IMG/VR virus record: IMGVR_UViG_3300031227_011131
Origin: a virus
Lineage: Duplodnaviria; Heunggongvirae; Uroviricota; Caudoviricetes
Length of the DNA stretch: 64,000 nucleotides
Direction: 5' to 3' (one strand)
The translations under genes and the position numbers were made by a program. This document shows positions 1 to 64,000 of this stretch, piece after piece; positions within the stretch are counted from its first letter, which is position 1, and each line of letters opens with the position of its first letter. The notes beneath the pieces were generated by a model. It was not told where the DNA came from. It searched no databases and saw only the letters and a program-made list of their open reading frames with translations.

Positions 1-9
1 AAAAAGGTT

Positions 10-429
10 ATGATTCTTAGGGGTTTGCCGGGTTCTGGCAAATCAACCTACGTAGCCGCTCACTATCCAGAGTCTGTTGTGTGTTCGGCAGATGATTGGT
101 TCTTGAAAGGTGGCGAATGTCGGTTCAATCCTTCCGAGATTGGACAGGCACATAGTGCCTGTCTGGGCAAGTTCATTCAAGCGTTGTCGGTGTGGAGAGA
201 AGTAGTTATTGTAGACAACACGAATGTTCACATTTGGGAGTTTGCGAACTATATTGCGATTGCAGAGATGTTAGGGTACAAAGTTGAGATTGTGGAATTT
301 CGGGCTACCACAACGAAACAATTGAGAAGGTGTGTAGAAAGGAACGTACATGGGGTTCCTTCGGCACTCATTTCGCGAATGTTTGGAGAATTTGAGTTTT
401 GCCGTGCCGGAACAGTTGTAGATGTATGA
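10..429 (+). CDS. polynucleotide 5'-kinase, kinase domain only (T4 Pnk-like P-loop kinase)
   Basis: Walker A GLPGSGKST at the N-terminus. Further blocks (VIVDNTN, LGYKVEIVEF, VERNVHGVPSALISRMF) align by eye with the T4 PseT kinase domain. No phosphatase domain follows. Confidence 0.7.
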   Translation: MILRGLPGSGKSTYVAAHYPESVVCSADDWFLKGGECRFNPSEIGQAHSACLGKFIQALSVWREVVIVDNTNVHIWEFANYIAIAEMLGYKVEIVEFRATTTKQLRRCVERNVHGVPSALISRMFGEFEFCRAGTVVDV

Positions 430-434
430 GAATT

Positions 435-509
435 GCCGCCATAGCTCAATTGAAAGAGCACTCGTCTTGTAAGCGAGGGGTGGGGGTTTGATTCCCTTTG
501 GCGGCTCCA
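435..509 (+). tRNA. tRNA-Thr (anticodon UGU), CCA encoded
   Basis: 7 bp acceptor GCCGCCA/TGGCGGC, anticodon loop CTTGTAA, T-arm GGGGG-TTTGATT-CCCTT, then terminal TCCA. The D-loop lacks GG, so the fold is atypical. Confidence 0.55.
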
Positions 510-510
510 G

Positions 511-759
511 ATGAAAAAGTGGTGCGTATATCTGCTGCTCTGCAATGATGGGACTTATTATTGTGGGGCGACGAATGACTTGCCAAAACGTGTAAAGAAA
601 CACAATGATGGCAAGGGGGCAAAATATACGCGGTCACGATTGCCTATTGAGGTATTATGTAGTCGTGAAGTTTTGACCAAGAGTGAAGCATTGAAGTTGG
701 AGATTCGTGTAAAGCGTTTACCACGGAGTTCCAAGATTGCGTTTTTGTCTGATGGGTGA
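511..759 (+). CDS. GIY-YIG family nuclease (small, YhbQ-like)
   Basis: VYLLLCNDGTYYCGATNDLPKRVKKHN matches the GIY-YIG core. The gene starts 2 nt after the tRNA. Confidence 0.6.
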   Translation: MKKWCVYLLLCNDGTYYCGATNDLPKRVKKHNDGKGAKYTRSRLPIEVLCSREVLTKSEALKLEIRVKRLPRSSKIAFLSDG

Positions 760-981
760 ATTATTGGGCTCATAGTTACAATTTTTTGATAAATTTCATT
801 ATATGGCGTGAACGTTCACGTAAGCATTAGACACAGTTGTCGAGTTTGAAAGATTATCAAAGAAAAAGTGGAAATACTCGTCATGTTTATGACCCTGTTT
901 TCAGAGAAAAGTTTTTGGTTTCAAAACCATATTGACAGACCGTGTTGTTGATTTCCAAAGTGATGGCAATACGTATGGTTT

Positions 982-1551
982 TTGGTTCACGAGGAATTCC
1001 ATTTCAAAGGAGCAAGTAGTGTGGACAGAGAAAGAGTAGCGCGAAACTTGGTAAAGTTAGCTAAGGAATTAGTTGCTGCGAAATTTGAGTTCAAACGTCT
1101 CAAGGGTAACCCTAATTCGTGGTATAACAATCCTCAGATGCGCGGCCACACATCGGCAAAAAAAACCGTTGATGAATTAGAGAGAATTGTTGTTAAATAT
1201 AGTAAGACTCCCGAGCAACGATTTATCATTGGTCGTGTTATTGATTTTGTTCAAGATGACTGGGATTATTTTCACAAAATCACAAAGAAGTATATGGCAA
1301 ATCTTTTGTTTACGTTGAAGAATCTTGACAAACTTGGTCCACTTGGAATGTTGATAAAATATCAGTCTCGTAGTGGCATTTGGCGTGAAGACGTAGAGCG
1401 TATACTCAATGTTATGGCGTATGATGATGACCCGGCGTCCTATGTTGATGAATATATAAGCCAATATATTTATCTTGGAATGGAACCCGAGGAGGCCAAA
1501 GAGCGTATCGAGAAATTGGTAAAGGTTTGGCGTTCTGACATGAGTATGTAA
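982..1551 (+). CDS. hypothetical protein with N-proximal RVARNLVKLAKELVA module
   Basis: 189 aa ORF. Carries the recurring KR-VAR-LVKLAKEL peptide module described in findings. Confidence 0.4.
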   Translation: MVHEEFHFKGASSVDRERVARNLVKLAKELVAAKFEFKRLKGNPNSWYNNPQMRGHTSAKKTVDELERIVVKYSKTPEQRFIIGRVIDFVQDDWDYFHKITKKYMANLLFTLKNLDKLGPLGMLIKYQSRSGIWREDVERILNVMAYDDDPASYVDEYISQYIYLGMEPEEAKERIEKLVKVWRSDMSM

Positions 1552-1730
1552 TTATTAAAGATGTTAATTCAATATTGGCTGTTAGATGGAGGACGTTGTG
1601 ATGTTTGAATGGCTTTTTGGTCGTCGTTTGTGTGATGCGCCTGACGATATTCGTCGTCGTGGTCGCGCATTGGTATTTGGCGCTTCGGCTTCAGTAAAAA
1701 CTTCTGTTGAAATAGAACAGGACAAGGAAA

Positions 1731-2264
1731 GTGAGGAAAGTGATGGAGATGAAGAAGAGGAAGACAGCGGATAAATCTATTTTGTCATTTTACTTATCGT
1801 ATGACCCAGAAGCTGAATCATTCTATGTTCAGAGTGATTTGACTCATAGGTTGTCTAGTAGAATTGCATCAGATGATTATGAATTATCTCCGGGCGGTCA
1901 GATAGTTTTATCGACAAATGTCAATGTTTTGAAGGGTATTATTGGAAGGATGCGCGGTTGGGCGAAGACGATTCTCAACAAGATTTATCGTGTACGGATG
2001 ACAGATGAATCTATCTTAGAGATATTGAAAGAGCGTGGATTATCTTCGGGGTGGTCGGTCGGGAATTTGTATAAGGGCAGGTATTACGATAGGCGGTCAA
2101 ATAATTCTTACAATGAGAAGAGTTTCACGATAGACATCAAAGGGTTGGATATGGATATTATTCGGAGCATTGCGAAGGCTCTTGGTAAGAAGTTCAATCA
2201 GAATGAGGTTATGATAGTTGATAACTCAAGTGGTGTTGCAAAGATAATCAAGACAGGAGCATAA
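1731..2264 (+). CDS. hypothetical protein
   Basis: 177 aa ORF on the + strand, abutting the next gene. Confidence 0.35.
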   Translation: MRKVMEMKKRKTADKSILSFYLSYDPEAESFYVQSDLTHRLSSRIASDDYELSPGGQIVLSTNVNVLKGIIGRMRGWAKTILNKIYRVRMTDESILEILKERGLSSGWSVGNLYKGRYYDRRSNNSYNEKSFTIDIKGLDMDIIRSIAKALGKKFNQNEVMIVDNSSGVAKIIKTGA

Positions 2265-2266
2265 TA

Positions 2267-2737
2267 ATGGAAGGTTACTGGTTGAATCCTCAGAATGACA
2301 AGTATATTGAAGTTATGGAGCATTCCAGTGATATTGGGGAAGAAAAGGTTCTTCGTCGGCTTGGGATGAATCCTAACAGATTTTTACCTAAGATTGAGGG
2401 GTTGTCTCCGTATGGAGATAGGATGAAGATTCTTATGGCGGCATTGAAGTCCGGTCTCATTCGTGTGCGGCGGCATGGCCATTCTACGACGTTTGAGTTT
2501 TATTCTTCAAGAAACATGGAAAACATTTTGATGGGGATATACATGTTTCTTCGGAAAACCAACATAGAAGGGAGTATTCAGGTAAACAACATAAAGAGCA
2601 AAGATTTTGCTTCTTTTTCCTTTACAGATTTGAAGGAAGCTATTGGTGAGGGCGAAGTTGAGACTTTGGTTCGTGTTGGCAAGATAGCGAGAAATATGGT
2701 TAAGTTGGCTAAGGGATTGTTGGAGCTGGATGATTAG
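2267..2737 (+). CDS. hypothetical protein with C-terminal KIARNMVKLAKGLLEL module
   Basis: 156 aa ORF. The recurring module sits at the extreme C-terminus. Confidence 0.4.
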   Translation: MEGYWLNPQNDKYIEVMEHSSDIGEEKVLRRLGMNPNRFLPKIEGLSPYGDRMKILMAALKSGLIRVRRHGHSTTFEFYSSRNMENILMGIYMFLRKTNIEGSIQVNNIKSKDFASFSFTDLKEAIGEGEVETLVRVGKIARNMVKLAKGLLELDD

Positions 2738-3036
2738 GCAGAAGGCAGTCATTGTGGGGGTTTTTGTTTGAGGAGGTCTGGGTGATTTTCACTATTGGTA
2801 TATGATTCAGGAGTTTTTTACAGGAGTTGGAAGTGAAAGTCATCACTGCTGTAGAACCAATTTATGTGCATGGCGAATCAACGGCTTTTCTTGCTGGTGG
2901 GATTACAAATCCGAAATGGCAGGATGAACTTATTGAGCTTTTGTCACTAAAGTGGCATTTTGTTTAATCCGAGGCGTGAGAATTTATCAATGATCCAAAT
3001 GCTTCACAGGAACAGATTGAGTGGGAATTCAATGCC

Positions 3037-3381
3037 TTGGCGAAGCCGGATGTGTTTAGCATGTGGTTTTCCAATGCTGATTCAGATCAACTGATTTGCA
3101 TGTATGAACTGGGAAGACATTTAGCGTTGTATGCCGAACGAGACGCTTTGCAATTTGTGGTAATTGGCGTGGAGCCGGGTTATCGTCGTGAGCAAGATGT
3201 TCGGATTCAGACAAAACTTGTTTCTGCTTTTCTTGCTAATAGGATTAGTTCAAGTCTTGCTGACCATGCTATCAACATTGCTAAGGCGTTGGAACTTGCC
3301 ACCGATCAGAAATTGGATAGCATTTGTATAGCATTTGGAAAACAATTTGAGAAATTTTGTAATTTTCCCATCACAAGGTGA
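3037..3381 (+). CDS. hypothetical protein
   Basis: 114 aa ORF. Confidence 0.3.
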   Translation: MAKPDVFSMWFSNADSDQLICMYELGRHLALYAERDALQFVVIGVEPGYRREQDVRIQTKLVSAFLANRISSSLADHAINIAKALELATDQKLDSICIAFGKQFEKFCNFPITR

Positions 3382-3412
3382 TATAGATGTAGTGATTGAC
3401 AATTGAAATAAG

Positions 3413-3486
3413 GGGAGCGTGACGGAACTGGCATACGTGGTCGGCTCAAACCCGGCATTTTGTGGGTTCGACTCCCACCGCTCCTA
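3413..3486 (+). tRNA. tRNA, anticodon read by eye as CAA, but class I (short variable arm), atypical
   Basis: Acceptor GGGAGCG/CGCTCCT, T-arm GTGGG-TTCGACT-CCCAC, anticodon stem GTCGG/CCGGC with loop CTCAAAC. The D-stem is only 3 bp. No CCA encoded. Confidence 0.45.
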
Positions 3487-3553
3487 TAATTCATCACATT
3501 TAGTGATGTGGATTGAAACAAAGGGTGAAAAATCCAGGACATTCTATCTTTTC

Positions 3554-3626
3554 CGGGGTCGCTTAATCGGTATGGTACTCGATTATTTTAGGATAGTATG
3601 GGTTCGAATCCTTCCCGGCCCACCAT
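3554..3626 (+). other. tRNA-like element (T-loop GGTTCGAATCC plus terminal CCACCA); cloverleaf not resolvable by eye, possibly a degenerate or pseudo-tRNA
   Basis: Canonical T-loop and a 3' CCA are present, but I could not pair an acceptor stem. Confidence 0.3.
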
Positions 3627-3838
3627 TTTGTGTTTATGAGTATAGTTCCGTGTGTGACAAAAGTTGCAGGTAGCGGGCACTGCGAGGGTTGGGAATTCAA
3701 AAAGCAGAGATTCCCATAAAAAAGGATGTAATTGGGGTGTTAACCAGAATGCTTGGGTTATATTCAGCCCAGTAAGTAGGTCGGTAATTAGTCCGACTAA
3801 CATTGCGGGGGCATCGTCCCTCACACACGGAACTTTTT

Positions 3839-3911
3839 GCCCCAGTGGCCTAATGGATAGGGCATCCGGCTTCTAACCGGATTTGTGCGGGTTCAAATCC
3901 TGCCTGGGGTA
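3839..3911 (+). tRNA. tRNA-Arg (anticodon UCU)
   Basis: Acceptor GCCCCAG/CTGGGGT, D-arm GCCT-AATGGATA-GGGC, anticodon arm TCCGG-CTTCTAA-CCGGA, T-arm GCGGG-TTCAAAT-CCTGC. Confidence 0.7.
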
Positions 3912-3916
3912 TTTTA

Positions 3917-4025
3917 CCCCTTGGAATGCTTTGGTGAAGGTTCGATTCCTTCCGTGGGGCCAGCATACTTGCCCAGTAGGCCAATTGGATAAGTCGCCTG
4001 GCTTCGAATCCGGGGTCGCCCATCA
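3917..4025 (+). other. two tRNA-like remnants: a T-arm/acceptor minihelix (3917-3960) and a tRNA-like element with T-loop CTTCGAAT (3961-4025)
   Basis: The first has GAAGG-TTCGATT-CCTTC followed by CGTGGGG, pairing with upstream CCCCTTG. The second has GGCTTCGAATCC followed by GGGGTCGCCCA. Neither gives a full cloverleaf. Confidence 0.25.
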
Positions 4026-4513
4026 AAGTTTCGTGAAAAACTTGGCGTTAGGTGATATAAAGGTAGTTGAAGTGATTTGGTGTAGAAATTCACATTTGTT
4101 GTGGTGCGTCCTTTTAGAGCCAGAGTAAGAGGATAGAAACATGTTGAGTGACAAGGAGAAGGGCATTATTCGCCTGTTTGCAGGCGGTGAGAATTCTCTG
4201 CGGGAAGAGGCCATTGTGATGTATCGTCGAATTGTTTAGCGGATTGAACGCGAGCCAGTGGTCTCCTGAGTTGCGATTCATGAGCGAAGTTGACACACCT
4301 GTTCCTGATCTTGCTCTACGTGCAAGCTATCGGCGGGCGGTCTTGGAATGTGCAGTTGCTCAGGACGAAGCACATTCCGATGACGAACCGAGCGGTGAAG
4401 TGCAAAAGGGATGGCTCTCGCAATGGTTGAATTGGGCCATGAGAGACTTGTTTGGTGAAAATACAGGATTGCTTTTTTGTAGATCATGGTAGGGGCAGAA
4501 AGGTTTGTGAATT

Positions 4514-4663
4514 ATGAGAAAAGAAACTGACTTTGACATTTTCATCATAGAACTTCCCGATAACGGCGGAATTGAAATACTAACAGTCGGGCGTATGGTA
4601 AGGTATCTTGAGCGGTCAGAGGACGGTAAACAGGGGCGTCTGTTTGATCCCGAAGGGGGGTAA
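4514..4663 (+). CDS. small hypothetical protein (49 aa)
   Basis: ATG ORF (MRKETDFDIF...) inside an otherwise non-coding 4.5-5.1 kb region. Below the ORF-track size cutoff. Confidence 0.25.
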   Translation: MRKETDFDIFIIELPDNGGIEILTVGRMVRYLERSEDGKQGRLFDPEGG

Positions 4664-5133
4664 TATCCCTCAGTGGATTTCTTGGAGCCGAGCTATATAA
4701 TTCCGCCGAATGGGTACGGGCGCATTCCGCCGCGACAGTAGAGATAGAGAGGTATGGGGAGTGGTCGGCGCGGCGAAAGAATTCCTGAAGCGCCTTTCAT
4801 TTTTTTTGAGAGTTTGAGAGTTTAGGAGTTTGATAGCCGGAGTGGGTGAGGTGTTTTGGGACAAGGTTTGACAAACCAGGAAAGCAATGTGGGTCTTAGC
4901 CGTTATAGCAATACTTGCGGTTTCGGCTTGTGCGCTTGGTGATGATTTTTTGAGCGGGATATTGTCTATAGTTTTTGGGGCTGTTTGAATTTTGCTCGAA
5001 GGCCCGGAGTGGCAAAAATTTTATGAAACAATGGCCTACTCTTGGGGAATCAGCAAAAGAGTAGGCTTTGCTTAAAAATTGGCAGGATGCTTTATTGGTC
5101 AAATTAGAATAAATATGTTGTAGAAAGGATGAA

Positions 5134-5532
5134 ATGGAAATGGGCGAAAGCAAAGAGCCTGAATTGTCTTTTGATGAAATGGTAGCGGTAATTCGCAAAG
5201 ATGATGCTCGTTATGACAAAGCGGCTTATGGTTTTTTGGCGGCTGCTATGAACCTCTGTCATAAAGGACAAGGTGAGCGTCAGCATTTGACAGCTAGGGA
5301 AGTCTTGGATGGAATGTGCGAGTCTGCCAAAATAGATTTTGGAATGATGGCTTGCTGCGTGTTTGAGCAGTGGGGCATTCACAGCACAGATGATGTTGGC
5401 GAGATGGTTTTCAGTTTTGTAGATAGGGGTTTTTGTGGAAAGACTGAAGACGACAAGCGAGAAGATTTCCACAATGCTTTTGACCTTAAGGCGGAATTGC
5501 AAGATTATGAAATAGAGATGGAATCAGAATGA
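5134..5532 (+). CDS. hypothetical protein; C-terminal FCGKTEDDKREDF motif
   Basis: 132 aa ORF. The motif recurs downstream at 6055-6100. Confidence 0.4.
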   Translation: MEMGESKEPELSFDEMVAVIRKDDARYDKAAYGFLAAAMNLCHKGQGERQHLTAREVLDGMCESAKIDFGMMACCVFEQWGIHSTDDVGEMVFSFVDRGFCGKTEDDKREDFHNAFDLKAELQDYEIEMESE

Positions 5533-5966
5533 ACGTCAAGTGGCTTGTTGAAGATACGGCATTTGACGAAGACTTGATTCCAATGATTGATGAAATCAAG
5601 CGGCACGATATAGAGCCGCATCGTATGATTGTGGTAGCTGAACCACAGAATATAGAATGTGAATGGCGTTTCGTGATAGTCGAGAAACAAGTCATAGCGG
5701 GCTGCCCATATAAGAGTGCAGGATTGAAAGAAACACAGGAAGATAATGAACAAGCTAAACAGTTTGCACAGCAAGTAGCTCAAGCTGGATACAATCCTGA
5801 TGTAACTTGGACATTGGATGTGTGTAAGATACGTTCCGGCGCATTTAGGCTATTGGAAATTAACAGTTTTAGTTGTTCTGGATTGTATGAGTGTGAGATA
5901 GAACCTATTGTTAGGGAAGTATCGCGAGTTGCGTGGAAGGAGTGGATTTTCGATGTCGATTGCTAA
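5529..5966 (+). CDS. ATP-grasp-like domain protein (C-terminal half)
   Basis: WRFVIVEKQVIAG ... FRLLEINSFSCSGLYE resembles the ATP-grasp C-domain of RimK-type ligases. Confidence 0.35.
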   Translation: MNVKWLVEDTAFDEDLIPMIDEIKRHDIEPHRMIVVAEPQNIECEWRFVIVEKQVIAGCPYKSAGLKETQEDNEQAKQFAQQVAQAGYNPDVTWTLDVCKIRSGAFRLLEINSFSCSGLYECEIEPIVREVSRVAWKEWIFDVDC

Positions 5967-6099
5967 TTCCAAATATACGACAGTCAAGTTGAAATGTCCT
6001 TTTGATGAGAAACTGAAGGATATTGATTCTACTTGGGTTGATGGCTGCAACTGATTTTGGGGCAAAACCGAGGATGATAAGCCCGAGGATTTCAAAGAT

Positions 6100-6750
6100 G
6101 TGTTCAACTTAGTTGAACAATTTAATGCCACATTGGGTTACGCTAACGAAAGGGACATTATGAATAATTCAGTAGATTGTGTAATTGTAGATGTTGATAA
6201 AACTAACGTGTATGGTCGTCCTGTTTCAGCGTCTATTTGTGAACAAGTGGTGAGACATTATGAGAATACGATGATTGAAAATGGAAAACTGGTTTATCGT
6301 AGTGTTACTGGTAAAGAAGACATTTCGGAGATAGGACATTTCATAAAACAGTTAGTGTTGGAGCAACTCTTGTATGAGTTTGGGCCAGATGATCCTGTTG
6401 TTTTAGCAGCTATTGATGATTGTTGTGATTTATACAATGTTACTTTGTCAGCAAGTATTGAATTTCCGGTGTTTGCGGGCTTAGAATCTGAGATAAGGTT
6501 AGAGGCGCGGAATGCTATTGATGAACTTTTGGATGATATTAAGGATGATGTATGTATTACTTATGATAGAATTGATCCATTGAGTGTTAAACATGCGGCT
6601 TTTGATGAGATTCCATGGGGAGACACTGACAAGGTTCAGTGTAGGCATGGGTCTGAGATTTTATCTGTTTTAGCAAAGCGGAATAAGGAACGTGAGTCGA
6701 AAGAATGGATGGACAAACATCAGATGAAGTTTGATTTCATGAGAGATTAA
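6100..6750 (+). CDS. hypothetical protein (GTG start; conserved peptide continues upstream across an in-frame TGA)
   Basis: 216 aa ORF. See the finding on 5953-6110. Confidence 0.4.
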   Translation: MFNLVEQFNATLGYANERDIMNNSVDCVIVDVDKTNVYGRPVSASICEQVVRHYENTMIENGKLVYRSVTGKEDISEIGHFIKQLVLEQLLYEFGPDDPVVLAAIDDCCDLYNVTLSASIEFPVFAGLESEIRLEARNAIDELLDDIKDDVCITYDRIDPLSVKHAAFDEIPWGDTDKVQCRHGSEILSVLAKRNKERESKEWMDKHQMKFDFMRD

Positions 6751-6818
6751 GATCAATTATCACGTGCAATTTACCGTTGTGATGTGTGTAGTTGATATTG
6801 AAAGCAGTAGAATGTTGA

Positions 6819-7022
6819 TTGAGGAAAAAGACACAGTTGTTTTTTGTAGTGTTGAAACACAAGTATGGCGGCCCTGCTGCGATTGACCCTGATGGTTATG
6901 AGGCTTGGTATCAAGATGGTTTTTTACATAGGTTAGATGGCCCTGCTGTGATTTATTTAGATGGAATTCAAAAATGGTTTTTGAATGGGAAACAGGTAAC
7001 TCAGGAAGAGGTTGAGGGATGA
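6819..7022 (+). CDS. MORN-variant-like repeat protein, paralog 1
   Basis: Repeat units W(Y/F)xNGxLHRxDGPAVI. The stop overlaps the next start (ATGA). Confidence 0.5.
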   Translation: MRKKTQLFFVVLKHKYGGPAAIDPDGYEAWYQDGFLHRLDGPAVIYLDGIQKWFLNGKQVTQEEVEG

Positions 7023-7324
7023 TTGAAGAAAAAACATCGGTTGTTTTTTGCTCAAATGAAAGACAAATATGGTATAAGGGTGGTACGCGTCATCGGCTTG
7101 ATGGACCTGCTTGTATTTTTCCTAATGGTTATCAAGAATGGTGTGTTAATGGCAGGCTACATAGGTTAGATGGTCCTGCTTTGATTTTTTCAAATGGTGG
7201 TCAAAAATGGCTCAAGGATGACAAATTACATAGGGTAGATGGTCCAGCCATAATCCACCCTGATGGTAGTCAAGAATGGTGGCTTGAGGATAAACGGGTA
7301 ACCAAGAAAGTAGTTGAGGGATGA
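7019..7324 (+). CDS. MORN-variant-like repeat protein, paralog 2
   Basis: Four HRLDGPA(L/C)IF repeat units. Confidence 0.5.
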   Translation: MIEEKTSVVFCSNERQIWYKGGTRHRLDGPACIFPNGYQEWCVNGRLHRLDGPALIFSNGGQKWLKDDKLHRVDGPAIIHPDGSQEWWLEDKRVTKKVVEG

Positions 7325-7496
7325 GATTGTATGAAGCTATAAAGCACGCAAAAGAGGTTGCTCATGAAGCTGGAGCAAATGGTGACTGCAAGTGTGCGAA
7401 AGAGCACGAGCAGTTGGTTAAATGGCTTACGGAGTTACAAGAGTTTCGCAAGCATAACATGAAGACTGATTGTGTTAGGGAAATAGAGCATGCCGG

Positions 7497-7667
7497 ATGA
7501 AGCAATTATTGAATGTGATAGCTGTTATTCATTCAAATGGTTGTCGATTTTGGTATCAAAATGGCGACCGTCATAGAGATGATGGTCCAGCTATTATATG
7601 GCATGATGGGAGTCAGGCTTGGTGTCTCAACGATAAGCAAGTTACTCAGGAAGAAGTTGAAGGATGA
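7497..7667 (+). CDS. MORN-variant-like repeat protein, paralog 3 (57 aa)
   Basis: MKQLLNVIAVIHSNGCRFWYQNGDRHRDDGPAIIWHDGSQAWCLNDKQVTQEEVEG. Below the ORF-track cutoff. Confidence 0.4.
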   Translation: MKQLLNVIAVIHSNGCRFWYQNGDRHRDDGPAIIWHDGSQAWCLNDKQVTQEEVEG

Positions 7668-7903
7668 AAGTAGAGCAAAATTCAGTTGTTTTTCATAGTG
7701 ATGAGAACCAGTTTTGGCGTAACAAGGCTGGCGAACGTCATAGGGATAATGGACCGGCTGTTATTTATTCAAATGGCAGTCAAATTTGGTATTATTGCAG
7801 TCAATTACATAGGGTAGGTGGTCCCGCAGTGATAAGATCAGATGGGTCTGAGTATTGGTATTTGAATGATAAACAAGCAACTCAGAAAGCAGTTGAAAGA
7901 TGA
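7664..7903 (+). CDS. MORN-variant-like repeat protein, paralog 4
   Basis: ERHRDNGPAVIYSNGSQIWYYCSQLHRVGGPAVI. Confidence 0.5.
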   Translation: MKVEQNSVVFHSDENQFWRNKAGERHRDNGPAVIYSNGSQIWYYCSQLHRVGGPAVIRSDGSEYWYLNDKQATQKAVER

Positions 7904-8047
7904 TTGAAGAAAAAAGTGGGATTTCTCTTTGTAATTTTCGCTTTTTAACGTGATGTGGTTAGTAGTTAGTTGAAAGCTCTGTAACGCTAAAAACAAAACT
8001 GGAGGTTTTGATGGTCCTGCTGAGATTTTTTCTGATGGAACACAAGA

Positions 8048-8465
8048 ATGGCATTTGAATGGAAAAAGTGTAAAATGATGATAGAAAAAGAATCAGTTGT
8101 TTTTCACAGTGATGAAGCACAAAGATGGCGTAATAGAAATGGTGATTTGTATAGGGTTGATGGTCCGGCGTTGATTTTTTCTGATGGTACTCAGTATTGG
8201 TGTCGTAGTGGTGGCATCCTTCATAGGGATGGTGGTCCGGCTGTGATTGATTTTGATGGTTACGAGGCTTGGTATGTAAATGGTTTTTTTACATAGAGAT
8301 GATGGTCCAGCTGTTATTGATTCAGATGGAACTCAGCATTGGTATAAGAATGGTTTAAGACACAGGGATGATGGCCCGGCTATTACAAGATCAGATGGTA
8401 GTCAAGAATGGTTTAAGGATGGCGAGTATCATAGAGCAGATTGTCCAGCGCTAATTTCAAATTGA
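8048..8465 (+). pseudogene. MORN-variant-like repeat gene, paralogs 5/6, split by a +1 frameshift in a T7 homopolymer (about 8285-8292)
   Basis: ORF 8048-8296 and ORF 8280-8465 together form one continuous repeat protein (WYVNGF|LHRDDGPAVI) if one T is removed from GGTTTTTTTACAT. Confidence 0.45.
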
Positions 8466-8542
8466 CGAAATAAGTCGATTTTGTGAATTTTTGCCTTCAG
8501 TGGTGACATATAGGTAGAGGCGTAATCCATTGGAGGTAAAGA

Positions 8543-9658
8543 ATGATGTTGGCGATACAACGATATTTACGAGCAAACTCACTACAAGCCGCAGTTGACG
8601 AGTGGGCTTTCCGTGTACAAGAGCATGGCAGTCTTGTACAATTGAACTACTCTAGCGATTCCTCTTTAGGCGTTCAAGAGATTGAGGAATGTCGTGGCCT
8701 GATACTGTCCAAGCCTGATTGGGATGTCGTAGCGTATCCGTTCTATCGCTTCTACAATGAAGGCGAATCGTATGCGGCATGTCCCGACTTATCATCGTCT
8801 GTACTGCTTGAGAAGCTTGACGGCTCATTGATAACTCTGTATTGGAATCCAGAGTTGAAGGATTGGTGTGTTGCCACTCGCGGTACAATTCTGGCTGACG
8901 CAACATCAAACTGGAAGAAGTTATCGTTTCAAAGTTTGTTTTGGCAAGCAGTTCGGAAGTATTTGGATGTCGATTTTGAGCGACTTCCGAAGACTGTCAA
9001 CTTGATGTTTGAGCTTATTGGCCCGGACAACCGCGTGTTGACTTGGTATCCAGAAGCCGACTTGCGATTGTTGGCGGCCCGTGACTTGACAACTTTGGAA
9101 GAATTGGACGATGAGGAACTGGACGGATTGTCTGGACTATTAGGCATTCCGCGTCCGAAGGTATTCTCATTTTTTTCTCGTGAGGATGTGTTGGCATTAC
9201 TTGACACATTGGACGAAAAGGATGAAGGTTTTGTTCTGGTTGACTATGACCACAAGAAAGATGGCAACTTTCTGCGCATCAAAGTAAAGAACAAGCGTTA
9301 CTTGGAATTGGCTTATCGTCTACATGCGGGGCAATTGAGCATACTGACTCCAAAGAACATCATTCGTATGATTCGTTCTGACGAAGTAGATGAGATGCTT
9401 GCCTATTTCCCCGAGTTCGGCTCGGACGTTGATTCGGTACGTCAAAAGCTGGGAGACTTGGCGGCTCAAATAGACCGAGATTTTGAGTCTGTCAAGCATT
9501 TGGGAATTGACCGTAAGGAATTAGCGAAGATTGTTGGCAAGATGGTTTGTCCAAAAGCCATATTCTGGCTATTGGATGGCAAGCTACAATCAGGTCGTCA
9601 ATTTTTGATGACTTGCTTTGAGAAAACTTTGTTTCGATTGCTGGGATTTTTCAGCTAA
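8543..9658 (+). CDS. ATP-dependent RNA ligase, T4 Rnl1-like
   Basis: Nucleotidyltransferase motif I EKLDGSL (KxDGSL as in T4 Rnl1). 371 aa, consistent with Rnl1 size. Confidence 0.6.
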   Translation: MMLAIQRYLRANSLQAAVDEWAFRVQEHGSLVQLNYSSDSSLGVQEIEECRGLILSKPDWDVVAYPFYRFYNEGESYAACPDLSSSVLLEKLDGSLITLYWNPELKDWCVATRGTILADATSNWKKLSFQSLFWQAVRKYLDVDFERLPKTVNLMFELIGPDNRVLTWYPEADLRLLAARDLTTLEELDDEELDGLSGLLGIPRPKVFSFFSREDVLALLDTLDEKDEGFVLVDYDHKKDGNFLRIKVKNKRYLELAYRLHAGQLSILTPKNIIRMIRSDEVDEMLAYFPEFGSDVDSVRQKLGDLAAQIDRDFESVKHLGIDRKELAKIVGKMVCPKAIFWLLDGKLQSGRQFLMTCFEKTLFRLLGFFS

Positions 9659-9672
9659 TTTTTCGCTATAAT

Positions 9673-9683
9673 GGTGATATAGA
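9673..9683 (+). promoter_or_regulatory. extended -10-like element GGTGATATAGA upstream of tRNA-Ile
   Basis: Member of the GGTGATATAAT motif family. Confidence 0.35.
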
Positions 9684-9771
9684 GATAGGCATTCCAATTT
9701 TTCAGCATGAATGTCGTTATGGCGAAGATACGGCTAATACTGTGATTATTTGCAGGGCAATTGTGGTTTGG

Positions 9772-9844
9772 AGGGACGTAGCTCAGCAGGAAGAGCAAAC
9801 GACTGATAATCGTTAGGTCGGAGGTTCAAATCCTCCCGTCCCGA
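9772..9844 (+). tRNA. tRNA-Ile (anticodon GAU)
   Basis: D-arm GCTC-AGCAGGAA-GAGC, anticodon arm AACGA-CTGATAA-TCGTT, T-arm GGAGG-TTCAAAT-CCTCC, acceptor (A)GGGACG/CGTCCCG. Followed by TTTTT. Confidence 0.65.
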
Positions 9845-9872
9845 TTTTTCTTGACGTTAGTGGGCAATGTCG

Positions 9873-9985
9873 GCTTAGTCAATAATCAACATTTTGGGCA
9901 GAAAAGATGATTTTTACGAGAAAAAATTCTGGCATAGGTGATATAGTAAGTAGAGAAAGTTTGAAAGTGGCCAAAGGAGATTACA
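9873..9985 (+). repeat. direct repeat copy 1 (about 95 bp), containing the promoter-like GGTGATATAGT and GAAAGTTTGAAAGTGG
   Basis: Near-identical to 10866-10968. The two copies flank the GC-rich ORF. Confidence 0.8.
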
Positions 9986-10852
9986 ATGAACACCGACATC
10001 GTATACGCCGCAGTCGGCAAAACCACACACCTTGGCAGCACACTGGCCGAAGCCAAAACCAAAGCCGCCGAAGCCGGCGATACGCCCACAATCAGCGGTC
10101 GCGTTTGGTGGGCATGGGTTGGCGCTGGGGCAGACCCGAAACCCGCAAGAGGGCCATACCCGACCTTGGCCGATGCCGACGTTGCCCTATCGACATTTCG
10201 TGCACGGCATGGCGCCCTGGCCGGCACATACGAAGCTGCGGGCAGGATAGGGCTTCGAGGATGCATCGGACGAGAGCACTGCCGGAAGTACGCTGATGTT
10301 TCAAGGCTAGGCGATGTAATGCGGGAACAGGTCGAGAAAAAAGACCGGGAACAGGTCGAGAAAAAAGAAATGGACGTAAACACTCCCATAGGACAAGTCA
10401 AAGTCGATGAAGTCGAGGTCAACGAAGATGGTGCTTATCCCTCCGGTTGGATCAACGCCTCCATCCTGGTAGGAGACAAAGAACACTTTACCGGGGCCTC
10501 GTGGTCGTACGACAGCCCCAGCGTAGACTATTACCGAAAACAACGCATGCCCGCCCCGCGTCTCGAAATCAAGGTGTACGGCTACGACGACCACGAACCC
10601 TCCAATGAGACGATCATGAAGGCCATTTGCGAGGCAGGGCTAGAAGATAGCGATCTCGCGGACGACATCATCACCGCAGTCCGGGATGCTTGCCGCGACG
10701 CGGTGTATAATGCTCGTGAGTCTGTTTGCTGTCTCAGTATTGCAAAACACTTGCTAACCCGCGCAGCAGACCGTATGCGCCTCCTGGAGCTACTACAAGA
10801 CGAAATTGCCGATCTCGTATACGGTGACACGATAGCGGCACATTTTTCGTAA
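9986..10852 (+). CDS. hypothetical protein encoded by a GC-rich (about 60% GC) insert, i.e. a moron
   Basis: 288 aa. Codon usage and GC differ strongly from neighbours. Contains a 24 bp tandem duplication (REQVEKKD x2) at about 10321-10368. Confidence 0.5.
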   Translation: MNTDIVYAAVGKTTHLGSTLAEAKTKAAEAGDTPTISGRVWWAWVGAGADPKPARGPYPTLADADVALSTFRARHGALAGTYEAAGRIGLRGCIGREHCRKYADVSRLGDVMREQVEKKDREQVEKKEMDVNTPIGQVKVDEVEVNEDGAYPSGWINASILVGDKEHFTGASWSYDSPSVDYYRKQRMPAPRLEIKVYGYDDHEPSNETIMKAICEAGLEDSDLADDIITAVRDACRDAVYNARESVCCLSIAKHLLTRAADRMRLLELLQDEIADLVYGDTIAAHFS

Positions 10853-10865
10853 GCCCACTTTTCCC

Positions 10866-10968
10866 TTTATCAACATTTTGGGCAGAAAAGATGATTTTTA
10901 CGAGAAAAAATTCTGGCATAGGTGATATAGTAAGTAGAGAAAGTTTGAAAGTTTGAAAGTGGCCAATA
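10866..10968 (+). repeat. direct repeat copy 2 (GAAAGTTT unit triplicated instead of duplicated)
   Basis: Same about 95 bp sequence as 9873-9985. Confidence 0.8.
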
Positions 10969-10981
10969 ATGGAGATGTCTG

Positions 10982-11404
10982 ATGAGAATAACAGAACTGA
11001 CCAAGCAGGAAATAGTGGAGAGAAAGGCAATGGCAATGGCAATGTTGGAAGTTTTGGATGATTATGATTGGGGTGAGGTGTTTGCGTTTTCGGGCGGTGA
11101 AGGTTTTGGGAGTGTTGGGGACATTAGAGAGGCCATTCCGGGGCAGAACATAATTCTTGGTCCCTTTGGTCGGGCGGATGTATCCGAAATCATAGCAATG
11201 TCTCCTGGGCAAAATGATAGAGAGAGTTGGATGGTTTGTGGCGGTCTCAATGACGGTTGTTGGTTTTTCATAGAGGCTGGTTGCTGCTACACTGGTTGGG
11301 ATTGTCAGGCCTACGGCAGCACTACGATTGCCAGGACTAAGGCGGAGCTAATTAGGTTTGGGCTAACGAAGGATGCTCGGGAGCGAATGGGTTTGGAGCT
11401 ATAG
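10982..11404 (+). CDS. hypothetical protein
   Basis: 140 aa ORF after the second repeat copy. Confidence 0.4.
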   Translation: MRITELTKQEIVERKAMAMAMLEVLDDYDWGEVFAFSGGEGFGSVGDIREAIPGQNIILGPFGRADVSEIIAMSPGQNDRESWMVCGGLNDGCWFFIEAGCCYTGWDCQAYGSTTIARTKAELIRFGLTKDARERMGLEL

Positions 11405-11418
11405 GAAAGGCGTGTTGG

Positions 11419-11490
11419 TGCCTGGTGGTGTAATTGGTAACACACCAGATTTTGATTCTGGCATTCCAGGTTCAAGTCCTGGCCGGGCAA
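11419..11490 (+). tRNA. tRNA-Gln (anticodon UUG)
   Basis: U1:A72 acceptor TGCCTGG/CCGGGCA, D-arm GTGT-AATTGGTA-ACAC, anticodon arm CCAGA-TTTTGAT-TCTGG, T-arm CCAGG-TTCAAGT-CCTGG. Confidence 0.7.
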
Positions 11491-11590
11491 TTTTGCATTG
11501 AAGTTGATATAAGAGTGTAGTTGATTAGTTGAGTCAACGACGTAACGGTTTCAATGGCTGTGTAGTACAAACGAAAAGAATGGAGTTGTC

Positions 11591-11914
11591 GTGATGACAT
11601 TGGATGAGGCTCTGAAAAACGAAGCTGTTTTTGGACTGTTGTTTGCTGATTTCATCGAACGTGGTGGAAGTCTGGATGAGCTTGTCGAGGACAATCTCAA
11701 TTTGAGTTTTGGGGATGTTTTTGAGAGTTTGTCTTCATGGCTGACCCAGAATGATATAGAAGTTCTCATGACCGGTGATGAAATCAACAAAATCATCAGT
11801 TGCGTTTTTGTTTTTAGTTCTCTAAAGCAGATGGAGCGAGACGGGAAGGCTGTCTGTAATGACGGCAAGTGGATTCTGACGGACAAGGGAAAAGAGGAAG
11901 ATTGTCCGAATTGA
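11591..11914 (+). CDS. hypothetical acidic protein
   Basis: 107 aa ORF. Confidence 0.35.
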   Translation: MMTLDEALKNEAVFGLLFADFIERGGSLDELVEDNLNLSFGDVFESLSSWLTQNDIEVLMTGDEINKIISCVFVFSSLKQMERDGKAVCNDGKWILTDKGKEEDCPN

Positions 11915-11920
11915 TTTAAT

Positions 11921-12014
11921 GGATAGGTGGCCGAGTTTGGTCTAAGGCTCTGGTTTCGAAAATCAGTAGGCGGTGTCAAACACTGTCTCGTGGGTTCAAA
12001 TCCCACCCTATCCG
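11921..12014 (+). tRNA. tRNA-Ser (anticodon CGA), class II with a long variable arm
   Basis: Acceptor GGATAGG/CCTATCC, anticodon arm CTGGT-TTCGAAA-ATCAG, T-arm GTGGG-TTCAAAT-CCCAC. Confidence 0.65.
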
Positions 12015-12076
12015 TCAATGGTGGAGTTGTCTAAGAGGCTATTTGGTTTAGCAAGCAATTCAAAAAAGGGAACACA

Positions 12077-12517
12077 ATGAAGCCGAAGTTAGTCAAGGGC
12101 AACATTTTTGACACAGGATGTCAGTGGATTGGTCATGGCGTTAATTGTGTTGGCGTTATGGGTGCTGGTATTGCATTACAGGTTCGCCGCAGGTATCCGT
12201 ATTCTTTCACGGTTTACCAACAGGTCATTCATGACACTGGTTTAGTTCCGGGGCAGAACATTTATGTTGTAGAGAATCCTCATTCGATATGTCACATGGC
12301 GACACAACCTAGGCCTGGGAGATTTGCTTGTCTTGAACTTGTTGAGATGTGTATTAGTGAGTTTATTCAAGAATACAACGAAGTGGGTGTTTCACTTGCT
12401 TTGCCGCGTATTGGTTGTGGCATAGGCGGCTTGAATTGGGAAGATGTATCACAGTTATTGGAAAAGCTGTTTACGCCCACTGCTATTGAGGTTGAGTTTT
12501 GGACGTATATGTTGTAA
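12077..12517 (+). CDS. macro-domain protein (ADP-ribose binding or hydrolase)
   Basis: GNIFD ... HGVNCVGVMGAGIALQV is the macro-domain signature. Confidence 0.7.
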   Translation: MKPKLVKGNIFDTGCQWIGHGVNCVGVMGAGIALQVRRRYPYSFTVYQQVIHDTGLVPGQNIYVVENPHSICHMATQPRPGRFACLELVEMCISEFIQEYNEVGVSLALPRIGCGIGGLNWEDVSQLLEKLFTPTAIEVEFWTYML

Positions 12518-12568
12518 GAGATATGGCTCAAAGTAGATTTAGGCAAGAGATGAAAGGCAAGGTTTGCA

Positions 12569-13792
12569 ATGCAGGTTATCAATGACAATGGAAATTTGAT
12601 TAAGGCTTGGATTGACGGTGTTTCCGTTGAAGATGGGGCTGTTGCGCAGTTGAAGAAGTGTGCTCAGATGCCTTTCATTTTCAAGCATGTAGCTGCAATG
12701 CCAGATGCTCATGTGGGAATGGGCGCTTGTATTGGTAGCGTAATTCCTACTATCGGTGCTGTTATGCCTTCGGCTGTTGGCGTTGACATTGGGTGTGGAA
12801 TGGCTGCGGTAAGAACTACGCTTACCGAGTCTGACATTCCAGAGGCAATCAGACCCGATGTACGTTTTGCTATCGAAAATGCAATTCCAGCGGGCCGTTC
12901 GCATAACGGTGGCAAGGGCGACATTGGAGCCTGGGATAAGTTGCCAACTGTTGTAGAAGCCATTTGGCTTGACGAGCTTGCAGAGGACTACGACAAGATT
13001 ACTGAGAAGCACAGGGGAGCTAAGGGATACAACGATGTAAACCAACTTGGTACGCTTGGGACGGGCAATCACTTCATTGAGATTTGTTTGGACAAGGACA
13101 ACCGAGTATGGTTCATGTTGCATTCTGGTTCTCGTGGTTGCGGAAACAGAATTGGCAGCTATTTCATCAAGTTTGCAAAAGAGCTTTGCAATAAGTGGTT
13201 TATCAATTTGCCTGATTCTGATTTGGCTTATTTTCCACAGCGCACTGAAGAATTTTCAGATTACATGTTTGCGGTTGGCTGGGCGCAGAAGTTTGCCAGG
13301 TTGAATCGTGATTTAATGATGCAGTCTCTTGTTGACGCTATCAGGGGAGTGACATCTGTTCCTGAGTTTGAGTTTGAAGGCGATGTAGTCGATTGTCATC
13401 ACAACTATGTTGCTTTTGAGAATCATTTTGGCAAGAATATATTAGTAACTCGCAAAGGTGCAATTCGTGCTCGCAAGGATGAGCTTGCTATTATTCCTGG
13501 TAGTATGGGCACGCGCTCGTACATTGTGCGAGGTCTTGGCAATAGGGACAGTTTTTGCAGTGCTTCGCATGGTGCTGGTCGTTGTATGTCACGAACCCGG
13601 GCGCGCAAAACGATCACGGTAGATCAGCATGTTGCGGCTACAAAGGGTGTTGAGTGCGTTAAGGATAAGACTGTATTGGACGAATCACCTTTGGCGTATA
13701 AGGATATTGACAAGGTAATTGAAGCTGAACGGGATTTGGTAGAGCCTGTTCATACCTTACGTCAGATAATTTGCGTCAAAGGAATTGGATAA
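12569..13792 (+). CDS. rtcB: RtcB RNA ligase (3'-phosphate/5'-hydroxyl RNA ligase)
   Basis: 407 aa. Metal-ligand blocks AMPDAHVGMG, GCGMAAV, GTGNHFIE, HSGSRG and HNY are all present in RtcB order. Confidence 0.85.
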   Translation: MQVINDNGNLIKAWIDGVSVEDGAVAQLKKCAQMPFIFKHVAAMPDAHVGMGACIGSVIPTIGAVMPSAVGVDIGCGMAAVRTTLTESDIPEAIRPDVRFAIENAIPAGRSHNGGKGDIGAWDKLPTVVEAIWLDELAEDYDKITEKHRGAKGYNDVNQLGTLGTGNHFIEICLDKDNRVWFMLHSGSRGCGNRIGSYFIKFAKELCNKWFINLPDSDLAYFPQRTEEFSDYMFAVGWAQKFARLNRDLMMQSLVDAIRGVTSVPEFEFEGDVVDCHHNYVAFENHFGKNILVTRKGAIRARKDELAIIPGSMGTRSYIVRGLGNRDSFCSASHGAGRCMSRTRARKTITVDQHVAATKGVECVKDKTVLDESPLAYKDIDKVIEAERDLVEPVHTLRQIICVKGIG

Positions 13793-13830
13793 AAGGACGC
13801 AAAAAGGACGCAAAAAGGACGCAAAAAATT
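13793..13830. repeat. tandem repeat (AAAAGGACGC) x3 just downstream of rtcB
   Basis: Read directly: ggacgcaaaaaggacgcaaaaaggacgcaaaaaa. Confidence 0.7.
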
Positions 13831-13837
13831 GAAAAAA

Positions 13838-13848
13838 GGTGATATAAT
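13838..13848 (+). promoter_or_regulatory. extended -10-like promoter GGTGATATAAT
   Basis: TGnTATAAT consensus, about 100 nt upstream of tRNA-Leu. Followed by a TTGACAATT element. Confidence 0.45.
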
Positions 13849-13952
13849 AGGGAGCACATTTGATTGACAATTAAGTTTTTGCGGGTGTGGTGGAATTGGC
13901 ATACACGATATGCTATTTTGTTGTTTGACAATTGAGTTTGTTATGATATAAT

Positions 13953-14036
13953 GCGGGTGTAGCCGAACGGCATAGGCGACGGACTTAAAATCCGTTGGGT
14001 GTAATACCCATGTGGGTTCGAATCCCACCACCCGCA
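13953..14036 (+). tRNA. tRNA-Leu (anticodon UAA), class II
   Basis: Acceptor GCGGGTG/CACCCGC, D-arm GCC-GAACGGCATA-GGC, anticodon arm ACGGA-CTTAAAA-TCCGT, variable arm TGGGTGTAATACCCAT, T-arm GTGGG-TTCGAAT-CCCAC. Confidence 0.75.
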
Positions 14037-14052
14037 TCAGTGAGGAGGAATC

Positions 14053-14823
14053 ATGAAAATTGATAGGAAGGAGTTTGAGAAAGCGTGGAATGGCAATTTG
14101 GCTGTGAGAGAGATACGTAATGCGTTTGGCCTATCGGAAAGGCAAGTTAGGAAGTTCAGGGATGAATACAACTTAAAAAAGCGAAAGAGAGGCGGAGTAC
14201 GGGTTAGCGAGTATCCAAAGACGAGTGAATCTGCCTATTTGCTTGGAGTGGCTTTAGGGGATGGAGATTTAGGAATCGTAGGAAGAACGATTAGGTTGAG
14301 GCTATTTTGTGACATAAAATTTCCATGCTTGATAGACAAGTGGCGTAATACATGTAATGCGGTTTTGGGATGTAATTCAAGTGTTATATCGTGGGGGAAG
14401 AATTGCAAAGCTGTGATGGCATATTCTAAGAAGTTACAAGAGTTTCCATGGAAACCTCGAAAAGGAAGAAAGTGGGAACAAAATGTTCGTATTCCAGATT
14501 GGGTCAAGGATGGTGGGTTCCTGATTGATTGTTTGGTTGGCCTCTTTGAAGCTGATGGTTGCATTTATACTCAACGGGTGAAAGTTGGAAACAGAGTCTA
14601 TGAATACGAAAGGGTGAGTTTTAGCAATTCTGCAGAGTTGCTGATTCGGGATGTGATTGATTTTCTGTTGGATAATGGCATATCACATACAGTTGTTGAG
14701 CGTCCCGTAGGTGGTAAAACGATGATAAATGGAAAACCAGTAGTAAGTAGAACAATCAATTATTACATACAGATTATAGATAGGGATGGGTTTCTTGATT
14801 TAGTGCCGTTTAGTAAGACTTAA
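14053..14823 (+). CDS. LAGLIDADG homing endonuclease (two-motif)
   Basis: Motifs LLGVALGDGDLGIV and LVGLFEADGCIYT. The start is 17 nt after the tRNA-Leu end. Confidence 0.75.
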   Translation: MKIDRKEFEKAWNGNLAVREIRNAFGLSERQVRKFRDEYNLKKRKRGGVRVSEYPKTSESAYLLGVALGDGDLGIVGRTIRLRLFCDIKFPCLIDKWRNTCNAVLGCNSSVISWGKNCKAVMAYSKKLQEFPWKPRKGRKWEQNVRIPDWVKDGGFLIDCLVGLFEADGCIYTQRVKVGNRVYEYERVSFSNSAELLIRDVIDFLLDNGISHTVVERPVGGKTMINGKPVVSRTINYYIQIIDRDGFLDLVPFSKT

Positions 14824-14896
14824 AATCCGTTGGCCCTTTTTGGCTGTGTGGGTTCGAGTCCCACCACCCGCATCAGTGAGGAGGAATCATGAAAAT
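14817..14896 (+). repeat. diverged duplicate of the tRNA-Leu 3' half (from the anticodon loop) plus the downstream RBS and ATGAAAAT
   Basis: GACTTAAAATCCGTTGG ... GTGGGTTCGAGTCCCACCACCCGCATCAGTGAGGAGGAATCATGAAAAT parallels 13982-14060. Confidence 0.65.
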
Positions 14897-15152
14897 GGAT
14901 TTGAATGAGTTGCTGACTGAAGCAAAGAGCAAACTCGGCAAGCAAGAGATGGCCAAGCTTGACCACTTGCTTGAAGACATAGAGAAGGTAGGCGCGAGCG
15001 TTGTCAACTTGGACGATGGCTTGCATTTGAAAGTCAATTGGTGTTTGTATTCTTTGCCTGAGTTTATGGAGGCGTATCGCAGGCATGACAAATGGCCTGA
15101 TCTTTGGATGGAACGCATGCAAAAAATAGGACAATCAGTGCCTATTCATTGA
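14889..15152 (+). CDS. hypothetical protein
   Basis: 87 aa. Its start region is duplicated at the start of the homing-endonuclease ORF. Confidence 0.4.
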   Translation: MKMDLNELLTEAKSKLGKQEMAKLDHLLEDIEKVGASVVNLDDGLHLKVNWCLYSLPEFMEAYRRHDKWPDLWMERMQKIGQSVPIH

Positions 15153-15343
15153 GTGGAGATGTTATGGGTTATCGGAGGTGCAAGTGTGGGGCGTGTATGG
15201 AACATCTTTTGGTAGAGGGTACAAACGAAGAGTGTGTTTTTTGGTGTCCAGAATGTGGCAGGGCGTTGTGTATGTTACAAGAGGAAACAGCTTGGCACGA
15301 GCCAAGTTGTATAAAGCAAGAGGACGAATTGGGTAAAAAATAG
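15104..15343 (+). CDS. zinc-ribbon protein (CxxC ... CPECG)
   Basis: 79 aa with two CxxC pairs. Confidence 0.35.
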   Translation: MDGTHAKNRTISAYSLSGDVMGYRRCKCGACMEHLLVEGTNEECVFWCPECGRALCMLQEETAWHEPSCIKQEDELGKK

Positions 15344-15409
15344 TATTGAGATTCAGGTGTTTGATTACCACCATTGAGAAATGGTAGGACAATATGAAAA
15401 GGAGAAAAG

Positions 15410-15697
15410 ATGAGCGATACTAAGGAGAAATCTGGCAGTTTGGAAACGTATGAAACGTATGATACGAATGATTTTTTGACGGCCAATTTCTTACTGGCCA
15501 AACATGCCAGGCTTGTTGGAAGTCGCTTTGAGGGTCGTTGGCTTGTGTTCATATTTGCAAATAAAGCGGAATGTGAGAATTTGATAAATGATCTGAATTA
15601 TGGCGATGACAATGTATCCGCGTCGGTTTTCTTTGATGCTGGTAAGCGTTTGAAGAAAATCATACATTCCCAGGATAGAGGTTATGGCAAAAGATGA
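15410..15697 (+). CDS. hypothetical protein
   Basis: 95 aa ORF. Confidence 0.35.
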   Translation: MSDTKEKSGSLETYETYDTNDFLTANFLLAKHARLVGSRFEGRWLVFIFANKAECENLINDLNYGDDNVSASVFFDAGKRLKKIIHSQDRGYGKR

Positions 15698-16035
15698 GAG
15701 TTATCATAGCTGGTTCAAGAGAGGTGAAATCTTACGATGTTGTTGAAGAAGCCATAAAAGAATCAGGTTTTGCCATATCACAAGTCGTAAGTGGGATGGC
15801 AAGCGGTGTGGATGCTCTTGGTGTATTGTGGGCAAAAGAGAATGATGTTTTATTGGCTGAGTATCCAGCCGATTGGAAAAGATATGGTCGTGCTGCCGGG
15901 ATGATTCGTAACAAGCAGATGTCGGAGAATGCAGATGCTCTTGTTGCAATATGGGATGGTAAGTCACACGGCACTCAGAATATGATAGGTACTGCAAAAG
16001 CTCAAGGATTGATGGTCTATGTGAAACAAGTCTGA
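15694..16035 (+). CDS. SLOG/DprA-like Rossmann-fold protein (DUF2493-like)
   Basis: IIAGSR ... GMASGVDA ... AIWDGKSHGT resembles the DprA/LOG Rossmann core. Confidence 0.4.
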   Translation: MRVIIAGSREVKSYDVVEEAIKESGFAISQVVSGMASGVDALGVLWAKENDVLLAEYPADWKRYGRAAGMIRNKQMSENADALVAIWDGKSHGTQNMIGTAKAQGLMVYVKQV

Positions 16036-16058
16036 AAAGTAGAAACTTTTTGGGCATT

Positions 16059-16070
16059 CGGTGATATTAA
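16059..16070 (+). promoter_or_regulatory. -10-like element CGGTGATATTAAG upstream of the phosphoesterase gene
   Basis: Member of the motif family, about 40 nt before the likely ATG at 16114. Confidence 0.35.
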
Positions 16071-16095
16071 GATAGGTTACGAATGAAAGTTTATC

Positions 16096-16716
16096 TTGAC
16101 AAGGAATAGGACGATGTTTTTCGTTGGCGATGTGCATGGGCGATTTGAGGAATACAAGCGAATCATAGTTGATTTGCCTCAAATCATTCAGCTTGGCGAC
16201 ATGGGATTGGGGTTTGGCAAAGATAAACAGTATCTCGACAATCCCTCTTATCGCTTTTTAAGAGGCAATCACGACAGTCCGGCTATCTGTCGGAAGCAGT
16301 TCAGCTATCTTGGGGATTGGGGCTATTTGAAGGATGAGGGCGTATTTTACGTTAGTGGTGCGTATTCAGTTGACAAGGCGATGCGTACCATTGATTTAGA
16401 TTGGTGGCCTGAAGAGCAGCTTGACTATCAGACATTTTGTCGGGCAATTGAGTCGTACAAGCTTCTGAAGCCAGAGATTGTAGTTTCGCATGACTGTCCG
16501 TTTGACATTCTGCCATACGTGATGGGCAATGCTCGGAGATGTAAGCGGAATTCGACGGTAATGGCTTTGCAGCAGATGTTTGATGCTCATAGGCCTAATT
16601 TGTGGATATTTGCCCATCACCACAAGTCAAGGAAGTTTTCTGTTGATGGAACGTTGTTCATCTGTGTGGGTATCTTAGGTGTATACGATTCAGAGATAAA
16701 TCAGTTCGTAACGTGA
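16096..16716 (+). CDS. calcineurin-like metallophosphoesterase
   Basis: GDVHG, GDMG and RGNHD motifs. The true start is probably the ATG at about 16114. Confidence 0.7.
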   Translation: MTRNRTMFFVGDVHGRFEEYKRIIVDLPQIIQLGDMGLGFGKDKQYLDNPSYRFLRGNHDSPAICRKQFSYLGDWGYLKDEGVFYVSGAYSVDKAMRTIDLDWWPEEQLDYQTFCRAIESYKLLKPEIVVSHDCPFDILPYVMGNARRCKRNSTVMALQQMFDAHRPNLWIFAHHHKSRKFSVDGTLFICVGILGVYDSEINQFVT

Positions 16717-16737
16717 AAACTGCATTGTAATTCATGA

Positions 16738-17817
16738 TTGGTTATAGTTGGCTTGCAAGTATGGGGTGTAGTTATGAGAAATCGCAAGATGTTCCCGACT
16801 GAATTGTCTTATTTTGTAATTGGTCGTGGGGATTATTCGGACAAGTATTTTGTACGTACCCGTGACATTTTGCTTGCCGAAAACAGACATTCTAATGTGT
16901 TGATGCAAGTTTTTGGTCGGCGTGAGGGTATTGTATGCGGTATTGACGAGGCTATTGATGTTTTGCGGTGTTGTTGTTTGAATGATTCGGGCAAGCAATT
17001 AGCAATAAAGGCACTTCGGGATGGGGACTCTATTGAGAATAAAGAAGTTGTCATGACCATTGAAGGCGACTTTTCTACTTTTGCTCATCTTGAGACGGTT
17101 TATTTAGGCATTCTTGCTCGGAGTACATCCGTTGCCACAAATGTTAAAGAGGTTGTGGATGCGGCATGCGGGTTGCCGGTTATGTTTTTTCCGGCTCGAT
17201 TTGATCATTGGCGCATTCAACAGGGTGATGGTTATGCGGCTCATATTGCGGGGGCGGCATCGGCGTCAACAGATGCAAATGCAGAATGGTATGGTGGCGA
17301 AGGAATGGGAACTATCCCTCATGCTTTGATTGCTTCTTACGGCGGTAATACGGTAGAGGCTTGCAAGGCATTTGACCGCAACATGCCGAAAGAAATTAAG
17401 CGTATCGCTCTTGTGGATTTTGAGAACAATTGTGTAAAAACATCACTTGAGGTTGCAGTGGCTCTTGACAAGCGGCTATATGCTGTTAGACTTGACACAT
17501 CGGGCAACATGGTTGATGTTTCTGTCAAGTCAGGTGAGACAGGTGTATGCCAGGAGCTTGTGTGCAATGTTAGGAAAGCTCTTGACGATAACAAGTTTCC
17601 GTGGGTCAAGATTATCGTTAGCGGAGGATTCAATGTAGAGAAAGTAACAGAGTTTCTTAATGCGAAAGTTCCGGTTGATGGTTTTGGTGTAGGTTCGACG
17701 TTTTACAAGAAGAAGACCGATTTCACGGCTGATATTGTGTTGCTTGATGGTAATTCTTGCGCAAAGGTAGGTCGTGGGATTTGGGATCATTCACGGTTGG
17801 AGTTGGTTGAGACATGA
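16738..17817 (+). CDS. type II phosphoribosyltransferase of the nicotinate/nicotinamide PRTase family (NadV/PncB-like)
   Basis: GMGTIPHAL, RLDTSGN and VSGGFN correspond to conserved type II PRTase blocks. Confidence 0.55.
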   Translation: MVIVGLQVWGVVMRNRKMFPTELSYFVIGRGDYSDKYFVRTRDILLAENRHSNVLMQVFGRREGIVCGIDEAIDVLRCCCLNDSGKQLAIKALRDGDSIENKEVVMTIEGDFSTFAHLETVYLGILARSTSVATNVKEVVDAACGLPVMFFPARFDHWRIQQGDGYAAHIAGAASASTDANAEWYGGEGMGTIPHALIASYGGNTVEACKAFDRNMPKEIKRIALVDFENNCVKTSLEVAVALDKRLYAVRLDTSGNMVDVSVKSGETGVCQELVCNVRKALDDNKFPWVKIIVSGGFNVEKVTEFLNAKVPVDGFGVGSTFYKKKTDFTADIVLLDGNSCAKVGRGIWDHSRLELVET

Positions 17818-17889
17818 GAACGGGCAAGGAAAATAAAGAAAAGTTCACAAATTCTCCATCTGAAGGTGATATATGGATGGAGGAAATAG

Positions 17890-18042
17890 AAATGACAAAA
17901 AGAAGAAGAGCAAAGAAGGTCGGGAGGCCCGCAATTTTGGGCGTTCGGAAGTCTGTCCCTCCGAAGGGCGGGCCGATGCGGGACAAGAAGGCTTATAAGA
18001 GAAAGGATAAGAGGAACGACAGGCTAATGGATAGAGAGTATT
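17890..18042 (+). CDS. small, highly basic protein (51 aa)
   Basis: MTKRRRAKKVGRP...KRKDKRNDR. RBS GGAGG is 5 nt upstream. Preceded by GGTGATATATG. Confidence 0.3.
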
Positions 18043-18110
18043 GATGAAACGCATATCAATGGTCAAATAATCGTTTTTATGGCTTATCGTATGAGGAAGC
18101 CAATTTAGAT

Positions 18111-18323
18111 TTGGATGTGCATTGTGGTTTGATTTGGAGCAACAAGGAGTGTTATTTGCGACCTGCCTATTGGGATTATTCTCATTCGGGAGATTTGAGT
18201 GATATTAGTTCTTATTGCATTTCGGGATTGTCGGGCTGTGTGTTTCACAATGTAGAGCAGCTTGTTGGTCATATCAAGCATGCAATAAAGGAGGCACACC
18301 AGCGACAAATGCAAGCATATTGA
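18111..18323 (+). CDS. hypothetical Cys/His-rich small protein
   Basis: 70 aa ORF. Confidence 0.25.
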   Translation: MDVHCGLIWSNKECYLRPAYWDYSHSGDLSDISSYCISGLSGCVFHNVEQLVGHIKHAIKEAHQRQMQAY

Positions 18324-18383
18324 CAAAAATATCTCTGTTATGGGCTATAATAGGCACGTATTGTTTTTCAGAGAGGAATTGGC

Positions 18384-18719
18384 ATGGTCAAGTTTATGAC
18401 GGATAGACTGGCTTATCGCATTTACAAGGTTCTGATAGATTACTGTGGAGTGGATGATGGCGAGCAGAGCATTGTATCATTTGTCAGTTCTTTGGTGGGC
18501 GGTGTTCAACGATACAAGTTGGGCGGATTGTGTGGTGGTTTGGGAGTGTTGTATAACAGTGGAACACAATTGCGCATTGCTGTTGAGGGTGTAGACCGGA
18601 CGCCGGAGATAGCGGACATGGTTGAGGTAACAAGTCATCGAATCACTTGTGTGTATAAGGAAGAAATGAAGAAGTTCTCAAAGCGAGCAAAGATATTGCA
18701 ACAAAATGCCGTGGACTAA
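18384..18719 (+). CDS. hypothetical protein
   Basis: 111 aa ORF. Confidence 0.3.
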   Translation: MVKFMTDRLAYRIYKVLIDYCGVDDGEQSIVSFVSSLVGGVQRYKLGGLCGGLGVLYNSGTQLRIAVEGVDRTPEIADMVEVTSHRITCVYKEEMKKFSKRAKILQQNAVD

Positions 18720-18825
18720 GAAAACACGACATGGTTCAGAATGCCCGCTCGGTAAGTTCAAGACAGACATATCGGTGCCCTGTTGATATGATTTAGGACG
18801 ATTACGTTGAGGAGAATTTTGGATA

Positions 18826-19836
18826 ATGAGCGTTGATTTAACGAACATTAGTCAAGAGGTAATTGGCAAGGTTAGGGCTTCTATTGTCGCTGTCTATCAG
18901 GTGGTTCCTGTCAAATGGGACGAATCCAATTCAACTCTTACTGTTGCGGTGGGACCAGCCACTACAGACATTGATGATTTGAAATTCGTTTTGAATTGTA
19001 ATGTGGAGCTTGTTTTGGCTGTAAAGGCCGACTTAGAAGCAGCTATTGCCAAGTACTATGGATTTGGGTTAAAGATGGAGACACACACAGAACACATTGC
19101 GGATTGGATTGCTGGCTACGTTGAAGACGTGGGGGCTAAAGGTGTCGTAATCGGTTTGAGTGGTGGTGTTGATTCGTCTGTCGTGGCAGCATTGAGTGTG
19201 AATGCACTTGGAGCGAACAGAGTCGCTGGCTTGTTTATGCCCTGCGATTCAAGTTATCAGGACGCAACGGACGCGAGACATTTGGCAAAATGGCTTGGTG
19301 TTGGCTTCAATACCGTTTATTTGCGGAGCACGTACAATTCAGTGATGGTTAATTTGTTTGTCGGTCAAAGTCAAATTGCTCAGGCCAATGTCAAATCACG
19401 TCTGCGCATGATATCGTTGTATGCGTATGCGGGCCAGCTTGACTATTTAGTTGTTGGCACAACAAACAAGTCAGAAATGGCAATAGGTTATTTTACAAAG
19501 TGGGGAGACGGTGGTGTTGACATAGAACCAATCGCTTCATACTACAAGACGGACATTTACAAAATGGCTGAGGTGCTTGGTATTGCTGAGGCATTTCCAA
19601 GCATTGTAACGAAGCCACCTTCTGCGGGTTTATGGGATGGTCAAACGGATGAAGGCGAAATTGGCGTAACATACAAAGTGCTTGACAAGTATTTGAAGTG
19701 TTGTGAAGACTCTGTTTGTTCAGTTTCTTTGGCTGAAGAAATAGGTCGAGACATGTTATCCAAGATACAGGGTTTGATTTCTCGGACGGCACACAAACGC
19801 AAGATGCCACCTGTGTGCGACCGTCTTACGGACTAA
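18826..19836 (+). CDS. nadE: NH3-dependent NAD+ synthetase
   Basis: PP-loop GLSGGVDSSVVAAL. Length and downstream blocks match NadE. Confidence 0.8.
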   Translation: MSVDLTNISQEVIGKVRASIVAVYQVVPVKWDESNSTLTVAVGPATTDIDDLKFVLNCNVELVLAVKADLEAAIAKYYGFGLKMETHTEHIADWIAGYVEDVGAKGVVIGLSGGVDSSVVAALSVNALGANRVAGLFMPCDSSYQDATDARHLAKWLGVGFNTVYLRSTYNSVMVNLFVGQSQIAQANVKSRLRMISLYAYAGQLDYLVVGTTNKSEMAIGYFTKWGDGGVDIEPIASYYKTDIYKMAEVLGIAEAFPSIVTKPPSAGLWDGQTDEGEIGVTYKVLDKYLKCCEDSVCSVSLAEEIGRDMLSKIQGLISRTAHKRKMPPVCDRLTD

Positions 19837-20036
19837 AGGGCAGGCAATATGAAAGTCGCGTGGCAATGTGGAATTTGTAGGCTGGATGATTCAGGACAGT
19901 TGGAAAGACTCTGGTAGTTTGGAGTAATTTCATTACAAGGTTCTCCTCGCAAGGAAACCCCGCCCTTTGTGGGTGGGGTAGTTGACATTGATTCCAGTAG
20001 AACAGTGGCACAATACACATCAAGGAGGATATTAAA

Positions 20037-20561
20037 ATGGAAAAACGCACGTCTTGCTATTTAGAAGTCAAGGCTATGGCTCTTGATAAAGCTTTGGACT
20101 TTTTTCTTGCTGACATAGGCAGCACTATCAAAGCAGGGGCTATTGAGCGGCGTATGGTTTTCTTAGCCCAGATTGAGTTTTGGGATTGGGAGATGAGTGA
20201 GTTGATTTACTCATTTGTGTCTTTTGCTGAGCGTGCTGAGTTATGGGATGATTGGGCAAAGCTTAAGGATCATTTACTCAAGATGGGAGTCTGTCTAAGT
20301 GTTCGCAATACAAAGAATACAGATTGGCACAAGAAGTGGGAGAAATGGCAGGAACAAAGGGGATACAGTAGAAAGATTACGAAGGTAGAACCGCCTTTCC
20401 CATTGCTTGAGAAGATTATCGAGAAGTGGAATATGATACTTGATGATTGTGAGAAATCCATCATTCGGCGCGGTTCACAGGAGGCTGTTGAAAAATGGGG
20501 TGTTCAAATAATAGGCTTGGACAAGTATATAAAGAAGATTCCCTCAACTGAAGCTACTTGA
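20037..20561 (+). CDS. hypothetical protein
   Basis: 174 aa ORF. Confidence 0.35.
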   Translation: MEKRTSCYLEVKAMALDKALDFFLADIGSTIKAGAIERRMVFLAQIEFWDWEMSELIYSFVSFAERAELWDDWAKLKDHLLKMGVCLSVRNTKNTDWHKKWEKWQEQRGYSRKITKVEPPFPLLEKIIEKWNMILDDCEKSIIRRGSQEAVEKWGVQIIGLDKYIKKIPSTEAT

Positions 20562-20592
20562 TTATGGTTTTTGCGATATACAAGGGTGAATT

Positions 20593-21395
20593 TTGAAGCG
20601 TCCTTTTTTTACTCGTTTGGGCGGCAAAAGTCGTTTACGCAAAACGATTCTACGTGCGTTGCCATCTGAGTGTGGGCTTTATTGTGAGCCATTTGTAGGT
20701 GCTGGCTGGGTATTTATGGCTTATGAAGGTGCTGTAAAGTATGTGATTTCCGACATGGATTCACAGGTAACTGACATGTGGAATGTTCTCAGAAGTGTTC
20801 CTATTGAACGATTTAAGGCCGCTGTGTTTGATTTCAAGCGTTCTGATAGGTTTTATCGCAACAAGGCAAATACAAATCAGGGCAATGGAAGAGCAGAGAA
20901 GAATTACTCTATTTGTATCGCTATTTACAGTATTATGGAGTTTTAGGAGATTACGAAACTCCTATATCTCGCGATTCTGATTTATCGAAGAAAGAGGTTT
21001 AGCCTCTTGAACATTATCATCCTGTTCATGAGGAATTGAATAGTCGAGATTTGACAATCATAAATGGCGATTATCAAGATGTTATTGACGCCTATGATAC
21101 TACACGGACGGTATTCTATTTTGACCCGCCGTGGATAGACAACATCTGTCAGGATAGATATGGTGGTTGTCACATTAGTTATTCTGATATTGTGCAATGG
21201 ATGAAAAGGTTGAAAGGTTTTGTTTTGATGACTTGCAATCCTGCATCGCTTGCGGGATTAGATATGTCGAATCTATTTTGGGCTAAGGTCAATCAGAAGT
21301 ACGGCTCATGCAATTTCGTAAAATGTTCTGGTGGCAGGCGAGTATTAGCTAGTAAAATAGTGATGGTGTCCAATAGAGAATTGGGCACATTTTGA
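20593..21395 (+). pseudogene. dam: Dam-family N6-adenine DNA methyltransferase, disrupted: N-terminal ORF 20593-20946 and C-terminal ORF 21036-21395 lie in different frames
   Basis: The N-terminal part has RLGGKSRL and motif I EPFVGAGWVF. The C-terminal part has the DPPW (DPPY) motif IV. Three frames are used between about 20880 and 21040. Confidence 0.5.
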
Positions 21396-21424
21396 CACTT
21401 TTTTTTGGCACTTTTCCAAACTCA

Positions 21425-21435
21425 GGTGATATAAT
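21425..21435 (+). promoter_or_regulatory. extended -10-like promoter GGTGATATAAT
   Basis: 38 nt upstream of the ATG at 21474. Confidence 0.45.
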
Positions 21436-21473
21436 ACTATTAGTTGGATTATGCGTAAGAAGGAGACAACAAG

Positions 21474-22013
21474 ATGAGACAAGTTCTACTATTGAACAAC
21501 GGGGGCGAAGTGCTCGATGTTGTTCCGTGGTCAAGAGCTATCTCTCTTGAGTGCCGGGGCAAGGTCAGGATTCAGGCGCTTTATGATGATGTTGAAATCC
21601 GGTCAGGACAAGGTTCGTGGCAACTGCCAAGTATCATAATGTTGAACCGCTACATTAACATTCCTTTTGAGAAGCGTGTTTCCGTCAACAAGAGAAATCT
21701 TTCGCTGCGAGACAATTTCACCTGTCAGTACTGTGGCGAACTTTTGACGTTAGGGTCAGCCACGATTGACCATATTATTCCCGTTAGTAGGGGCGGCAAG
21801 ACAACATGGCGTAATGTTACTTTGTCTTGTAAGAAGTGCAATAATCGCAAGGATAATAGGACTCCTCAAGAGGCCAAGATGCACTTGCGGCGTAAGCCGT
21901 TTACGCCTACGCGAGAGCTTTTCTTTTTGGCTTACGTTCGGAAGCCAGGGTATGAATCTTGGAGACCTTTCTTCAAAAAGTCCATTCGTAGGCGTGAGGT
22001 CGGGCAGAACTAA
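21474..22013 (+). CDS. HNH endonuclease
   Basis: CQYCG ... IDHIIPVSRGGKTTWRNVTLSCKKCNNRK. Confidence 0.7.
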   Translation: MRQVLLLNNGGEVLDVVPWSRAISLECRGKVRIQALYDDVEIRSGQGSWQLPSIIMLNRYINIPFEKRVSVNKRNLSLRDNFTCQYCGELLTLGSATIDHIIPVSRGGKTTWRNVTLSCKKCNNRKDNRTPQEAKMHLRRKPFTPTRELFFLAYVRKPGYESWRPFFKKSIRRREVGQN

Positions 22014-22047
22014 ATTGTCCACATTTTTGAGAATCAGATTTGTTAGC

Positions 22048-22119
22048 GCTGGCGTGGCTCAACGGTAGAGCACCTCTTTCGTAAAGAGGAGGTCGTGGGT
22101 TCGACTCCCACCGTCAGCT
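22048..22119 (+). tRNA. tRNA-Thr (anticodon CGU)
   Basis: Acceptor GCTGGCG/CGTCAGC, D-arm GCTC-AACGGTA-GAGC, anticodon arm CCTCT-TTCGTAA-AGAGG, T-arm GTGGG-TTCGACT-CCCAC. Confidence 0.7.
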
Positions 22120-22163
22120 TGTTTTCAGGTTTTTGATGTTGTGATAATAGCAAGGGGCATACG

Positions 22164-22526
22164 ATGTATATTATTGGCAATGTGGTTTATGGTATTTCGT
22201 TGACGGAAGAGGTTGGCAAGGCTGCTGAAGAATGGAGGCCGGATGGCCTTGGTGTCTTGGCCAAAAAGGGCATCGTGACAACGCTGTATAGTGGTGCTGT
22301 TTGGCACACTGTTGGCTATTGTGGGATTTGCTTGGGGCGTTTCGATGAGTGCGATGGGGATGTTCTTATCAAGGCCGACGAGGGCGAAATGGAAGAGCTT
22401 TTCAGGTTTATCGTGACCGACGAACAACGAGCAAAAGCATCAGAAAAGATCGCCAAGTTGCCGGATGAAATTAAAGCAGTGATGCCAAAGGTTGGAATCC
22501 ATTTTGTGTTTTCAACTTCGTGTTGA
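22164..22526 (+). CDS. hypothetical protein
   Basis: 120 aa ORF. Confidence 0.35.
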   Translation: MYIIGNVVYGISLTEEVGKAAEEWRPDGLGVLAKKGIVTTLYSGAVWHTVGYCGICLGRFDECDGDVLIKADEGEMEELFRFIVTDEQRAKASEKIAKLPDEIKAVMPKVGIHFVFSTSC

Positions 22527-22544
22527 CGTTTTTTCAGAAATTGA

Positions 22545-22622
22545 GGAAAGGTGGCCGAAGGAGCACGTCTGGAAAGCGTATAGACGACGAAAGTTTCGTG
22601 GGTTTAAATCTCACTCTTTCCG
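22545..22622 (+). other. tRNA-like element (acceptor GGAAAGG/TCTTTCC, T-arm GTGGG-TTTAAAT-CTCAC) with an unresolved D and anticodon region
   Basis: Correct overall length (78 nt) and terminal arms. The only clean internal stem, CGTCT/AGACG, encloses an 11 nt loop. Confidence 0.35.
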
Positions 22623-22813
22623 TCAGCAAGGTATTTTCGAGAAGGGATTGCTGGACGGTGAACTTATTGACGATTTGTGGTTTTGCGGTATAAAAGTCAA
22701 ATCCATCTTGACTACAAATACGGTTATCCGAACGCCTGAACATTTGCTGTTACTCAGAGGCGTCATAGAAAACTGCGAAAAAGTGACGATTTTTGAGAAA
22801 CTTTTTGAGCTAT

Positions 22814-22824
22814 GGTGATATAAA
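22814..22824 (+). promoter_or_regulatory. -10-like GGTGATATAAA, followed by direct repeats CGGTATAACTGC x2
   Basis: Upstream of the ORF at 22907. Repeats run 22858-22895. Confidence 0.35.
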
Positions 22825-22906
22825 GGTGGTTGATAAAAGAGTTTTGAGTGGAGATTGTCGGTATAACTGCCGGTATAACTGCCGGCACAACTGAAGGAGA
22901 GAAATA

Positions 22907-23101
22907 ATGAACAAGCAACAGATGAGTGACCTTGAAGACCGCGTGGTTTTCTGGCGACACAATCAGCAAGCAAATGAGGAGGCGAAGGCACTGCTGGAGC
23001 AGGTCTTGGGTAGCGAGTCGGGGACGGACATTCTCGTAAAGCTTGTTGAGCGTTTGGCTCTTGTCTCCAAAGAGGTAGAGCGTGATGGAGCAGCTCTTTA
23101 A
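22907..23101 (+). CDS. hypothetical protein
   Basis: 64 aa ORF with an RBS. Confidence 0.35.
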   Translation: MNKQQMSDLEDRVVFWRHNQQANEEAKALLEQVLGSESGTDILVKLVERLALVSKEVERDGAAL

Positions 23102-23110
23102 TTGACAACT

Positions 23111-23138
23111 CCGGCGCCCCGAAGGGCGCCGGATTTCT
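23111..23138 (+). terminator. rho-independent terminator
   Basis: CCGGCGCCC-CGAA-GGGCGCCGG hairpin followed by ATTTCT. Confidence 0.55.
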
Positions 23139-23317
23139 CAACATCGAATTCTCTGTTGGGGTCAATTTTTTGACAATGTGATAAGGAAAAGTGACGTTGT
23201 GGAAGAAGGCGTGACTTGTGTAGAGCTAATTGGTTGTCTTTTGGCTAGTGACATCATAGAAGGGAGCAGTAATGGATAACGGGAAGTAACTTGGCAAAGA
23301 TGAGGTAATGGTTTCTT

Positions 23318-23418
23318 CTAAGAGTCAACGCAAGAAGGAGAAGGACAAGAAGAAACGAAAAATGGGAAGGGCTTCTCTTGCTTTCAATAGAAAACGAGCA
23401 CGTCAGAAGAAGAAATAG
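23318..23418 (+). CDS. small, highly basic peptide (about 33 aa)
   Basis: MVSSKSQRKKEKDKKKRKMGRASLAFNRKRARQKKK. Sits just before the second tRNA-Ser copy. Confidence 0.25.
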
Positions 23419-23434
23419 AGAATTGGATAGGTGG

Positions 23435-23518
23435 CTGAGTTTGGTCTAAGGCTCTGGTTTCGAAAATCAGTAGGCGGTGTCAAACACTGTCTCGTGGGTT
23501 CAAATCCCACCCTATCCG
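23435..23518 (+). tRNA. tRNA-Ser (anticodon CGA), second copy
   Basis: Identical to 11921-12014 except for 1 nt (GCCGAG vs GCTGAG). The duplication extends a few nt on each side. Confidence 0.65.
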
Positions 23519-23822
23519 CCAATGGAACAATGACGAATCCTGAATTAAGATAATGCCCCGCTCTTGGTATTTACATCAGAACCGCTTAGAATTCTGCCAG
23601 ACGCACATTCTCGCCTTACTAAATGTCTTGTCTTATTGACGAGTTTTGCAAACTTGTCTATTTGTACGTCGAATTTTGTCACAATTTTCTTATAGTTGGC
23701 CTTATGGGGTAGGGTTGGCCCGATTCACGTGAGAGTTGGGTCTGGATATTTAGCTATATTTTTTTGATATTTGCATCTTAGTGAGGGGATAGCAATGCGC
23801 ATTAGATTTTGAAAAGGGGATT

Positions 23823-24221
23823 TTGATAGTGAACAGGAAAAGGTTAGCGAAGGAATTTGTTGAAGTTGCAAAGTTGTTATTAGCTACGGATGAGATTGAC
23901 GAAGAACAGGATTACATTACGCTTGACGAGATGGAGAATATATGTGCATCTTGTGCCGAGAAGATGCGCGAATCAGGCATTGAGAGAGTAAGCAAATCAA
24001 TTTTAGAAGGCAATGAGAAGGAAGCGGCGAAATGGGAAGGTCCGTATCCCAAGGGTTGGACTAAAGAAAGTCTCAAGAAGTATTGGAACACATTAGTTGG
24101 CGATTTGAAACACAAAGTTAGCGCCTGTATGCGACGCATGGAGGGGAAGGTAAGTGACCCAGGGGGTTTTTGCGCTGCATTAGCAGACCGTGTTGATCCA
24201 GGTTGGCGTTCGCGTGTTTAA
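23823..24221 (+). CDS. hypothetical protein with N-terminal NRKRLAKEFVEVAKLL module
   Basis: 132 aa ORF. Confidence 0.4.
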   Translation: MIVNRKRLAKEFVEVAKLLLATDEIDEEQDYITLDEMENICASCAEKMRESGIERVSKSILEGNEKEAAKWEGPYPKGWTKESLKKYWNTLVGDLKHKVSACMRRMEGKVSDPGGFCAALADRVDPGWRSRV

Positions 24222-24253
24222 TATCGTGAAACTCGTAAAAAGTTAGAGGCAAG

Positions 24254-27200
24254 ATGAAAAATATCGTACAACCTAAGCTTTTGACGTTGGCGCGCCAGGT
24301 AAATCCGTTCTATTTTAGATTCATCAAGAACTATTCTGACTTTTATGAGTTCATATCGGAATTATTGGAAGGCAAGTTTGATGGCGATCCAGTAGTCGCT
24401 TTTGAAGAATGGTATGAGACATTTTTGGGTTTGAAGCCCAAGATAAAGAAAATTGTTGGCAATGAATCATACATTCAATTCAACAAATGGATGAGTAGGA
24501 TTATTCGTAACAAAGAAATGTTGAATTTAGAATATCGCAAGTTGGCTTCTAAGGCAGTATTTCGCGCCGCCATGAAGCGAGCTACTTTTGTATATGTAGC
24601 GATGGTTGAAAAAGTATTGGATATGGTATTAGAAGGCAGTGATATTTTCTATGTTAGTCGTATTCGTAAAATCAAGAGTATTCCTATCAATCGTTTTCGC
24701 AAGAAATCTAAGGAAGAAACAGAACTTGAGCAAAAGGATTTGAGAATAAAAGAGGAGTTAGACAAGGTTGCTCAATTGCGTCGCGAGAACGAGGCACTGG
24801 CAGAAATGAAAGCTGCCGACAATGATCACATATTAGAGCGTGCTCGTATAATGGGCGAAGTTGTGCAAATAGGCATGCGTCCTGAAGATGCTGATGCGAT
24901 GAATGAAATCACTTCTGATTTAAGTGTCAAGAAAGACGAACTTACTGAAGAATTATCTAAACGTAGGTCTGTCATTAAGAAAGCTCAAAGGTTACGCAAT
25001 AAGGCAATGAAGGCTGGTAATGAAGAAGTTGCCAATATATTGAACAATACGATAATGACTGACAAGGCTGATATTGAAGGTGAGTTTGGCGGCCCATGGT
25101 TTGATGAAGAGGGTGATTCAGGGACATGGGAAGCGGTACGGGAGTTTATTAGAGTTCCTGGCATGACGGCTTCTGCAACAGGCGTAAAAGGCTTCAAAAA
25201 CATGCTTGGTGGTTGGAGCATTCGTGGTATTGGCAGTGACCTAGAACATGTATATCGGGTTTTATCGACTGAAAAAGGAAATGTCAAGGGTCGTGATCCT
25301 GGGGCACACATTTCAGGCAAATTATATTTAGAAGGTGGTAACTTATCAGGTTGGCTTAAAATAGACAAGAGCAAATTGACCATAGGTGAAGGCACTATGG
25401 GTGGTGAAAGATTACGTCAACAGCTTGTTGATATTAAGAGCGAGATGAATGAGGTAAAAGACGGTTTTGATAGATATATGTATACCAAAGAAGGCGAGGT
25501 AGTTCCCGCCAATGAGTGGATGAAAAAGAAAGTAGCAGAGAATCGTGAAAAATCAGGCTTGAATAACATTCACAAAATTGACAAGTATATCAAATCTCAC
25601 GAGGACCAGATGGTTCCGTCAGCGGATATAGACAAAGCAATTGAAGAGGGCACTCAAATAGAGTGGTTTGCTCTTAGTGATGAAAAAGTGCCGGACAATG
25701 TAGCTTTGACAAGAATGTTTCCTGCTGTGAATATGGATGGACAATCTATTGTAGCTGATGGCATTTTCAAGGGTGTTCCGCTTGATTTATTGATCAATCA
25801 GGCTGATAGATTCATCAAAGGCACATCGTATTCTGTAGATGATGATGGTTCTATTCGTCCTATGGAACTACATACAGATAATGGCGAATTGGATTATCTT
25901 GTTCAGTGCGAGCCTCATGTATCAGTAACATCAAAAAACGAATTGATGTTAGTGTTACCAAAGTCGAAAACGGTCATCAAAAAGGGACCGAAGCGTATGG
26001 AATTAACCCCTGCGTTTCAGGTTGTTAAAGAATTATCGGAGTATAGTTCCACTGTTAGAACGGTTGTTCGTCCAGGTTCTGAAGAAGAGAAGCGTGTGCG
26101 AACCGTTATGCCGATTTCCACGTTTATCGTTTCACCGCAAGATTTAGATGACATTCGTAATAGAATAGGTTCTCTCACAATGACTGCTGCTGCTGCTAAG
26201 ATAATGCAGGAGTATTATGAGATGCGGAAAAATCTAAGCAAATCATTATTAGAAAATGAATACGGCGATATCACTCCTGAATCTATTCCCGGTTTCAAGC
26301 AAACTTATTTGAACGCAGATGGTGATTCCAAACCAGTAGAGTTTAGGTCGTTCCAGAAGAAGGCGATTAGTTATTTAACTTCCCGAGGAAATGGCTTATG
26401 CGGTTTAGATACCGGACTCGGTAAGAGTGTGGTTTCCATTGGGACATTGCTCACGTGGATAGATGATGGCACGTTGAAAGAAAGTGGTAAGAATGGTAGG
26501 GCTTTGTATGTTGTTCCAGCTTCCCTTAGAGGCAATATCCCTGCTGAGGTAAGGAAGTTCTGTGAGAATCCAGATGAGATTCTCGACCAGGTTGACATAG
26601 TAAGCTATGATGAGTTTCGTCGAACAGACAATAGTGAAATTGAGTCGTATGGGGCGGTTTTCTTTGATGAAGCTCAGGAAATGAAAAACGCTACTGGTAA
26701 GGGTGCATCTAGGGTTGCCAATAAGGCGTTAAAACTCAATCATCCTCACAAGGTTTTATTGACGGCTTCCGTGCTTGAAAAATCGCCGGCTGATTTGTAC
26801 AATTTGGTTATGATTTCTGACAATCTTTACAATGTGGATGAGGCAGAGGCATCTAAACAGCGCAGCAGATTTTTGAACGAGACGTGTGAGACTGTAGGTG
26901 GTCGTGCCGTTGGTGTTAAAAATAGTGAAGGTGCTATAGCTCGAATGCGTGATTGGGTAAAAACAAATTGTTTATATGTTGACAAACAGCAAGTTGCTGA
27001 GGAAATAGATTTACCACCCGTTACTCCTCCTGATGAGCAATCAGTGTCGATAAGTATGTCTCCTAAAGTAATAGAAATGTACAAATCGGTTTCATCTGAG
27101 ATAACAGAAACAATAACTCGGATGAAAGAGAAGTATAAGAACAAGCGCTTATCCATGGGTGATGTTAACCGCGAGATGGCTCGTGGTAACATAATGGGTG

Positions 27201-28198
27201 CTATAATAAGGTTACGTGAGATTAGCAATGATCCTGAATTGTATTTAAGAAAGCATAAGATGCGTGAACTTGCGCTGGAGATGTTTGGGAAAAACATCAA
27301 AAAGGGTGATAAATTAACTTCATTTGAGCGTGAAGAGCTTGATGCTGCGGTTGATAATGCTGTTCCTTCTATACCAAATCCCAAATTAGACAGGTGTATT
27401 GAAAGCACAAAGAGCAAGGTTGCTCAAGGCAAGCGAGTTGTAGCTTGGACAGACCAGCCTACTTTTGCCTTAAAGGCTGGTACAGAATTAGCAAAAGAGT
27501 TTCCAGGAAAACGTATAGCAGTTTGTTTATCGGATCATATTGAGGTGTATACGCCTGAAGGTGATGTTGCAGATTATGCTGGTTCTACAAAGGGCAAGTT
27601 TTGTGTTCCTGTAGAGGTTGTAGGTTGGAAGAGTTGTGGTGGCAAGTATACTTTTCGCCCGTCGTCAAAATATGTTTATCCAAATGGCGAATCAGTTCCG
27701 AAGCAGCAATGGCAGAAATATGTAATGGATTATGTTTTAGCACCTAATCCAAACATTGCAGTTGTTGTGTTGACTTCGGCGTATGCAACAGGACACAATT
27801 TACAATGGTGTTCTTCTGTTATTCATTTGGACAGAGACAATTGGAATAATGAGGTAATGAAGCAGCGGACGGCTCGTTGTTGGCGTCAGGGTCAAAAAGA
27901 GCCTGTTGAAGTTGAGATTTTAGATGCTACAATTCCCGGTGGTGGTGAAGAAGAAAACACTACTATCAACGAGGTTCAGCGTTGGATGATGGAAATAGAG
28001 GAGGATTTATTTGATAAGGTTATTAGGCAAAGTGTAGGTGGCATTTTCAACAGTGCCCATGTTCAATTTGGTACAGCCCAAAAAGTGATTAGTGAGAGAC
28101 AGCAGGAAATTGATCTTCGTGACTTAACTTATGTTTTGGACCCAAGTGTAGCGGCAGAAGCCAATTTACCAGGCGTTAGTTTGCCAGTTCAGGAGTAA
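24254..28198 (+). CDS. large SNF2-family helicase/ATPase-domain protein (1314 aa)
   Basis: Motif I GLDTGLGKS, DEAQ box FFDEAQE, motif III LLTASVLEKSPADLYNL, and C-terminal block TGHNLQ ... DRDNWNNEVMKQRTARCWRQGQKEPV. The N-terminal ~700 aa is unassigned. Confidence 0.6.
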   Translation: MKNIVQPKLLTLARQVNPFYFRFIKNYSDFYEFISELLEGKFDGDPVVAFEEWYETFLGLKPKIKKIVGNESYIQFNKWMSRIIRNKEMLNLEYRKLASKAVFRAAMKRATFVYVAMVEKVLDMVLEGSDIFYVSRIRKIKSIPINRFRKKSKEETELEQKDLRIKEELDKVAQLRRENEALAEMKAADNDHILERARIMGEVVQIGMRPEDADAMNEITSDLSVKKDELTEELSKRRSVIKKAQRLRNKAMKAGNEEVANILNNTIMTDKADIEGEFGGPWFDEEGDSGTWEAVREFIRVPGMTASATGVKGFKNMLGGWSIRGIGSDLEHVYRVLSTEKGNVKGRDPGAHISGKLYLEGGNLSGWLKIDKSKLTIGEGTMGGERLRQQLVDIKSEMNEVKDGFDRYMYTKEGEVVPANEWMKKKVAENREKSGLNNIHKIDKYIKSHEDQMVPSADIDKAIEEGTQIEWFALSDEKVPDNVALTRMFPAVNMDGQSIVADGIFKGVPLDLLINQADRFIKGTSYSVDDDGSIRPMELHTDNGELDYLVQCEPHVSVTSKNELMLVLPKSKTVIKKGPKRMELTPAFQVVKELSEYSSTVRTVVRPGSEEEKRVRTVMPISTFIVSPQDLDDIRNRIGSLTMTAAAAKIMQEYYEMRKNLSKSLLENEYGDITPESIPGFKQTYLNADGDSKPVEFRSFQKKAISYLTSRGNGLCGLDTGLGKSVVSIGTLLTWIDDGTLKESGKNGRALYVVPASLRGNIPAEVRKFCENPDEILDQVDIVSYDEFRRTDNSEIESYGAVFFDEAQEMKNATGKGASRVANKALKLNHPHKVLLTASVLEKSPADLYNLVMISDNLYNVDEAEASKQRSRFLNETCETVGGRAVGVKNSEGAIARMRDWVKTNCLYVDKQQVAEEIDLPPVTPPDEQSVSISMSPKVIEMYKSVSSEITETITRMKEKYKNKRLSMGDVNREMARGNIMGAIIRLREISNDPELYLRKHKMRELALEMFGKNIKKGDKLTSFEREELDAAVDNAVPSIPNPKLDRCIESTKSKVAQGKRVVAWTDQPTFALKAGTELAKEFPGKRIAVCLSDHIEVYTPEGDVADYAGSTKGKFCVPVEVVGWKSCGGKYTFRPSSKYVYPNGESVPKQQWQKYVMDYVLAPNPNIAVVVLTSAYATGHNLQWCSSVIHLDRDNWNNEVMKQRTARCWRQGQKEPVEVEILDATIPGGGEEENTTINEVQRWMMEIEEDLFDKVIRQSVGGIFNSAHVQFGTAQKVISERQQEIDLRDLTYVLDPSVAAEANLPGVSLPVQE

Positions 28199-28202
28199 TG
28201 GA

Positions 28203-28469
28203 ATGAATGATAAACTGAAGCCATACTTTGTAGACATTTATCGTAAAAGTCCTTGCAATTTGATAACAGTCGTGGCTGGTTGTAATACAATGTCTTTTGT
28301 AGAGGATTTGAAGCAAGATGGGCTTGATAATGATGAAATAGAAGATTTTTTCATAGAACTTAGCAAGGTATGTCTTGATAGAGATGTAACTTTGCCGATT
28401 AGTGGTTATATGAATATGGTTAGTTTTGCTGCTGGTAATGGATTGCTTGAAAGTTTCAAATCAAAATGA
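28203..28469 (+). CDS. hypothetical protein
   Basis: 88 aa. Overlaps the next start. Confidence 0.35.
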   Translation: MNDKLKPYFVDIYRKSPCNLITVVAGCNTMSFVEDLKQDGLDNDEIEDFFIELSKVCLDRDVTLPISGYMNMVSFAAGNGLLESFKSK

Positions 28470-29446
28470 AAAAAACTGCTGAATTCATCAGCCCATTTAC
28501 TGGTGTTTTACCTTATGGCAAGACTCATGCAATGACTCCTCGTGAGCTTGAGCGTGCTATTAGGCAAAGTCTTGCTGCTGAAGAAGAGGCGGTTCATTTG
28601 TATGAGGCGATTGCAGATGCTTCAGCAAATGAGTTTGTAAGTAAGGTGATGCAGGATGTAGCTGATGAGGAGAAGGTTCACGCTGGCGAGTTTCAACGGC
28701 TTTTAGACATACTTGCCCCACAAGAGGAGAAGTTTATCTCCGAGGGCAAAGAAGAGGTTGACGAAATGGCTGAAAAAAAGGGAGTATTTGGAATGGATGA
28801 GAAAAGAGTAGCGAGTGAACTAGTCAAGTTGGCTAAACAAATAGTATCAAATCAACCTACAAACAGGCGAGCAAATGTTAGACAAAGGACAGCAATTGAT
28901 TTGAAACGTGATTTGGATACCAATGAAGAAGGCATTGCGGATATGATTTATGGGTGTTTGAAAGATATTGATAAGGATTTTCTTTCTGTTGAGGTTAAGG
29001 CAGAGGAAACAGATAGAGGTTGGCGTTGGGATGATTGGCAGGTTGACGAGTATGGGGTAGAATTTTCATGTGATAGTGTGAAAACTTTCAGACTTGATAA
29101 AGTGATGCGTTTGTTTTCGCAAGAAAGTTTTGAAATAACTCATGATGGCGAGTTGATACCTGTTGATGAATTACTCAACAAAAAAACAATTGCTCAATTC
29201 AACAAGATATTGAGCAAGCCACGTGAGGCTGATGAGGACGGTTTTTATATTTGTGATGATGATGTGGAAGATTGTACTGGTAAAATTGACAGCGATGCCA
29301 TATATGTTATTTGGTCAGCTAAGATTTCTGGCAATAAATTCGTTCTCAATGTTAAACCTGTTCCTTCTGAATGGAGGGAACTAGAAGAACAGTTGTTGGA
29401 GTGGGCAACAGAGGTTGAAATTGAACGTTGTGAACCATCTTTGTGA
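28466..29446 (+). CDS. ferritin-like (ExxH x2) domain protein with an internal KRVASELVKLAKQIV module
   Basis: EEEAVHLYEA and EEKVHAGEF resemble the di-iron ExxH pairs of rubrerythrin/ferritin-like folds. Confidence 0.4.
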   Translation: MKKTAEFISPFTGVLPYGKTHAMTPRELERAIRQSLAAEEEAVHLYEAIADASANEFVSKVMQDVADEEKVHAGEFQRLLDILAPQEEKFISEGKEEVDEMAEKKGVFGMDEKRVASELVKLAKQIVSNQPTNRRANVRQRTAIDLKRDLDTNEEGIADMIYGCLKDIDKDFLSVEVKAEETDRGWRWDDWQVDEYGVEFSCDSVKTFRLDKVMRLFSQESFEITHDGELIPVDELLNKKTIAQFNKILSKPREADEDGFYICDDDVEDCTGKIDSDAIYVIWSAKISGNKFVLNVKPVPSEWRELEEQLLEWATEVEIERCEPSL

Positions 29447-29484
29447 GAAACTTGACACATGTCCGTTTGTAGAAAGGAAAAACT

Positions 29485-29889
29485 GTGAACAGGAAAAGAG
29501 TAGCAAGAGAGCTTTTGAAGTTAGCACGTGAACTACAGGCAATGCCAATGTTGGTTCATGAAACGGTTGTAAAGCAAAGATTGCCAATTGCTGACAAGTT
29601 ACGTGCTGCTTGCGGTATTCAGGAAAGAATCAGGCCCACATTTAGTCGTTATATGACATTCAAGAATGAGCGAAGCAACAAGTTTCATTATTTTGCTGTT
29701 TATAAGAATCCTGATGATCCAGAAGAGTACATTGGCGGCAATGCCTGGGGTCGTATTGGTTACATGAAGACTGGCAGAGCAATGGAATTAGCTCGTGGGG
29801 ATAGGGCTTCTGTGATAAAGGCTGTTGAAAGCAAGATAAAGAAGAAGTTGTCAAAGGGTTATGAGTTTGATACATATTCTGCAAGGTAG
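29485..29889 (+). CDS. WGR-domain protein with N-terminal NRKRVARELLKLAREL module
   Basis: FHYFAVYKNPDDPEEYIGGNAWGRIGY is the WGR signature. Confidence 0.55.
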   Translation: MNRKRVARELLKLARELQAMPMLVHETVVKQRLPIADKLRAACGIQERIRPTFSRYMTFKNERSNKFHYFAVYKNPDDPEEYIGGNAWGRIGYMKTGRAMELARGDRASVIKAVESKIKKKLSKGYEFDTYSAR

Positions 29890-29944
29890 TATCACAAATT
29901 AACCAAGCGACATCACTCCCTAGATGTACGTTTGGATAGATGGA

Positions 29945-29986
29945 CCCCGGCTTTTGTTCCCCCTCAAGCCGGGGTTCTATTTTTGT
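29945..29986 (+). terminator. rho-independent terminator
   Basis: CCCCGGCTT ... AAGCCGGGG hairpin followed by TTCTATTTTTGTG. Confidence 0.55.
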
Positions 29987-30074
29987 GTCTTGTTTGCGCC
30001 GTAGATTTGTTTTGCAATATTCTGGTCGGAGTTTTTTGGCCAGAGCATTTTTTTGTACAGAATTAGGCTCCAAT

Positions 30075-30084
30075 TTGATATAAT
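30075..30084 (+). promoter_or_regulatory. extended -10-like TTGATATAAT
   Basis: About 45 nt upstream of the ATG at 30130. Confidence 0.4.
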
Positions 30085-30129
30085 GTTGATATAGTATGCG
30101 AGAGGAGTTTGAGTGCAAGAGGAGTTTGA

Positions 30130-30897
30130 ATGAAGAAAGCAGTTTTCACGGCAGTTAGAGATGAGGGCATTTTTCTCGACATTTGGCTGAAGTATTATTC
30201 GAGTCATTTTGATGGTTGTGATATTCATGTTTTCGACCACCAGACAGCCGATGGCACTGTCGAAGCGGCAAAGCAGAAGTATGAGTTTAATCACACTATT
30301 TGGGATTATGAAGTATTTGGGGACATGAAATGGTATTGTGACAAAGTTTGCGAAACACAGAGAATGTTACTGAGCGATTATGAGTATGTGTTGTTTGTTG
30401 AAGCAGATGAGATAGTTTGTCACAGAAATGGCTTAGGGCATTACATTGACACTTTGGACGAAGATTGTGTCAAGTGTAAAGGTTATGAAGTGTTTCACAG
30501 AGTAGATGAGGAACCACCTTTTGATGCGGGGCGTTCGGTATTATCTCAGCGAAGGTATTGGTTCAGGAATAGTGTACATTATGACAAGGTATTGTTATCA
30601 AGAGTTCCGATGAATTGGCATATTGGATTTCACACAACACACAACGCTGCTGACTATGGTGATGGTCTATTGTTGATACATTTGCATAGAATGGACTATG
30701 AGATAGCATTACAGCGTAATCGTCGTTGTTTGACCTATAAGTGGCCCACTGTTGTTGAGCAAGGTCAGAGCAAATGGGGATTTCACAAGCGACTTGATGG
30801 TGATGCTTTTCGGCAGTGGTTTCACACACAAGATATAAGCCATATTGAAGTCATCTCAAATGATGTAAAAAAAAGCAGTTTTTTTGAAATTTTTTAA
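30130..30897 (+). CDS. putative glycosyltransferase (GT-A-like)
   Basis: The N-terminal FTAVRDEGIFLDIWLKYY ... D.HVFD pattern resembles GT2/GT92-type transferases. Weak call. Confidence 0.3.
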   Translation: MKKAVFTAVRDEGIFLDIWLKYYSSHFDGCDIHVFDHQTADGTVEAAKQKYEFNHTIWDYEVFGDMKWYCDKVCETQRMLLSDYEYVLFVEADEIVCHRNGLGHYIDTLDEDCVKCKGYEVFHRVDEEPPFDAGRSVLSQRRYWFRNSVHYDKVLLSRVPMNWHIGFHTTHNAADYGDGLLLIHLHRMDYEIALQRNRRCLTYKWPTVVEQGQSKWGFHKRLDGDAFRQWFHTQDISHIEVISNDVKKSSFFEIF

Positions 30898-30967
30898 GAC
30901 GATAGGATATTTAGTTGACTGCTGAGTGTTCTGCGAGCAATTTTCAGACAAATCGTTTTGAGGGGGC

Positions 30968-31975
30968 TTGCATTGTGCTATAATTCTTTTATATTCGTTC
31001 TTGAGTGGTAGTAATTTCGGTTTTTCTGAATCATGCCACCCAGATGAAGCCATTCCTGTCGAAGCAGTAGCAGAAGAATGGATTTGGGCAAGGCTTGCGA
31101 GGCTTGGAATTTACAAGGATGACGAATCTTATGAGCTTCTTTTGAGTGCTGATTGTACTGAAGGTGAAGCTCGTAGAGTATTTTGTGAGAATGGCGAGCC
31201 GAACATTCCTCCGGTACGTTTCAAGCGCGTATGGTCAATTCTCAAGGCAACAGAAGTTCCGGCTTCTGAGGAACCTTCTGTAGATTCGTCTGTGATTTGT
31301 CCAGAAGGTTTCAAGGATGGCTTGAAAGAAATTGGCAAAGAGTTGGCAGGCAGTTTCAGGCCAATTGGACAGTGGAGCGATGCAGACCTGCTTAACAATT
31401 ACAATCAAGATTGTGAAAGTGGAGTTATTGACGAGCTTGATAGGCGTGCAAAAGGCTGTGCGTTTATCATTTTTTCAAATGAGGTTGAAGGGGTAGTGGA
31501 TATAGATGCGAGTTTACGAATGCTTCGTGAGGCTCGTAGGGGTCGTACATTACCCATTCACTACAAGATGGCTGATATGTTGAAGAAGCTTTATCGTGTT
31601 GGCGAATTTCCAGGTTATGTGATGTATGAGTGCCCTTTCCATCCGGGGACAATGCTTTTGGAAGGGTATTGTGACAAATGTGGTCATACCTGGGATGCTG
31701 TGTCATACGAATTGCTGCAGTTTGCTCGCGTTGTTTACAATTTGGGTGATGCTCCCAATAGATGTCCGGGCATTCGTCAATTCATCAATTCGGCCATGTG
31801 TCATTCTCCTTCAAATCCTTTTGGCGGTTTGACTGAGGATTATCCAAAGGCCAAGTTGTTGTTTGATGAAAGCTATTTGGATGACACTTTACCTAGTTTG
31901 AAGCGTCGGATGTCCACAACAGACAGCAATTCTGGTTCGGCTGATCCGTTTAATCCCGGAAATAAAAGATACTGA
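30968..31975 (+). CDS. hypothetical Cys-rich protein
   Basis: 335 aa ORF. The true start is uncertain. Confidence 0.35.
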   Translation: MHCAIILLYSFLSGSNFGFSESCHPDEAIPVEAVAEEWIWARLARLGIYKDDESYELLLSADCTEGEARRVFCENGEPNIPPVRFKRVWSILKATEVPASEEPSVDSSVICPEGFKDGLKEIGKELAGSFRPIGQWSDADLLNNYNQDCESGVIDELDRRAKGCAFIIFSNEVEGVVDIDASLRMLREARRGRTLPIHYKMADMLKKLYRVGEFPGYVMYECPFHPGTMLLEGYCDKCGHTWDAVSYELLQFARVVYNLGDAPNRCPGIRQFINSAMCHSPSNPFGGLTEDYPKAKLLFDESYLDDTLPSLKRRMSTTDSNSGSADPFNPGNKRY

Positions 31976-32071
31976 TATTACTATTGTTTTCTGTCCTTGT
32001 TATGGTGTGAAACCTGTTGTATAATATGTTGGTTACGACAGTTTTATGCCATAACAAGGACGGAGAGAAAA

Positions 32072-33157
32072 ATGATGAATCCTTGGGTAATCGGCTGGGT
32101 TGCATCGGACGGTCATAATAATGGAGAAAGGTGGAGCGTATCGCAAAATTCAGATGACGCAGATGTTATGTGGATTATATACAACTTGTTTTCGGATGCG
32201 AAGATTTCTATATCGTGTGGAAACAAGGCAGGTCGTTACGGCACTAAGGATCAAGTAATAGTTTGTAGAAAATCATCTCGTGACTGTGAAATATTGGAAG
32301 AGTGGGGAATACAGGTTGGTAATAAGACAATCAGTCTTAGATTTCCTAACGGTAAGGAAAGAGGCGATATATGGATGTATCTTCGGGGAATGTTTGAAGG
32401 TGACGGCACTGCTTATTTAGAAAATGGCAGAAATCCGAGATTAGAAATTGTGTCCAGTAGGCTTTGGTGTAATGACTGTAAGAAATGGCTTGACGAGCAA
32501 AATATTGATGCGTCGGTTTATGACGAGAAGAGGTCGCATGGCATTGCGTATTTGAGAATTGGTAGCTCATCAGATGTGACGAAGTTCATTAGAGGCATTT
32601 ATGATGTCGAATCTGGGCAGCGTATGGGTCGTAAGTTCGGCATTTGTTCTAAGGTAATGATTGCAATGAATATCTTCGATATAGAAGCCAGAAACAATTT
32701 ATCATGTGACAAAAGAAACAGACTCAGGTCTTTGATAGAAAATGATGTGAGGGATGGCTTGTCTGCTGTTGAGATTTCTAGGAGGTTGAATTGTCCTTTA
32801 AGTTTTGCAATGAGGGTTAGACGTGAGCTTGTTGGTTCTCGCAAACAAATAAAACAAAAAAAGGCATCTGAAATTCATAATCTTCTGAAGGATGGAAGAA
32901 GCCGGGCCGACATCGTGCGTCTTGGATATGGATATAAGTTAGTTCGGCAGGTCGCAGATGAAACTGTTGGAAGCGTAAAGGAGAAACAAGAGAAGAAAGT
33001 GGCAGCCATAAGGGAAATGATATTAAAAGGAGAGAGTGTTAGTGGAATAGTAGATGCGGCTCAGTGTAGTGCTGGGCGTGTCATAAGGGAAAGACGATGG
33101 CTTGCTGAGCACGGTTACACAGTGAAGCTTAATAAGAGGAGAAGAAAGAATGAATGA
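32072..33157 (+). CDS. free-standing LAGLIDADG homing endonuclease with C-terminal HTH repeats
   Basis: VIGWVASDGH and LRGMFEGDGTA motifs. The likely start is MMNPW at 32072, after GGAGAG. Preceded by TGTATAAT. Confidence 0.6.
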   Translation: MMNPWVIGWVASDGHNNGERWSVSQNSDDADVMWIIYNLFSDAKISISCGNKAGRYGTKDQVIVCRKSSRDCEILEEWGIQVGNKTISLRFPNGKERGDIWMYLRGMFEGDGTAYLENGRNPRLEIVSSRLWCNDCKKWLDEQNIDASVYDEKRSHGIAYLRIGSSSDVTKFIRGIYDVESGQRMGRKFGICSKVMIAMNIFDIEARNNLSCDKRNRLRSLIENDVRDGLSAVEISRRLNCPLSFAMRVRRELVGSRKQIKQKKASEIHNLLKDGRSRADIVRLGYGYKLVRQVADETVGSVKEKQEKKVAAIREMILKGESVSGIVDAAQCSAGRVIRERRWLAEHGYTVKLNKRRRKNE

Positions 33158-34268
33158 TTGGAATAAGCCGTTGCCATGGTTGAATTTTACAGAACATTCA
33201 ATGGCTAACGAAATAAAGTTTGAAGGTGATAGTTTGAGGATAATGTTTGCTCCTCGTCTTGAGGGAAATGGCGTACATTCATTGCCTTCTGGAAGAGCGG
33301 CGGAAGTCGTACATTTAGACAGTCTTCCTGGTGCGCCGAGTGAATGGACTCGTGGTAGACATAGTTATGTCGTTCCAGTTGAGGTAGGCATAGGTATATG
33401 GTTTGATTGGCGCAATAAAGTATGGGGAACTATAAATCCCAACCTAACTTGTCTTTTGTCGATAAAAGGAATTAACCCAGTTACTGGACAAAAGATTGAA
33501 AGTTTACGGCTTGAGGAATATGTTGAGAACTGTCCTGTTCATAATGCACCGTTTGCTGGGCCGTATCGCCTATGTGAGAAATGTGGATACGAGTGGCCTC
33601 CGCAGAATCATGTGTGTCCAGACAATCCAGCATGGTGGGATGGTTTTCGGCAGCCTGATGGCAAGGTAAGACAGTTTTTCTTTTCTGACGAGGATGCTCG
33701 TGACATTGCGAGCATAGTGATTGGTAGGGAGAATACTGTTCCTGCATTTGGTTTTGCCTTTTACAAGCCCAAGAATCCACGTGCTTTGCTTAAAGCGGCG
33801 TTGCGTGGCGATGTGACATTGGGCAGTTTTGGCTTGATTGGCCCGATTGGCCTGATTGGCCCGATTGGCCTGATTGGCCCGACTGGCCCGACTGGCCCGA
33901 CTGGCCCGACTGGCCCTGTTGGCATATCATATTCGACAACTGTTTGTGGTTCTGAACTGGAGATTGGGGCGTCATTGGTTTTTAATGATGCTGGAATCAC
34001 ATCAGCAGAAAATTTTGTGAATGCTAGTTCTGATAAAGTTTTCCCGCAGAACAAAACCAAGAGTGTATCGGTAGGTGCTGGCGCTCAGATAACACAGCAG
34101 CTTACACAATGCAGTCTTGGAGTAGAAGGCTGGCAGGCCGAGCCAAGTGCCGTAATTAGGCTCTATTTCTGTTTTGAGCAACAGTTTAGGGAGATAGTAG
34201 AACGTGGAGGCGTAGTTGACTTGAAGGGCAACAGTGAAGGTTATTTAGCGGGAATGCCTACTGGATAA
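33150..34268 (+). CDS. collagen-like repeat (Gly-X-Y x~13) fibre protein
   Basis: GLIGPIGLIGPIGLIGPTGPTGPTGPTGPVG is encoded by a 9 bp tandem repeat at 33834-33915. Confidence 0.55.
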   Translation: MNDWNKPLPWLNFTEHSMANEIKFEGDSLRIMFAPRLEGNGVHSLPSGRAAEVVHLDSLPGAPSEWTRGRHSYVVPVEVGIGIWFDWRNKVWGTINPNLTCLLSIKGINPVTGQKIESLRLEEYVENCPVHNAPFAGPYRLCEKCGYEWPPQNHVCPDNPAWWDGFRQPDGKVRQFFFSDEDARDIASIVIGRENTVPAFGFAFYKPKNPRALLKAALRGDVTLGSFGLIGPIGLIGPIGLIGPTGPTGPTGPTGPVGISYSTTVCGSELEIGASLVFNDAGITSAENFVNASSDKVFPQNKTKSVSVGAGAQITQQLTQCSLGVEGWQAEPSAVIRLYFCFEQQFREIVERGGVVDLKGNSEGYLAGMPTG

Positions 34269-34461
34269 AACAAAAACTGAAGAACATAGTTTGACACAAG
34301 TTGGGCCAACTGCTTATGGTGGTTGGCTCAATTTTTGTCTCTAAATCTCAACAATTTTTTGATTATTCTTATTATAGGACGGATGGCAACAGGACATAGC
34401 TATATCACAGGGTCTGTATTAGCTATGGTACAGGGTTTGCATAATCTGAAGGAGGGTAATA

Positions 34462-34803
34462 ATGGCGGAAAAGGTATTGGGTTTGGCTAGGTATCTTGAG
34501 ATATATGGCCCTTGGGCAGTATGTGTCGTGTTGTTTGTTGGTATTGGGGCATTGTATTCACACAGTTCAAAGCAATCAGAAAAGTACATGAAATGGTTTA
34601 TTGAGCAGAACGAACGCAACATAATTATCTTACAGCAGAACGCGGCGGTATTGAATACAGTGGCGGAGACGAATAGACATAATGTAGAGGTTCTCAATAA
34701 TGTTTCGGAGTTGATGATTTCTTTGCAGCTAGATATAGAGCGATTTCACAGGGACATTGCAGCTTGTGAAGACTTACAGAGGCAGATTCGTGGAAATAGA
34801 TAG
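34462..34803 (+). CDS. membrane-anchored coiled-coil protein
   Basis: N-terminal hydrophobic helix, then heptad-like charged region. Confidence 0.35.
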   Translation: MAEKVLGLARYLEIYGPWAVCVVLFVGIGALYSHSSKQSEKYMKWFIEQNERNIIILQQNAAVLNTVAETNRHNVEVLNNVSELMISLQLDIERFHRDIAACEDLQRQIRGNR

Positions 34804-34881
34804 GGGGGAAATGTGATAATCAAATTGTGTTTGTGGGCGGTTTGTGTTTCTGGCGGTTTTCATTTAGTTTTGTCAATATAG

Positions 34882-35463
34882 TTGGGGCTTCAAATGGAAA
34901 AGGATAGCAATGTATTGTTAGACAAGGGTTACGGACCAGAATCGAGTTTTGATGTGATGAACAGGCACACGGTTGATGCTTTTCGACAGTATTTCAAAGC
35001 GAGTAGGCGGCTCAGAATAGGGAATCGTAGTAATGATGGTCTTGTTTTGTATTTTGACAAAGACCCTGATTATGTAAGATTTTTCAATGAAGTGGTAGAA
35101 GCGTGTGGCGGGAAGTGGGATATTGTCAGGGTTACTATTGAATCAGAGGCTATGCGGCTAGTTGAAGAATGTGGTGAAGGTGGAATAAAAGCAGTGATAA
35201 ATGAGTTGACCGATGTCAATCCTTTGTTGAACGGTAACGGCATGGGATTGAGTTTTGTGAATTGGATGATGGAGAGATTTCCATTGATTCCGATGATTGT
35301 TATCACTAGCCATACGCATTTGATTCATAGTTTACGCTTTCAATTGCCAAGTATTGAGTTCATTCCTAAAGGACTATCTGCTGAAGAATATGCGGACGTA
35401 ATTGGTATGTTTCCGAAAGATAGTGAGTTTGCGCGTCTTTCGGCTATTGTTCCGCCAAAGTAA
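34882..35463 (+). CDS. hypothetical protein, possibly a CheY-like receiver fold
   Basis: Alternating hydrophobic/acidic pattern ending in MIVITSH. Weak. Confidence 0.3.
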   Translation: MGLQMEKDSNVLLDKGYGPESSFDVMNRHTVDAFRQYFKASRRLRIGNRSNDGLVLYFDKDPDYVRFFNEVVEACGGKWDIVRVTIESEAMRLVEECGEGGIKAVINELTDVNPLLNGNGMGLSFVNWMMERFPLIPMIVITSHTHLIHSLRFQLPSIEFIPKGLSAEEYADVIGMFPKDSEFARLSAIVPPK

Positions 35464-35488
35464 ATCTATTCGCTTTGAATCAAAAGGA

Positions 35489-35527
35489 CCACTGAGGTCG
35501 AATTTTCGGCCTTGGTGGTTTTTTTTT
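35489..35527 (+). terminator. rho-independent terminator
   Basis: CCACTGAGGTCGAA ... TTCGGCCTTGGTGG hairpin plus a T9 run. Confidence 0.6.
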
Positions 35528-35545
35528 GGAATTATTTGGTCTGAA

Positions 35546-35556
35546 GGTGATATAAT
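35546..35556 (+). promoter_or_regulatory. extended -10-like promoter GGTGATATAAT
   Basis: About 35 nt upstream of the start at 35592. Confidence 0.45.
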
Positions 35557-35591
35557 CATAGAGTTGGTTTTGTATATGAAAGGACTACGTT

Positions 35592-36092
35592 GTGAGTGAT
35601 GAAGTTGAAAAGACAACGGTGGTTTTGCTGGATTTTGGCAATGGGGGTGTGAATCTCAAGTGTTTTGAGTCAAGTGATAAGGGTGTTCGTTTTGCGTGGA
35701 CTACGAAGAGCATAGATGGGTATTTTTATGCTGTTCAGTTGGTGAATGAGAGTTTAGGGGGTCATTGTTGGATAGAAGACAAGCGCAGAAAGCGTATGCG
35801 TTTAGTGCGACGTTGGAAGGCACGAAATAGGGCTTTTCGTTGGTTTTGCAAGCGCGAGGGCAAATCGTATCATTCGTTGCATAGTCATGCTCTTCAGGGC
35901 TGCAACGTTTTTGAGCGAGTTTATCGGTGTGCCAACCATGAGCTTTCGGATTGCTATGATGTTGGGGTAGAATACTTTGGTCATTCTGCGGGGTCGGGCA
36001 ATCATGGCAAAGATATGCTTTGGGTAGAAGATCGTTTTGGAGAAAAAAATTGTGTTCCTTTTGAGTTTTTTGAGGAGGTAAAAGATGGCTAA
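35592..36092 (+). CDS. hypothetical protein
   Basis: 166 aa ORF. Confidence 0.35.
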   Translation: MSDEVEKTTVVLLDFGNGGVNLKCFESSDKGVRFAWTTKSIDGYFYAVQLVNESLGGHCWIEDKRRKRMRLVRRWKARNRAFRWFCKREGKSYHSLHSHALQGCNVFERVYRCANHELSDCYDVGVEYFGHSAGSGNHGKDMLWVEDRFGEKNCVPFEFFEEVKDG

Positions 36093-36462
36093 TGTCAAGG
36101 ATGTGAAAGATGTCTTGAAGAAGGTTCATGATAACAGCACTGGTTTGGCTGCGTGGCGGGAAATTAGGGGTCAAGAGTTTTCGCATGAGGAAGCTCGTCA
36201 GGCGGCGGATTTTGCTGATTGTTTGGAAAGTTACGGTATTACGGAAGAATACGAAGTTGTCAATTCTGAATTGCTTGTTGATTTTCTTGATGAAGCAGAG
36301 CTGAAAGTTGGTCAACGACTTTTCTTGGCTGAGAAAGCTCCATTGTATTTGATGGGTGTTATCATGTTGAAAGAGGATGATAATCGTTTGATGCGTGTTG
36401 CGAAGGCACGTGCTAAGGAAGATAGTCGTGAGAGTAGTGTCATTCTTTTGCCTGGGGATTGA
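36085..36462 (+). CDS. hypothetical protein
   Basis: 125 aa ORF. Confidence 0.35.
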   Translation: MANVKDVKDVLKKVHDNSTGLAAWREIRGQEFSHEEARQAADFADCLESYGITEEYEVVNSELLVDFLDEAELKVGQRLFLAEKAPLYLMGVIMLKEDDNRLMRVAKARAKEDSRESSVILLPGD

Positions 36463-37476
36463 TTGAATTGGTGGGTAGAAATGAGAGTTGATGTCACAAC
36501 ACTTTCGGTTCTTATTGGTAGTCGGGCATGTAACGCCAAATGTCCGTTTTGTGTTTCCCAGATGACACCTGATTGTGGTATTGGTATTAAAGAGCCTGTC
36601 ATAAATTGGCGCAACTTTGACTTGTCCTGTAGATATGCTCAGAAGAATGATATTTCAACTGTTATGTTGACTGGTAAGGGCGAGCCTACACTTTTCCCGA
36701 ATCAGATTACTACTGTTCTTAGCGTATTGCGTGGCTATGATTTTCCTTTTAAGGAATTACAGACAAATGGCATAAAGTTGATGGAGGTTGAATACTGTTC
36801 TTAGCGTTTGCGGTCGTGGAGTTATTTTGGGCTAAACACGATTTCTATTTCGGTTGTGCATTGGAGCGATGATAGAAGTAAAGAAATCTATGGATTCGAC
36901 AACTACAATCTTGCGTCTTTGGTCAGGATTCTGCATAGCTACGGATTTTCAATTCGTCTATCTTGTGTGATGGTTAAAGGCTATGTTGATTCTTGGGACG
37001 TTGTAGATAGATTCCTGCACTTCTGTATGTCGAGAAACAGACTGAGGCGATTTGTTTTGTTGCTGTTACGCAGAATGGTCTTGCGCTTCAGCGTGTCAAG
37101 AAACGGACTGAGGCGATTTGTTTTGCTGCGATTACGCAGAATGGTCCTGCACTTCTGTCGTTGCAACAATGTAAAGCAATTCACATTGCGCGAGTTAGGG
37201 CGTTCTGACGAAACGAAAGACAAAGCTGTTTCGCAGTGGGTTTTGGAACATCATGTTTCTTCTGAAACCATTTATGGAATTGAGGTGATATTGAGGAAAA
37301 AGGGAACGGTTCTTTTGTCGCTTCCACATGGTGCAACGATATACGACCATGATGGTCAGAATGTATGTTTGACGAATTGTCTTACATTGCCGTTGAAGGA
37401 TGAGATTCGTCAGCTCATATTTCATCCTGATGGTCATTTGCGCTATGACTGGAAAGAAGGCGCAATTTTACTTTGA
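36463..37476 (+). pseudogene. radical-SAM enzyme (activase-like) interrupted by an in-frame TAG at 36802-36804; ORFs 36463-36804 and 36808-37476 share one frame
   Basis: The N-terminal part has CNAKCPFC (CX3CX2C) and LTGKGEPTL. The downstream part continues barrel-like strands. It also contains a 57 bp tandem duplication (RNRLRRFVLLLLRRMVL x2). Confidence 0.45.
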
Positions 37477-37503
37477 TAGCATGTTTGGCGAAGGAGAGCA
37501 ATC

Positions 37504-38733
37504 ATGGAAAGCAATTATTTTGGTGACTTCAAATTGCAAAGAAATTCTCAATCGATCAATGGCACTTTTTCGGATTTATTGATTGAGAACTTTGTTCTGT
37601 ATAAGATGCGTCAAAAAGTGACTACACATCGTTTCAGCATTTGTTTGTACAAACAGAACAGGGATTTATTATTTCCGACTATTGACCAGAGTATGACGAA
37701 TTGCGAATTATCGAGGACATTGGAGGATATTGAGGACGGGGCGCCTATTGAGAGTGGCAGAGACATTCTTGTTCGCGCAAAGTTTCTTGCTGCATTGGAT
37801 GCCATAGTTGAAGACATGAAGTGTGATGTGAAAGTGGTGTATACATCGCTTGACAGTGGTCTTTTGATTTTGGATGGTGATGACTTTGATAGTGCAAATA
37901 CTGTAGCAAGCATTGGGATTCGTAGTGACCACAACATTCAGTTGAGTATTGTGAGCACGGAATACAAGCAGGCAAGTGATGTTGTGTTCTTATTTGATGG
38001 GATAGACAATTGGTCTCATGTACGTAATGAGAGTAGTCAGATGGTTGTCGGAGTATGGTGGTCGGATCATTATGGCTGGTCTAGCCGAGAAGTACCTTTG
38101 GCTTGTGATAATTTTGACGCTTATTTGGATGCCAATTATTCAGACAAAGTGGCATCTTCTACTCGAACTTTGATAGATAGAGTAATTGGCGAGAAGTTGA
38201 TTGGCAAATTGGTATTGTGTCATGGCAATGCTGGCACTGGGAAGTCGTTTTGGATTCGTGGCTTGTCGGTAGCTTTGAAACAGAAGTATGATGTTGCCTA
38301 CATTTCGGAGTTTGAGAGCTTTTTGTCATCGGCTGCTGGCTATTATCAGGTGGTTGACGAAGATCGTCCTGTTGTTTTTGTTTTTGAGGATGCTGGTTGT
38401 GTTTTTGCTGTTGATGCTCAAAACAGATATGAGCAGCTTACCACAACACTTTTGAATTTGACTTCTGGTCTTATTTCGGCTGGTCGAAAAGACATTTTTG
38501 TTTTCACCTATAACGGTGCTATGGGTGATATGGACGAAGCAATGATTCGTCCCGGCAGGGCGTTGAGTGTTATAAAGTTTGGAGAATTAGATTCTTCAAA
38601 AGCCAATGCTTTTTTGAAAGCTCATGGGTCAGATGAGTGTGTTTGTTCTTCCATGCGATTGGCGGATTTGTATGCGATGATTTATGGTTTTGATGATGTT
38701 TTGAAGGAATCCAGAGGTGTTCTGGGTTTTTAA
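37504..38733 (+). CDS. AAA+ ATPase (MoxR/CbbX-like)
   Basis: Walker A GNAGTGKS and Walker B VFVFEDAG. Confidence 0.6.
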   Translation: MESNYFGDFKLQRNSQSINGTFSDLLIENFVLYKMRQKVTTHRFSICLYKQNRDLLFPTIDQSMTNCELSRTLEDIEDGAPIESGRDILVRAKFLAALDAIVEDMKCDVKVVYTSLDSGLLILDGDDFDSANTVASIGIRSDHNIQLSIVSTEYKQASDVVFLFDGIDNWSHVRNESSQMVVGVWWSDHYGWSSREVPLACDNFDAYLDANYSDKVASSTRTLIDRVIGEKLIGKLVLCHGNAGTGKSFWIRGLSVALKQKYDVAYISEFESFLSSAAGYYQVVDEDRPVVFVFEDAGCVFAVDAQNRYEQLTTTLLNLTSGLISAGRKDIFVFTYNGAMGDMDEAMIRPGRALSVIKFGELDSSKANAFLKAHGSDECVCSSMRLADLYAMIYGFDDVLKESRGVLGF

Positions 38734-38750
38734 ATAACGAACAAAGGGAG

Positions 38751-39215
38751 ATGTTAGCTATGTCTACTCGTTGTCAGGTGAAAATTCTCAACTGTTTTTC
38801 AGATTTGACTGATATTGCCAATACAGAGGGTGTTTTGTTGTATCATCATTGTGATGGTTATCCTAGTTTTATGGGGCCATATCTTGAGAGAGTTCTCGAC
38901 AAGGCTTCTGAGTATCTTATTCGGGTCAATAAGGAATGTTGGTGGGACGATGAGCGTGTAGCCGCCATGATGGTATTACTTTCGTCGGTTGATTCTTCTA
39001 CTCCCGTGCTTCCTTGGGAAGTTGCAGGCATTGATAGTTCGCAAGATCATATACCGAGTTTTCAACCTTCGTATGTTTTGCATGGTGATATAGAATTTCT
39101 TTGGGTTGTTATTCTTGGGGAAGATGATGGAGAGTATGATATAAAGTGTTTCGACCTCAATAAAGACGAAAAGGTTAGTATTGGGAAAGAGATTGATTGG
39201 CGGGCAGAGATATAG
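38751..39215 (+). CDS. hypothetical protein
   Basis: 154 aa ORF. Confidence 0.35.
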   Translation: MLAMSTRCQVKILNCFSDLTDIANTEGVLLYHHCDGYPSFMGPYLERVLDKASEYLIRVNKECWWDDERVAAMMVLLSSVDSSTPVLPWEVAGIDSSQDHIPSFQPSYVLHGDIEFLWVVILGEDDGEYDIKCFDLNKDEKVSIGKEIDWRAEI

Positions 39216-39693
39216 AAAGGAGGTGTTGATGAAGAGTGATTTATGTCCTTTTTGTGGCGAAGTCAAGCGGGTGTATTATCCGCCCTATGAAAACAGGGGC
39301 GAAACGATGGGTCTTTTATGGTGTCCAAATTGTAAGAAAGCTGTGGACATTACAAATGTAGGCGCTATTAGCGAGATTAGCTTTGCGTTTGATTTACCGG
39401 ACGGGGTTTACAGCTACAATAGCGAGATATGCAAAAAGTGTTTCAAGAGTAGAGATGTGGAATGGCAGGATGATTATGATGAGGAATGGTTGTCTGATGG
39501 TTTTGCAATGTGTCCGCAAATTATGCAAGATGACATGACAACTATTGATTATGATGATATGATGGGAATCTTCAAACCTGTTCCAAAATCTTGTTCATAT
39601 CTTATTGAGCATATGATGTCTCGACTCAAACGTAAGGATTGGGTTACTATCGCTATGGAGAAAAGGGAAAAACACAGACGCAAGAAAATGTGA
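39181..39693 (+). CDS. zinc-ribbon protein
   Basis: CPFCG ... CPNCK ... CKKCF ... C. Confidence 0.35.
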   Translation: MGKRLIGGQRYRKEVLMKSDLCPFCGEVKRVYYPPYENRGETMGLLWCPNCKKAVDITNVGAISEISFAFDLPDGVYSYNSEICKKCFKSRDVEWQDDYDEEWLSDGFAMCPQIMQDDMTTIDYDDMMGIFKPVPKSCSYLIEHMMSRLKRKDWVTIAMEKREKHRRKKM

Positions 39694-39709
39694 CAATTTT
39701 TGGCTTATC

Positions 39710-39720
39710 GGTGATATAAT
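39710..39720 (+). promoter_or_regulatory. extended -10-like promoter GGTGATATAAT
   Basis: About 35 nt upstream of the ATG at 39757. Confidence 0.45.
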
Positions 39721-39756
39721 AACAGAGACCTTTGTATAACATTGGAGGATTAGGAA

Positions 39757-40977
39757 ATGGCAAAAGTAGATGTAAGACGAATGGTGATGAGTGGCGTCAT
39801 TGACTTGATTCGCCACAAGGTTTTTTATGGCCATATTTTGCAACAGTTGTCGAAAGTGTATATCAGCGGAATTGAAGCTTACGCTCCTATTCCTACAATG
39901 GGTGTAGGCAAGCAAAAGGAAGAGTTGCTTGTCAAGTTGTACGTCAATGAAAAATGGGTACAAGAAGAAATCTTTGACAAGGCTGAGAGCGAAGATCAAG
40001 CGTGGGGTTGGCTTTTGGGTGTGCTTGAGCATGAGACGTTGCATTTGGTATTTGACCATCTTACTTTGTCATTCAGTGACAAGTTGCGTGGCAACGTGGC
40101 TGTTGATCTGGTCGTGAACAGTTGCCTTGACAAGTCACATCTTCCCGACAGCGCGATGTTGCCAGAAATGTTTGATTTTGAGCCGCACAAGTCGTCTTTT
40201 TGGTATTATCAGCATTTGCTTGACAATGACAAGTATAAGGATATGTGTCAAAATGGTTCTTTTGGAGAAGGTGGTATTTTTTCAGATGCTGTTGATTCTC
40301 ACAAGGCGTGGGAATCGGCGGCGCAGGACCCTATTCTTGGAGAATTCATCAAGGACATTGTTCGCAAGTCAAAAGAGCTTTGCAGCAAGGATTTTGGCAA
40401 CATTCCGGCAGAGGTTGTATATCAGATTGGCGAGCTTCTCAAGACTAAAAAACCTATTGTGCCTTGGGGTCGTGTGTTGCGGTTGTTTTGTGCGAGTGCT
40501 ATGGAGAGCACTCTTGATTATACGATGAAGCGTATAAGCAAAAGATTTGGCACTCGCCCTGGAACCAAAAAAGAGGATGTTCTGAATTTGTGTGTTGCTG
40601 TTGATACTTCGGGATCTATCAGCGAAGATCAGATAAAGCTGTTTTTCAACGAGATTAAGTGGATTTGGAAGAACGGTGCTCAGGTTACGATTATTGAGTG
40701 CGATTGTGTCATTCAGCGGACTTACCCTTATAAGGGCAAGTTCAGGGGCGAGGTTCATGGTCGTGGCGGGACTGATCTTGAGCCGCCGTTGCAGGAAGCA
40801 GAGGGGCATTTTGATGCTCTTGTGTACTTTACTGACTTTTATGCACCGAGTATAGAGCATAGGTATAAGATACCCGTTTTGTGGGTATTGACTACAGAGC
40901 TATCCAGGGATCAGTTCCCGTACAAGTGGGGAAAGCACATCAAGATTGAGGCCAATCAGGCTGTTGCTGTAAGCTGA
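39757..40977 (+). CDS. HExxH metallopeptidase-like plus VWA (MIDAS) domain protein, DUF2201-like
   Basis: HETLH in the N-terminal half. VAVDTSGSISEDQ (DxSxS MIDAS) in the C-terminal half. A typical partner of MoxR-type AAA+ ATPases. Confidence 0.55.
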   Translation: MAKVDVRRMVMSGVIDLIRHKVFYGHILQQLSKVYISGIEAYAPIPTMGVGKQKEELLVKLYVNEKWVQEEIFDKAESEDQAWGWLLGVLEHETLHLVFDHLTLSFSDKLRGNVAVDLVVNSCLDKSHLPDSAMLPEMFDFEPHKSSFWYYQHLLDNDKYKDMCQNGSFGEGGIFSDAVDSHKAWESAAQDPILGEFIKDIVRKSKELCSKDFGNIPAEVVYQIGELLKTKKPIVPWGRVLRLFCASAMESTLDYTMKRISKRFGTRPGTKKEDVLNLCVAVDTSGSISEDQIKLFFNEIKWIWKNGAQVTIIECDCVIQRTYPYKGKFRGEVHGRGGTDLEPPLQEAEGHFDALVYFTDFYAPSIEHRYKIPVLWVLTTELSRDQFPYKWGKHIKIEANQAVAVS

Positions 40978-41036
40978 TGATAGTTGGTTATAGGTCCTAT
41001 GCGGGGCGTTGAGTGAACATTGGGAAGGCGTAGAGT

Positions 41037-41477
41037 ATGCTTGTGTTTCCGGGGCCGTCAGTTGAGAACATTTTTTGGATGGTGTTTTGGACTGTGTTTT
41101 GGCTGGCTTTGGTCTACATCGTAATCGCAGTCGTGAATACGTATGTGCTGAGGCCATTTGCGAAAAAACTACCGCGCTTTGTGTATACGTTGCCTATGGT
41201 TGCGGCGGTTGTTTGGCTGCTCATTGGTATTGTTTTTGTTGGTCATGAGCCTCAAGAGGGTCCAAAAGACCAGTGGAAAGACCCAGAAGTTATCGAGGTT
41301 ACTCCGGTGGAAGAAGTCAGAGAAAAAGGAAAGGAGCTTACCGAAGAGATTGAGACTGACGTAAAGAAGGCGAGTGACGAGAAGCGTGATGAGTTGCGTG
41401 GGAAGTCAGATGATATGTTTGACAAGCTGTGGAAAAAGGAAAAAACACAGCGCGAAGCCGAAAAGAAATCTGACTAA
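41037..41477 (+). CDS. membrane protein (2-3 TM) with a charged C-terminal tail
   Basis: Hydrophobic stretches at the N-terminus, KE-rich end. Confidence 0.4.
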   Translation: MLVFPGPSVENIFWMVFWTVFWLALVYIVIAVVNTYVLRPFAKKLPRFVYTLPMVAAVVWLLIGIVFVGHEPQEGPKDQWKDPEVIEVTPVEEVREKGKELTEEIETDVKKASDEKRDELRGKSDDMFDKLWKKEKTQREAEKKSD

Positions 41478-41503
41478 GCAAAGTTGACAGTGACAACATT
41501 AAA

Positions 41504-42508
41504 TTGAAAGGTTTTTTGGAAATGAGAAGCAGACAGTTGTACATACTCGGTTTGATTGTGGTTATGGCGGGACTTTGCGGTTGTGGTAAGAACGTACCTG
41601 TTGGTTATAAGGCGCGCATCAAGACGAGATCAGGATGGAGTAATACGCTTCACTCGCCCGGCAGAATAGCGTGTTACGGTTATGATGTGATGTGGATTGT
41701 CGAAACACGTGAGACTACAAGGGATACGAAACTCAACATCCTGCTACAGAAAGACCAGGTAAACTTCGGCGTTGCGGTTCGTTTCACGCTAAAGGACAAA
41801 GATGCCGATGTTTTGCCTGTTTTTGACAAGGTGCGACCGTTCTCTTCTGATAACAAATATGCTGGGGTTATTACGCTTGATGGCATTTGGGATACTTATC
41901 TTGCTCCTGTAGTGGCGAGTGTACCAAAGCAGATTATTCGCCCATACACTACGGAGCAGATTCTTGCCGAAAGCGCGAAAATAGAAAAGGAAGTACAATC
42001 GGCAATTATCAAGGCGATGGAAGAAACTCCTGTAAAAGTTAGGTTGGTTACGATTGTCAATATGGACTTTCCGAAGTTTATCACACTGGCACAAGAGGAG
42101 GCCAAGAAAGAGGAAATCGAAATAAGGCGTGAGACAAACAAGCAAAAGAAGCGCCTGATTGAAGAACAGAACAAGCTGAAGCTTAAGGAGCTTGAGTATC
42201 AGCAGGCGATGCTTGACGGCAAGAAGATTGCCGACCAAAATCGTCTCATTGGAAAATCTCTGTTGGGCGAAGCAGGGCGTCAATACTTGCGCTGGCATGA
42301 GATACGGGTATATGGTGAAGCTGCTCAAGGGCCGAACAACTGCTTGTTCCTGCCAATGACATTGCTTGGCGGTCAAGGCTCAGTCGGGGCGACTATGATG
42401 AACGAAGCGGCTTTGACCATTCCGCGAGAGGAATTGCGTAAGGCAATTTTGCCGAAGGTAAAAAATGATAGAGAGGCCGAGGGACCATGGGTTTCTGAAA
42501 CTGAGTAA
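41504..42508 (+). CDS. SPFH/band-7-like membrane protein
   Basis: N-terminal TM/lipobox-like segment (GLCGCG), core resembling the SPFH fold, long coiled coil (EEAKKEEIEIRRETNKQKKRLIEEQNKLKLKELE). Confidence 0.45.
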   Translation: MKGFLEMRSRQLYILGLIVVMAGLCGCGKNVPVGYKARIKTRSGWSNTLHSPGRIACYGYDVMWIVETRETTRDTKLNILLQKDQVNFGVAVRFTLKDKDADVLPVFDKVRPFSSDNKYAGVITLDGIWDTYLAPVVASVPKQIIRPYTTEQILAESAKIEKEVQSAIIKAMEETPVKVRLVTIVNMDFPKFITLAQEEAKKEEIEIRRETNKQKKRLIEEQNKLKLKELEYQQAMLDGKKIADQNRLIGKSLLGEAGRQYLRWHEIRVYGEAAQGPNNCLFLPMTLLGGQGSVGATMMNEAALTIPREELRKAILPKVKNDREAEGPWVSETE

Positions 42509-42610
42509 GAGAATGTGAGGCGTGGCTGTATGTCATCTGCTGTTTCCCAAATAGTAGAAGTCGGGAGTCACGTCTCAAAGGCATCATGACTTCAATGAAG
42601 GGAGTAACGA

Positions 42611-42931
42611 ATGAAAACTTTTTTGATTTATGACGAGTTTAGTGTTGAAGATCATGAGGGAGAGGAGTATGATGAGATTTTAGAGGTTGAGCAAGCTCCT
42701 ACGGCGGGCAACATTCAAGAATGGGCGAATAGGGTTAGATGTCGTATTCGTAGGGCATGGGTAGCAAGTCAAAAAGAGGAGTTAGCAGAAGAACAGGGCG
42801 TAAGAATCTTTTTTGATTCGTCTGCGGTGTATAAGGCAATGCTCATCAATTTGCAGATATTGATGAAGAAAGAAGAGGACATTGTAATAGACTTGGCAGA
42901 CATTGATATTGCAATAAGACAAGATTTTTGA
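42611..42931 (+). CDS. hypothetical protein
   Basis: 106 aa ORF. Confidence 0.35.
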   Translation: MKTFLIYDEFSVEDHEGEEYDEILEVEQAPTAGNIQEWANRVRCRIRRAWVASQKEELAEEQGVRIFFDSSAVYKAMLINLQILMKKEEDIVIDLADIDIAIRQDF

Positions 42932-43034
42932 AAACTTTGCTCAAAAAACTGTATAATAGAGATGTTGCCCCTTGGTGAGAGTGCCTTCCAAGGGGTATGT
43001 GTTGTATTAGTTTTCGGACGCAGGAGTAGTTAGA

Positions 43035-43628
<594 letters not shown>

Positions 43629-43678
43629 GATGAAGTTTAAGAAGAAATGACTACGTTCAAGCAATCCAGGATGTGTGA

Positions 43679-44296
43679 ATGGATTCGGTAGTTGAGCGAG
43701 TTTTAGCGATGCAGTCTGAGAAACGTCGCTTGCTGCGTTTAAAGCGGCGTTCTCGTGGTCCTTATCGCAAGATTAGGTTTACGCGAGATGAATTGATTGA
43801 TTATCTTGTTGATAACAGTATCAGTTCTGTAAGACAACTTGCTCGACTTCGCAAAGCGGATGACCCTAAGCGGTATGATTATGACATAGAGTTTGGCAAA
43901 TGGAGTGAGGCCCAAAAAGCAGCTTTTGGGCCTCCTTCCATATTAGAAGACAAGACTCCTAGCAGTGCGGAGTATTTGGTAAAGTTACTTGTTCAATATG
44001 ATGTGTGGACTGTGAACAAGTATCTTGAGTGGTGTCGAAAACGCCCGGATGTTTTCCCTTCATTTTACTATGTCAAAAAGCACTGGGGTCGTTTTTCCAA
44101 TTTGACGTATATTGCTCGGAGATTTTCTTACAAGCAACGGCTTGAGTCTTATTTGTGCATCAAAAGGCGTTTAGGGCATTGGCCGACTGTGGTGGAATGC
44201 CTGGCTGAAGGTCTTGACGTGAGTGCGGTCATAAAGGAATTGTTTGGCTCTAGGAAAGAAATGATTATTCTTTTTGAGAAATATGGGAAGGCTTAG
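43679..44296 (+). CDS. hypothetical protein
   Basis: 205 aa ORF. Confidence 0.35.
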   Translation: MDSVVERVLAMQSEKRRLLRLKRRSRGPYRKIRFTRDELIDYLVDNSISSVRQLARLRKADDPKRYDYDIEFGKWSEAQKAAFGPPSILEDKTPSSAEYLVKLLVQYDVWTVNKYLEWCRKRPDVFPSFYYVKKHWGRFSNLTYIARRFSYKQRLESYLCIKRRLGHWPTVVECLAEGLDVSAVIKELFGSRKEMIILFEKYGKA

Positions 44297-44923
44297 ATGC
44301 GAAAAGAAACCAAGATTACGGCCAAGTTTCAAGAACAATGTTGTAGGCATTTGAAAGAGCGCAAACAGAAGTATCTTTGCGTAAGTCCATTGAATTGTGT
44401 GCACAATGTAAGGCATCGAGTGAAGCAGAAAGGGATGATAGGGTTTTGTGAGAATCCTATTATACTTGAGAAATCCAAACGACACGTTGTAGTATGCGAG
44501 GGTGATGTCACGGCTTCGGCTTGTTTTGAGTATGAATGTGTTCATACTACGGCAACTGTGGAATCTGATTTTCATGAGATTTTACGCAACCCAAGTCGTT
44601 GTGGGCAGGAGTATCCCAGGTTGGGGGCTTTGATATGGTGTTTGCAGGATGGCACTAATGGCAACGCAATAGGCGAAGCAATAGCTGATGCCATAGGTGA
44701 TGAAACAGATGGGCCTGATGCAATAGAGGACACAATAAAGGACACAATAGAGGACACAATAGAGGACACAATAGAGGACAATGCAGTAGTGCCTGATGCA
44801 ATAGAAGACGGAGCAATAGAAGCAATAGATTGTGAGATAGAGATTGAGAATATTGGGGCTAAAACACGATTAAAACGTTTAGCAGGATTATTGTGGAAGC
44901 TTGGAAGTTGTTCATGGTGGTGA
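44297..44923 (+). CDS. hypothetical protein with 12 bp tandem repeats (EDTI x4)
   Basis: gaggacacaata x4 at about 44735-44782. Confidence 0.35.
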   Translation: MRKETKITAKFQEQCCRHLKERKQKYLCVSPLNCVHNVRHRVKQKGMIGFCENPIILEKSKRHVVVCEGDVTASACFEYECVHTTATVESDFHEILRNPSRCGQEYPRLGALIWCLQDGTNGNAIGEAIADAIGDETDGPDAIEDTIKDTIEDTIEDTIEDNAVVPDAIEDGAIEAIDCEIEIENIGAKTRLKRLAGLLWKLGSCSWW

Positions 44924-44932
44924 GGTATTTTT

Positions 44933-64000: not shown

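Follow-up and report, generated by a model that had tools for sequence, protein, structure and literature searches.

Within a window of 64,000 nucleotides (the whole stretch of DNA that was analysed), which forms part of a 221,945-bp metagenomic contig of an uncultured jumbo phage, a group of genes is present that probably constitutes an accessory counter-defence region made up of four modules, viz. heal-and-seal RNA repair, RtcB (together with a macro domain protein), a set of tRNAs, and NAD+ salvage genes accompanied by a SLOG protein. Acting jointly, these modules would sustain translation in the face of host defences that cleave tRNAs, attach ADP-ribose to nucleic acids or deplete NAD+. 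This layered counter-defence reading, which we infer, agrees with a proposal made earlier for other jumbo phages (Iyer et al. 2021); the genes described here are real, yet a tRNA-rescue kit of this sort is already known from large phages. No near match to this phage was found in comparisons at the DNA level, and nothing in the phage collection shares more than 33% identity with its terminase.

Protein-coding genes of the region

The protein-coding genes of interest are listed below; these genes, as well as the tRNA genes listed later, are all on the plus strand.

1..429 (ATG at 10), + strand: predicted stand-alone polynucleotide 5'-kinase (Pfam AAA_33, E 1.1e-16)
8543..9658, + strand: Rnl1-family ATP-dependent RNA ligase, 371 aa (Pfam RNA_lig_T4_1, E 2.7e-11)
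12077..12517, + strand: macro domain protein of the TARG1/DarG/SCO6735 class, 146 aa (Pfam Macro, E 8e-10)
12569..13792, + strand: RtcB 3'-phosphate/5'-OH RNA ligase, 407 aa (Pfam RtcB, E 1.5e-122)
15694..16035, + strand: YAcAr-family SLOG domain protein, 113 aa (Pfam YAcAr, E 4.9e-13)
16096..16716, + strand: calcineurin-type metallophosphoesterase, MPE (Pfam Metallophos, E 7.3e-07)
16738..17817, + strand: nicotinate phosphoribosyltransferase NAPRT, NAD+ salvage (Pfam QRPTase_N and QRPTase_C)
18826..19836, + strand: NAD+ synthase NadE (Pfam NAD_synthase, E 4.9e-73)

The kinase comprises 139 aa from the ATG at 10, with its reading frame open to the edge of the window, and gene calling on the source contig gave a stand-alone protein of 143 aa, with its start 12 nt upstream of this ATG. 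It has a P-loop (MILRGLPGSGKST) at its N-terminus, and the top Foldseek matches of its AF2 model (pLDDT 93.8) are the kinase domain of T4 Pnkp (2IA5), PSTK, mammalian PNKP and CthPnk. The Rnl1-family ligase, which also matches PHROG 562 (E 8.7e-36), is a distant relative of T4 Rnl1 (phmmer E 5e-4), and in an alignment with the latter protein (2C5U) its motifs I (KLDG), III (FELIGP), IV (EGFVLV) and V (IKVKNK) are in register. In RtcB, the residues equivalent to D95, C98, N202, H203, H234, H329 and H404 of P. horikoshii RtcB are all retained. The MPE, whose gene is called as 200 aa from 16114, also matches PHROG 1649 (E 3.4e-21); its metal-binding motifs are all invariant among 47 homologs, and the folds nearest to its AF2 model (pLDDT 96.8) are those of the RNA debranching enzyme Dbr1, which is the best match, purple acid phosphatase and Rv0805. 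The first-pass annotation of this DNA had described a T4 Pnk-like 5'-kinase domain, an Rnl1-like RNA ligase, an RtcB ligase and a calcineurin-type phosphoesterase, and all four identifications are borne out by these profile matches, retained residues and models.

The NAD+ salvage genes (NAPRT and NadE) and the adjoining SLOG protein had been overlooked in that annotation. NAPRT matches NCBIfam NF006415 with 247 bits, exceeding the family cut-off, and it starts 22-72 nt 3' of the MPE, depending upon the choice of start codon. NadE matches NF010587 (263.5 bits) and contains an N-terminal MshEN/T2SSE_N-like domain (Pfam MshEN, E 6.7e-08). As NAPRT, NadE and the SLOG gene, which would form the fourth module, adjoin the repair genes, the region appears to be a broader counter-defence island.

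Proposed repair routes and linkage of the genes in other phages

In the heal-and-seal route proposed here, the activities are split among separate proteins: the stand-alone Pnk-type kinase would add phosphate to 5'-OH ends, the Dbr1-like calcineurin-type phosphoesterase, a candidate RNA 3'-end healing enzyme, would take off the 2',3'-cyclic or 3'-phosphate, and Rnl1 would then close the 3'-OH/5'-P nick, the presumed substrate being tRNA. RtcB, whose gene is placed straight after that of the putative macro-domain ADP-ribose hydrolase, would provide a second route, joining ends with 2',3'-cyclic-P or 3'-P to those with 5'-OH in one step and without healing. However, RtcB cannot use the 5'-phosphate made by a kinase, and the kinase/Rnl1 and RtcB routes would therefore compete rather than cooperate. 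It also counts against the heal-and-seal route that the kinase, MPE and Rnl1 genes form no operon in this phage but are spread across 16 kb, with tRNAs, homing-endonuclease genes and recent insertions between them, that the direct neighbours of the MPE are the SLOG and NAPRT genes and no RNA enzymes, and that the CthPnkp/lambda-phosphatase clade is not near the top of the MPE fold matches.

In other phages, gene-neighbourhood statistics support a tie of both the kinase and MPE families to Rnl1-type ligases. An ATP RNA ligase is found within 10 kb of the kinase in 44 of 74 kinase-anchored IMG/VR loci, where it is mostly adjacent and in several cases fused, and a kinase homolog is directly beside an RNA ligase in Pakpunavirus JG004. 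Similarly, Rnl1 occurs within 10 kb in 19/80 MPE-anchored loci, as compared to 0/83 of the loci anchored on RtcB (Fisher p = 4e-7). In one locus (L253) Rnl1, MPE and kinase are contiguous, while in three others (L241, L248, L252) Rnl1 adjoins the MPE and the kinase is 2-3 kb beyond; MPE homologs elsewhere adjoin Rnl1, kinase or CCA-adding genes, and in S-CBWM1 and RcXuper they are beside a CCA-adding enzyme and tRNA arrays. The separation of the kinase from the phosphoesterase, which had earlier been considered unusual, is not so, as stand-alone kinase homologs are present in 527 phage records and a separate calcineurin-superfamily phosphoesterase lies directly upstream of the kinase in 19/74 IMG/VR loci.

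It is also conceivable, but unlikely, that these genes are co-located without any joint function, in a hypervariable zone where tRNAs, selfish elements and auxiliary genes that are independent of one another build up. The dispersal of the genes across 17 kb is in keeping with such a zone, and so are a LAGLIDADG gene flanked by 65-nt repeats, an ORF between perfect 84-nt repeats, the presence of tRNAs that are duplicated or in decay, and the GIY-YIG and HNH genes adjoining tRNAs. RtcB near Rnl1 is, moreover, a rare combination in the sampled loci, and a kinase is near RtcB in only about 4/83 of them. However, many phages unrelated to one another have members of the kinase, MPE and Rnl1 families side by side or fused, and the macro-RtcB adjacency is seen again in two diverged contigs (L261 and L262), which additionally contain Rnl2 and 27-29 tRNAs.

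tRNA genes and the macro domain protein

The following tRNA genes, predicted by both ARAGORN and Rfam, and one promoter sequence were identified in the window.

435..509, + strand: tRNA-Thr(UGU)
3413..3486, + strand: CAA-anticodon tRNA, 74 nt
3838..3912, + strand: tRNA-Arg(UCU)
9772..9844, + strand: tRNA-Ile(GAU)
11419..11490, + strand: tRNA-Gln(UUG)
11920..12016, + strand: tRNA-Ser(CGA), copy 1
13925..13952, + strand: sigma-70-type promoter sequence, read from the sequence, immediately 5' of tRNA-Leu(UAA)
13952..14038, + strand: tRNA-Leu(UAA)
22048..22119, + strand: tRNA-Thr(CGU)
23425..23521, + strand: tRNA-Ser(CGA), copy 2

These tRNAs (Rfam scores 49.6-69.9 bits) have exactly the anticodons listed in the first-pass annotation, which had placed all nine within 17 kb; seven are indeed inside 10-16716, whereas two are slightly past 16716. 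The CAA-anticodon tRNA has a Leu-type D-arm and A73 and is without a long variable arm, and both it and tRNA-Ser(CGA), the two copies of which are 98% identical, are duplicated. The promoter elements are perfect (TTGACA, 16 nt, TATAAT, with an upstream TG). Upstream of the window, at least 5 further tRNAs are present within 10 kb, so that the phage has at least 14 over 74 kb of its contig. Some of the phage tRNA genes show odd structures.

The phage tRNAs, at least 9 in the window, would constitute the third module. The best-known targets of anticodon nucleases are the Lys, Tyr, Asn, His and Asp tRNAs, and the lack of all of these among the tRNAs found counts against the counter-defence reading. 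The tRNAs may serve for codon supply, or for the upkeep of translation as host tRNAs decay late in infection, and not as replacements for tRNAs cut by nucleases, with the repair enzymes being a separate matter, an explanation to which we give tentative credence. It accords with the strong G-over-C skew of the coding strand throughout the window, the duplicated CAA and Ser-CGA tRNAs, and the C34 in 4/10 distinct anticodons (CAA, CGA, CGU and CUC), which decode only NNG codons that are well used (in the phage, TTG accounts for 41% of the Leu codons, ACG for 24% of those for Thr, TCG for 16% of those for Ser and GAG for 49% of those for Glu). However, many phages have tRNA genes in the vicinity of genes for RNA ligases, kinases and CCA-adding enzymes, and the two roles, codon supply and tRNA replacement, can coexist. 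RtcB is the tRNA splicing ligase of archaea and animals and, given the many phage tRNA genes, some of them oddly structured, the ligases could in principle splice or mature the phage's own RNAs and repair no damage; this is highly improbable, as all nine tRNAs are predicted to be continuous and intron-less, and in the window neither a group I intron nor any further RNA family exceeds the Rfam threshold.

The macro domain protein, which had been counted as part of an RNA-repair toolkit, does contain a macro domain, but by its sequence it is a predicted ADP-ribose remover of the TARG1/DarG/SCO6735 type and not a classical RNA-repair enzyme, and it is tied to RNA repair by gene context only. Macro domains of the TARG1/DarG/SCO6735 class strip ADP-ribose off nucleic acids or proteins. 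The macro protein, together with SLOG, NAPRT, NadE and possibly the MPE, could thus form an NAD+/ADP-ribose counter-defence module outside RNA repair, a reading that we consider quite possible but fall short of favouring, and we hold the same view of the role it gives to the macro protein, viz. to undo DarT-type DNA ADP-ribosylation or destroy ADP-ribose-derived signals. The best PDB matches of the domain are the DarG macrodomains 5M3I and 5M31, and its N-terminal part matches NCBIfam antitoxin_DarG (E 1.1e-24). In the family alignment N23 is invariant and Q77 near-invariant, and a Gln at the catalytic position is also found in SCO6735 (Gln85), an enzyme that cleaves ADP-ribose linked to thymidine on DNA and gives protection against DarT (PMC9411070); a phage macro protein countering DarT2, AdfM, is likewise known (PMC13309987). 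SLOG and NAPRT are on either side of the MPE, and in locus L226 an MPE gene adjoins a macro gene with a Nampt gene nearby. However, the macro gene ends 52 nt 5' of the RtcB start and, as noted above, adjoins RtcB in two other contigs; an NAD+ gene is within 10 kb in only 3/80 macro-anchored loci; the MPE family shows a significant linkage with both Rnl1 and the kinase; and the macro protein is without the DarT-binding C-terminal domain.

Comparison with known systems

The present genes resemble T4 Pnkp and Rnl1, which counter the PrrC anticodon nuclease, in the P-loop kinase fold, the nucleotidyl-transferase motifs of the Rnl1-family ligase and the context of phage tRNA genes. However, the kinase here lacks the HAD/DxDxT 3'-phosphatase domain of T4 Pnkp, and the part of the 3'-healing enzyme would fall to a binuclear metallophosphoesterase that is unrelated to it and is encoded at a distance of 16 kb. 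A metallophosphoesterase of this kind in place of a HAD phosphatase is shared with Clostridium thermocellum Pnkp (Pnkp/Hen1), in which the same three chemistries reside in a single polypeptide, and the model of the kinase can be superposed on CthPnk (4GP6, TMq 0.78). In the present phage there are, in contrast, three separate genes with an Rnl1-type ligase, the MPE is nearer to the Dbr1-like folds, and no Hen1 methyltransferase was detected.

The macro protein belongs to the same subclass as DarG2, AdfM (phiKZ gp104), S. coelicolor SCO6735 and human TARG1. It keeps the conserved Asn (DarG N22) and has Gln at the position of DarG K80, so that the catalytic Lys present in DarG, AdfM and TARG1 is missing; unlike in all these systems, its gene adjoins RtcB and tRNAs.

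The cassette of the Pakpunavirus JG004/PAK_P1 group consists of Metallophos_2, an RNA ligase, a stand-alone kinase, NARP1 (Adps + Nampt), a macro 'phosphatase' and a DprA-like gene. Its kinase (34% identity, E 4e-16) and Gln-type macro protein (E 2e-11) are homologous to those described here, and in both phages a single neighbourhood contains a ligase of the Rnl1 family, a phosphoesterase of the calcineurin superfamily, a SLOG/DprA-like gene and an NAD+ module. The RNA ligase, phosphoesterase, macro, SLOG/DprA-like and NAD+ genes are together in phiM12 as well, and SLOG or DprA-like genes adjoin the module in JG004, phiM12 and several IMG/VR loci. However, the JG004 cassette is compact (< 8 kb), its phosphoesterase is of a different subfamily, NARP1 stands in place of NAPRT and NadE, and RtcB is absent from the 14-kb locus examined.

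A parallel in overall content is provided by the jumbo phages of Iyer, Anantharaman, Krishnan, Burroughs and Aravind (2021, PMC7824862), from which the present phage, judging from its DNA and terminase, is a different and very distant lineage; in the present phage, KptA, 2H, cRec, RlaP and CCA-adding enzymes were not found in the 74 kb of contig examined. Those phages carry any mix of RtcB, Rnl1 and Rnl2 (all three in BcepSaruman and BcepSauron, two phages of Burkholderia), along with kinases, calcineurin-like phosphoesterases, tRNAs and NAD+ salvage (PMC7824862). In the present phage, RtcB and an ATP-dependent ligase are likewise found alongside a polynucleotide kinase and a calcineurin-like phosphoesterase, and the phage also has many tRNAs, genes for NAD+ salvage, a protein with a macro domain and a SLOG protein of the YAcAr family. 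Such combinations were interpreted as non-redundant repair of different RNase lesions (PMC7824862), and the same repair/counter-defence logic has been put forward in both PMC7824862 and PMC9503650.

Phage and gene content of the region

Based on exact-protein matches, the window corresponds to ~102.9-166.9 kb of a 221,945-bp ENA metagenome contig (ERZ27316532 k141_455309), and two JGI metagenomes and an SRA run contain pieces of the same sequence. Due to the size of this source contig, the virus is regarded as a jumbo phage. No match was found when window 8-17 kb was searched at near-identity against the DNA of 50,697 phage records, and the closest identity of the large terminase (49779-52688, 969 aa), which is to an uncultured 485-kb phage, does not exceed 33%. 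Every gene of the window is encoded on the + strand, with a strongly positive GC skew throughout. The first-pass annotation had reported five proteins interleaved with nine tRNA genes, and this observation is borne out: profile searches with Pfam, PHROG and NCBIfam recover all five protein families, and ARAGORN and Rfam agree on the nine tRNAs and their anticodons, seven of which lie within 10-16716. The five protein-coding genes are as follows.

10-429, + strand, AAA_33 kinase (Pfam)
8543-9658, + strand, Rnl1 ligase (Pfam, PHROG)
12077-12517, + strand, macro-domain protein (Pfam, NCBIfam)
12569-13792, + strand, RtcB (Pfam)
16096-16716, + strand, Metallophos phosphoesterase (Pfam, PHROG)

Several other genes can be described briefly. 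The 177-aa product of ORF 1731-2264 shows a sub-threshold match to the S-adenosylmethionine lyase family (E 3.3e-4; 21 bits, below the cut-off of 28) and may be an anti-restriction SAM-degrading enzyme. For ORF 5529-5966, the R2K-clade ATP-grasp match is confined to the C-terminal half of the model, and the ORF overlapping it upstream (5134-5532) may supply the N-terminal half; the gene would then be split or frameshifted. The stretch 6819-8465 is occupied by an array of seven paralogous small ORFs (56-101 aa) with ~23-aa repeats of the form HRxDGPAxIxxDGxxxWxxNG; the sole match of this array is a weak one to DUF6745, and it is flanked by Rnl1 and by a 216-aa ORF to which no assignment could be made. 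Three ORFs without an assignment (982-1551, 6100-6750 and 10982-11404) gave no match against PDB sequences. Further along, the stretch 39757-61069 is rich in selfish elements, viz. a 406-aa HNH protein (39757-40977), a transposase (45548-46696), an insert in the large terminase resembling intein-containing helicases and an endonuclease-like insert in the portal protein (56720-61069, 1449 aa).

Kinase, phosphoesterase and Rnl1

The identity of these genes is clear and their active sites are intact. The kinase gene is called as stand-alone on the contig, where its product of 143 aa is four codons longer than the 139-aa version in the window, and its P-loop is at the start of the protein. The protein matches the N-terminal 5'-kinase domain of T4-type Pnkp (Pfam AAA_33, E 1.1e-16), with GxxGxGK, D32, D73-N74-T75 and R115 retained in the family alignment, and for an AlphaFold (AF2) model built from 54 homologs (pLDDT 93.8) the top PDB folds in Foldseek were the kinase domain of T4 Pnkp (25% identity), the tRNA(Sec) kinase PSTK, mammalian PNKP, CthPnk and a fungal RNA 5'-OH kinase, the best matches all being nucleic-acid kinases. 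The HAD (DxDxT) 3'-phosphatase fused at the C-terminus of T4-type Pnkp is lacking from this stand-alone gene, and no HAD phosphatase was found in the window or in the 10 kb upstream of it. In the Rnl1 ligase, motifs I, III, IV and V (KLDG, FELIGP, EGFVLV and IKVKNK) are in register with those of T4 Rnl1 (2C5U); Pfam RNA_lig_T4_1 is matched over its whole length (1-227), and the match to PHROG 562 covers residues 33-349, inclusive of the C-terminal region.

More than 1,130 proteins of ~200 aa, found mostly on long phage-like contigs, make up the family of the phosphoesterase. Across 47 homologs there is no variation in any of the five metal-ligand motifs of a calcineurin-type binuclear metallophosphoesterase (GDxHG, GD, GNHD, H126 and GHHH), and the nearest solved fold to its model (pLDDT 96.8) is the RNA lariat-debranching enzyme Dbr1 (TM 0.69), followed by purple acid phosphatase, Rv0805, PptH and LpxH. 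A relationship to CthPnkp or lambda-phosphatase was considered and rejected on this fold ranking, as neither is near the top. Further, phosphoesterases of the CthPnkp type are fused to a kinase and a ligase and have a Hen1 partner; in the window the genes are separate, and no Hen1-like methyltransferase was found among the ORFs scanned with Pfam.

Since the kinase (position 10), Rnl1 (8.5 kb) and phosphoesterase (16.1 kb) are dispersed in this phage, the linkage of their homologs elsewhere was examined. The IMG/VR relatives were obtained by alignment-based searches, because single-protein queries proved too insensitive (zero relatives with the window Rnl1 protein alone, and only 4 with RtcB), and the statistics cover the 10 kb on either side of each anchor gene, at 74-83 loci for each kind of anchor. 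An ATP-dependent RNA ligase is present in 44 of the 74 kinase-anchored loci, mostly adjacent to the kinase and in several cases fused to it, and in 19 of the 74 a Metallophos_2 phosphoesterase is immediately upstream of the kinase; RtcB is found in none of the 74. An Rnl1-family ligase occurs within 10 kb in 19/80 phosphoesterase-anchored loci as against 0/83 of those anchored on RtcB (Fisher p = 4e-7). In one viral locus (L253) the order is Rnl1, phosphoesterase and kinase, without gaps, and in three others (L241, L248 and L252), whose Rnl1 proteins are among the closest to that of the window, Rnl1 and the phosphoesterase are adjacent with the kinase 2-3 kb further on. Other phosphoesterase homologs adjoin CCA-adding enzymes and tRNA arrays. 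Among named phages, a kinase homolog in the Pseudomonas phage JG004 (34% identity) directly adjoins an Rnl1-family ligase, and within 8 kb lie the NAD+ genes of NARP1 and genes for a calcineurin-superfamily phosphoesterase, a DprA-like protein and a homolog of the macro protein. In phiPMW and the Streptomyces phage Evy, Rnl1 is beside a fused Pnkp, amid tRNAs, and these Pnkp proteins match the window kinase through the kinase part alone.

Based on this recurrent linkage in other phages, the earlier interpretation is supported in part. Its reading of the kinase, phosphoesterase and Rnl1 as a heal-and-seal pathway divided among separate genes agrees with how their homologs are arranged elsewhere; however, its statement that such a split is unusual should be abandoned, as a stand-alone kinase is present in 527 phage records and the arrangement is therefore common. 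The neighbourhood statistics, by linking the Dbr1-like family to Rnl1 and the stand-alone Pnk kinase, also make this family a testable candidate for 3'-end healing. As a weaker companion reading, it may represent an uncharacterised RNA 3'-end healing enzyme that substitutes for the HAD domain of Pnkp.

RtcB, the macro protein and the NAD+ salvage genes

RtcB (Pfam E 1.5e-122) retains all of the metal-binding and guanylylation residues of the P. horikoshii enzyme, inclusive of the GMP-accepting His: its GVDIGCG, GNHF, HSGSRG, HHN and SHGAGR motifs align with D95, C98, N202, H203, H234, H329 and H404. No family match to Archease or RtcA (RTC) was seen in the ORFs scanned at 1-24 kb; an archease partner is not a requirement, as RtcB of the E. 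coli type works without it. RtcB is common in phages, with 693 records, and lies in tRNA clusters in 32 of the 83 loci anchored on it, and likewise in the Pseudomonas phage D6. Few RtcB genes have an ATP-dependent ligase within 10 kb (3/83 loci, Rnl2 in each).

The macro protein has its best matches in the DarG macrodomains 5M3I and 5M31 and in NCBIfam antitoxin_DarG. The active-site Asn of DarG2 and AdfM (N22 in Taq DarG) is represented by N23, which is invariant in the family and kept in 80 of 81 phage homologs. At the position of the catalytic Lys (K80 in Taq DarG, K84 in TARG1), which in the phage protein AdfM of phiKZ is K78 (PMC13309987), the window protein has Gln77, near-invariant in its subfamily; across the 81 phage homologs this column holds K in 43 and Q in 36. 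Its 146 aa match positions 3-144 of the 338-position antitoxin_DarG model, and the DarT-binding C-terminal domain specific to DarG is lacking. Due to the replacement of the catalytic Lys by Gln, this protein should not be interpreted as a straightforward DarG/AdfM orthologue. However, SCO6735 of S. coelicolor, which also has Gln at the position of DarG K80, still cleaves dT-linked ADP-ribose on DNA and protects against DarT (PMC9411070). Because of this active protein with the same Gln, the kept Asn and the DarG-type matches, a role as a nucleic-acid ADP-ribose hydrolase is plausible on the basis of sequence.

The macro gene stops 52 nt before RtcB, and the same adjacency recurs in two diverged viral IMG/VR contigs, L261 (7742-11933) and L262 (8825-12127). 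In both of these, Rnl2, a Gln-type macro gene and RtcB (44% identical) are contiguous, Rnl2 being just upstream of the pair, with 27-29 tRNAs around them. In all three cases the pair is embedded in a tRNA array, with an ATP-dependent ligase nearby. The recurrence of this pair across diverged phages is one useful product of the analysis, and the adjacency can be read as reflecting either a joint pathway or co-inheritance. One form of joint pathway, in which the macro protein would remove ADP-ribose from RNA ends or bases and RtcB would then reseal a tRNA that a host toxin had both ADP-ribosylated and cut, we consider improbable; to our knowledge, no phage repair route is known for such a doubly damaged tRNA.

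A YAcAr SLOG protein is encoded just before the phosphoesterase, and directly 3' of the latter is a nicotinate phosphoribosyltransferase (NAPRT), followed 1 kb on by NadE with an N-terminal MshEN/T2SSE_N-like domain (16738-19836). None of these three neighbours was noted in the first-pass annotation. No NaMN adenylyltransferase was seen with these two genes, and Adps and Nampt queries from JG004 gave zero matches in the window. Of the described phage pathways, NARP1 consists of Adps and Namat, NARP2 of Nampt and Nmnat, and NARP3 of PnuC and NadR (PMC13464706). NAPRT with NadE corresponds to none of them and would be a Preiss-Handler-type phage NAD+ module distinct from all three. JG004 and the Sinorhizobium phage phiM12 share this functional mix of NAD+ salvage, macro, phosphoesterase, RNA ligase and SLOG/DprA-like genes. 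In view of this shared mix and the NAD+ salvage and SLOG neighbours, the term multi-pronged accessory island suits the region better than that of a pure RNA-repair toolkit. Searches for KptA/Tpt1, 2H and CCA-adding enzymes, both with Pfam, PHROG and NCBIfam profiles and with phage sequences as tblastn queries, gave no match.

tRNAs, proposed repair routes and relation to known phages

The mechanism proposed here is inferred from established enzymology. Metal-independent anticodon nucleases leave 2',3'-cyclic-phosphate and 5'-OH ends, which RtcB could join directly, whereas Rnl1 would need the kinase and a 3'-end phosphoesterase to act on them first; nicks with 3'-OH and 5'-phosphate could be sealed by Rnl1 alone. 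Phosphorylation of the 5' end by the kinase would block RtcB, and the two routes would therefore be alternatives rather than a relay. The phage tRNAs, we infer, could replace host tRNAs that have been cut, and an equally compatible explanation is that they serve codon supply. Four of ten anticodons have C34 and read NNG codons, heavily used by this G-skewed phage, in keeping with codon supply; the classic anticodon-nuclease targets, viz. the Lys, Tyr, Asn, His and Asp tRNAs, are absent among the tRNAs found.

The 10 kb upstream of the window (L003, on the same contig) contains a further five tRNAs or more, and three weaker matches there resemble tRNAs. Two of its tRNAs (L003 1094-1183 and 1381-1462, 90 and 82 nt, ~8.5-9 kb upstream of the window) have UGG (Pro) anticodons and long variable arms, an unusual combination; they score ~59 bits with the Rfam tRNA model, and a normal 76-nt tRNA-Pro(UGG) is beside them. 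In the CAA-anticodon tRNA at 3413-3486 (only 74 nt), a D-arm of the Leu type and the discriminator A73 occur without a long variable arm, which is not the architecture of bacterial tRNA-Leu, and a second, decaying copy with T-stem mismatches is present at L003 2554-2630. The tRNA-like pieces seen by eye at 3548-4015 were uncalled by Rfam even at E <= 1. Promoter-like and terminator-like sites showed no enrichment over shuffles, the sole exception being a perfect sigma-70 promoter directly ahead of tRNA-Leu(UAA). The segment that ends with this promoter (13790-13952) contains, past the RtcB stop, a triple tandem 'AAAAAGGACGC', then a promoter-like TTGACA and then a 5' tRNA-like fragment (GCGGGTGTGGTGGAATTGGCATAC).

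Genes of the endonuclease type adjoin some of these tRNAs. A small GIY-YIG protein (511-759) begins 2 nt after tRNA-Thr(UGU) and an HNH endonuclease (21474-22013) stops 35 nt before tRNA-Thr(CGU), an arrangement reminiscent of T4 with the homing endonucleases in its tRNA region. A LAGLIDADG gene (14053-14823) is enclosed by two direct repeats of 65 nt with 92% identity (14011-14075 and 14847-14911), both holding the tRNA-Leu(UAA) 3' end, a ribosome-binding site and an ATG, and it looks like a homing-endonuclease insertion with its target duplicated at the tRNA 3' end. A GC-rich ORF without a family match (9986-10852, 288 aa) lies between two direct repeats of 84 nt that are perfect copies of each other (9885-9968 and 10869-10952), G+C being 0.50 at 10-12 kb and ~0.42 elsewhere, and this segment looks like a recent cassette insertion with a duplicated intergenic promoter-like sequence.

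If the proposed functions are true, this phage would add an example to the protection of translation in large phages by several non-redundant routes at once, viz. spare tRNAs, ligation by two chemistries and countermeasures involving NAD+ and ADP-ribose, an idea already published. As reported by Iyer et al. 2021, any combination of RtcB and ATP-grasp ligases may supplement the tRNAs of jumbo phages, and RtcB, Rnl1 and Rnl2 are all carried by BcepSaruman and BcepSauron; these ligases are probably non-redundant and act with polynucleotide kinases and phosphoesterases, calcineurin-like ones in a few phages, and genes for NAD+ salvage, macro proteins and YAcAr SLOG proteins are found in these phages as well (PMC7824862). 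A narrower result of use from the present analysis is that a large, uncharacterised Dbr1-like family, a candidate for 3'-end healing, travels with Rnl1 and a stand-alone kinase. The locus represents a kindred set to that of these jumbo phages, from a very distant lineage, but it differs from them in the Dbr1-like subfamily of its phosphoesterase, in the Gln-type macro gene beside RtcB, and in having NAPRT and NadE instead of NARP1-3.

What the first reader, a model, noticed from the sequence alone, without database searches (positions are those of the whole stretch)
13953..14896. LAGLIDADG homing-endonuclease gene wedged against tRNA-Leu(UAA), flanked by a duplicated tRNA 3' half
A complete tRNA-Leu(UAA) (13953-14036) is followed 17 nt later by a two-motif LAGLIDADG endonuclease ORF. 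At the ORF's stop the sequence restarts at GACTTAAAATCCGTTGG, exactly the tRNA's anticodon-loop region. It then runs through a diverged variable arm and T-arm (TTCGAGT vs TTCGAAT), the acceptor 3' strand, the downstream RBS and ATGAAAAT, which is also the first codons of both the endonuclease gene and the next gene. Such an about 80 bp, about 85% identical direct duplication bracketing the endonuclease gene is the footprint of endonuclease invasion with target duplication. Alternatively it could mark an intron-like element whose 3' exon is the second copy. tRNA-Leu(UAA) is the classic host of an ancient group I intron, but I see no room for an intron core outside the ORF.
Basis: partly seen in the sequence, partly recalled or inferred. 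Interest (0 to 1): 0.65.

Follow-up and report, generated by a model that had tools for sequence, protein, structure and literature searches.

The report
Homing cassette splitting a phage tRNA-Leu gene
A selfish DNA cassette (promoter, spare tRNA-Leu gene and LAGLIDADG homing-endonuclease gene) is inserted exactly between nucleotides 27 and 28 of a large phage's own tRNA-Leu(UAA) gene; the same design recurs in distantly related phages, so the element seems to replace the gene it breaks rather than splice itself out.

Summary
A complete tRNA-Leu(UAA) lies at 13953-14036 and a two-motif LAGLIDADG ORF at 14053-14823. An 80-nt, 86% identical copy of the tRNA 3' part plus RBS plus ATGAAAAT lies at 14817-14896.

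At 13881-13908 lies a tRNA-Leu 5' fragment, here called X (nt 1-27). Joined directly to the downstream fragment Z (14815-14872), it gives a full-length class-II tRNA-Leu(UAA). So a resident tRNA gene was split at nt 27|28 by a 906-bp insert: promoter, intact tRNA-Leu (Y) and the endonuclease gene. The endonuclease stop codon is the anticodon TAA of Z.

Three metagenomic loci whose endonucleases are only 42-43% identical show the same X-filler-Y-HEG-Z layout. Their X and Z acceptor halves pair and covary. All ten relatives with readable context sit just 3' of a tRNA-Leu gene. The unsplit X|Z sequence occurs in at least 100 viral contigs, none with this endonuclease.

No intron core, integrase or end-pairing was found. 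Best reading: a non-spliced, self-complementing homing cassette, a new variant of homing elements. Cleavage and mobility are inferred, not shown.

The parts
13840..13848 (+). Extended -10-like element TGATATAAT upstream of the split gene. It is a possible native promoter for the resident tRNA, and now a possible source of read-through into the cassette.
   Evidence: Read directly from the sequence. It has no -35 and was not scored by the promoter tool. Function is inferred.
13860..13878 (+). Upstream motif TTGATTGACAATTAAGTTT, just 5' of fragment X. A homologous copy lies inside the insert at 13921-13939.
   Evidence: Direct repeat D3, 89% identical. TTGACAATTRAGTTT has only these two zero-mismatch matches in the window.
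13881..13908 (+). X: the 5' fragment (tRNA nt 1-27) of the split resident tRNA-Leu(UAA). It comprises the acceptor 5' strand GCGGGTG, U8, and the D arm GTG-GAATTGGCATA-CAC, followed by G26 and A27.
   Evidence: Only 9 of 128,000 positions in the window pair 7/7 with Z's acceptor strand. Apart from the complete tRNA Y itself, only X among them also has a tRNA D arm. X+Z gives a tRNA-Leu(UAA) cloverleaf. Simple sequence similarity of X to Y is not significant genome-wide on its own.
13909..13952 (+). Left end of the insert ('filler', 44 nt). It carries a perfect sigma-70 promoter: TTGACA at 13925-13930, a 16-nt spacer with TG, and TATAAT at 13947-13952.
   Evidence: Scored 12/12, and the only perfect match in the 64 kb window. 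The -10 ends directly against the first base of the tRNA, so the start site would fall inside or at the start of Y. An overlapping TGTTATGAT ends at 13947.
13953..14036 (+). Y: the complete tRNA-Leu(UAA) carried inside the insert, the presumed functional replacement. Compared with X/Z, its D stem is GCC/GGC rather than GTG/CAC and its variable arm is different.
   Evidence: ARAGORN; Rfam tRNA 64.7 bits; cloverleaf comparison.
14037..14052 (+). Spacer with RBS GAGGAGG (14042-14048) for the endonuclease gene. The block 14037-14060 is duplicated exactly at 14873-14896.
14053..14823 (+). LAGLIDADG homing-endonuclease gene (256 aa). It has an N-terminal helix-turn-helix-like region and two LAGLIDADG motifs, YLLGVALGDGDL and CLVGLFEADGC. 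The last three codons, AAG ACT TAA, lie in fragment Z.
14815..14872 (+). Z: the 3' fragment (tRNA nt 28-76) of the split resident tRNA-Leu(UAA). Nt 28-30 read AAG instead of CGG. The anticodon TAA (14821-14823) is the endonuclease stop codon. Z keeps its own variable arm, T arm and acceptor 3' strand CACCCGC.
   Evidence: The homologous junction in L016 reads AAA CGG ACT TAA.
14873..14896 (+). Second copy of TCAGTGAGGAGGAATCATGAAAAT: the RBS (14878-14884) and start codon of the next gene (14889-15152, 87 aa, no known family).

Best explanation
A mobile unit is inserted precisely between nt 27 and 28 of the phage's resident tRNA-Leu(UAA) gene, at the boundary of the D arm and the anticodon stem. 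The unit spans window 13909-14814 (906 bp). It consists of a promoter, a complete tRNA-Leu(UAA) gene (Y) and a single-chain LAGLIDADG homing-endonuclease gene (HEG).

The two halves of the broken gene remain as X (13881-13908) and Z (14815-14872).

Inferred mechanism:
- The endonuclease recognises the intact, widely conserved X|Z sequence in tRNA-Leu(UAA) genes of co-infecting phages and cuts near nt 27-30.
- The break is repaired from a cassette-bearing genome, with X and Z (plus any flanking homology) as homology arms.
- This splits the recipient gene and destroys the target site.
- The element is not removed from the RNA as an intron would be. Instead it supplies its own intact tRNA-Leu. 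Y differs from the target in the D arm, which may make it uncleavable.
- The endonuclease reading frame runs into Z and is closed by the target's own anticodon, TAA.

Shown here: the anatomy, the exact junction, its recurrence in diverged loci, the covariation of X and Z, the existence of empty sites, and the endonuclease fold and catalytic residues.

Inferred, not shown: cleavage specificity, homing, resistance of Y to cleavage, and which promoter makes the mature tRNA.
For: 1. Anatomy. Joining X directly to Z gives a full-length class-II tRNA-Leu(UAA), with only two mismatches in the anticodon stem. With CG restored the cloverleaf is perfect.

2. Recurrence. The same X-filler-Y-HEG-Z order occurs in L016, L015 and L014, whose endonucleases are 42-43% identical to this one.
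- In L016, X+Z joins into a perfect tRNA with no base lost or gained.
- L001 keeps X abutting Y.
- L017 has a decayed X, then the HEG, then Z.

3. X and Z belong together. Their acceptor halves pair in 28 of 28 cells, and 4 of 7 pairs show compensatory changes across four loci. Only 5 of 500 shuffles reach this. The Y acceptor stems differ in L014, L015 and L016.

4. Family association. All 10 relatives with readable context lie directly 3' of a tRNA-Leu gene, UAA or CAA.

5. Empty sites. The uninterrupted X|Z junction sequence occurs in at least 100 IMG/VR contigs. All 80 checked are intact tRNA-Leu(UAA). No endonuclease relative is found in those 100 loci.

6. The enzyme looks intact. Both catalytic Asp residues are invariant, and the model is confident with a LAGLIDADG fold.

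7. The stop codon overlaps the anticodon in the window and in L016. L014, L015 and L013 have homologous ACT/TCT + TGA/TAA/TAG endings.

8. Degenerate copies fit a homing-endonuclease life cycle: an in-frame stop in L009, a ~35-aa stub in L012, and an N-terminal truncation in L015.
Against: - No close relative of this phage lacking the element was found. All other contigs of this phage are at least 99.9% identical and carry the endonuclease gene. Presence/absence is therefore shown only across distant genomes.
- Within about 11 nt either side of the junction, Y differs from the X|Z target at only two positions. One of those falls within natural target variation, so immunity of Y is uncertain.
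- In this window Y's flanks resemble those of X and Z: 17/19 upstream and 24/24 downstream. The other loci lack this, apart from a looser Y/Z 3'-flank resemblance in L014 seen by eye. It calls for an extra step, either gene conversion or capture of Y from an allelic locus.
- The conserved C-terminus (K/R, then T/S/I, then stop) is also present in L020, which has no Z. The overlap of stop codon and anticodon could therefore reflect microhomology-mediated joining that arose repeatedly, rather than one inherited junction.
- L009, L012, L018 and L020 have tRNA-Leu followed by the endonuclease gene with no visible remnants. The split-gene form is thus not universal in the family.
- The -10 hexamer abuts Y, which is awkward for making a full-length tRNA from that promoter.
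Confidence: 0.7

Rival explanations
1. This is an ordinary free-standing endonuclease gene downstream of tRNA-Leu. X and Z are inert debris from one or more aberrant break repairs or local segmental duplications, like the SegB-driven amplification of the tRNA-Tyr+segB unit in phage T6. The unit moves only through homology of the wider flanks ('intronless homing'). X and Z play no part as arms, and the unit is not a defined cassette.
For: - Distant family members are plain tRNA-Leu + endonuclease pairs without remnants: L009, L012, L018 and L020.
- SegB cuts inside tRNA genes and generates tandem tRNA+HEG repeats through microhomology (PMC13096335; PMC2330249).
- The endonuclease 3' end (AAG ACT TAA) shares ACTTAA with the anticodon loop, which would favour microhomology-mediated joining.
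- In this window the flanks of Y and of X/Z are homologous.
Against: - The same junction (27|28) recurs, and filler lengths are similar in four loci (44-54 nt).
- X/Z acceptor covariation shows that separate, already diverged resident genes were hit at the same site.
- In-place duplication cannot explain variable and D arms that differ while keeping compensatory pairing, next to flanks that are near-identical.
Confidence: 0.2
2. This is an intervening sequence removed at the RNA level. X and Z are exons of a functional tRNA. They would be joined after the internal tRNA and mRNA are processed out, for example by the RtcB ligase encoded 90 nt upstream.
For: - X+Z is nearly perfect here and perfect in L016.
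- RtcB, a macro-domain protein and an Rnl1-like ligase lie just upstream. RtcB is also present in L001.
- In L015 the changes in X's D stem are all transitions that keep G-U pairing.
Against: - No group I or II intron, nor any other Rfam family, matches in the insert.
- The ends of the insert do not pair better than shuffled controls: -6.3 versus -7.2 +/- 1.8 kcal/mol.
- Z is truncated in L014 and L017, decayed in L015 and absent in L001.
- The rebuilt anticodon stem in the window has two mismatches. These look like drift towards the endonuclease's own coding sequence (CGG to AAG, Arg to Lys).
- The insert already supplies a complete tRNA with the same anticodon.
- RtcB is about 60% identical to thousands of bacterial homologues and is common in large phages.
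Confidence: 0.04
3. This is an integrase-type insertion into a tRNA gene, with attL/attR duplication of the tRNA 3' part as for genomic islands and prophages. Alternatively, the repeat is a chance or assembly artefact.
For: Repeats that begin in the anticodon region and run past the tRNA 3' end are typical of tRNA-targeted integrases. This rests on general knowledge; one example is the tRNA-Leu attB of Cluster J mycobacteriophages (PMC3706429).
Against: - There is no integrase or other recombinase in the 906-bp insert, whose only credible ORF is the endonuclease gene.
- A separate 5' fragment exists, which integrase insertion does not produce.
- The same sequence was assembled independently in five contigs from different samples.
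- The repeat is far beyond chance.
Confidence: 0.01

Closest known systems
Free-standing phage homing endonucleases in tRNA clusters: SegB of T4/T6 (GIY-YIG)
   Same: - A phage endonuclease gene sits beside tRNA genes.
- It cuts inside tRNA genes of related phages.
- It drives preferential inheritance of the tRNA region.
- It can duplicate a tRNA+HEG unit.
(PMC2330249; PMC13096335.)
   Different: - SegB is a GIY-YIG enzyme; this one is a LAGLIDADG enzyme.
- SegB lies between intact genes and moves by flank homology. Here a resident tRNA gene is physically split at a fixed nucleotide.
- Here the unit carries its own complete tRNA and promoter.
Intron- or intein-encoded LAGLIDADG homing endonucleases, including group I introns in bacterial tRNA genes
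   Same: - Precise, conserved insertion site inside a conserved gene.
- Insertion destroys the target site.
- Flanking 'exon' sequence can serve as homology arms.
- The protein fold matches archaeal intron and intein enzymes (I-Tsp061I, PI-SceI, I-AniI).
- The same window also holds intein-borne LAGLIDADG domains.
   Different: - There is no ribozyme or intein and no sign of splicing.
- Known bacterial tRNA introns sit in the anticodon loop, at 33/34 to 36/37 (PMC13011429). This site is 27|28.
- Gene function is rescued by a carried spare gene, not by splicing.
Mitochondrial mobile ORF elements that bring a partial copy of the host gene and leave the displaced resident end as a pseudogene
   Same: - An endonuclease ORF travels with a foreign copy of (part of) the gene it interrupts.
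- The resident fragment stays downstream as a diverged direct repeat.
- The case I have in mind is Allomyces macrogynus atp6 with ORF360 (Paquin, Laforest and Lang 1994), recalled from memory and not checked here.
- Partial foreign gene replacement in Tremella is mentioned in PMC8393795.
   Different: - Those cases replace only one end of a protein gene, fused in frame.
- Here a complete, separately promoted RNA gene is carried, and both ends of the resident gene survive as fragments.
- The host here is a phage.
'Fractured genes': split inteins with an endonuclease gene between the gene halves (Dassa et al. 2009, PMC2677866)
   Same: A homing-endonuclease gene sits between the two halves of a gene it has split. 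The arrangement was found in environmental and phage-like sequences (abstract seen).
   Different: In fractured genes function is restored by protein trans-splicing of the two halves. Here the halves appear to be abandoned and a spare gene does the work.

Membership tests
LAGLIDADG homing endonuclease (single-chain, two-motif) | Two LAGLIDADG motifs, each ending in a conserved acidic residue | tested here: met
   The motifs are YLLGVALGDGDL and CLVGLFEADGC. G69, D70, G71, E166, D168 and G169 are invariant in 8 family members. Pfam LAGLIDADG_3 scores 27.8 bits against a cutoff of 22.5.
LAGLIDADG homing endonuclease (single-chain, two-motif) | Two pseudo-symmetric alpha-beta-beta-alpha-beta-beta-alpha domains | tested here: met
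   The AlphaFold model has pLDDT 89 and pTM 0.75. Foldseek top hits are I-Tsp061I (E 8e-9, target TM 0.66), I-OnuI, I-AniI, PI-SceI and PI-PfuI.
LAGLIDADG homing endonuclease (single-chain, two-motif) | Site-specific double-strand cleavage of a long (about 20 bp) target, leaving 4-nt 3' overhangs | not testable with these tools
   Requires a cleavage assay on the X|Z sequence.
Homing (site-specific mobile) element | The same precise insertion site in independent genomes | tested here: met
   The junction is at tRNA nt 27|28 in the window, L016 and L015. In L014, L001 and L017 it lies a few nucleotides away, with small deletions.
Homing (site-specific mobile) element | Occupied and empty alleles of the target both exist | tested here: inconclusive
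   Intact X|Z sites occur in at least 100 viral contigs without the endonuclease. No empty allele was found in a close relative of this phage.
Homing (site-specific mobile) element | The flanking fragments derive from one resident gene per genome, that is, independent invasions | tested here: met
   X and Z acceptor halves pair in 28/28 cells, and 4 of 7 pairs have compensatory changes across loci.
Group I intron in tRNA-Leu(UAA) | Ribozyme core detectable by a covariance model | tested here: not met
   Rfam gave no intron hit up to E=10 in 13500-15300, or up to E=1 in 1-25000.
Group I intron in tRNA-Leu(UAA) | Insertion in the anticodon loop (classically between nt 34 and 35) | tested here: not met
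   The junction is at 27|28. Known bacterial tRNA introns lie at 33/34 to 36/37 (PMC13011429).
Archaeal-type bulge-helix-bulge intron or split tRNA | Pairing between intron ends and exon borders that forms the splice motif | tested here: not met
   Co-folding of the insert ends gives -6.3 kcal/mol, against a shuffled mean of -7.2 +/- 1.8. Fragments are decayed in relatives.
SegB-type free-standing phage endonuclease | GIY-YIG catalytic domain | tested here: not met
   The only Pfam hits are LAGLIDADG_3 and a weak helix-turn-helix.
Integrase-mediated tRNA-gene island | A tyrosine or serine recombinase within the inserted DNA | tested here: not met
   The only credible ORF in 13909-14814 is the endonuclease gene.

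The most novel reading that the evidence does not exclude
This is an undescribed class of homing element. It is a gene-splitting, non-spliced, self-complementing cassette (promoter + replacement tRNA-Leu + LAGLIDADG endonuclease). It homes into nt 27|28 of tRNA-Leu(UAA) genes of large phages and uses the target's anticodon as its own stop codon. In doing so it spreads variant tRNA-Leu alleles between phages. These variants might matter for escape from tRNA-targeting defences, given the adjacent RNA-repair genes.
Probability: 0.5. Interest if true: 0.75.

Novelty: new variant of a known kind. Interest (0 to 1): 0.62.

Why it matters
Homing endonuclease genes are thought to persist inside essential genes only by hiding in self-splicing introns or inteins, or else by sitting between genes. 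This locus and its relatives suggest a third strategy: break the gene and bring a working spare.

The case is compact and testable. The target is a 33-nt conserved tRNA sequence, and the enzyme is 256 aa with a confident model.

It also extends the link between phage tRNA genes and homing endonucleases from GIY-YIG SegB to the LAGLIDADG family. Practically, it explains why truncated tRNA pieces can flank intact tRNA genes in phage genomes, which matters for annotation. Finally, a new LAGLIDADG specificity for a tRNA sequence could interest meganuclease engineers.

Tried and rejected
- Close relatives of this phage without the endonuclease. Megablast against INPHARED found nothing, and blastn found only RtcB. 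IMG/VR scans with the protein and with the tRNA 3' half plus RBS were empty. The downstream 87-aa protein exists only in this phage. RtcB is too conserved to act as an anchor.
- Group I or II intron, or any other known RNA. No Rfam hit.
- Bulge-helix-bulge or intron-end pairing. None found.
- Plain sequence similarity of X to Y as proof. It is not significant genome-wide: 17 of 100 shuffles score as well. A first attempt was flawed by my masking. I replaced it with the acceptor-pairing and D-arm test and cross-locus covariation.
- ARAGORN on chimeras proved permissive: many arbitrary fusions are called tRNA. I therefore rely only on the exact X+Z concatenations and on pairing counts.
- MFE folding of the tRNAs was uninformative.
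- A compositional anomaly in the cassette. None: 41.4% GC against 42.7% for the window.
- Derivation from the inteins in the same window. Only weak similarity, 28-31% over 76-131 aa.
- 3' or 5' remnants in L009, L012, L018 and L020. None seen.
- More distant LAGLIDADG hits (L010, L011, L122) are not next to tRNA-Leu.
Full report
**1. What is at the coordinates**

The window is part of a 221,945-bp metagenomic contig. Its genes run almost all on one strand and it carries nine tRNA genes. It also has RtcB, a macro-domain protein and an Rnl1-like RNA ligase, two intein-bearing genes, an SNF2 helicase and a type IB topoisomerase. I read it as a large (jumbo-type) phage; this is an inference.

- tRNA-Leu(UAA) lies at 13953-14036.
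- A 256-aa ORF lies at 14053-14823, behind a GAGGAGG ribosome-binding site.
- A second copy of the tRNA runs from the anticodon stem to the 3' end, continuing through the RBS and ATGAAAAT, at 14817-14896. Identity is 69/80, or 86%.
- The 24-nt RBS/start block occurs exactly twice in 64 kb, with none expected by chance.
- The stop codon of the ORF is the anticodon TAA of the second copy.

**2. The protein**

- Pfam LAGLIDADG_3 is above its cutoff.
- Both motifs are present with invariant Asp residues across eight family members.
- The AlphaFold model is confident (pLDDT 89).
- Its best structural matches are monomeric LAGLIDADG enzymes from archaeal introns, inteins and organellar introns.
- About 50 N-terminal residues form a three-helix, helix-turn-helix-like unit.

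**3.

Seventy-two nucleotides upstream of the intact tRNA, at 13881-13908, is GCGGGTGTGGTGGAATTGGCATACACGA. I call this fragment X. It comprises an acceptor 5' strand, U8, a class-II D arm, G26 and A27.
- Only nine of 128,000 positions in the window pair 7/7 with the acceptor 3' strand of the downstream fragment, which I call Z. Apart from the complete tRNA Y itself, only X among them also has a D arm.
- Joining 13881-13908 directly to 14815-14872 gives a tRNA-Leu(UAA) of correct length. Its only defects are two mismatches at nt 28-29. With CG restored the cloverleaf is perfect.
- The rebuilt gene differs from the intact tRNA (Y) by compensatory changes: D stem GTG/CAC versus GCC/GGC, and a wholly different variable-arm stem.

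So X+Z is a different allele, not a drifted in-place copy of Y. The DNA between X and Z, 13909-14814 (906 bp), holds four things:
- a 44-nt stretch with the only perfect sigma-70 consensus promoter in the window;
- Y;
- a 16-nt spacer with the RBS;
- the endonuclease gene, minus its last three codons.

**4. Relatives**

The family is small: six representatives below E=1e-30 among 1.8 billion. I fetched every context available.

| Locus | Endonuclease identity to window | Layout |
|---|---|---|
| L016 | 42% | X, 49-nt filler, Y, endonuclease gene ending AAA CGG ACT TAA, then Z. X+Z concatenate into a perfect tRNA-Leu(UAA) with no base missing. |
| L015 | 42% | Same order, with decayed X and Z. 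|
| L014 | 43% | Same order. Z is truncated to T arm plus acceptor. Remnant acceptor halves GCGGATG/CATCCGC pair with each other but not with the internal tRNA (GGGGAGG/CCTCCCT). |
| L001 | 49% | X fragment abuts Y; no Z. |
| L017 | 33% | Complete tRNA-Leu(CAA), a decayed D-arm remnant, the endonuclease gene, then a T-arm/acceptor remnant. |
| L009, L012, L018/L019, L020 | more distant | tRNA-Leu followed at once by the endonuclease gene or its remains; no remnants seen. |

Summary of the relatives:
- All ten loci with readable context have the gene directly 3' of a tRNA-Leu gene.
- Still more distant LAGLIDADG hits do not.
- Across the four loci that keep both X and Z, the acceptor halves pair in 28/28 cells. 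Four of seven pairs show compensatory changes, and 5 of 500 shuffles reach this.
- That covariation can only have arisen while each X+Z gene was whole. Different resident tRNA-Leu genes were therefore interrupted at the same place.

**5. Empty sites**

The 33-nt sequence across the rebuilt junction is GGAATTGGYAKACRCRACGGACTTAAAATCCGT.
- All 80 I checked are intact tRNA-Leu(UAA) genes. The exact L016 joint is the commonest variant.
- None of the 100 loci (944 kb) encodes a relative of the endonuclease.

The presumed target is therefore a common, conserved phage tRNA sequence, as expected for a homing site.

**6. Mechanism (inferred)**

The enzyme recognises the intact D-arm/anticodon-stem region and cuts near nt 27-30. 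Repair from a cassette-bearing genome copies promoter, Y and the endonuclease gene between X and Z. The target is destroyed, and tRNA-Leu(UAA) function is supplied by Y.

The similar filler lengths (44, 47, 49 and 54 nt) fit a defined cassette that spreads through X and Z arms. So do a shared AAAAAAGGAAARTTT motif in the L015 and L016 fillers and the common GA|TAT junction.

The plain tRNA-Leu + endonuclease units in distant relatives suggest an origin. A free-standing transcription unit was once captured in a cut tRNA-Leu gene. The ACTTAA shared by the endonuclease 3' end and the anticodon loop may have helped. L020 has the same ...K-T-stop ending without any Z.

Signs of decay match the usual life cycle of such genes: an in-frame stop in L009, a stub in L012, and a truncation in L015.

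**7. Loose ends in this window**

- Y's flanks resemble those of X and Z: TTGACAATTRAGTTT upstream and 24/24 nt downstream. The other loci lack this, apart from a looser Y/Z 3'-flank resemblance in L014 seen by eye. Either Y was captured from an allelic locus of a related phage, or gene conversion has homogenised the repeats.
- Near the junction Y differs from the target at only two positions. Its resistance to cleavage is unproven.
- The -10 hexamer ends directly against the first base of Y. An overlapping TGTTATGAT could start transcription at the first base of the tRNA. An extended -10 at 13840-13848 could drive read-through. Which of these makes mature Y is unknown.
- The 80-bp repeats would allow loss of the endonuclease gene by recombination. 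No such variant was seen.

**8. Alternatives**

- A spliced intervening sequence is unlikely. There is no ribozyme and no end-pairing. Fragments are decayed in relatives, and a complete tRNA already sits in the insert.
- An integrase footprint is excluded by content.
- The serious rival is that X and Z are mere debris of aberrant repair around an ordinary free-standing endonuclease gene, comparable to SegB-driven duplications (PMC13096335). The fixed junction, similar filler lengths and X/Z covariation argue for a defined, repeatedly inserted element. Only cleavage and homing assays can settle it.

**9. Comparison and novelty**

| Known system | How this differs |
|---|---|
| SegB (PMC2330249; PMC13096335) | Different enzyme family; here the resident gene is split. 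|
| tRNA group I introns (PMC13011429) | Different insertion site; no ribozyme here. |
| Split-intein 'fractured genes' (PMC2677866) | Function is rescued here by a spare gene, not by trans-splicing. |
| Mitochondrial elements that bring a partial gene copy (Allomyces atp6, from memory; Tremella, PMC8393795) | Closest in logic, but they replace only one end of a protein gene. |

I found no description of this arrangement in six literature searches. I rate it a new variant of a known kind.

Noticed in passing
window 49779-52688 and 56720-61069: Two long ORFs carry intein splicing, Hint and LAGLIDADG_3 domains. The second may hold two inteins, with Hint hits near residues 167-198 and 617-1019. 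The phage therefore hosts several LAGLIDADG-type mobile elements. The free-standing enzyme is only weakly similar to them (28-31% over 76-131 aa).
   Followed up: partly
window 11920-12016 and 23425-23521: tRNA-Ser(CGA) is present twice, 11.5 kb apart. The two copies are nearly identical through the tRNA and a few 3' bases, but their flanks are unrelated. This may be another mobile or duplicated tRNA unit.
   Followed up: partly
window 8543-13792: An RNA-repair cluster lies just upstream of the finding: an Rnl1-like RNA ligase (phrog_562, 8543-9658), a macro-domain protein (12077-12517) and RtcB (12569-13792). They are interleaved with tRNA-Ile, tRNA-Gln and tRNA-Ser genes. This suggests pressure from tRNA-cleaving host defences.
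   Followed up: partly
window 13791-13827: There are three exact tandem copies of an 11-nt unit, AAAAGGACGCA, between the RtcB stop codon and an extended -10-like TGATATAAT (13840-13848). Function unknown; possibly a protein-binding array.
   Followed up: no
window 3396-3486: tRNA-Leu(CAA) is only 74 nt long, with a short variable arm. It has TTGACAATTGAAATA starting 17 nt upstream of the tRNA (11 nt between its TTGACA and the tRNA start), the same spacing as the motif before fragment X.
   Followed up: no
L014 1575-1651 and L015 1723-1797: The internal 'spare' tRNAs of these cassettes carry anticodon UAA but have short variable arms and a class-I-type D arm (GTAGCCCAATYGG.AGAGGC). They may be recruited from another tRNA type, and so would be non-homologous to the endonuclease target.
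   Followed up: no
L015 1648-1675: In the 5' fragment, the 3' strand of the D stem reads TGT where CAC is expected. That is three adjacent transitions, and all keep G-U pairing with GTG. The rebuilt anticodon stem likewise has several G-U pairs. This is odd for neutral decay and remains unexplained.
   Followed up: no
L009 (= L121) 2999-3925: The endonuclease gene here has an in-frame TAG. Just after its stop lies a 19-nt inverted repeat (95% complementary) enclosing 99 nt that look G+C-richer than this A+T-rich genome (by eye). There is no Rfam match. The 249-kb contig is deposited as a 'Nanoarchaeota archaeon' MAG. It may be a mis-binned virus, or use a different genetic code.
   Followed up: partly
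L017 891-1421: An HNH_3-domain ORF lies among a dense tRNA array (Cys, Ser, Leu-GAG, Ser, Ser, His, Tyr, Leu-CAA), upstream of the LAGLIDADG gene. It is a second endonuclease type in the same tRNA cluster.
   Followed up: no
window 52757-54709: An ORF matches the catalytic core of eukaryotic-type DNA topoisomerase I (Pfam Topoisom_I, E 1e-29). This is uncommon in phages.
   Followed up: no

What the first reader, a model, noticed from the sequence alone, without database searches (positions are those of the whole stretch)
16738..19836. Phage-encoded NAD+ salvage pair (type II PRTase plus NadE), beside macro and WGR domain proteins: an ADP-ribose/NAD theme
A nicotinate/nicotinamide phosphoribosyltransferase-like enzyme and an NH3-dependent NAD+ synthetase sit 1 kb apart. 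Elsewhere the window holds a macro domain (12077) and a WGR domain protein (29485). From established knowledge, phages use NAD+ reconstitution pathways to survive NAD-depleting defence systems, and macro domains reverse ADP-ribosylation. The combination suggests an NAD/ADP-ribose counter-defence layer. An adenylyltransferase (NadD/NMNAT) step is not obvious and may be host-supplied or novel.
Basis: partly seen in the sequence, partly recalled or inferred. Interest (0 to 1): 0.6.

Follow-up and report, generated by a model that had tools for sequence, protein, structure and literature searches.

The report
Phage NAD salvage gene pair
A 222-kb jumbo phage carries the first and last enzymes of the nicotinic-acid route to NAD+ but no visible middle enzyme, a kind of phage gene set already described, here with an odd extra domain on the last enzyme.

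Summary
ORF 16774/16789-17817 is a short, archaeal-type nicotinate phosphoribosyltransferase (NaPRT). ORF 18826-19836 is an ammonia-dependent NAD+ synthetase (NadE). They lie 1 kb apart in a 221,945-bp jumbo-phage contig. The macro domain (12077) and WGR protein (29485) are also real.

The PRTase is not a quinolinate enzyme. It passes an NCBIfam NaPRT cut-off and keeps the NaPRT active-site residues. Its closest bacterial homologues sit directly after a pncA-like gene.

No adenylyltransferase, nicotinamidase or PRPP synthetase was found in the 80 kb I could read. The likeliest mechanism is therefore a boost to the host Preiss-Handler pathway, with host NadD bridging the two phage steps.

Jumbo phages with pncB-nadD-nadE clusters are already published, so this is a new member of a known kind. 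A counter-defence role is plausible but untested, and depends more on the host than NARP1-3.

The wider "ADP-ribose theme" is only partly supported:
- The macro domain is DarG/TARG1-type and sits among RNA-repair genes.
- WGR has no shown NAD link.

The new detail is that NadE carries an N-terminal GSPII/MshEN-type alpha/beta subdomain without the c-di-GMP motif. No other NadE examined has this fusion.

The parts
16774..17817 (+). Short (archaeal-type) nicotinate phosphoribosyltransferase, 347 aa. Alternative starts: TTG 16738 (359 aa) or ATG 16789 (342 aa, as called in public assemblies).
   Evidence: Pfam QRPTase_N/C. NCBIfam PRK08662 scores 247.2 against cut-off 243; PRK07188 scores 346.4 against cut-off 378. 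PDB 2i14 E=9e-38 and 1ytd E=9e-14. 55-64% identity to the 19 aligned bacterial NaPRTs, sharing all columns invariant among them. R137/H178/R234 align with E. faecalis R163/H205/R262. RBS GGGGTG lies before ATG 16774.
18826..19836 (+). NH3-dependent NAD+ synthetase (NadE), 336 aa, two domains.
   Evidence: Pfam NAD_synthase E=4.9e-73. NF010587 scores 263.5 against cut-off 255; TIGR00552 scores 246.8 against cut-off 63.65. PDB 2e18 E=1.2e-55. PP-loop SGGVDS at aa 112-117 is invariant in A4. No glutaminase domain. SD GAGGAG lies upstream of the ATG. The same 336-aa product occurs in three independent assemblies.
18832..19065 (+). N-terminal domain of NadE (aa 3-80). It is the alpha/beta subdomain of the GSPII/MshEN (T2SSE_N) domain of pilus and secretion ATPases. 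It lacks the helical c-di-GMP-binding half.
   Evidence: Pfam MshEN E=6.7e-8. 115 relatives in 1.8e9 representatives; all ten hits scanned are MshEN-domain proteins, two with T2SSE ATPase hits. Alignment A3 shows the phage domain begins after the helical motif region. AF2 pLDDT 83.8. The 25 best Foldseek PDB hits are all PilF-GSPII, PilB-N, MshE, EpsE-N1 or XpsE-N.
19090..19809 (+). Catalytic NAD_synthase domain of NadE (aa 89-328).
   Evidence: AF2 pLDDT is mostly above 90 in this region.
17814..18044 (+). Basic 76-aa ORF overlapping the NaPRT stop codon by 4 nt. Function unknown.
   Evidence: Called in all assemblies. No Pfam or PHROG hit.
18111..18323 (+). About 70-aa ORF, function unknown, conserved in the related phage.
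   Evidence: tblastn of L010_7260_7655 gives 32% identity over window 18081-18305, E=5e-5.
18384..18719 (+). 111-aa ORF of unknown function between the two enzymes.
   Evidence: Called in all assemblies. No family hit.
18706..18786 (+). 26-aa remnant ORF matching the first 23 aa of a 104-aa gene of phage L010. It marks remodelling just upstream of the NadE fusion.
   Evidence: tblastn 48% identity, E=7e-5. Reading of the sequence.
15694..16035 (+). YAcAr-family SLOG protein. It is a syntenic neighbour; a functional link to the pair is not shown.
   Evidence: Pfam YAcAr E=4.9e-13. Syntenic in L010 at 55% identity. Homologues in four other viral contigs have no NAD genes nearby.
16114..16716 (+). 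Calcineurin-like metallophosphoesterase directly upstream of NaPRT. It is a syntenic neighbour with unknown substrate.
   Evidence: Pfam Metallophos E=7e-7. PHROG 1649 E=3e-21. 55% identical homologue at the same position in L010.
12077..12517 (+). DarG/TARG1-type macro domain protein.
   Evidence: Pfam Macro. NCBIfam antitoxin_DarG E=1e-24, macro part only. PDB 5m3i and 5m31 (DarG), 4j5r (OARD1).
29485..29889 (+). WGR-domain protein.
   Evidence: Pfam WGR E=5.9e-8. No PDB, PHROG or NCBIfam hit.

Best explanation
The phage encodes two enzymes of the Preiss-Handler route and uses them to raise flux to NAD+ in the infected cell.

1. The short-type NaPRT makes nicotinate mononucleotide from nicotinate and PRPP. 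This is the entry step.
2. A host NaMN adenylyltransferase (NadD or NadM) makes deamido-NAD. This step is inferred.
3. The phage NH3-dependent NadE amidates deamido-NAD to NAD+.

If the precursor is nicotinamide released by an NADase defence system, a host nicotinamidase (PncA) is needed as well.

Enzyme identities are shown by sequence. Host supply of the middle step, and the benefit to the phage, are inferred. That benefit could be general NAD+ maintenance in a long jumbo-phage infection, or survival of NAD+-depleting defence.

The N-terminal GSPII/MshEN-like subdomain of NadE is most likely a protein-protein docking or oligomerisation module. It is unlikely to be a c-di-GMP sensor.
For: **NaPRT identity**
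- HMM hits and solved homologues 2i14 and 1ytd.
- All columns invariant among the 19 aligned bacterial homologues are kept in the phage protein.
- R137, H178 and R234 align with E. faecalis R163, H205 and R262. These are listed as active-site residues in PMC4442680; the mapping is.
- Bacterial homologues P0105 and P0018 (57-60% identity) lie immediately downstream of a 171-173-aa isochorismatase-family gene, the classic pncA-pncB arrangement.

**NadE identity**
-. There is no glutaminase domain.
- The short archaeal subfamily enzyme from M. jannaschii is a strict NaAD-using NAD synthetase with no NMN synthetase activity (PMC3376133).

**Both genes maintained**
- Both are kept in a diverged related phage contig, L010 (NaPRT 64%, NadE 47% identity).
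- Both have the GC content of the phage.

**Missing steps**
- No NMNAT, NadD, PncA, PRPP synthetase, PnuC or NadR Pfam hit in about 80 kb of the contig. No HxGH-type motif.

**Precedent**
- Jumbo phages with Preiss-Handler genes are described in PMC11662467.
- pncB overexpression alone raises NAD in E. coli, as cited in PMC6128845.
- NAD+ reconstitution defeats NADase defences (bioRxiv 10.1101/2024.02.11.579819; PMC13464706).
Against: - No enzyme assay exists for this subfamily of NaPRT. The PRK07188 score (346) is below that model's cut-off (378).
- About 140 kb of the 222-kb contig could not be read, so a phage nadD or pncA may exist.
- NADase defences release nicotinamide, which this route cannot use without PncA. 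As a counter-defence it depends on two host enzymes.
- No published experiment shows that an NaPRT+NadE pair counters defence.
- The function of the N-terminal domain is a guess from its fold.
Confidence: 0.65

Rival explanations
1. The pathway is complete on the phage. A nadD/NMNAT gene, and perhaps pncA, lies in the 140 kb of the contig outside what I could read. That would make this an ordinary 'NAD-jumbo phage' with a dispersed Preiss-Handler set.
For: Published jumbo phages carry pncB, nadD and nadE (PMC11662467). Only contig positions about 95k-176k of 221,945 bp were inspected.
Against: In published cases the genes are clustered. Here nothing lies within 20 kb upstream or 55 kb downstream. 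The related fragment L010 also lacks it within its 14.8 kb.
Confidence: 0.2
2. The steps run in Francisella-type order. The phage NadE amidates NaMN to NMN (NMN synthetase), and a host NadM/NadR-type NMN adenylyltransferase finishes the job.
For: The second-best solved homologue is F. tularensis NadE, 3fiu, E=1.4e-40. Both belong to the short NadE subfamily. This would fit hosts with NadM instead of NadD (PMC3376133).
Against: The best matches are archaeal and Omnitrophota-type NadE (2e18 E=1.2e-55; up to 51% identity). The characterised archaeal member has no NMN synthetase activity. NMN synthetase is known from very few lineages.
Confidence: 0.1
3. The genes form an integrated ADP-ribose/NAD counter-defence island. 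In this view macro, SLOG, metallophosphoesterase, NaPRT, NadE and WGR act together: they degrade ADP-ribose signals or modifications and rebuild NAD+.
For: - Macro, SLOG, MPE, NaPRT and NadE lie within 8 kb.
- SLOG-MPE-NaPRT-NadE order is kept in L010, which also has a NUDIX gene 4.4 kb downstream.
- YAcAr SLOG domains are predicted to use NAD+ (PMC7824862).
- Macro phosphatases extend NARP1 (bioRxiv 10.64898/2026.01.28.702374).
Against: - Synteny with L010 extends to unrelated genes such as HNH (72% identity), so it reflects shared ancestry.
- Macro and RtcB are absent from the L010 fragment.
- SLOG homologues in four other viral contigs sit by ThyX, RecA and a 5'-3' exonuclease, with no NAD genes.
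- The macro is DarG/TARG1-type, not Poa1p-type, and is flanked by RNA-repair genes.
- WGR is 9.6 kb away with no NAD link.
Confidence: 0.12
4. The pair is a NARP1-like shortcut. The PRTase joins nicotinate to ADPR-pyrophosphate, giving deamido-NAD directly, and NadE amidates it. No adenylyltransferase would then be needed.
For: It would explain the missing NadD. Namat of NARP1 is also a type II PRTase relative (PMC12774641 abstract).
Against: No PRPS-like Adps gene appears in 80 kb. The enzyme is 55-64% identical to chromosomal bacterial NaPRTs in pncA-pncB-like pairs and shares all columns invariant among them.
Confidence: 0.03

Closest known systems
'NAD-jumbo phages' with Preiss-Handler genes (pncB-nadD-nadE cluster, e.g. 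Kuafu_71; Microbiome 2024, PMC11662467)
   Same: A jumbo phage over 200 kb that encodes NaPRT and NadE for NAD+ synthesis from nicotinate. The proposed role is also the same: supporting the phage's NAD+ needs and counter-defence.
   Different: - No nadD was found in the 80 kb inspected.
- The PRTase is the short archaeal-type family rather than classic long PncB.
- The two genes are separated by three or four unknown ORFs.
- NadE carries an extra N-terminal domain.
NARP2 (phage NAMPT + NMNAT; Osterman et al., bioRxiv 10.1101/2024.02.11.579819) and the KVP40 NadV/NatV system
   Same: A type II PRTase starts phage-encoded NAD+ rebuilding from a pyridine base and PRPP.
   Different: - NARP2 uses nicotinamide directly and brings its own adenylyltransferase.
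- Here the base is nicotinate, an amidation step (NadE) is needed, and the adenylyltransferase is missing.
- NARP2 is experimentally validated; this pair is not.
Bacterial pncA-pncB salvage pair plus NadD/NadE (Preiss-Handler pathway)
   Same: The enzyme chemistry is the same. The phage NaPRT is 57-60% identical to two bacterial homologues that sit next to a pncA-like gene.
   Different: The phage kept only the entry and exit enzymes, and lacks pncA and nadD in the region seen.
Phage NadE auxiliary genes (Pelagibacter phage HTVC008M, cyanophages S-SSM7 and P-TIM68, Bacillus phage G, 735-kb LR756501)
   Same: Single-domain NH3-type NadE encoded by large phages, 29-37% identical to this one among the records annotated as NadE.
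   Different: Among the records annotated as NadE, none aligns before about residue 49, so the N-terminal domain is not covered (two unannotated fragments reach residue 55). A tblastn search with the NaPRT found no match in those records or any other of the 50,697.
MshEN/GSPII N-terminal domains of PilB, PilF, MshE and GspE ATPases
   Same: The fold and sequence family of NadE residues 3-80.
   Different: Only the alpha/beta subdomain is present. The helical half with the c-di-GMP-binding motifs is absent. It is fused to a metabolic enzyme rather than a secretion ATPase.

Membership tests
Nicotinate phosphoribosyltransferase (type II PRTase, short/archaeal type) | Two-domain type II PRTase architecture (N-terminal open sandwich plus alpha/beta barrel) | tested here: met
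   Pfam QRPTase_N aa 35-129 and QRPTase_C aa 132-323. Aligns over 317 residues with PDB 2i14.
Nicotinate phosphoribosyltransferase (type II PRTase, short/archaeal type) | Score above a curated equivalog cut-off for NaPRT and not for NadC | tested here: inconclusive
   PRK08662 scores 247.2 against cut-off 243 (passes). PRK07188 scores 346.4 against cut-off 378 (just fails). nadC TIGR00078 scores 43.7 against cut-off 198 (fails clearly).
Nicotinate phosphoribosyltransferase (type II PRTase, short/archaeal type) | Conserved active-site Arg/His/Arg (E. faecalis R163, H205, R262) | tested here: met
   Phage R137, H178 and R234 occupy these columns in the profile alignment to 2f7f. The residue list is from PMC4442680. 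All three are invariant in A1.
Nicotinate phosphoribosyltransferase (type II PRTase, short/archaeal type) | Functional partnership with nicotinamidase PncA (genomic linkage) | tested here: met
   Met for bacterial homologues P0105 and P0018, where an isochorismatase-family gene lies directly upstream. No such gene lies near the phage copy.
Nicotinate phosphoribosyltransferase (type II PRTase, short/archaeal type) | Catalyses nicotinate + PRPP -> NaMN and discriminates against nicotinamide and quinolinate | not testable with these tools
   Needs an enzyme assay.
NH3-dependent NAD+ synthetase (NadE) | Full-length NAD_synthase domain scoring above curated cut-offs | tested here: met
   Pfam profile positions 3-242 of 242, E=4.9e-73. 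NF010587 scores 263.5 against cut-off 255; TIGR00552 scores 246.8 against cut-off 63.65.
NH3-dependent NAD+ synthetase (NadE) | PP-loop ATP pyrophosphatase motif SGGxDS | tested here: met
   S112-G113-G114-V115-D116-S117, invariant in alignment A4.
NH3-dependent NAD+ synthetase (NadE) | No nitrilase-like glutaminase domain (distinguishes the NH3-type from the Gln-type) | tested here: met
   The only other domain is the 80-aa MshEN-like N-domain. The closest homologues are 240-280-aa single-domain enzymes.
NH3-dependent NAD+ synthetase (NadE) | Prefers NaAD over NaMN | not testable with these tools
   Inferred only from the closer match to the archaeal type and the M. jannaschii data (PMC3376133).
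Complete phage Preiss-Handler pathway ('NAD-jumbo phage', PMC11662467) | Phage genome over 200 kb encoding pncB, nadD and nadE | tested here: inconclusive
   The contig is 221,945 bp with pncB-like and nadE genes present. nadD was not found in about 80 kb.
NARP1 (Adps + Namat) | PRPS-like ADPR pyrophosphokinase next to a NAMPT-like transferase | tested here: not met
   No Pribosyl_synth or Pribosyltran_N hit in the neighbourhood. The PRTase profiles as NaPRT.
NARP2 (NAMPT + NMNAT) | Nicotinamide PRTase plus HIGH-motif adenylyltransferase | tested here: not met
   No CTP_transf_like hit and no HxGH motif. No NAMPT model among the hits.
NARP3 (PnuC + NadR) | NR transporter plus bifunctional NadR-like enzyme (PMC13464706) | tested here: not met
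   No PnuC or NadR-type Pfam hit in the 80 kb read.
MshEN c-di-GMP receptor domain | GSPII/MshEN fold | tested here: met
   Met for the alpha/beta subdomain only: Pfam E=6.7e-8; Foldseek TM(query) 0.6-0.75 to PilF, PilB, MshE and EpsE N-domains.
MshEN c-di-GMP receptor domain | N-terminal helical region carrying the tandem c-di-GMP-binding motifs | tested here: not met
   The phage protein starts at the position where the alpha/beta subdomain begins. Homologues have about 60-80 more residues upstream (alignment A3). TM normalised to the target is only about 0.45.
DarG/TARG1-type macro domain (ADP-ribosyl glycohydrolase) | Sequence similarity to DarG and TARG1 macrodomains | tested here: met
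   NCBIfam antitoxin_DarG E=1e-24, covering profile positions 3-144 of 338 and scoring below the whole-protein cut-off. PDB 5m3i E=5e-17, 5m31, 4j5r. Activity was not tested.

The most novel reading that the evidence does not exclude
The pair may be a fourth, so far untested NAD+ reconstitution strategy of phages: a minimal 'entry plus exit' Preiss-Handler module that hijacks host PncA and NadD. In this reading the unique GSPII/MshEN-like N-domain docks NadE onto a host or phage partner, for example a PilM/GspL/PilZ-like protein or the other pathway enzymes. That would channel or localise NAD+ synthesis. Alternatively, the pair bypasses NadD through non-canonical substrate use.
Probability: 0.1. 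Interest if true: 0.65.

Novelty: new member of a known kind. Interest (0 to 1): 0.35.

Why it matters
NAD+ is a central battleground between phages and bacterial immunity. Three reconstitution pathways (NARP1-3) are validated experimentally. Preiss-Handler genes in jumbo phages are known only from sequence.

This locus offers a compact test case. If two phage enzymes flanking a host step can rescue NAD+ under NADase attack, the catalogue of counter-defence routes widens. It would also show that partial pathways suffice.

The NadE fusion to a pilus-ATPase-type docking domain has no other example I could find. It may show how phages localise or regulate a metabolic enzyme.

If the genes simply top up NAD+ during a long infection, this is an ordinary auxiliary metabolic gene pair.

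Tried and rejected
- **Close phage relatives.** megablast of 16000-20000 against 50,697 phage records found no match. tblastn of the NaPRT against the same set found no match. An IMG/VR scan with the protein found none. With a profile it found only two 33-34% relatives of 439 aa (L008, L009), without NadE nearby. These scans are pattern-limited, so absence is not proven.
- **Hidden adenylyltransferase.** I used the precomputed Pfam lists for about 80 kb and a motif search for GxFxPxH/TxGH. Both were negative. The rest of the contig could not be walked. One look-up failed because the ORF start was guessed wrongly.
- **SLOG/MPE linkage to NAD genes.** MPE has no close IMG/VR relative. Four SLOG loci show DNA-metabolism neighbours, not NAD genes. 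I rejected linkage as general evidence.
- **MshEN domain as c-di-GMP sensor.** Rejected because the motif-bearing half is absent.
- **MshEN domain split off or duplicated elsewhere.** An HMM built from A3 hits only NadE in the window and flanks, and nothing in L010.
- **Riboswitch or other RNA element.** Rfam finds only the nine tRNAs.
- **Promoter and terminator scan of 14800-20700.** Counts did not exceed shuffled controls.
- **Recent host-gene capture.** GC and GC3 match the phage background.
- **Full-length AF2 model.** The N-domain had low confidence without alignment depth, so nothing can be said about domain packing.
- **Sorci 2009.** The paper on NMN synthetase determinants is not held.

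Full report
**Setting.** The window is a one-strand, tRNA-rich stretch of a jumbo phage.
- 76 of the 88 non-overlapping ORFs kept by a simple greedy caller are on the + strand.
- There are nine tRNA genes.
- The large terminase contains an intein.
- Exact protein look-ups place the window at about positions 103k-167k of ENA metagenome contig ERZ27316532:k141_455309, which is 221,945 bp long.
- Shorter copies occur in a JGI sample and a second ENA sample.
- A 27-nt indel in gene 33150-34268 shows that the window is a slightly different assembly of the same phage.

**Observation.**
- *PRTase ORF* (stop at 17817). It hits Pfam QRPTase_N and QRPTase_C. It also hits NCBIfam nicotinate PRTase equivalogs: PRK07188 at E=1.6e-103 and PRK08662 at E=2.2e-73.
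- *Its start.* TTG 16738 gives the longest ORF. Gene callers use ATG 16789. ATG 16774 has a GGGGTG ribosome-binding site and fits the N-termini of homologues better.
- *NadE* (18826-19836). It covers the whole NAD_synthase profile (E=4.9e-73) and passes two curated NadE cut-offs.
- *Macro* (12077-12517) and *WGR* (29485-29889) are confirmed.

**Is the PRTase a nicotinate enzyme?** The Pfam names are fold names, so they do not decide this. Four lines of evidence point to NaPRT.
1. The nadC model scores 43.7 against a cut-off of 198. PRK08662 passes its cut-off (247.2 against 243). PRK07188 narrowly fails (346 against 378).
2. The solved relatives are the short archaeal-type enzymes: 2i14 from P. 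furiosus (E=9e-38) and the characterised T. acidophilum NaPRT 1ytd. The long E. faecalis NaPRT follows, and quinolinate PRTases appear only at E of about 1e-4 or weaker.
3. Phage R137, H178 and R234 occupy the columns of E. faecalis R163, H205 and R262. These are active-site residues listed in PMC4442680. The phage protein also keeps every column that is invariant among 19 aligned bacterial homologues of 55-64% identity.
4. Two of those bacterial homologues (P0105 and P0018, on contigs of 380 kb and 74 kb) lie directly downstream of a 171-173-aa isochorismatase-family gene. This is the classic pncA-pncB arrangement.

**NadE.**
- The PP-loop SGGVDS is present.
- There is no glutaminase domain.
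- The best relatives are 240-280-aa single-domain enzymes of Asgard archaea, Omnitrophota and Planctomycetota, at up to 51% identity.
- The best solved relative is the P. horikoshii NH3-dependent enzyme 2e18 (E=1.2e-55). Second is F. tularensis 3fiu, the NMN synthetase.
- The characterised archaeal member of this subfamily (M. jannaschii) uses NaAD and has no NMN synthetase activity (PMC3376133). NaAD amidation is therefore the default reading, with the Francisella-type order as a minority rival.

**An unexpected feature.** NadE has about 85 extra N-terminal residues.
- *Family.*
  - They hit Pfam MshEN (E=6.7e-8) and PilB N-termini in the PDB.
  - A full HMMER scan of 1.84 billion representatives found 115 relatives.
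  - All ten of those that I scanned have MshEN domains, often in tandem, and two also have T2SSE ATPase hits.
- *Which part of the domain.* Alignment shows that the phage domain matches only the C-terminal alpha/beta subdomain. The preceding helical region, which carries the c-di-GMP-binding motifs, is absent.
- *Structure.*
  - An AlphaFold2 model of the domain has mean pLDDT 83.8.
  - Its 25 best PDB matches are all PilF-GSPII, PilB-N (in complex with PilZ), MshE, EpsE-N1 (in complex with EpsL) or XpsE-N.
  - TM-scores are about 0.7 normalised to the query and about 0.45 normalised to the target, as expected for half a domain.
- *Uniqueness.* None of the 119 other top NadE homologues has this domain. 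The NadE of the related phage L010 lacks it.
- *Not an artefact.* The fusion is present in three independent assemblies. It has a GAGGAG Shine-Dalgarno sequence before its ATG.
- *Local history.* Just upstream lies a 26-codon remnant of a gene that is intact in L010. This indicates local remodelling.
- *Function.* By analogy with EpsE-N1 and PilB-N, the domain is most likely a protein-docking or oligomerisation module. This is inference only. The full-length model gave no confident domain packing.

**The missing steps.** Precomputed Pfam lists for all called genes between contig positions about 95k and 176k show none of the following: CTP_transf_like, isochorismatase, PRPP synthetase, PnuC or NadR-type domains. 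No ORF contains the NMNAT signature motif. The other 140 kb could not be reached with the tools. Host NadD is therefore the most economical bridge, but a distant phage nadD remains possible (I put it at about 0.2).

**Neighbourhood.**
- *Synteny with L010.*
  - A diverged related phage fragment (L010, 14.8 kb) has the same order: small ORFs, YAcAr/SLOG, metallophosphoesterase, NaPRT, small ORFs, NadE, then an HNH gene.
  - Identities are SLOG 55%, metallophosphoesterase 55%, NaPRT 64%, NadE 47% and HNH 72%.
  - This shows that both NAD genes are maintained across divergence.
  - Collinearity includes unrelated genes, however, so it does not prove a functional module.
- *SLOG elsewhere.* SLOG homologues in four other viral contigs sit beside ThyX, RecA and a 5'-3' exonuclease, with no NAD genes.
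- *Macro.* It is DarG/TARG1-type, which suits reversal of ADP-ribosylation. It sits among RNA-repair genes: a T4 Rnl1-like ligase, RtcB, tRNAs and a PNK-like kinase at the window start. It is absent from L010.
- *WGR.* It is 9.6 kb downstream. In jumbo phages it is treated as a DNA-binding transcription-factor domain (PMC7824862).
- *Overall.* The "ADP-ribose/NAD theme" is thus a loose co-occurrence in an accessory region, not a demonstrated system.

**Comparison with the literature.**
- NARP1 is Adps plus Namat. NARP2 is NAMPT plus NMNAT. NARP3 is PnuC plus NadR (PMC13464706). All three are experimentally validated, and this locus meets the defining features of none of them.
- Preiss-Handler gene sets (pncB, nadD, nadE) in jumbo phages were reported from metagenomes in 2024 (PMC11662467).
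- NadE alone is annotated in cyanophages, a pelagiphage and several huge phages.
- The short-type NaPRT seems rare in phages. A tblastn search of 50,697 GenBank phage records found no match, and IMG/VR yielded two distant relatives. One of those lies next to an Apyc1-like anti-Pycsar gene and an NAD-dependent ligase.

**Verdict.** This is a correct and well-placed observation of a known kind of phage auxiliary or counter-defence gene set. The mechanism I favour (0.65) is phage NaPRT, then host NadD, then phage NadE, with host PncA needed if nicotinamide is the source. The counter-defence purpose is plausible but untested, and this route is less self-sufficient than NARP1-3. The one new element is the GSPII/MshEN-subdomain fusion on NadE. 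Overall interest is moderate to low.

Noticed in passing
window 10-429, 8543-9658, 12569-13792, plus tRNA genes at 435, 3413, 3838, 9772, 11419, 11920, 13952, 22048 and 23425: An RNA-repair gene set lies among nine tRNA genes: an AAA_33 PNK-like kinase, a T4 Rnl1-type RNA ligase and RtcB. It looks like a tRNA-repair answer to anticodon nucleases, and may be the real context of the macro domain.
   Followed up: partly
window 49779-52688 and 56720-61069; L006 18517-20802: The large terminase and a 1449-aa protein carry intein and homing-endonuclease domains (Intein_splicing, LAGLIDADG_3, Hom_end). A third intein-bearing 761-aa gene lies just beyond the window. Free-standing LAGLIDADG genes sit at 14053-14823 and 31997-33157.
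   Followed up: no
window 20593-20946 and 21036-21395: Two adjacent ORFs lie just downstream of NadE: a 117-aa ORF with a MethyltransfD12 (Dam-like) hit, then a 119-aa ORF with no family hit. This may be a split or decayed methyltransferase gene. It is absent at this position in L010.
   Followed up: no
L008 3529-12061 (IMGVR_UViG_3300014204_000115, 180 kb): A 439-aa distant relative of the NaPRT (33% identity) sits directly upstream of an Apyc1-like anti-Pycsar metallo-beta-lactamase. Nearby are a weak isochorismatase-like gene and an NAD-dependent DNA ligase. This could be a separate NAD/counter-defence cluster in another huge phage.
   Followed up: partly
window 33150-34268: A 27-nt (9-codon) insertion relative to the ENA contig copy of the same gene shows strain-level variation between assemblies of this phage.
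   Followed up: no
window 45548-46696: An IS605 OrfB/TnpB-like (Cas12f-like TNB) gene lies inside the phage. L010 also carries a TnpB-like gene with a resolvase next to it.
   Followed up: no
window 52757-54709: A 650-aa protein has a eukaryotic/poxvirus-type topoisomerase IB domain (Pfam Topoisom_I).
   Followed up: no
window 5529-5966 and 28466-29446: An R2K-clade ATP-grasp protein (R2K_2/R2K_3), and a 326-aa rubrerythrin-domain protein just upstream of the WGR gene.
   Followed up: no
L010 9309-9824 and 13603-13992: The related phage has a nucleoside 2-deoxyribosyltransferase-like gene (weak hit) where this window has the unknown 174-aa ORF 20037-20561. It also has a NUDIX hydrolase 4.4 kb downstream of NadE. 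Neither has a detectable homologue in the window.
   Followed up: partly
window 11920-12016 and 23425-23521: There are two copies of a long-arm tRNA-Ser with anticodon CGA.
   Followed up: no

Follow-up and report, generated by a model that had tools for sequence, protein, structure and literature searches.

A radical-SAM gene in the genome of an uncultivated phage is broken by a lone in-frame TAG and by a foreign insertion of 132 nt, and is probably a decaying, non-functional gene whose two lesions would have arisen independently by short-homology template switching. The window, by which we mean the whole stretch of 64,000 nucleotides that was analysed, corresponds to positions 102,889-166,888 of ENA contig k141_455309 (221,945 bp, assembled with MEGAHIT), an uncultivated phage-like contig of a large (jumbo) phage. 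The case is of an ordinary kind, that of a decaying accessory gene in a large phage, and it raises no new biological question; its instructive detail is the inserted segment, which is a fragment of a DUF4116 repeat-protein gene read out of frame. Automatic pipelines call two open reading frames (ORFs) at this locus and so miss both the enzyme and its decay.

The gene extends on the plus strand from ATG 36481, the probable start and the one used by the ENA, JGI and Logan gene callers, to a TGA at 37476. An earlier note, made from the window's letters, had described two same-frame ORFs parted by nothing but a TAG, together with a cluster motif and a glycine motif of the radical-SAM type, and this description is borne out. 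ORF 36463-36804 and ORF 36805-37476 lie in one plus-strand frame with TAG 36802-36804 as the sole separator, the CX3CX2C motif for the [4Fe-4S] cluster is present as CNAKCPFC (residues 17-24 from ATG 36481), and the SAM-binding motif is GKGEPTL. Both motifs belong to the N-terminal part of 107 codons (36481-36801), which aligns with residues 1-108 of homologues. The premature stop (36802-36804) occupies a variable helix position where homologues carry K, A, D, E or Y. It is followed by a middle part (36805-37026) that ends at the insertion point (...GYVDSWDVVDRF LHFC) and, beyond the insertion, by a C-terminal part (37159-37476; RCNNVKQFTLR ... IRQLIFHPDGHLRYDWKEGAILL, then TGA) that includes the invariant C-terminal motif of the family; both parts are on the plus strand and collinear with homologues. 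Apart from the two lesions the frame of 339 codons is clean, having no frameshift and no second stop.

The neighbours of the gene are a 125-aa ORF without a family, an AAA-type ATPase (37504-38733) and a DUF2201 VWA-like protein. Homologues of the radical-SAM gene are found in phage-like contigs and also as solitary bacterial genes, and no partner gene conserved beside them was found. A conserved pairing with the 125-aa gene was considered in a homologue-bearing phage-like contig and rejected, the two 125-aa proteins being unrelated. No GenBank phage matched the locus by megablast.

Homology spans the TAG. When the two ORFs are fused across it, the protein matches Pfam Radical_SAM (PF04055) over residues 14-171 with 32.3 bits against a gathering cut-off of 29.5; unfused, the N-terminal ORF scores 19.9 bits, below that cut-off, and the C-terminal ORF has no match. 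Searching 5.8 billion proteins yielded 1048 radical-SAM homologues, the best full-length ones being 286-298 aa long, 43-45% identical and covering 99-100% of the query. Among the 120 best homologues (286-349 aa, 98-100% query coverage) none is split. The 17 homologues that were aligned run straight through the TAG column and are collinear with the window protein everywhere except for one gap of 44 residues. End-to-end alignment with proteins of ~290 aa thus answers the question posed in the earlier note, whether homology would continue past the stop.

These proteins place the gene in an uncharacterised, MoaA/viperin-like radical-SAM family of ~290 aa. Its members (P0002-P0120) come from CPR/DPANN, other bacteria and phage-like contigs and are often auto-annotated as 'MoaA' or 'pyruvate formate-lyase activating enzyme'. 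The window copy aligns with them over the full length at 43-51% identity and shares with them CNAxCPFC, GKGEPTL, ELQTNG and RQLIF(F/H)PDGHLRYDW, and differs from them in having the TAG and the 44-codon foreign insert. It keeps 74 of the 80 near-invariant columns of the family, with IRQLIFHPDGHLRYDW present where the near-invariant C-terminal sequence is RQLIFFPDGHLRYDW, and departs at the other six; two of these changes are E to K in VEQLT and F to H in IFFPDGH. None of the named families fits: the NCBIfam models for MoaA, viperin, NrdG and QueE all miss their cut-offs by a wide margin, the model for MoaA (GTP 3',8-cyclase; TIGR02666) giving 34.4 bits against an equivalog cut-off of 284 and that for viperin and prokaryotic viperin (NF038283) 18.6 bits against 180. 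A structure model of one homologue (P0004; pLDDT 86, pTM 0.88) has MoaA and viperin as its nearest solved folds, at TM about 0.67-0.69 and 11-15% identity, and judged from this model the resemblance to viperin appears to be one of fold only.

The TAG lies within an exact repeat. A 15-nt string, TACTGTTCTTAGCGT, occurs at 36711 and at 36793 and has no further copy in the window. The earlier note had recognised this repeat, which is real, but had spaced the copies 83 nt apart; the spacing is 82 nt. A second-order Markov simulation gives an expectation of 0.04 such close 15-mer pairs in the whole 64-kb window, so the pair is not due to chance. Copy 1 (36711-36725, plus strand) reads (T)-T-V-L-S-V, is native and fits the family pattern 'QIT..L..L'. 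Copy 2 (36793-36807, plus strand) is shifted by one frame and reads Y-C-S-stop-R; its stop comes from a TTAG internal to the 15-nt string, which is harmless in the frame of copy 1. The repeat had been taken as the mark of a recent local duplication around the stop, yet nothing more than the 15-nt string is copied: homologues are collinear between the two copies, and the DNA there is therefore native. The simplest origin of the TAG would be a short templated change, by copy-choice or short-patch conversion from the upstream 15-nt copy, that wrote the stop into the gene. A plain point mutation in a pre-existing near-repeat could also have produced it. Elsewhere in the window, exact direct repeats of 15-16 nt are seen at 6925/7158 and 8024/8173, with spacings of 233 and 149 nt that are not multiples of 3; these pairs exceed the chance expectation by far, as does the 15-mer pair described here.

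The second lesion is a tandem repeat at 37013-37158, with a period of 66 nt, 2.2 copies (TRF) and units that are 85% identical. Relative to all 17 aligned homologues it adds exactly 132 nt, or 44 codons, and the corresponding gap in the homologues sits between ...VDRF and LHFCRCNNVKQFTL. The insertion, on the plus strand, can be placed at 37027-37158 or, given the flanking 14-nt repeat, at 37013-37144, and consists of two 66-nt units. This flanking repeat, TCCTGCACTTCTGT, is present in identical left (37013-37026) and right (37145-37158) copies on the plus strand, the right one also coding for the native L-H-F-C. The earlier note had read the locus as a direct duplication of 57 bp; the period is instead 66 nt, and the repeat is a foreign insertion, not duplicated native sequence.

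In the radical-SAM frame the insert reads MSRNRLRRFVLLLLRRMVLRFSVSRNGLRRFVLLRLRRMVLHFC (beginning SRNRLRRFVLLLLRRMVL...), and neither this gene-frame reading nor those of the reverse strand match any family. Two bases further along on the plus strand, a reading of 37011-37160 gives two 22-aa repeats of DUF4116 type, IPALLYVEKQTEAICFVAVTQNGLALQRVKKRTEAICFAAITQNGPALLS. With a 65-aa fragment in this alternative frame as query, PF13475 (DUF4116) is the sole Pfam match, at E=0.008 and 16.2 bits, below the gathering cut-off of 24.9. An exhaustive HMMER search of 1.84 billion representatives found 5355 proteins at E<=1e-3, of which 2035 reach E<=1e-10, the best at 2.9e-70; most of the alignments among those listed cover about residues 3-48 of the query. 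All seven of the top matches tested against PF13475 are strong DUF4116 members (95-139 bits). By BLASTP the reading is identical to one DUF4116 protein (P0165) at 30 of 46 positions (65%), ungapped, with E=8e-18, and aligns to it in several registers 22 residues apart. The insert has in common with DUF4116 proteins the 22-aa period, the consensus (QT.EIC..AV.QNG.AL.YV) and 57-65% ungapped identity to P0165; unlike them, it has two units only, lacks a start and lies inside the frame of another gene.

From this reading of the sequence, the insert is best described as an out-of-frame fragment of a DUF4116 repeat-protein gene and not as a DUF4116 gene. Nor is the DUF4116 frame an overlapping gene, since it has no start codon and is closed by a TAG at 37008-37010. 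The Arg/Leu-rich peptide had been thought atypical for a radical-SAM barrel, and the oddity now has a plain explanation: the units are DUF4116 repeats two bases out of register, and reading them in the host frame yields the peptide as an artefact. Where an enzyme gene contains an odd stretch that looks of low complexity, the stretch can thus be a fragment of a repeat protein in the wrong frame, which is a caution for the annotation of phage 'auxiliary' genes. A structured RNA or intron in the insert was considered and rejected, as the segment folds no better than shuffled sequences (z = -0.5) and contains no Rfam family.

The borders of the insert suggest how it may have been acquired. Similarity to DUF4116 runs into the 14-mers on either side (ALLYV... 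and ...NGPAL), and TCCTGCACTTCTGT shares 10 of its 14 bases with TCTTGCGCTTCAGC, the inter-unit junction. A template switch or double exchange could have used one and the same 14-nt microhomology, TCCTGCACTTCTGT, on its way into and out of a DUF4116 tandem array, which would have shared this string with the native codons L-H-F-C of the radical-SAM gene. With entry and exit at one microhomology, only complete 22-codon units would be gained and the host frame would be preserved. The two units, with 10 mismatches over 66 positions, would therefore be units of the donor array that had diverged beforehand rather than a fresh duplication. Insertion of a transposon with a 14-nt target-site duplication is unlikely, because the 14-nt 'target' is itself repeat-like, resembling the inter-unit junction as described.

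Templated mutation between nearby imperfect direct repeats and microhomology-mediated template switching are known mutational mechanisms. The locus resembles their products in its exact 14-15 nt repeats at the lesions, its integer number of donor units and its donor-like junction; it differs in that the mechanism is read here from the anatomy, neither donor nor intermediate having been recovered. The anatomy is nevertheless a clean, textbook-style one for short-homology template switching, with integer units, microhomology at the junction and a stop derived from a copied 15-mer. Searches for a donor DUF4116 gene came up empty in the window, across 16.6 kb of additional flank, and in IMG/VR, the JGI metagenome set and GTDB genomes. 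Three candidates, two from JGI metagenomes (L001, L002) and one from GTDB (L025), were rejected as chance matches that share only 20-25 nt.

Several repeat-protein genes are present in this phage. A 70-nt tandem unit (1.9 copies) at 8222-8356 may represent MORN-type repeats (HRDDGPAVIDSDGNQHWYKNG), which it looks like. A GAAGAC array of 13.7 copies lies inside an ORF at 43542-43623, and five copies of CAATAGAGGACA at 44721-44780 encode (IEDT)n in ORF 44297-44923.

Mapped on the model of the homologue P0004, the TAG aligns to Tyr109, in helix 104-116, and the insert falls between residues 179 and 180 and splits helix 174-186. An uninterrupted ORF for a partial TIM barrel is therefore absent, as the gene has the TAG at 36802-36804 and a 44-codon foreign insert in a core helix. 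Several features speak against a pseudogene. The insert preserves the reading frame and introduces no stop in the host frame, and the clean frame and the 74 of 80 near-invariant residues kept imply that inactivation was recent, or else that the gene is still used. Of the two options that the earlier note had offered, a fresh pseudogene or a recoded stop, the first is supported and the second is not, for reasons given below.

Recoding of TAG is not supported in this phage. Some crAss-like and Lak phages reassign TAG with a suppressor tRNA, and the present phage is like such stop-codon-recoded phages in having an in-frame TAG in a conserved gene, a large genome and many tRNAs; it is unlike them in that one gene is hit, TAG is a common terminator and no tRNA with a CUA anticodon is found in the 80.6 kb examined. 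These 80.6 kb consist of the 64-kb window and 16.6 kb of extra flank (L021, L023). ARAGORN and Rfam identified 10 tRNA genes there, tRNA cluster included, and none has a CUA anticodon: the nine in the window are Thr-UGU, Leu-CAA, Arg-UCU, Ile-GAU, Gln-UUG, Ser-CGA (two copies), Leu-UAA and Thr-CGU, one further Leu-CAA is in the upstream flank (L021), and the other flank (L023) has none. Among 96 called genes on three contig stretches, TAG terminates 26, TAA 32 and TGA 38. Treating TAG as a sense codon raises ORF coverage from 0.896 with the standard code to 0.924, and reading through the other TAG-ended ORFs extends them by 1-58 codons, with two exceptions that meet the ATG of the next gene immediately. 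No second TAG-interrupted gene occurs in the 80.6 kb; the SNF2 helicase, the intein-containing terminase and the portal with two inteins have no in-frame stop. The suppressor tRNA and the other in-frame TAGs in conserved genes that the earlier note had proposed to look for are thus both absent from these 80.6 kb, and what had looked like a lead towards stop-codon recoding is removed as false for this phage.

The tRNA genes have peculiarities of their own. The two genes for tRNA-Ser(CGA), at 11920-12016 and 23425-23521, are 97 nt long, near-identical and 11.5 kb apart. Leucine tRNAs normally carry a long variable arm; the two tRNAs called Leu(CAA), at 3413-3486 and L021:798-874, are 74-77 nt long without such an arm, and their identity is uncertain. 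The nine tRNAs of the window form a dispersed cluster beside genes for RtcB, a Macro domain protein and a T4-type RNA ligase 1 (435-23521; L021 16277-20471), and together these look like a tRNA-repair set.

One alternative to gene decay is amber read-through of this single codon, whether by a suppressor tRNA of the phage or its host or by a near-cognate tRNA in the weak TAG-C context, to yield a full-length enzyme that tolerates the insert as a surface excursion. Homology resumes in frame directly past the TAG, the remaining frame is intact with its catalytic motifs kept, and the phage has many tRNA genes, the survey having covered 80.6 kb of the 221,945-bp contig. Against this stand the tRNA complement and stop usage just described and the uninterrupted state of terminase, portal and SNF2 helicase. 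Moreover, the product would still hold the Arg/Leu-rich insert, and since its 44 out-of-frame residues sit inside a core helix, a read-through product would also be disrupted. We regard read-through as unlikely. Other ways past the stop were rejected: programmed translational bypass of the T4 gene 60 type, which needs a non-coding gap between matched take-off and landing codons, would have nothing to skip, because the homologue alignment is ungapped to either side of the TAG, and for a programmed frameshift or bypass the alternative frames close within 13 codons, again with no gap left by homologues.

Another alternative is that the locus is polymorphic and reversible, the insert and perhaps the TAG patch being present in part of the population, and recombination between the 14-nt repeats excising 132 nt to give an on/off variant. 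Excision would join TCCTGCACTTCTGT to CGTTGCAAC, a product collinear with homologues. Five shorter contigs from other samples all end at 36985-37117, at or inside the insert. In addition, a contig from sample ERZ27315525 (L013) reveals a second strain just downstream, with 22 differences in 37911-38091 (12%), inside the AAA-ATPase gene, and two further contigs (L014 and L015) start at 38105 and 38182, just to the right of this divergent patch; heterogeneity at the insert is therefore possible. To the right of the patch the second strain is almost identical to the window, and left-hand contigs stop at 36985-37009, a pattern suggestive of a ~1-kb mosaic stretch that takes in the 3' part of the radical-SAM gene.

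Several observations weigh against a polymorphic locus, which we hold to be improbable. Among the proteins found, none represents an allele free of the insert or of the TAG, and the best full-length match is 43-45% identical. Contig ends are also not particular to the insert, as two other contigs (L007, L008) begin in a different tandem array at 33836-33916 and the contigs of these samples are short in general, which points to general fragmentation. Finally, the TAG would survive excision of the insert. The array at 33836-33916 consists of nine copies of a 9-nt unit (GATTGGCCC) that code for collagen-like G-P-I/T triplets in ORF 33126-34268. All five differences of L007 from the window fall in this array, so its units vary between samples.

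A combination of these ideas, in which a DUF4116 array donates whole units via microhomology, the population is polymorphic, and the gene either toggles between dead and restorable states or is read through at the amber codon with the insert forming an Arg/Leu-rich helical hairpin, strikes us as very unlikely. Its polymorphic element derives from the contigs of five assemblies that stop at or inside the insert and from the second strain nearby.

It is extremely doubtful that the gene is naturally split, with a 107-aa N-terminal and a roughly 206-222-aa C-terminal product assembling into an active enzyme: gene callers do predict two ORFs, but all of the 120 best homologues are unsplit proteins, the TAG falls within a barrel helix, the insert would persist, and no ATG follows the TAG, the only candidate starts being a TTG that lies 20 nt after a GGAGG and a GTG that is internal and lacks a ribosome-binding site.

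An artefact of assembly or sequencing is essentially refuted, for although the window derives from a metagenome assembly (a MEGAHIT k141 contig) and tandem repeats are error-prone, the same TAG is found in seven contigs from three pipelines (ENA/MEGAHIT, JGI and Logan) and several runs, and the complete insert is identical in the ENA contig, a Logan contig (L005) and a JGI protein (P0121). The 107-aa, TAG-ended ORF is itself identical on these seven contigs, which are 99.85-100% identical to the window. TAG and insert, being identical in contigs from several samples, are thus not assembly errors. The contigs are all near-identical and therefore silent on selection.

Other genes of the phage genome are worth recording. 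Inteins (LAGLIDADG or Hint) are found in the large terminase, which has one, and in the portal, which has two (49761-52688, 56708-61069); another lies in a 761-aa protein just past the window (L023 18517-20802), and a free-standing LAGLIDADG ORF is located at about 32100-33157. A TnpB-like ORF with OrfB_IS605 and Cas12f1-like_TNB domains (45494-46696) resides inside the phage genome. Between the terminase and the portal region, at 52757-54709, is a gene for a 650-aa protein whose topoisomerase I domain (PF01028) is of the eukaryotic type.
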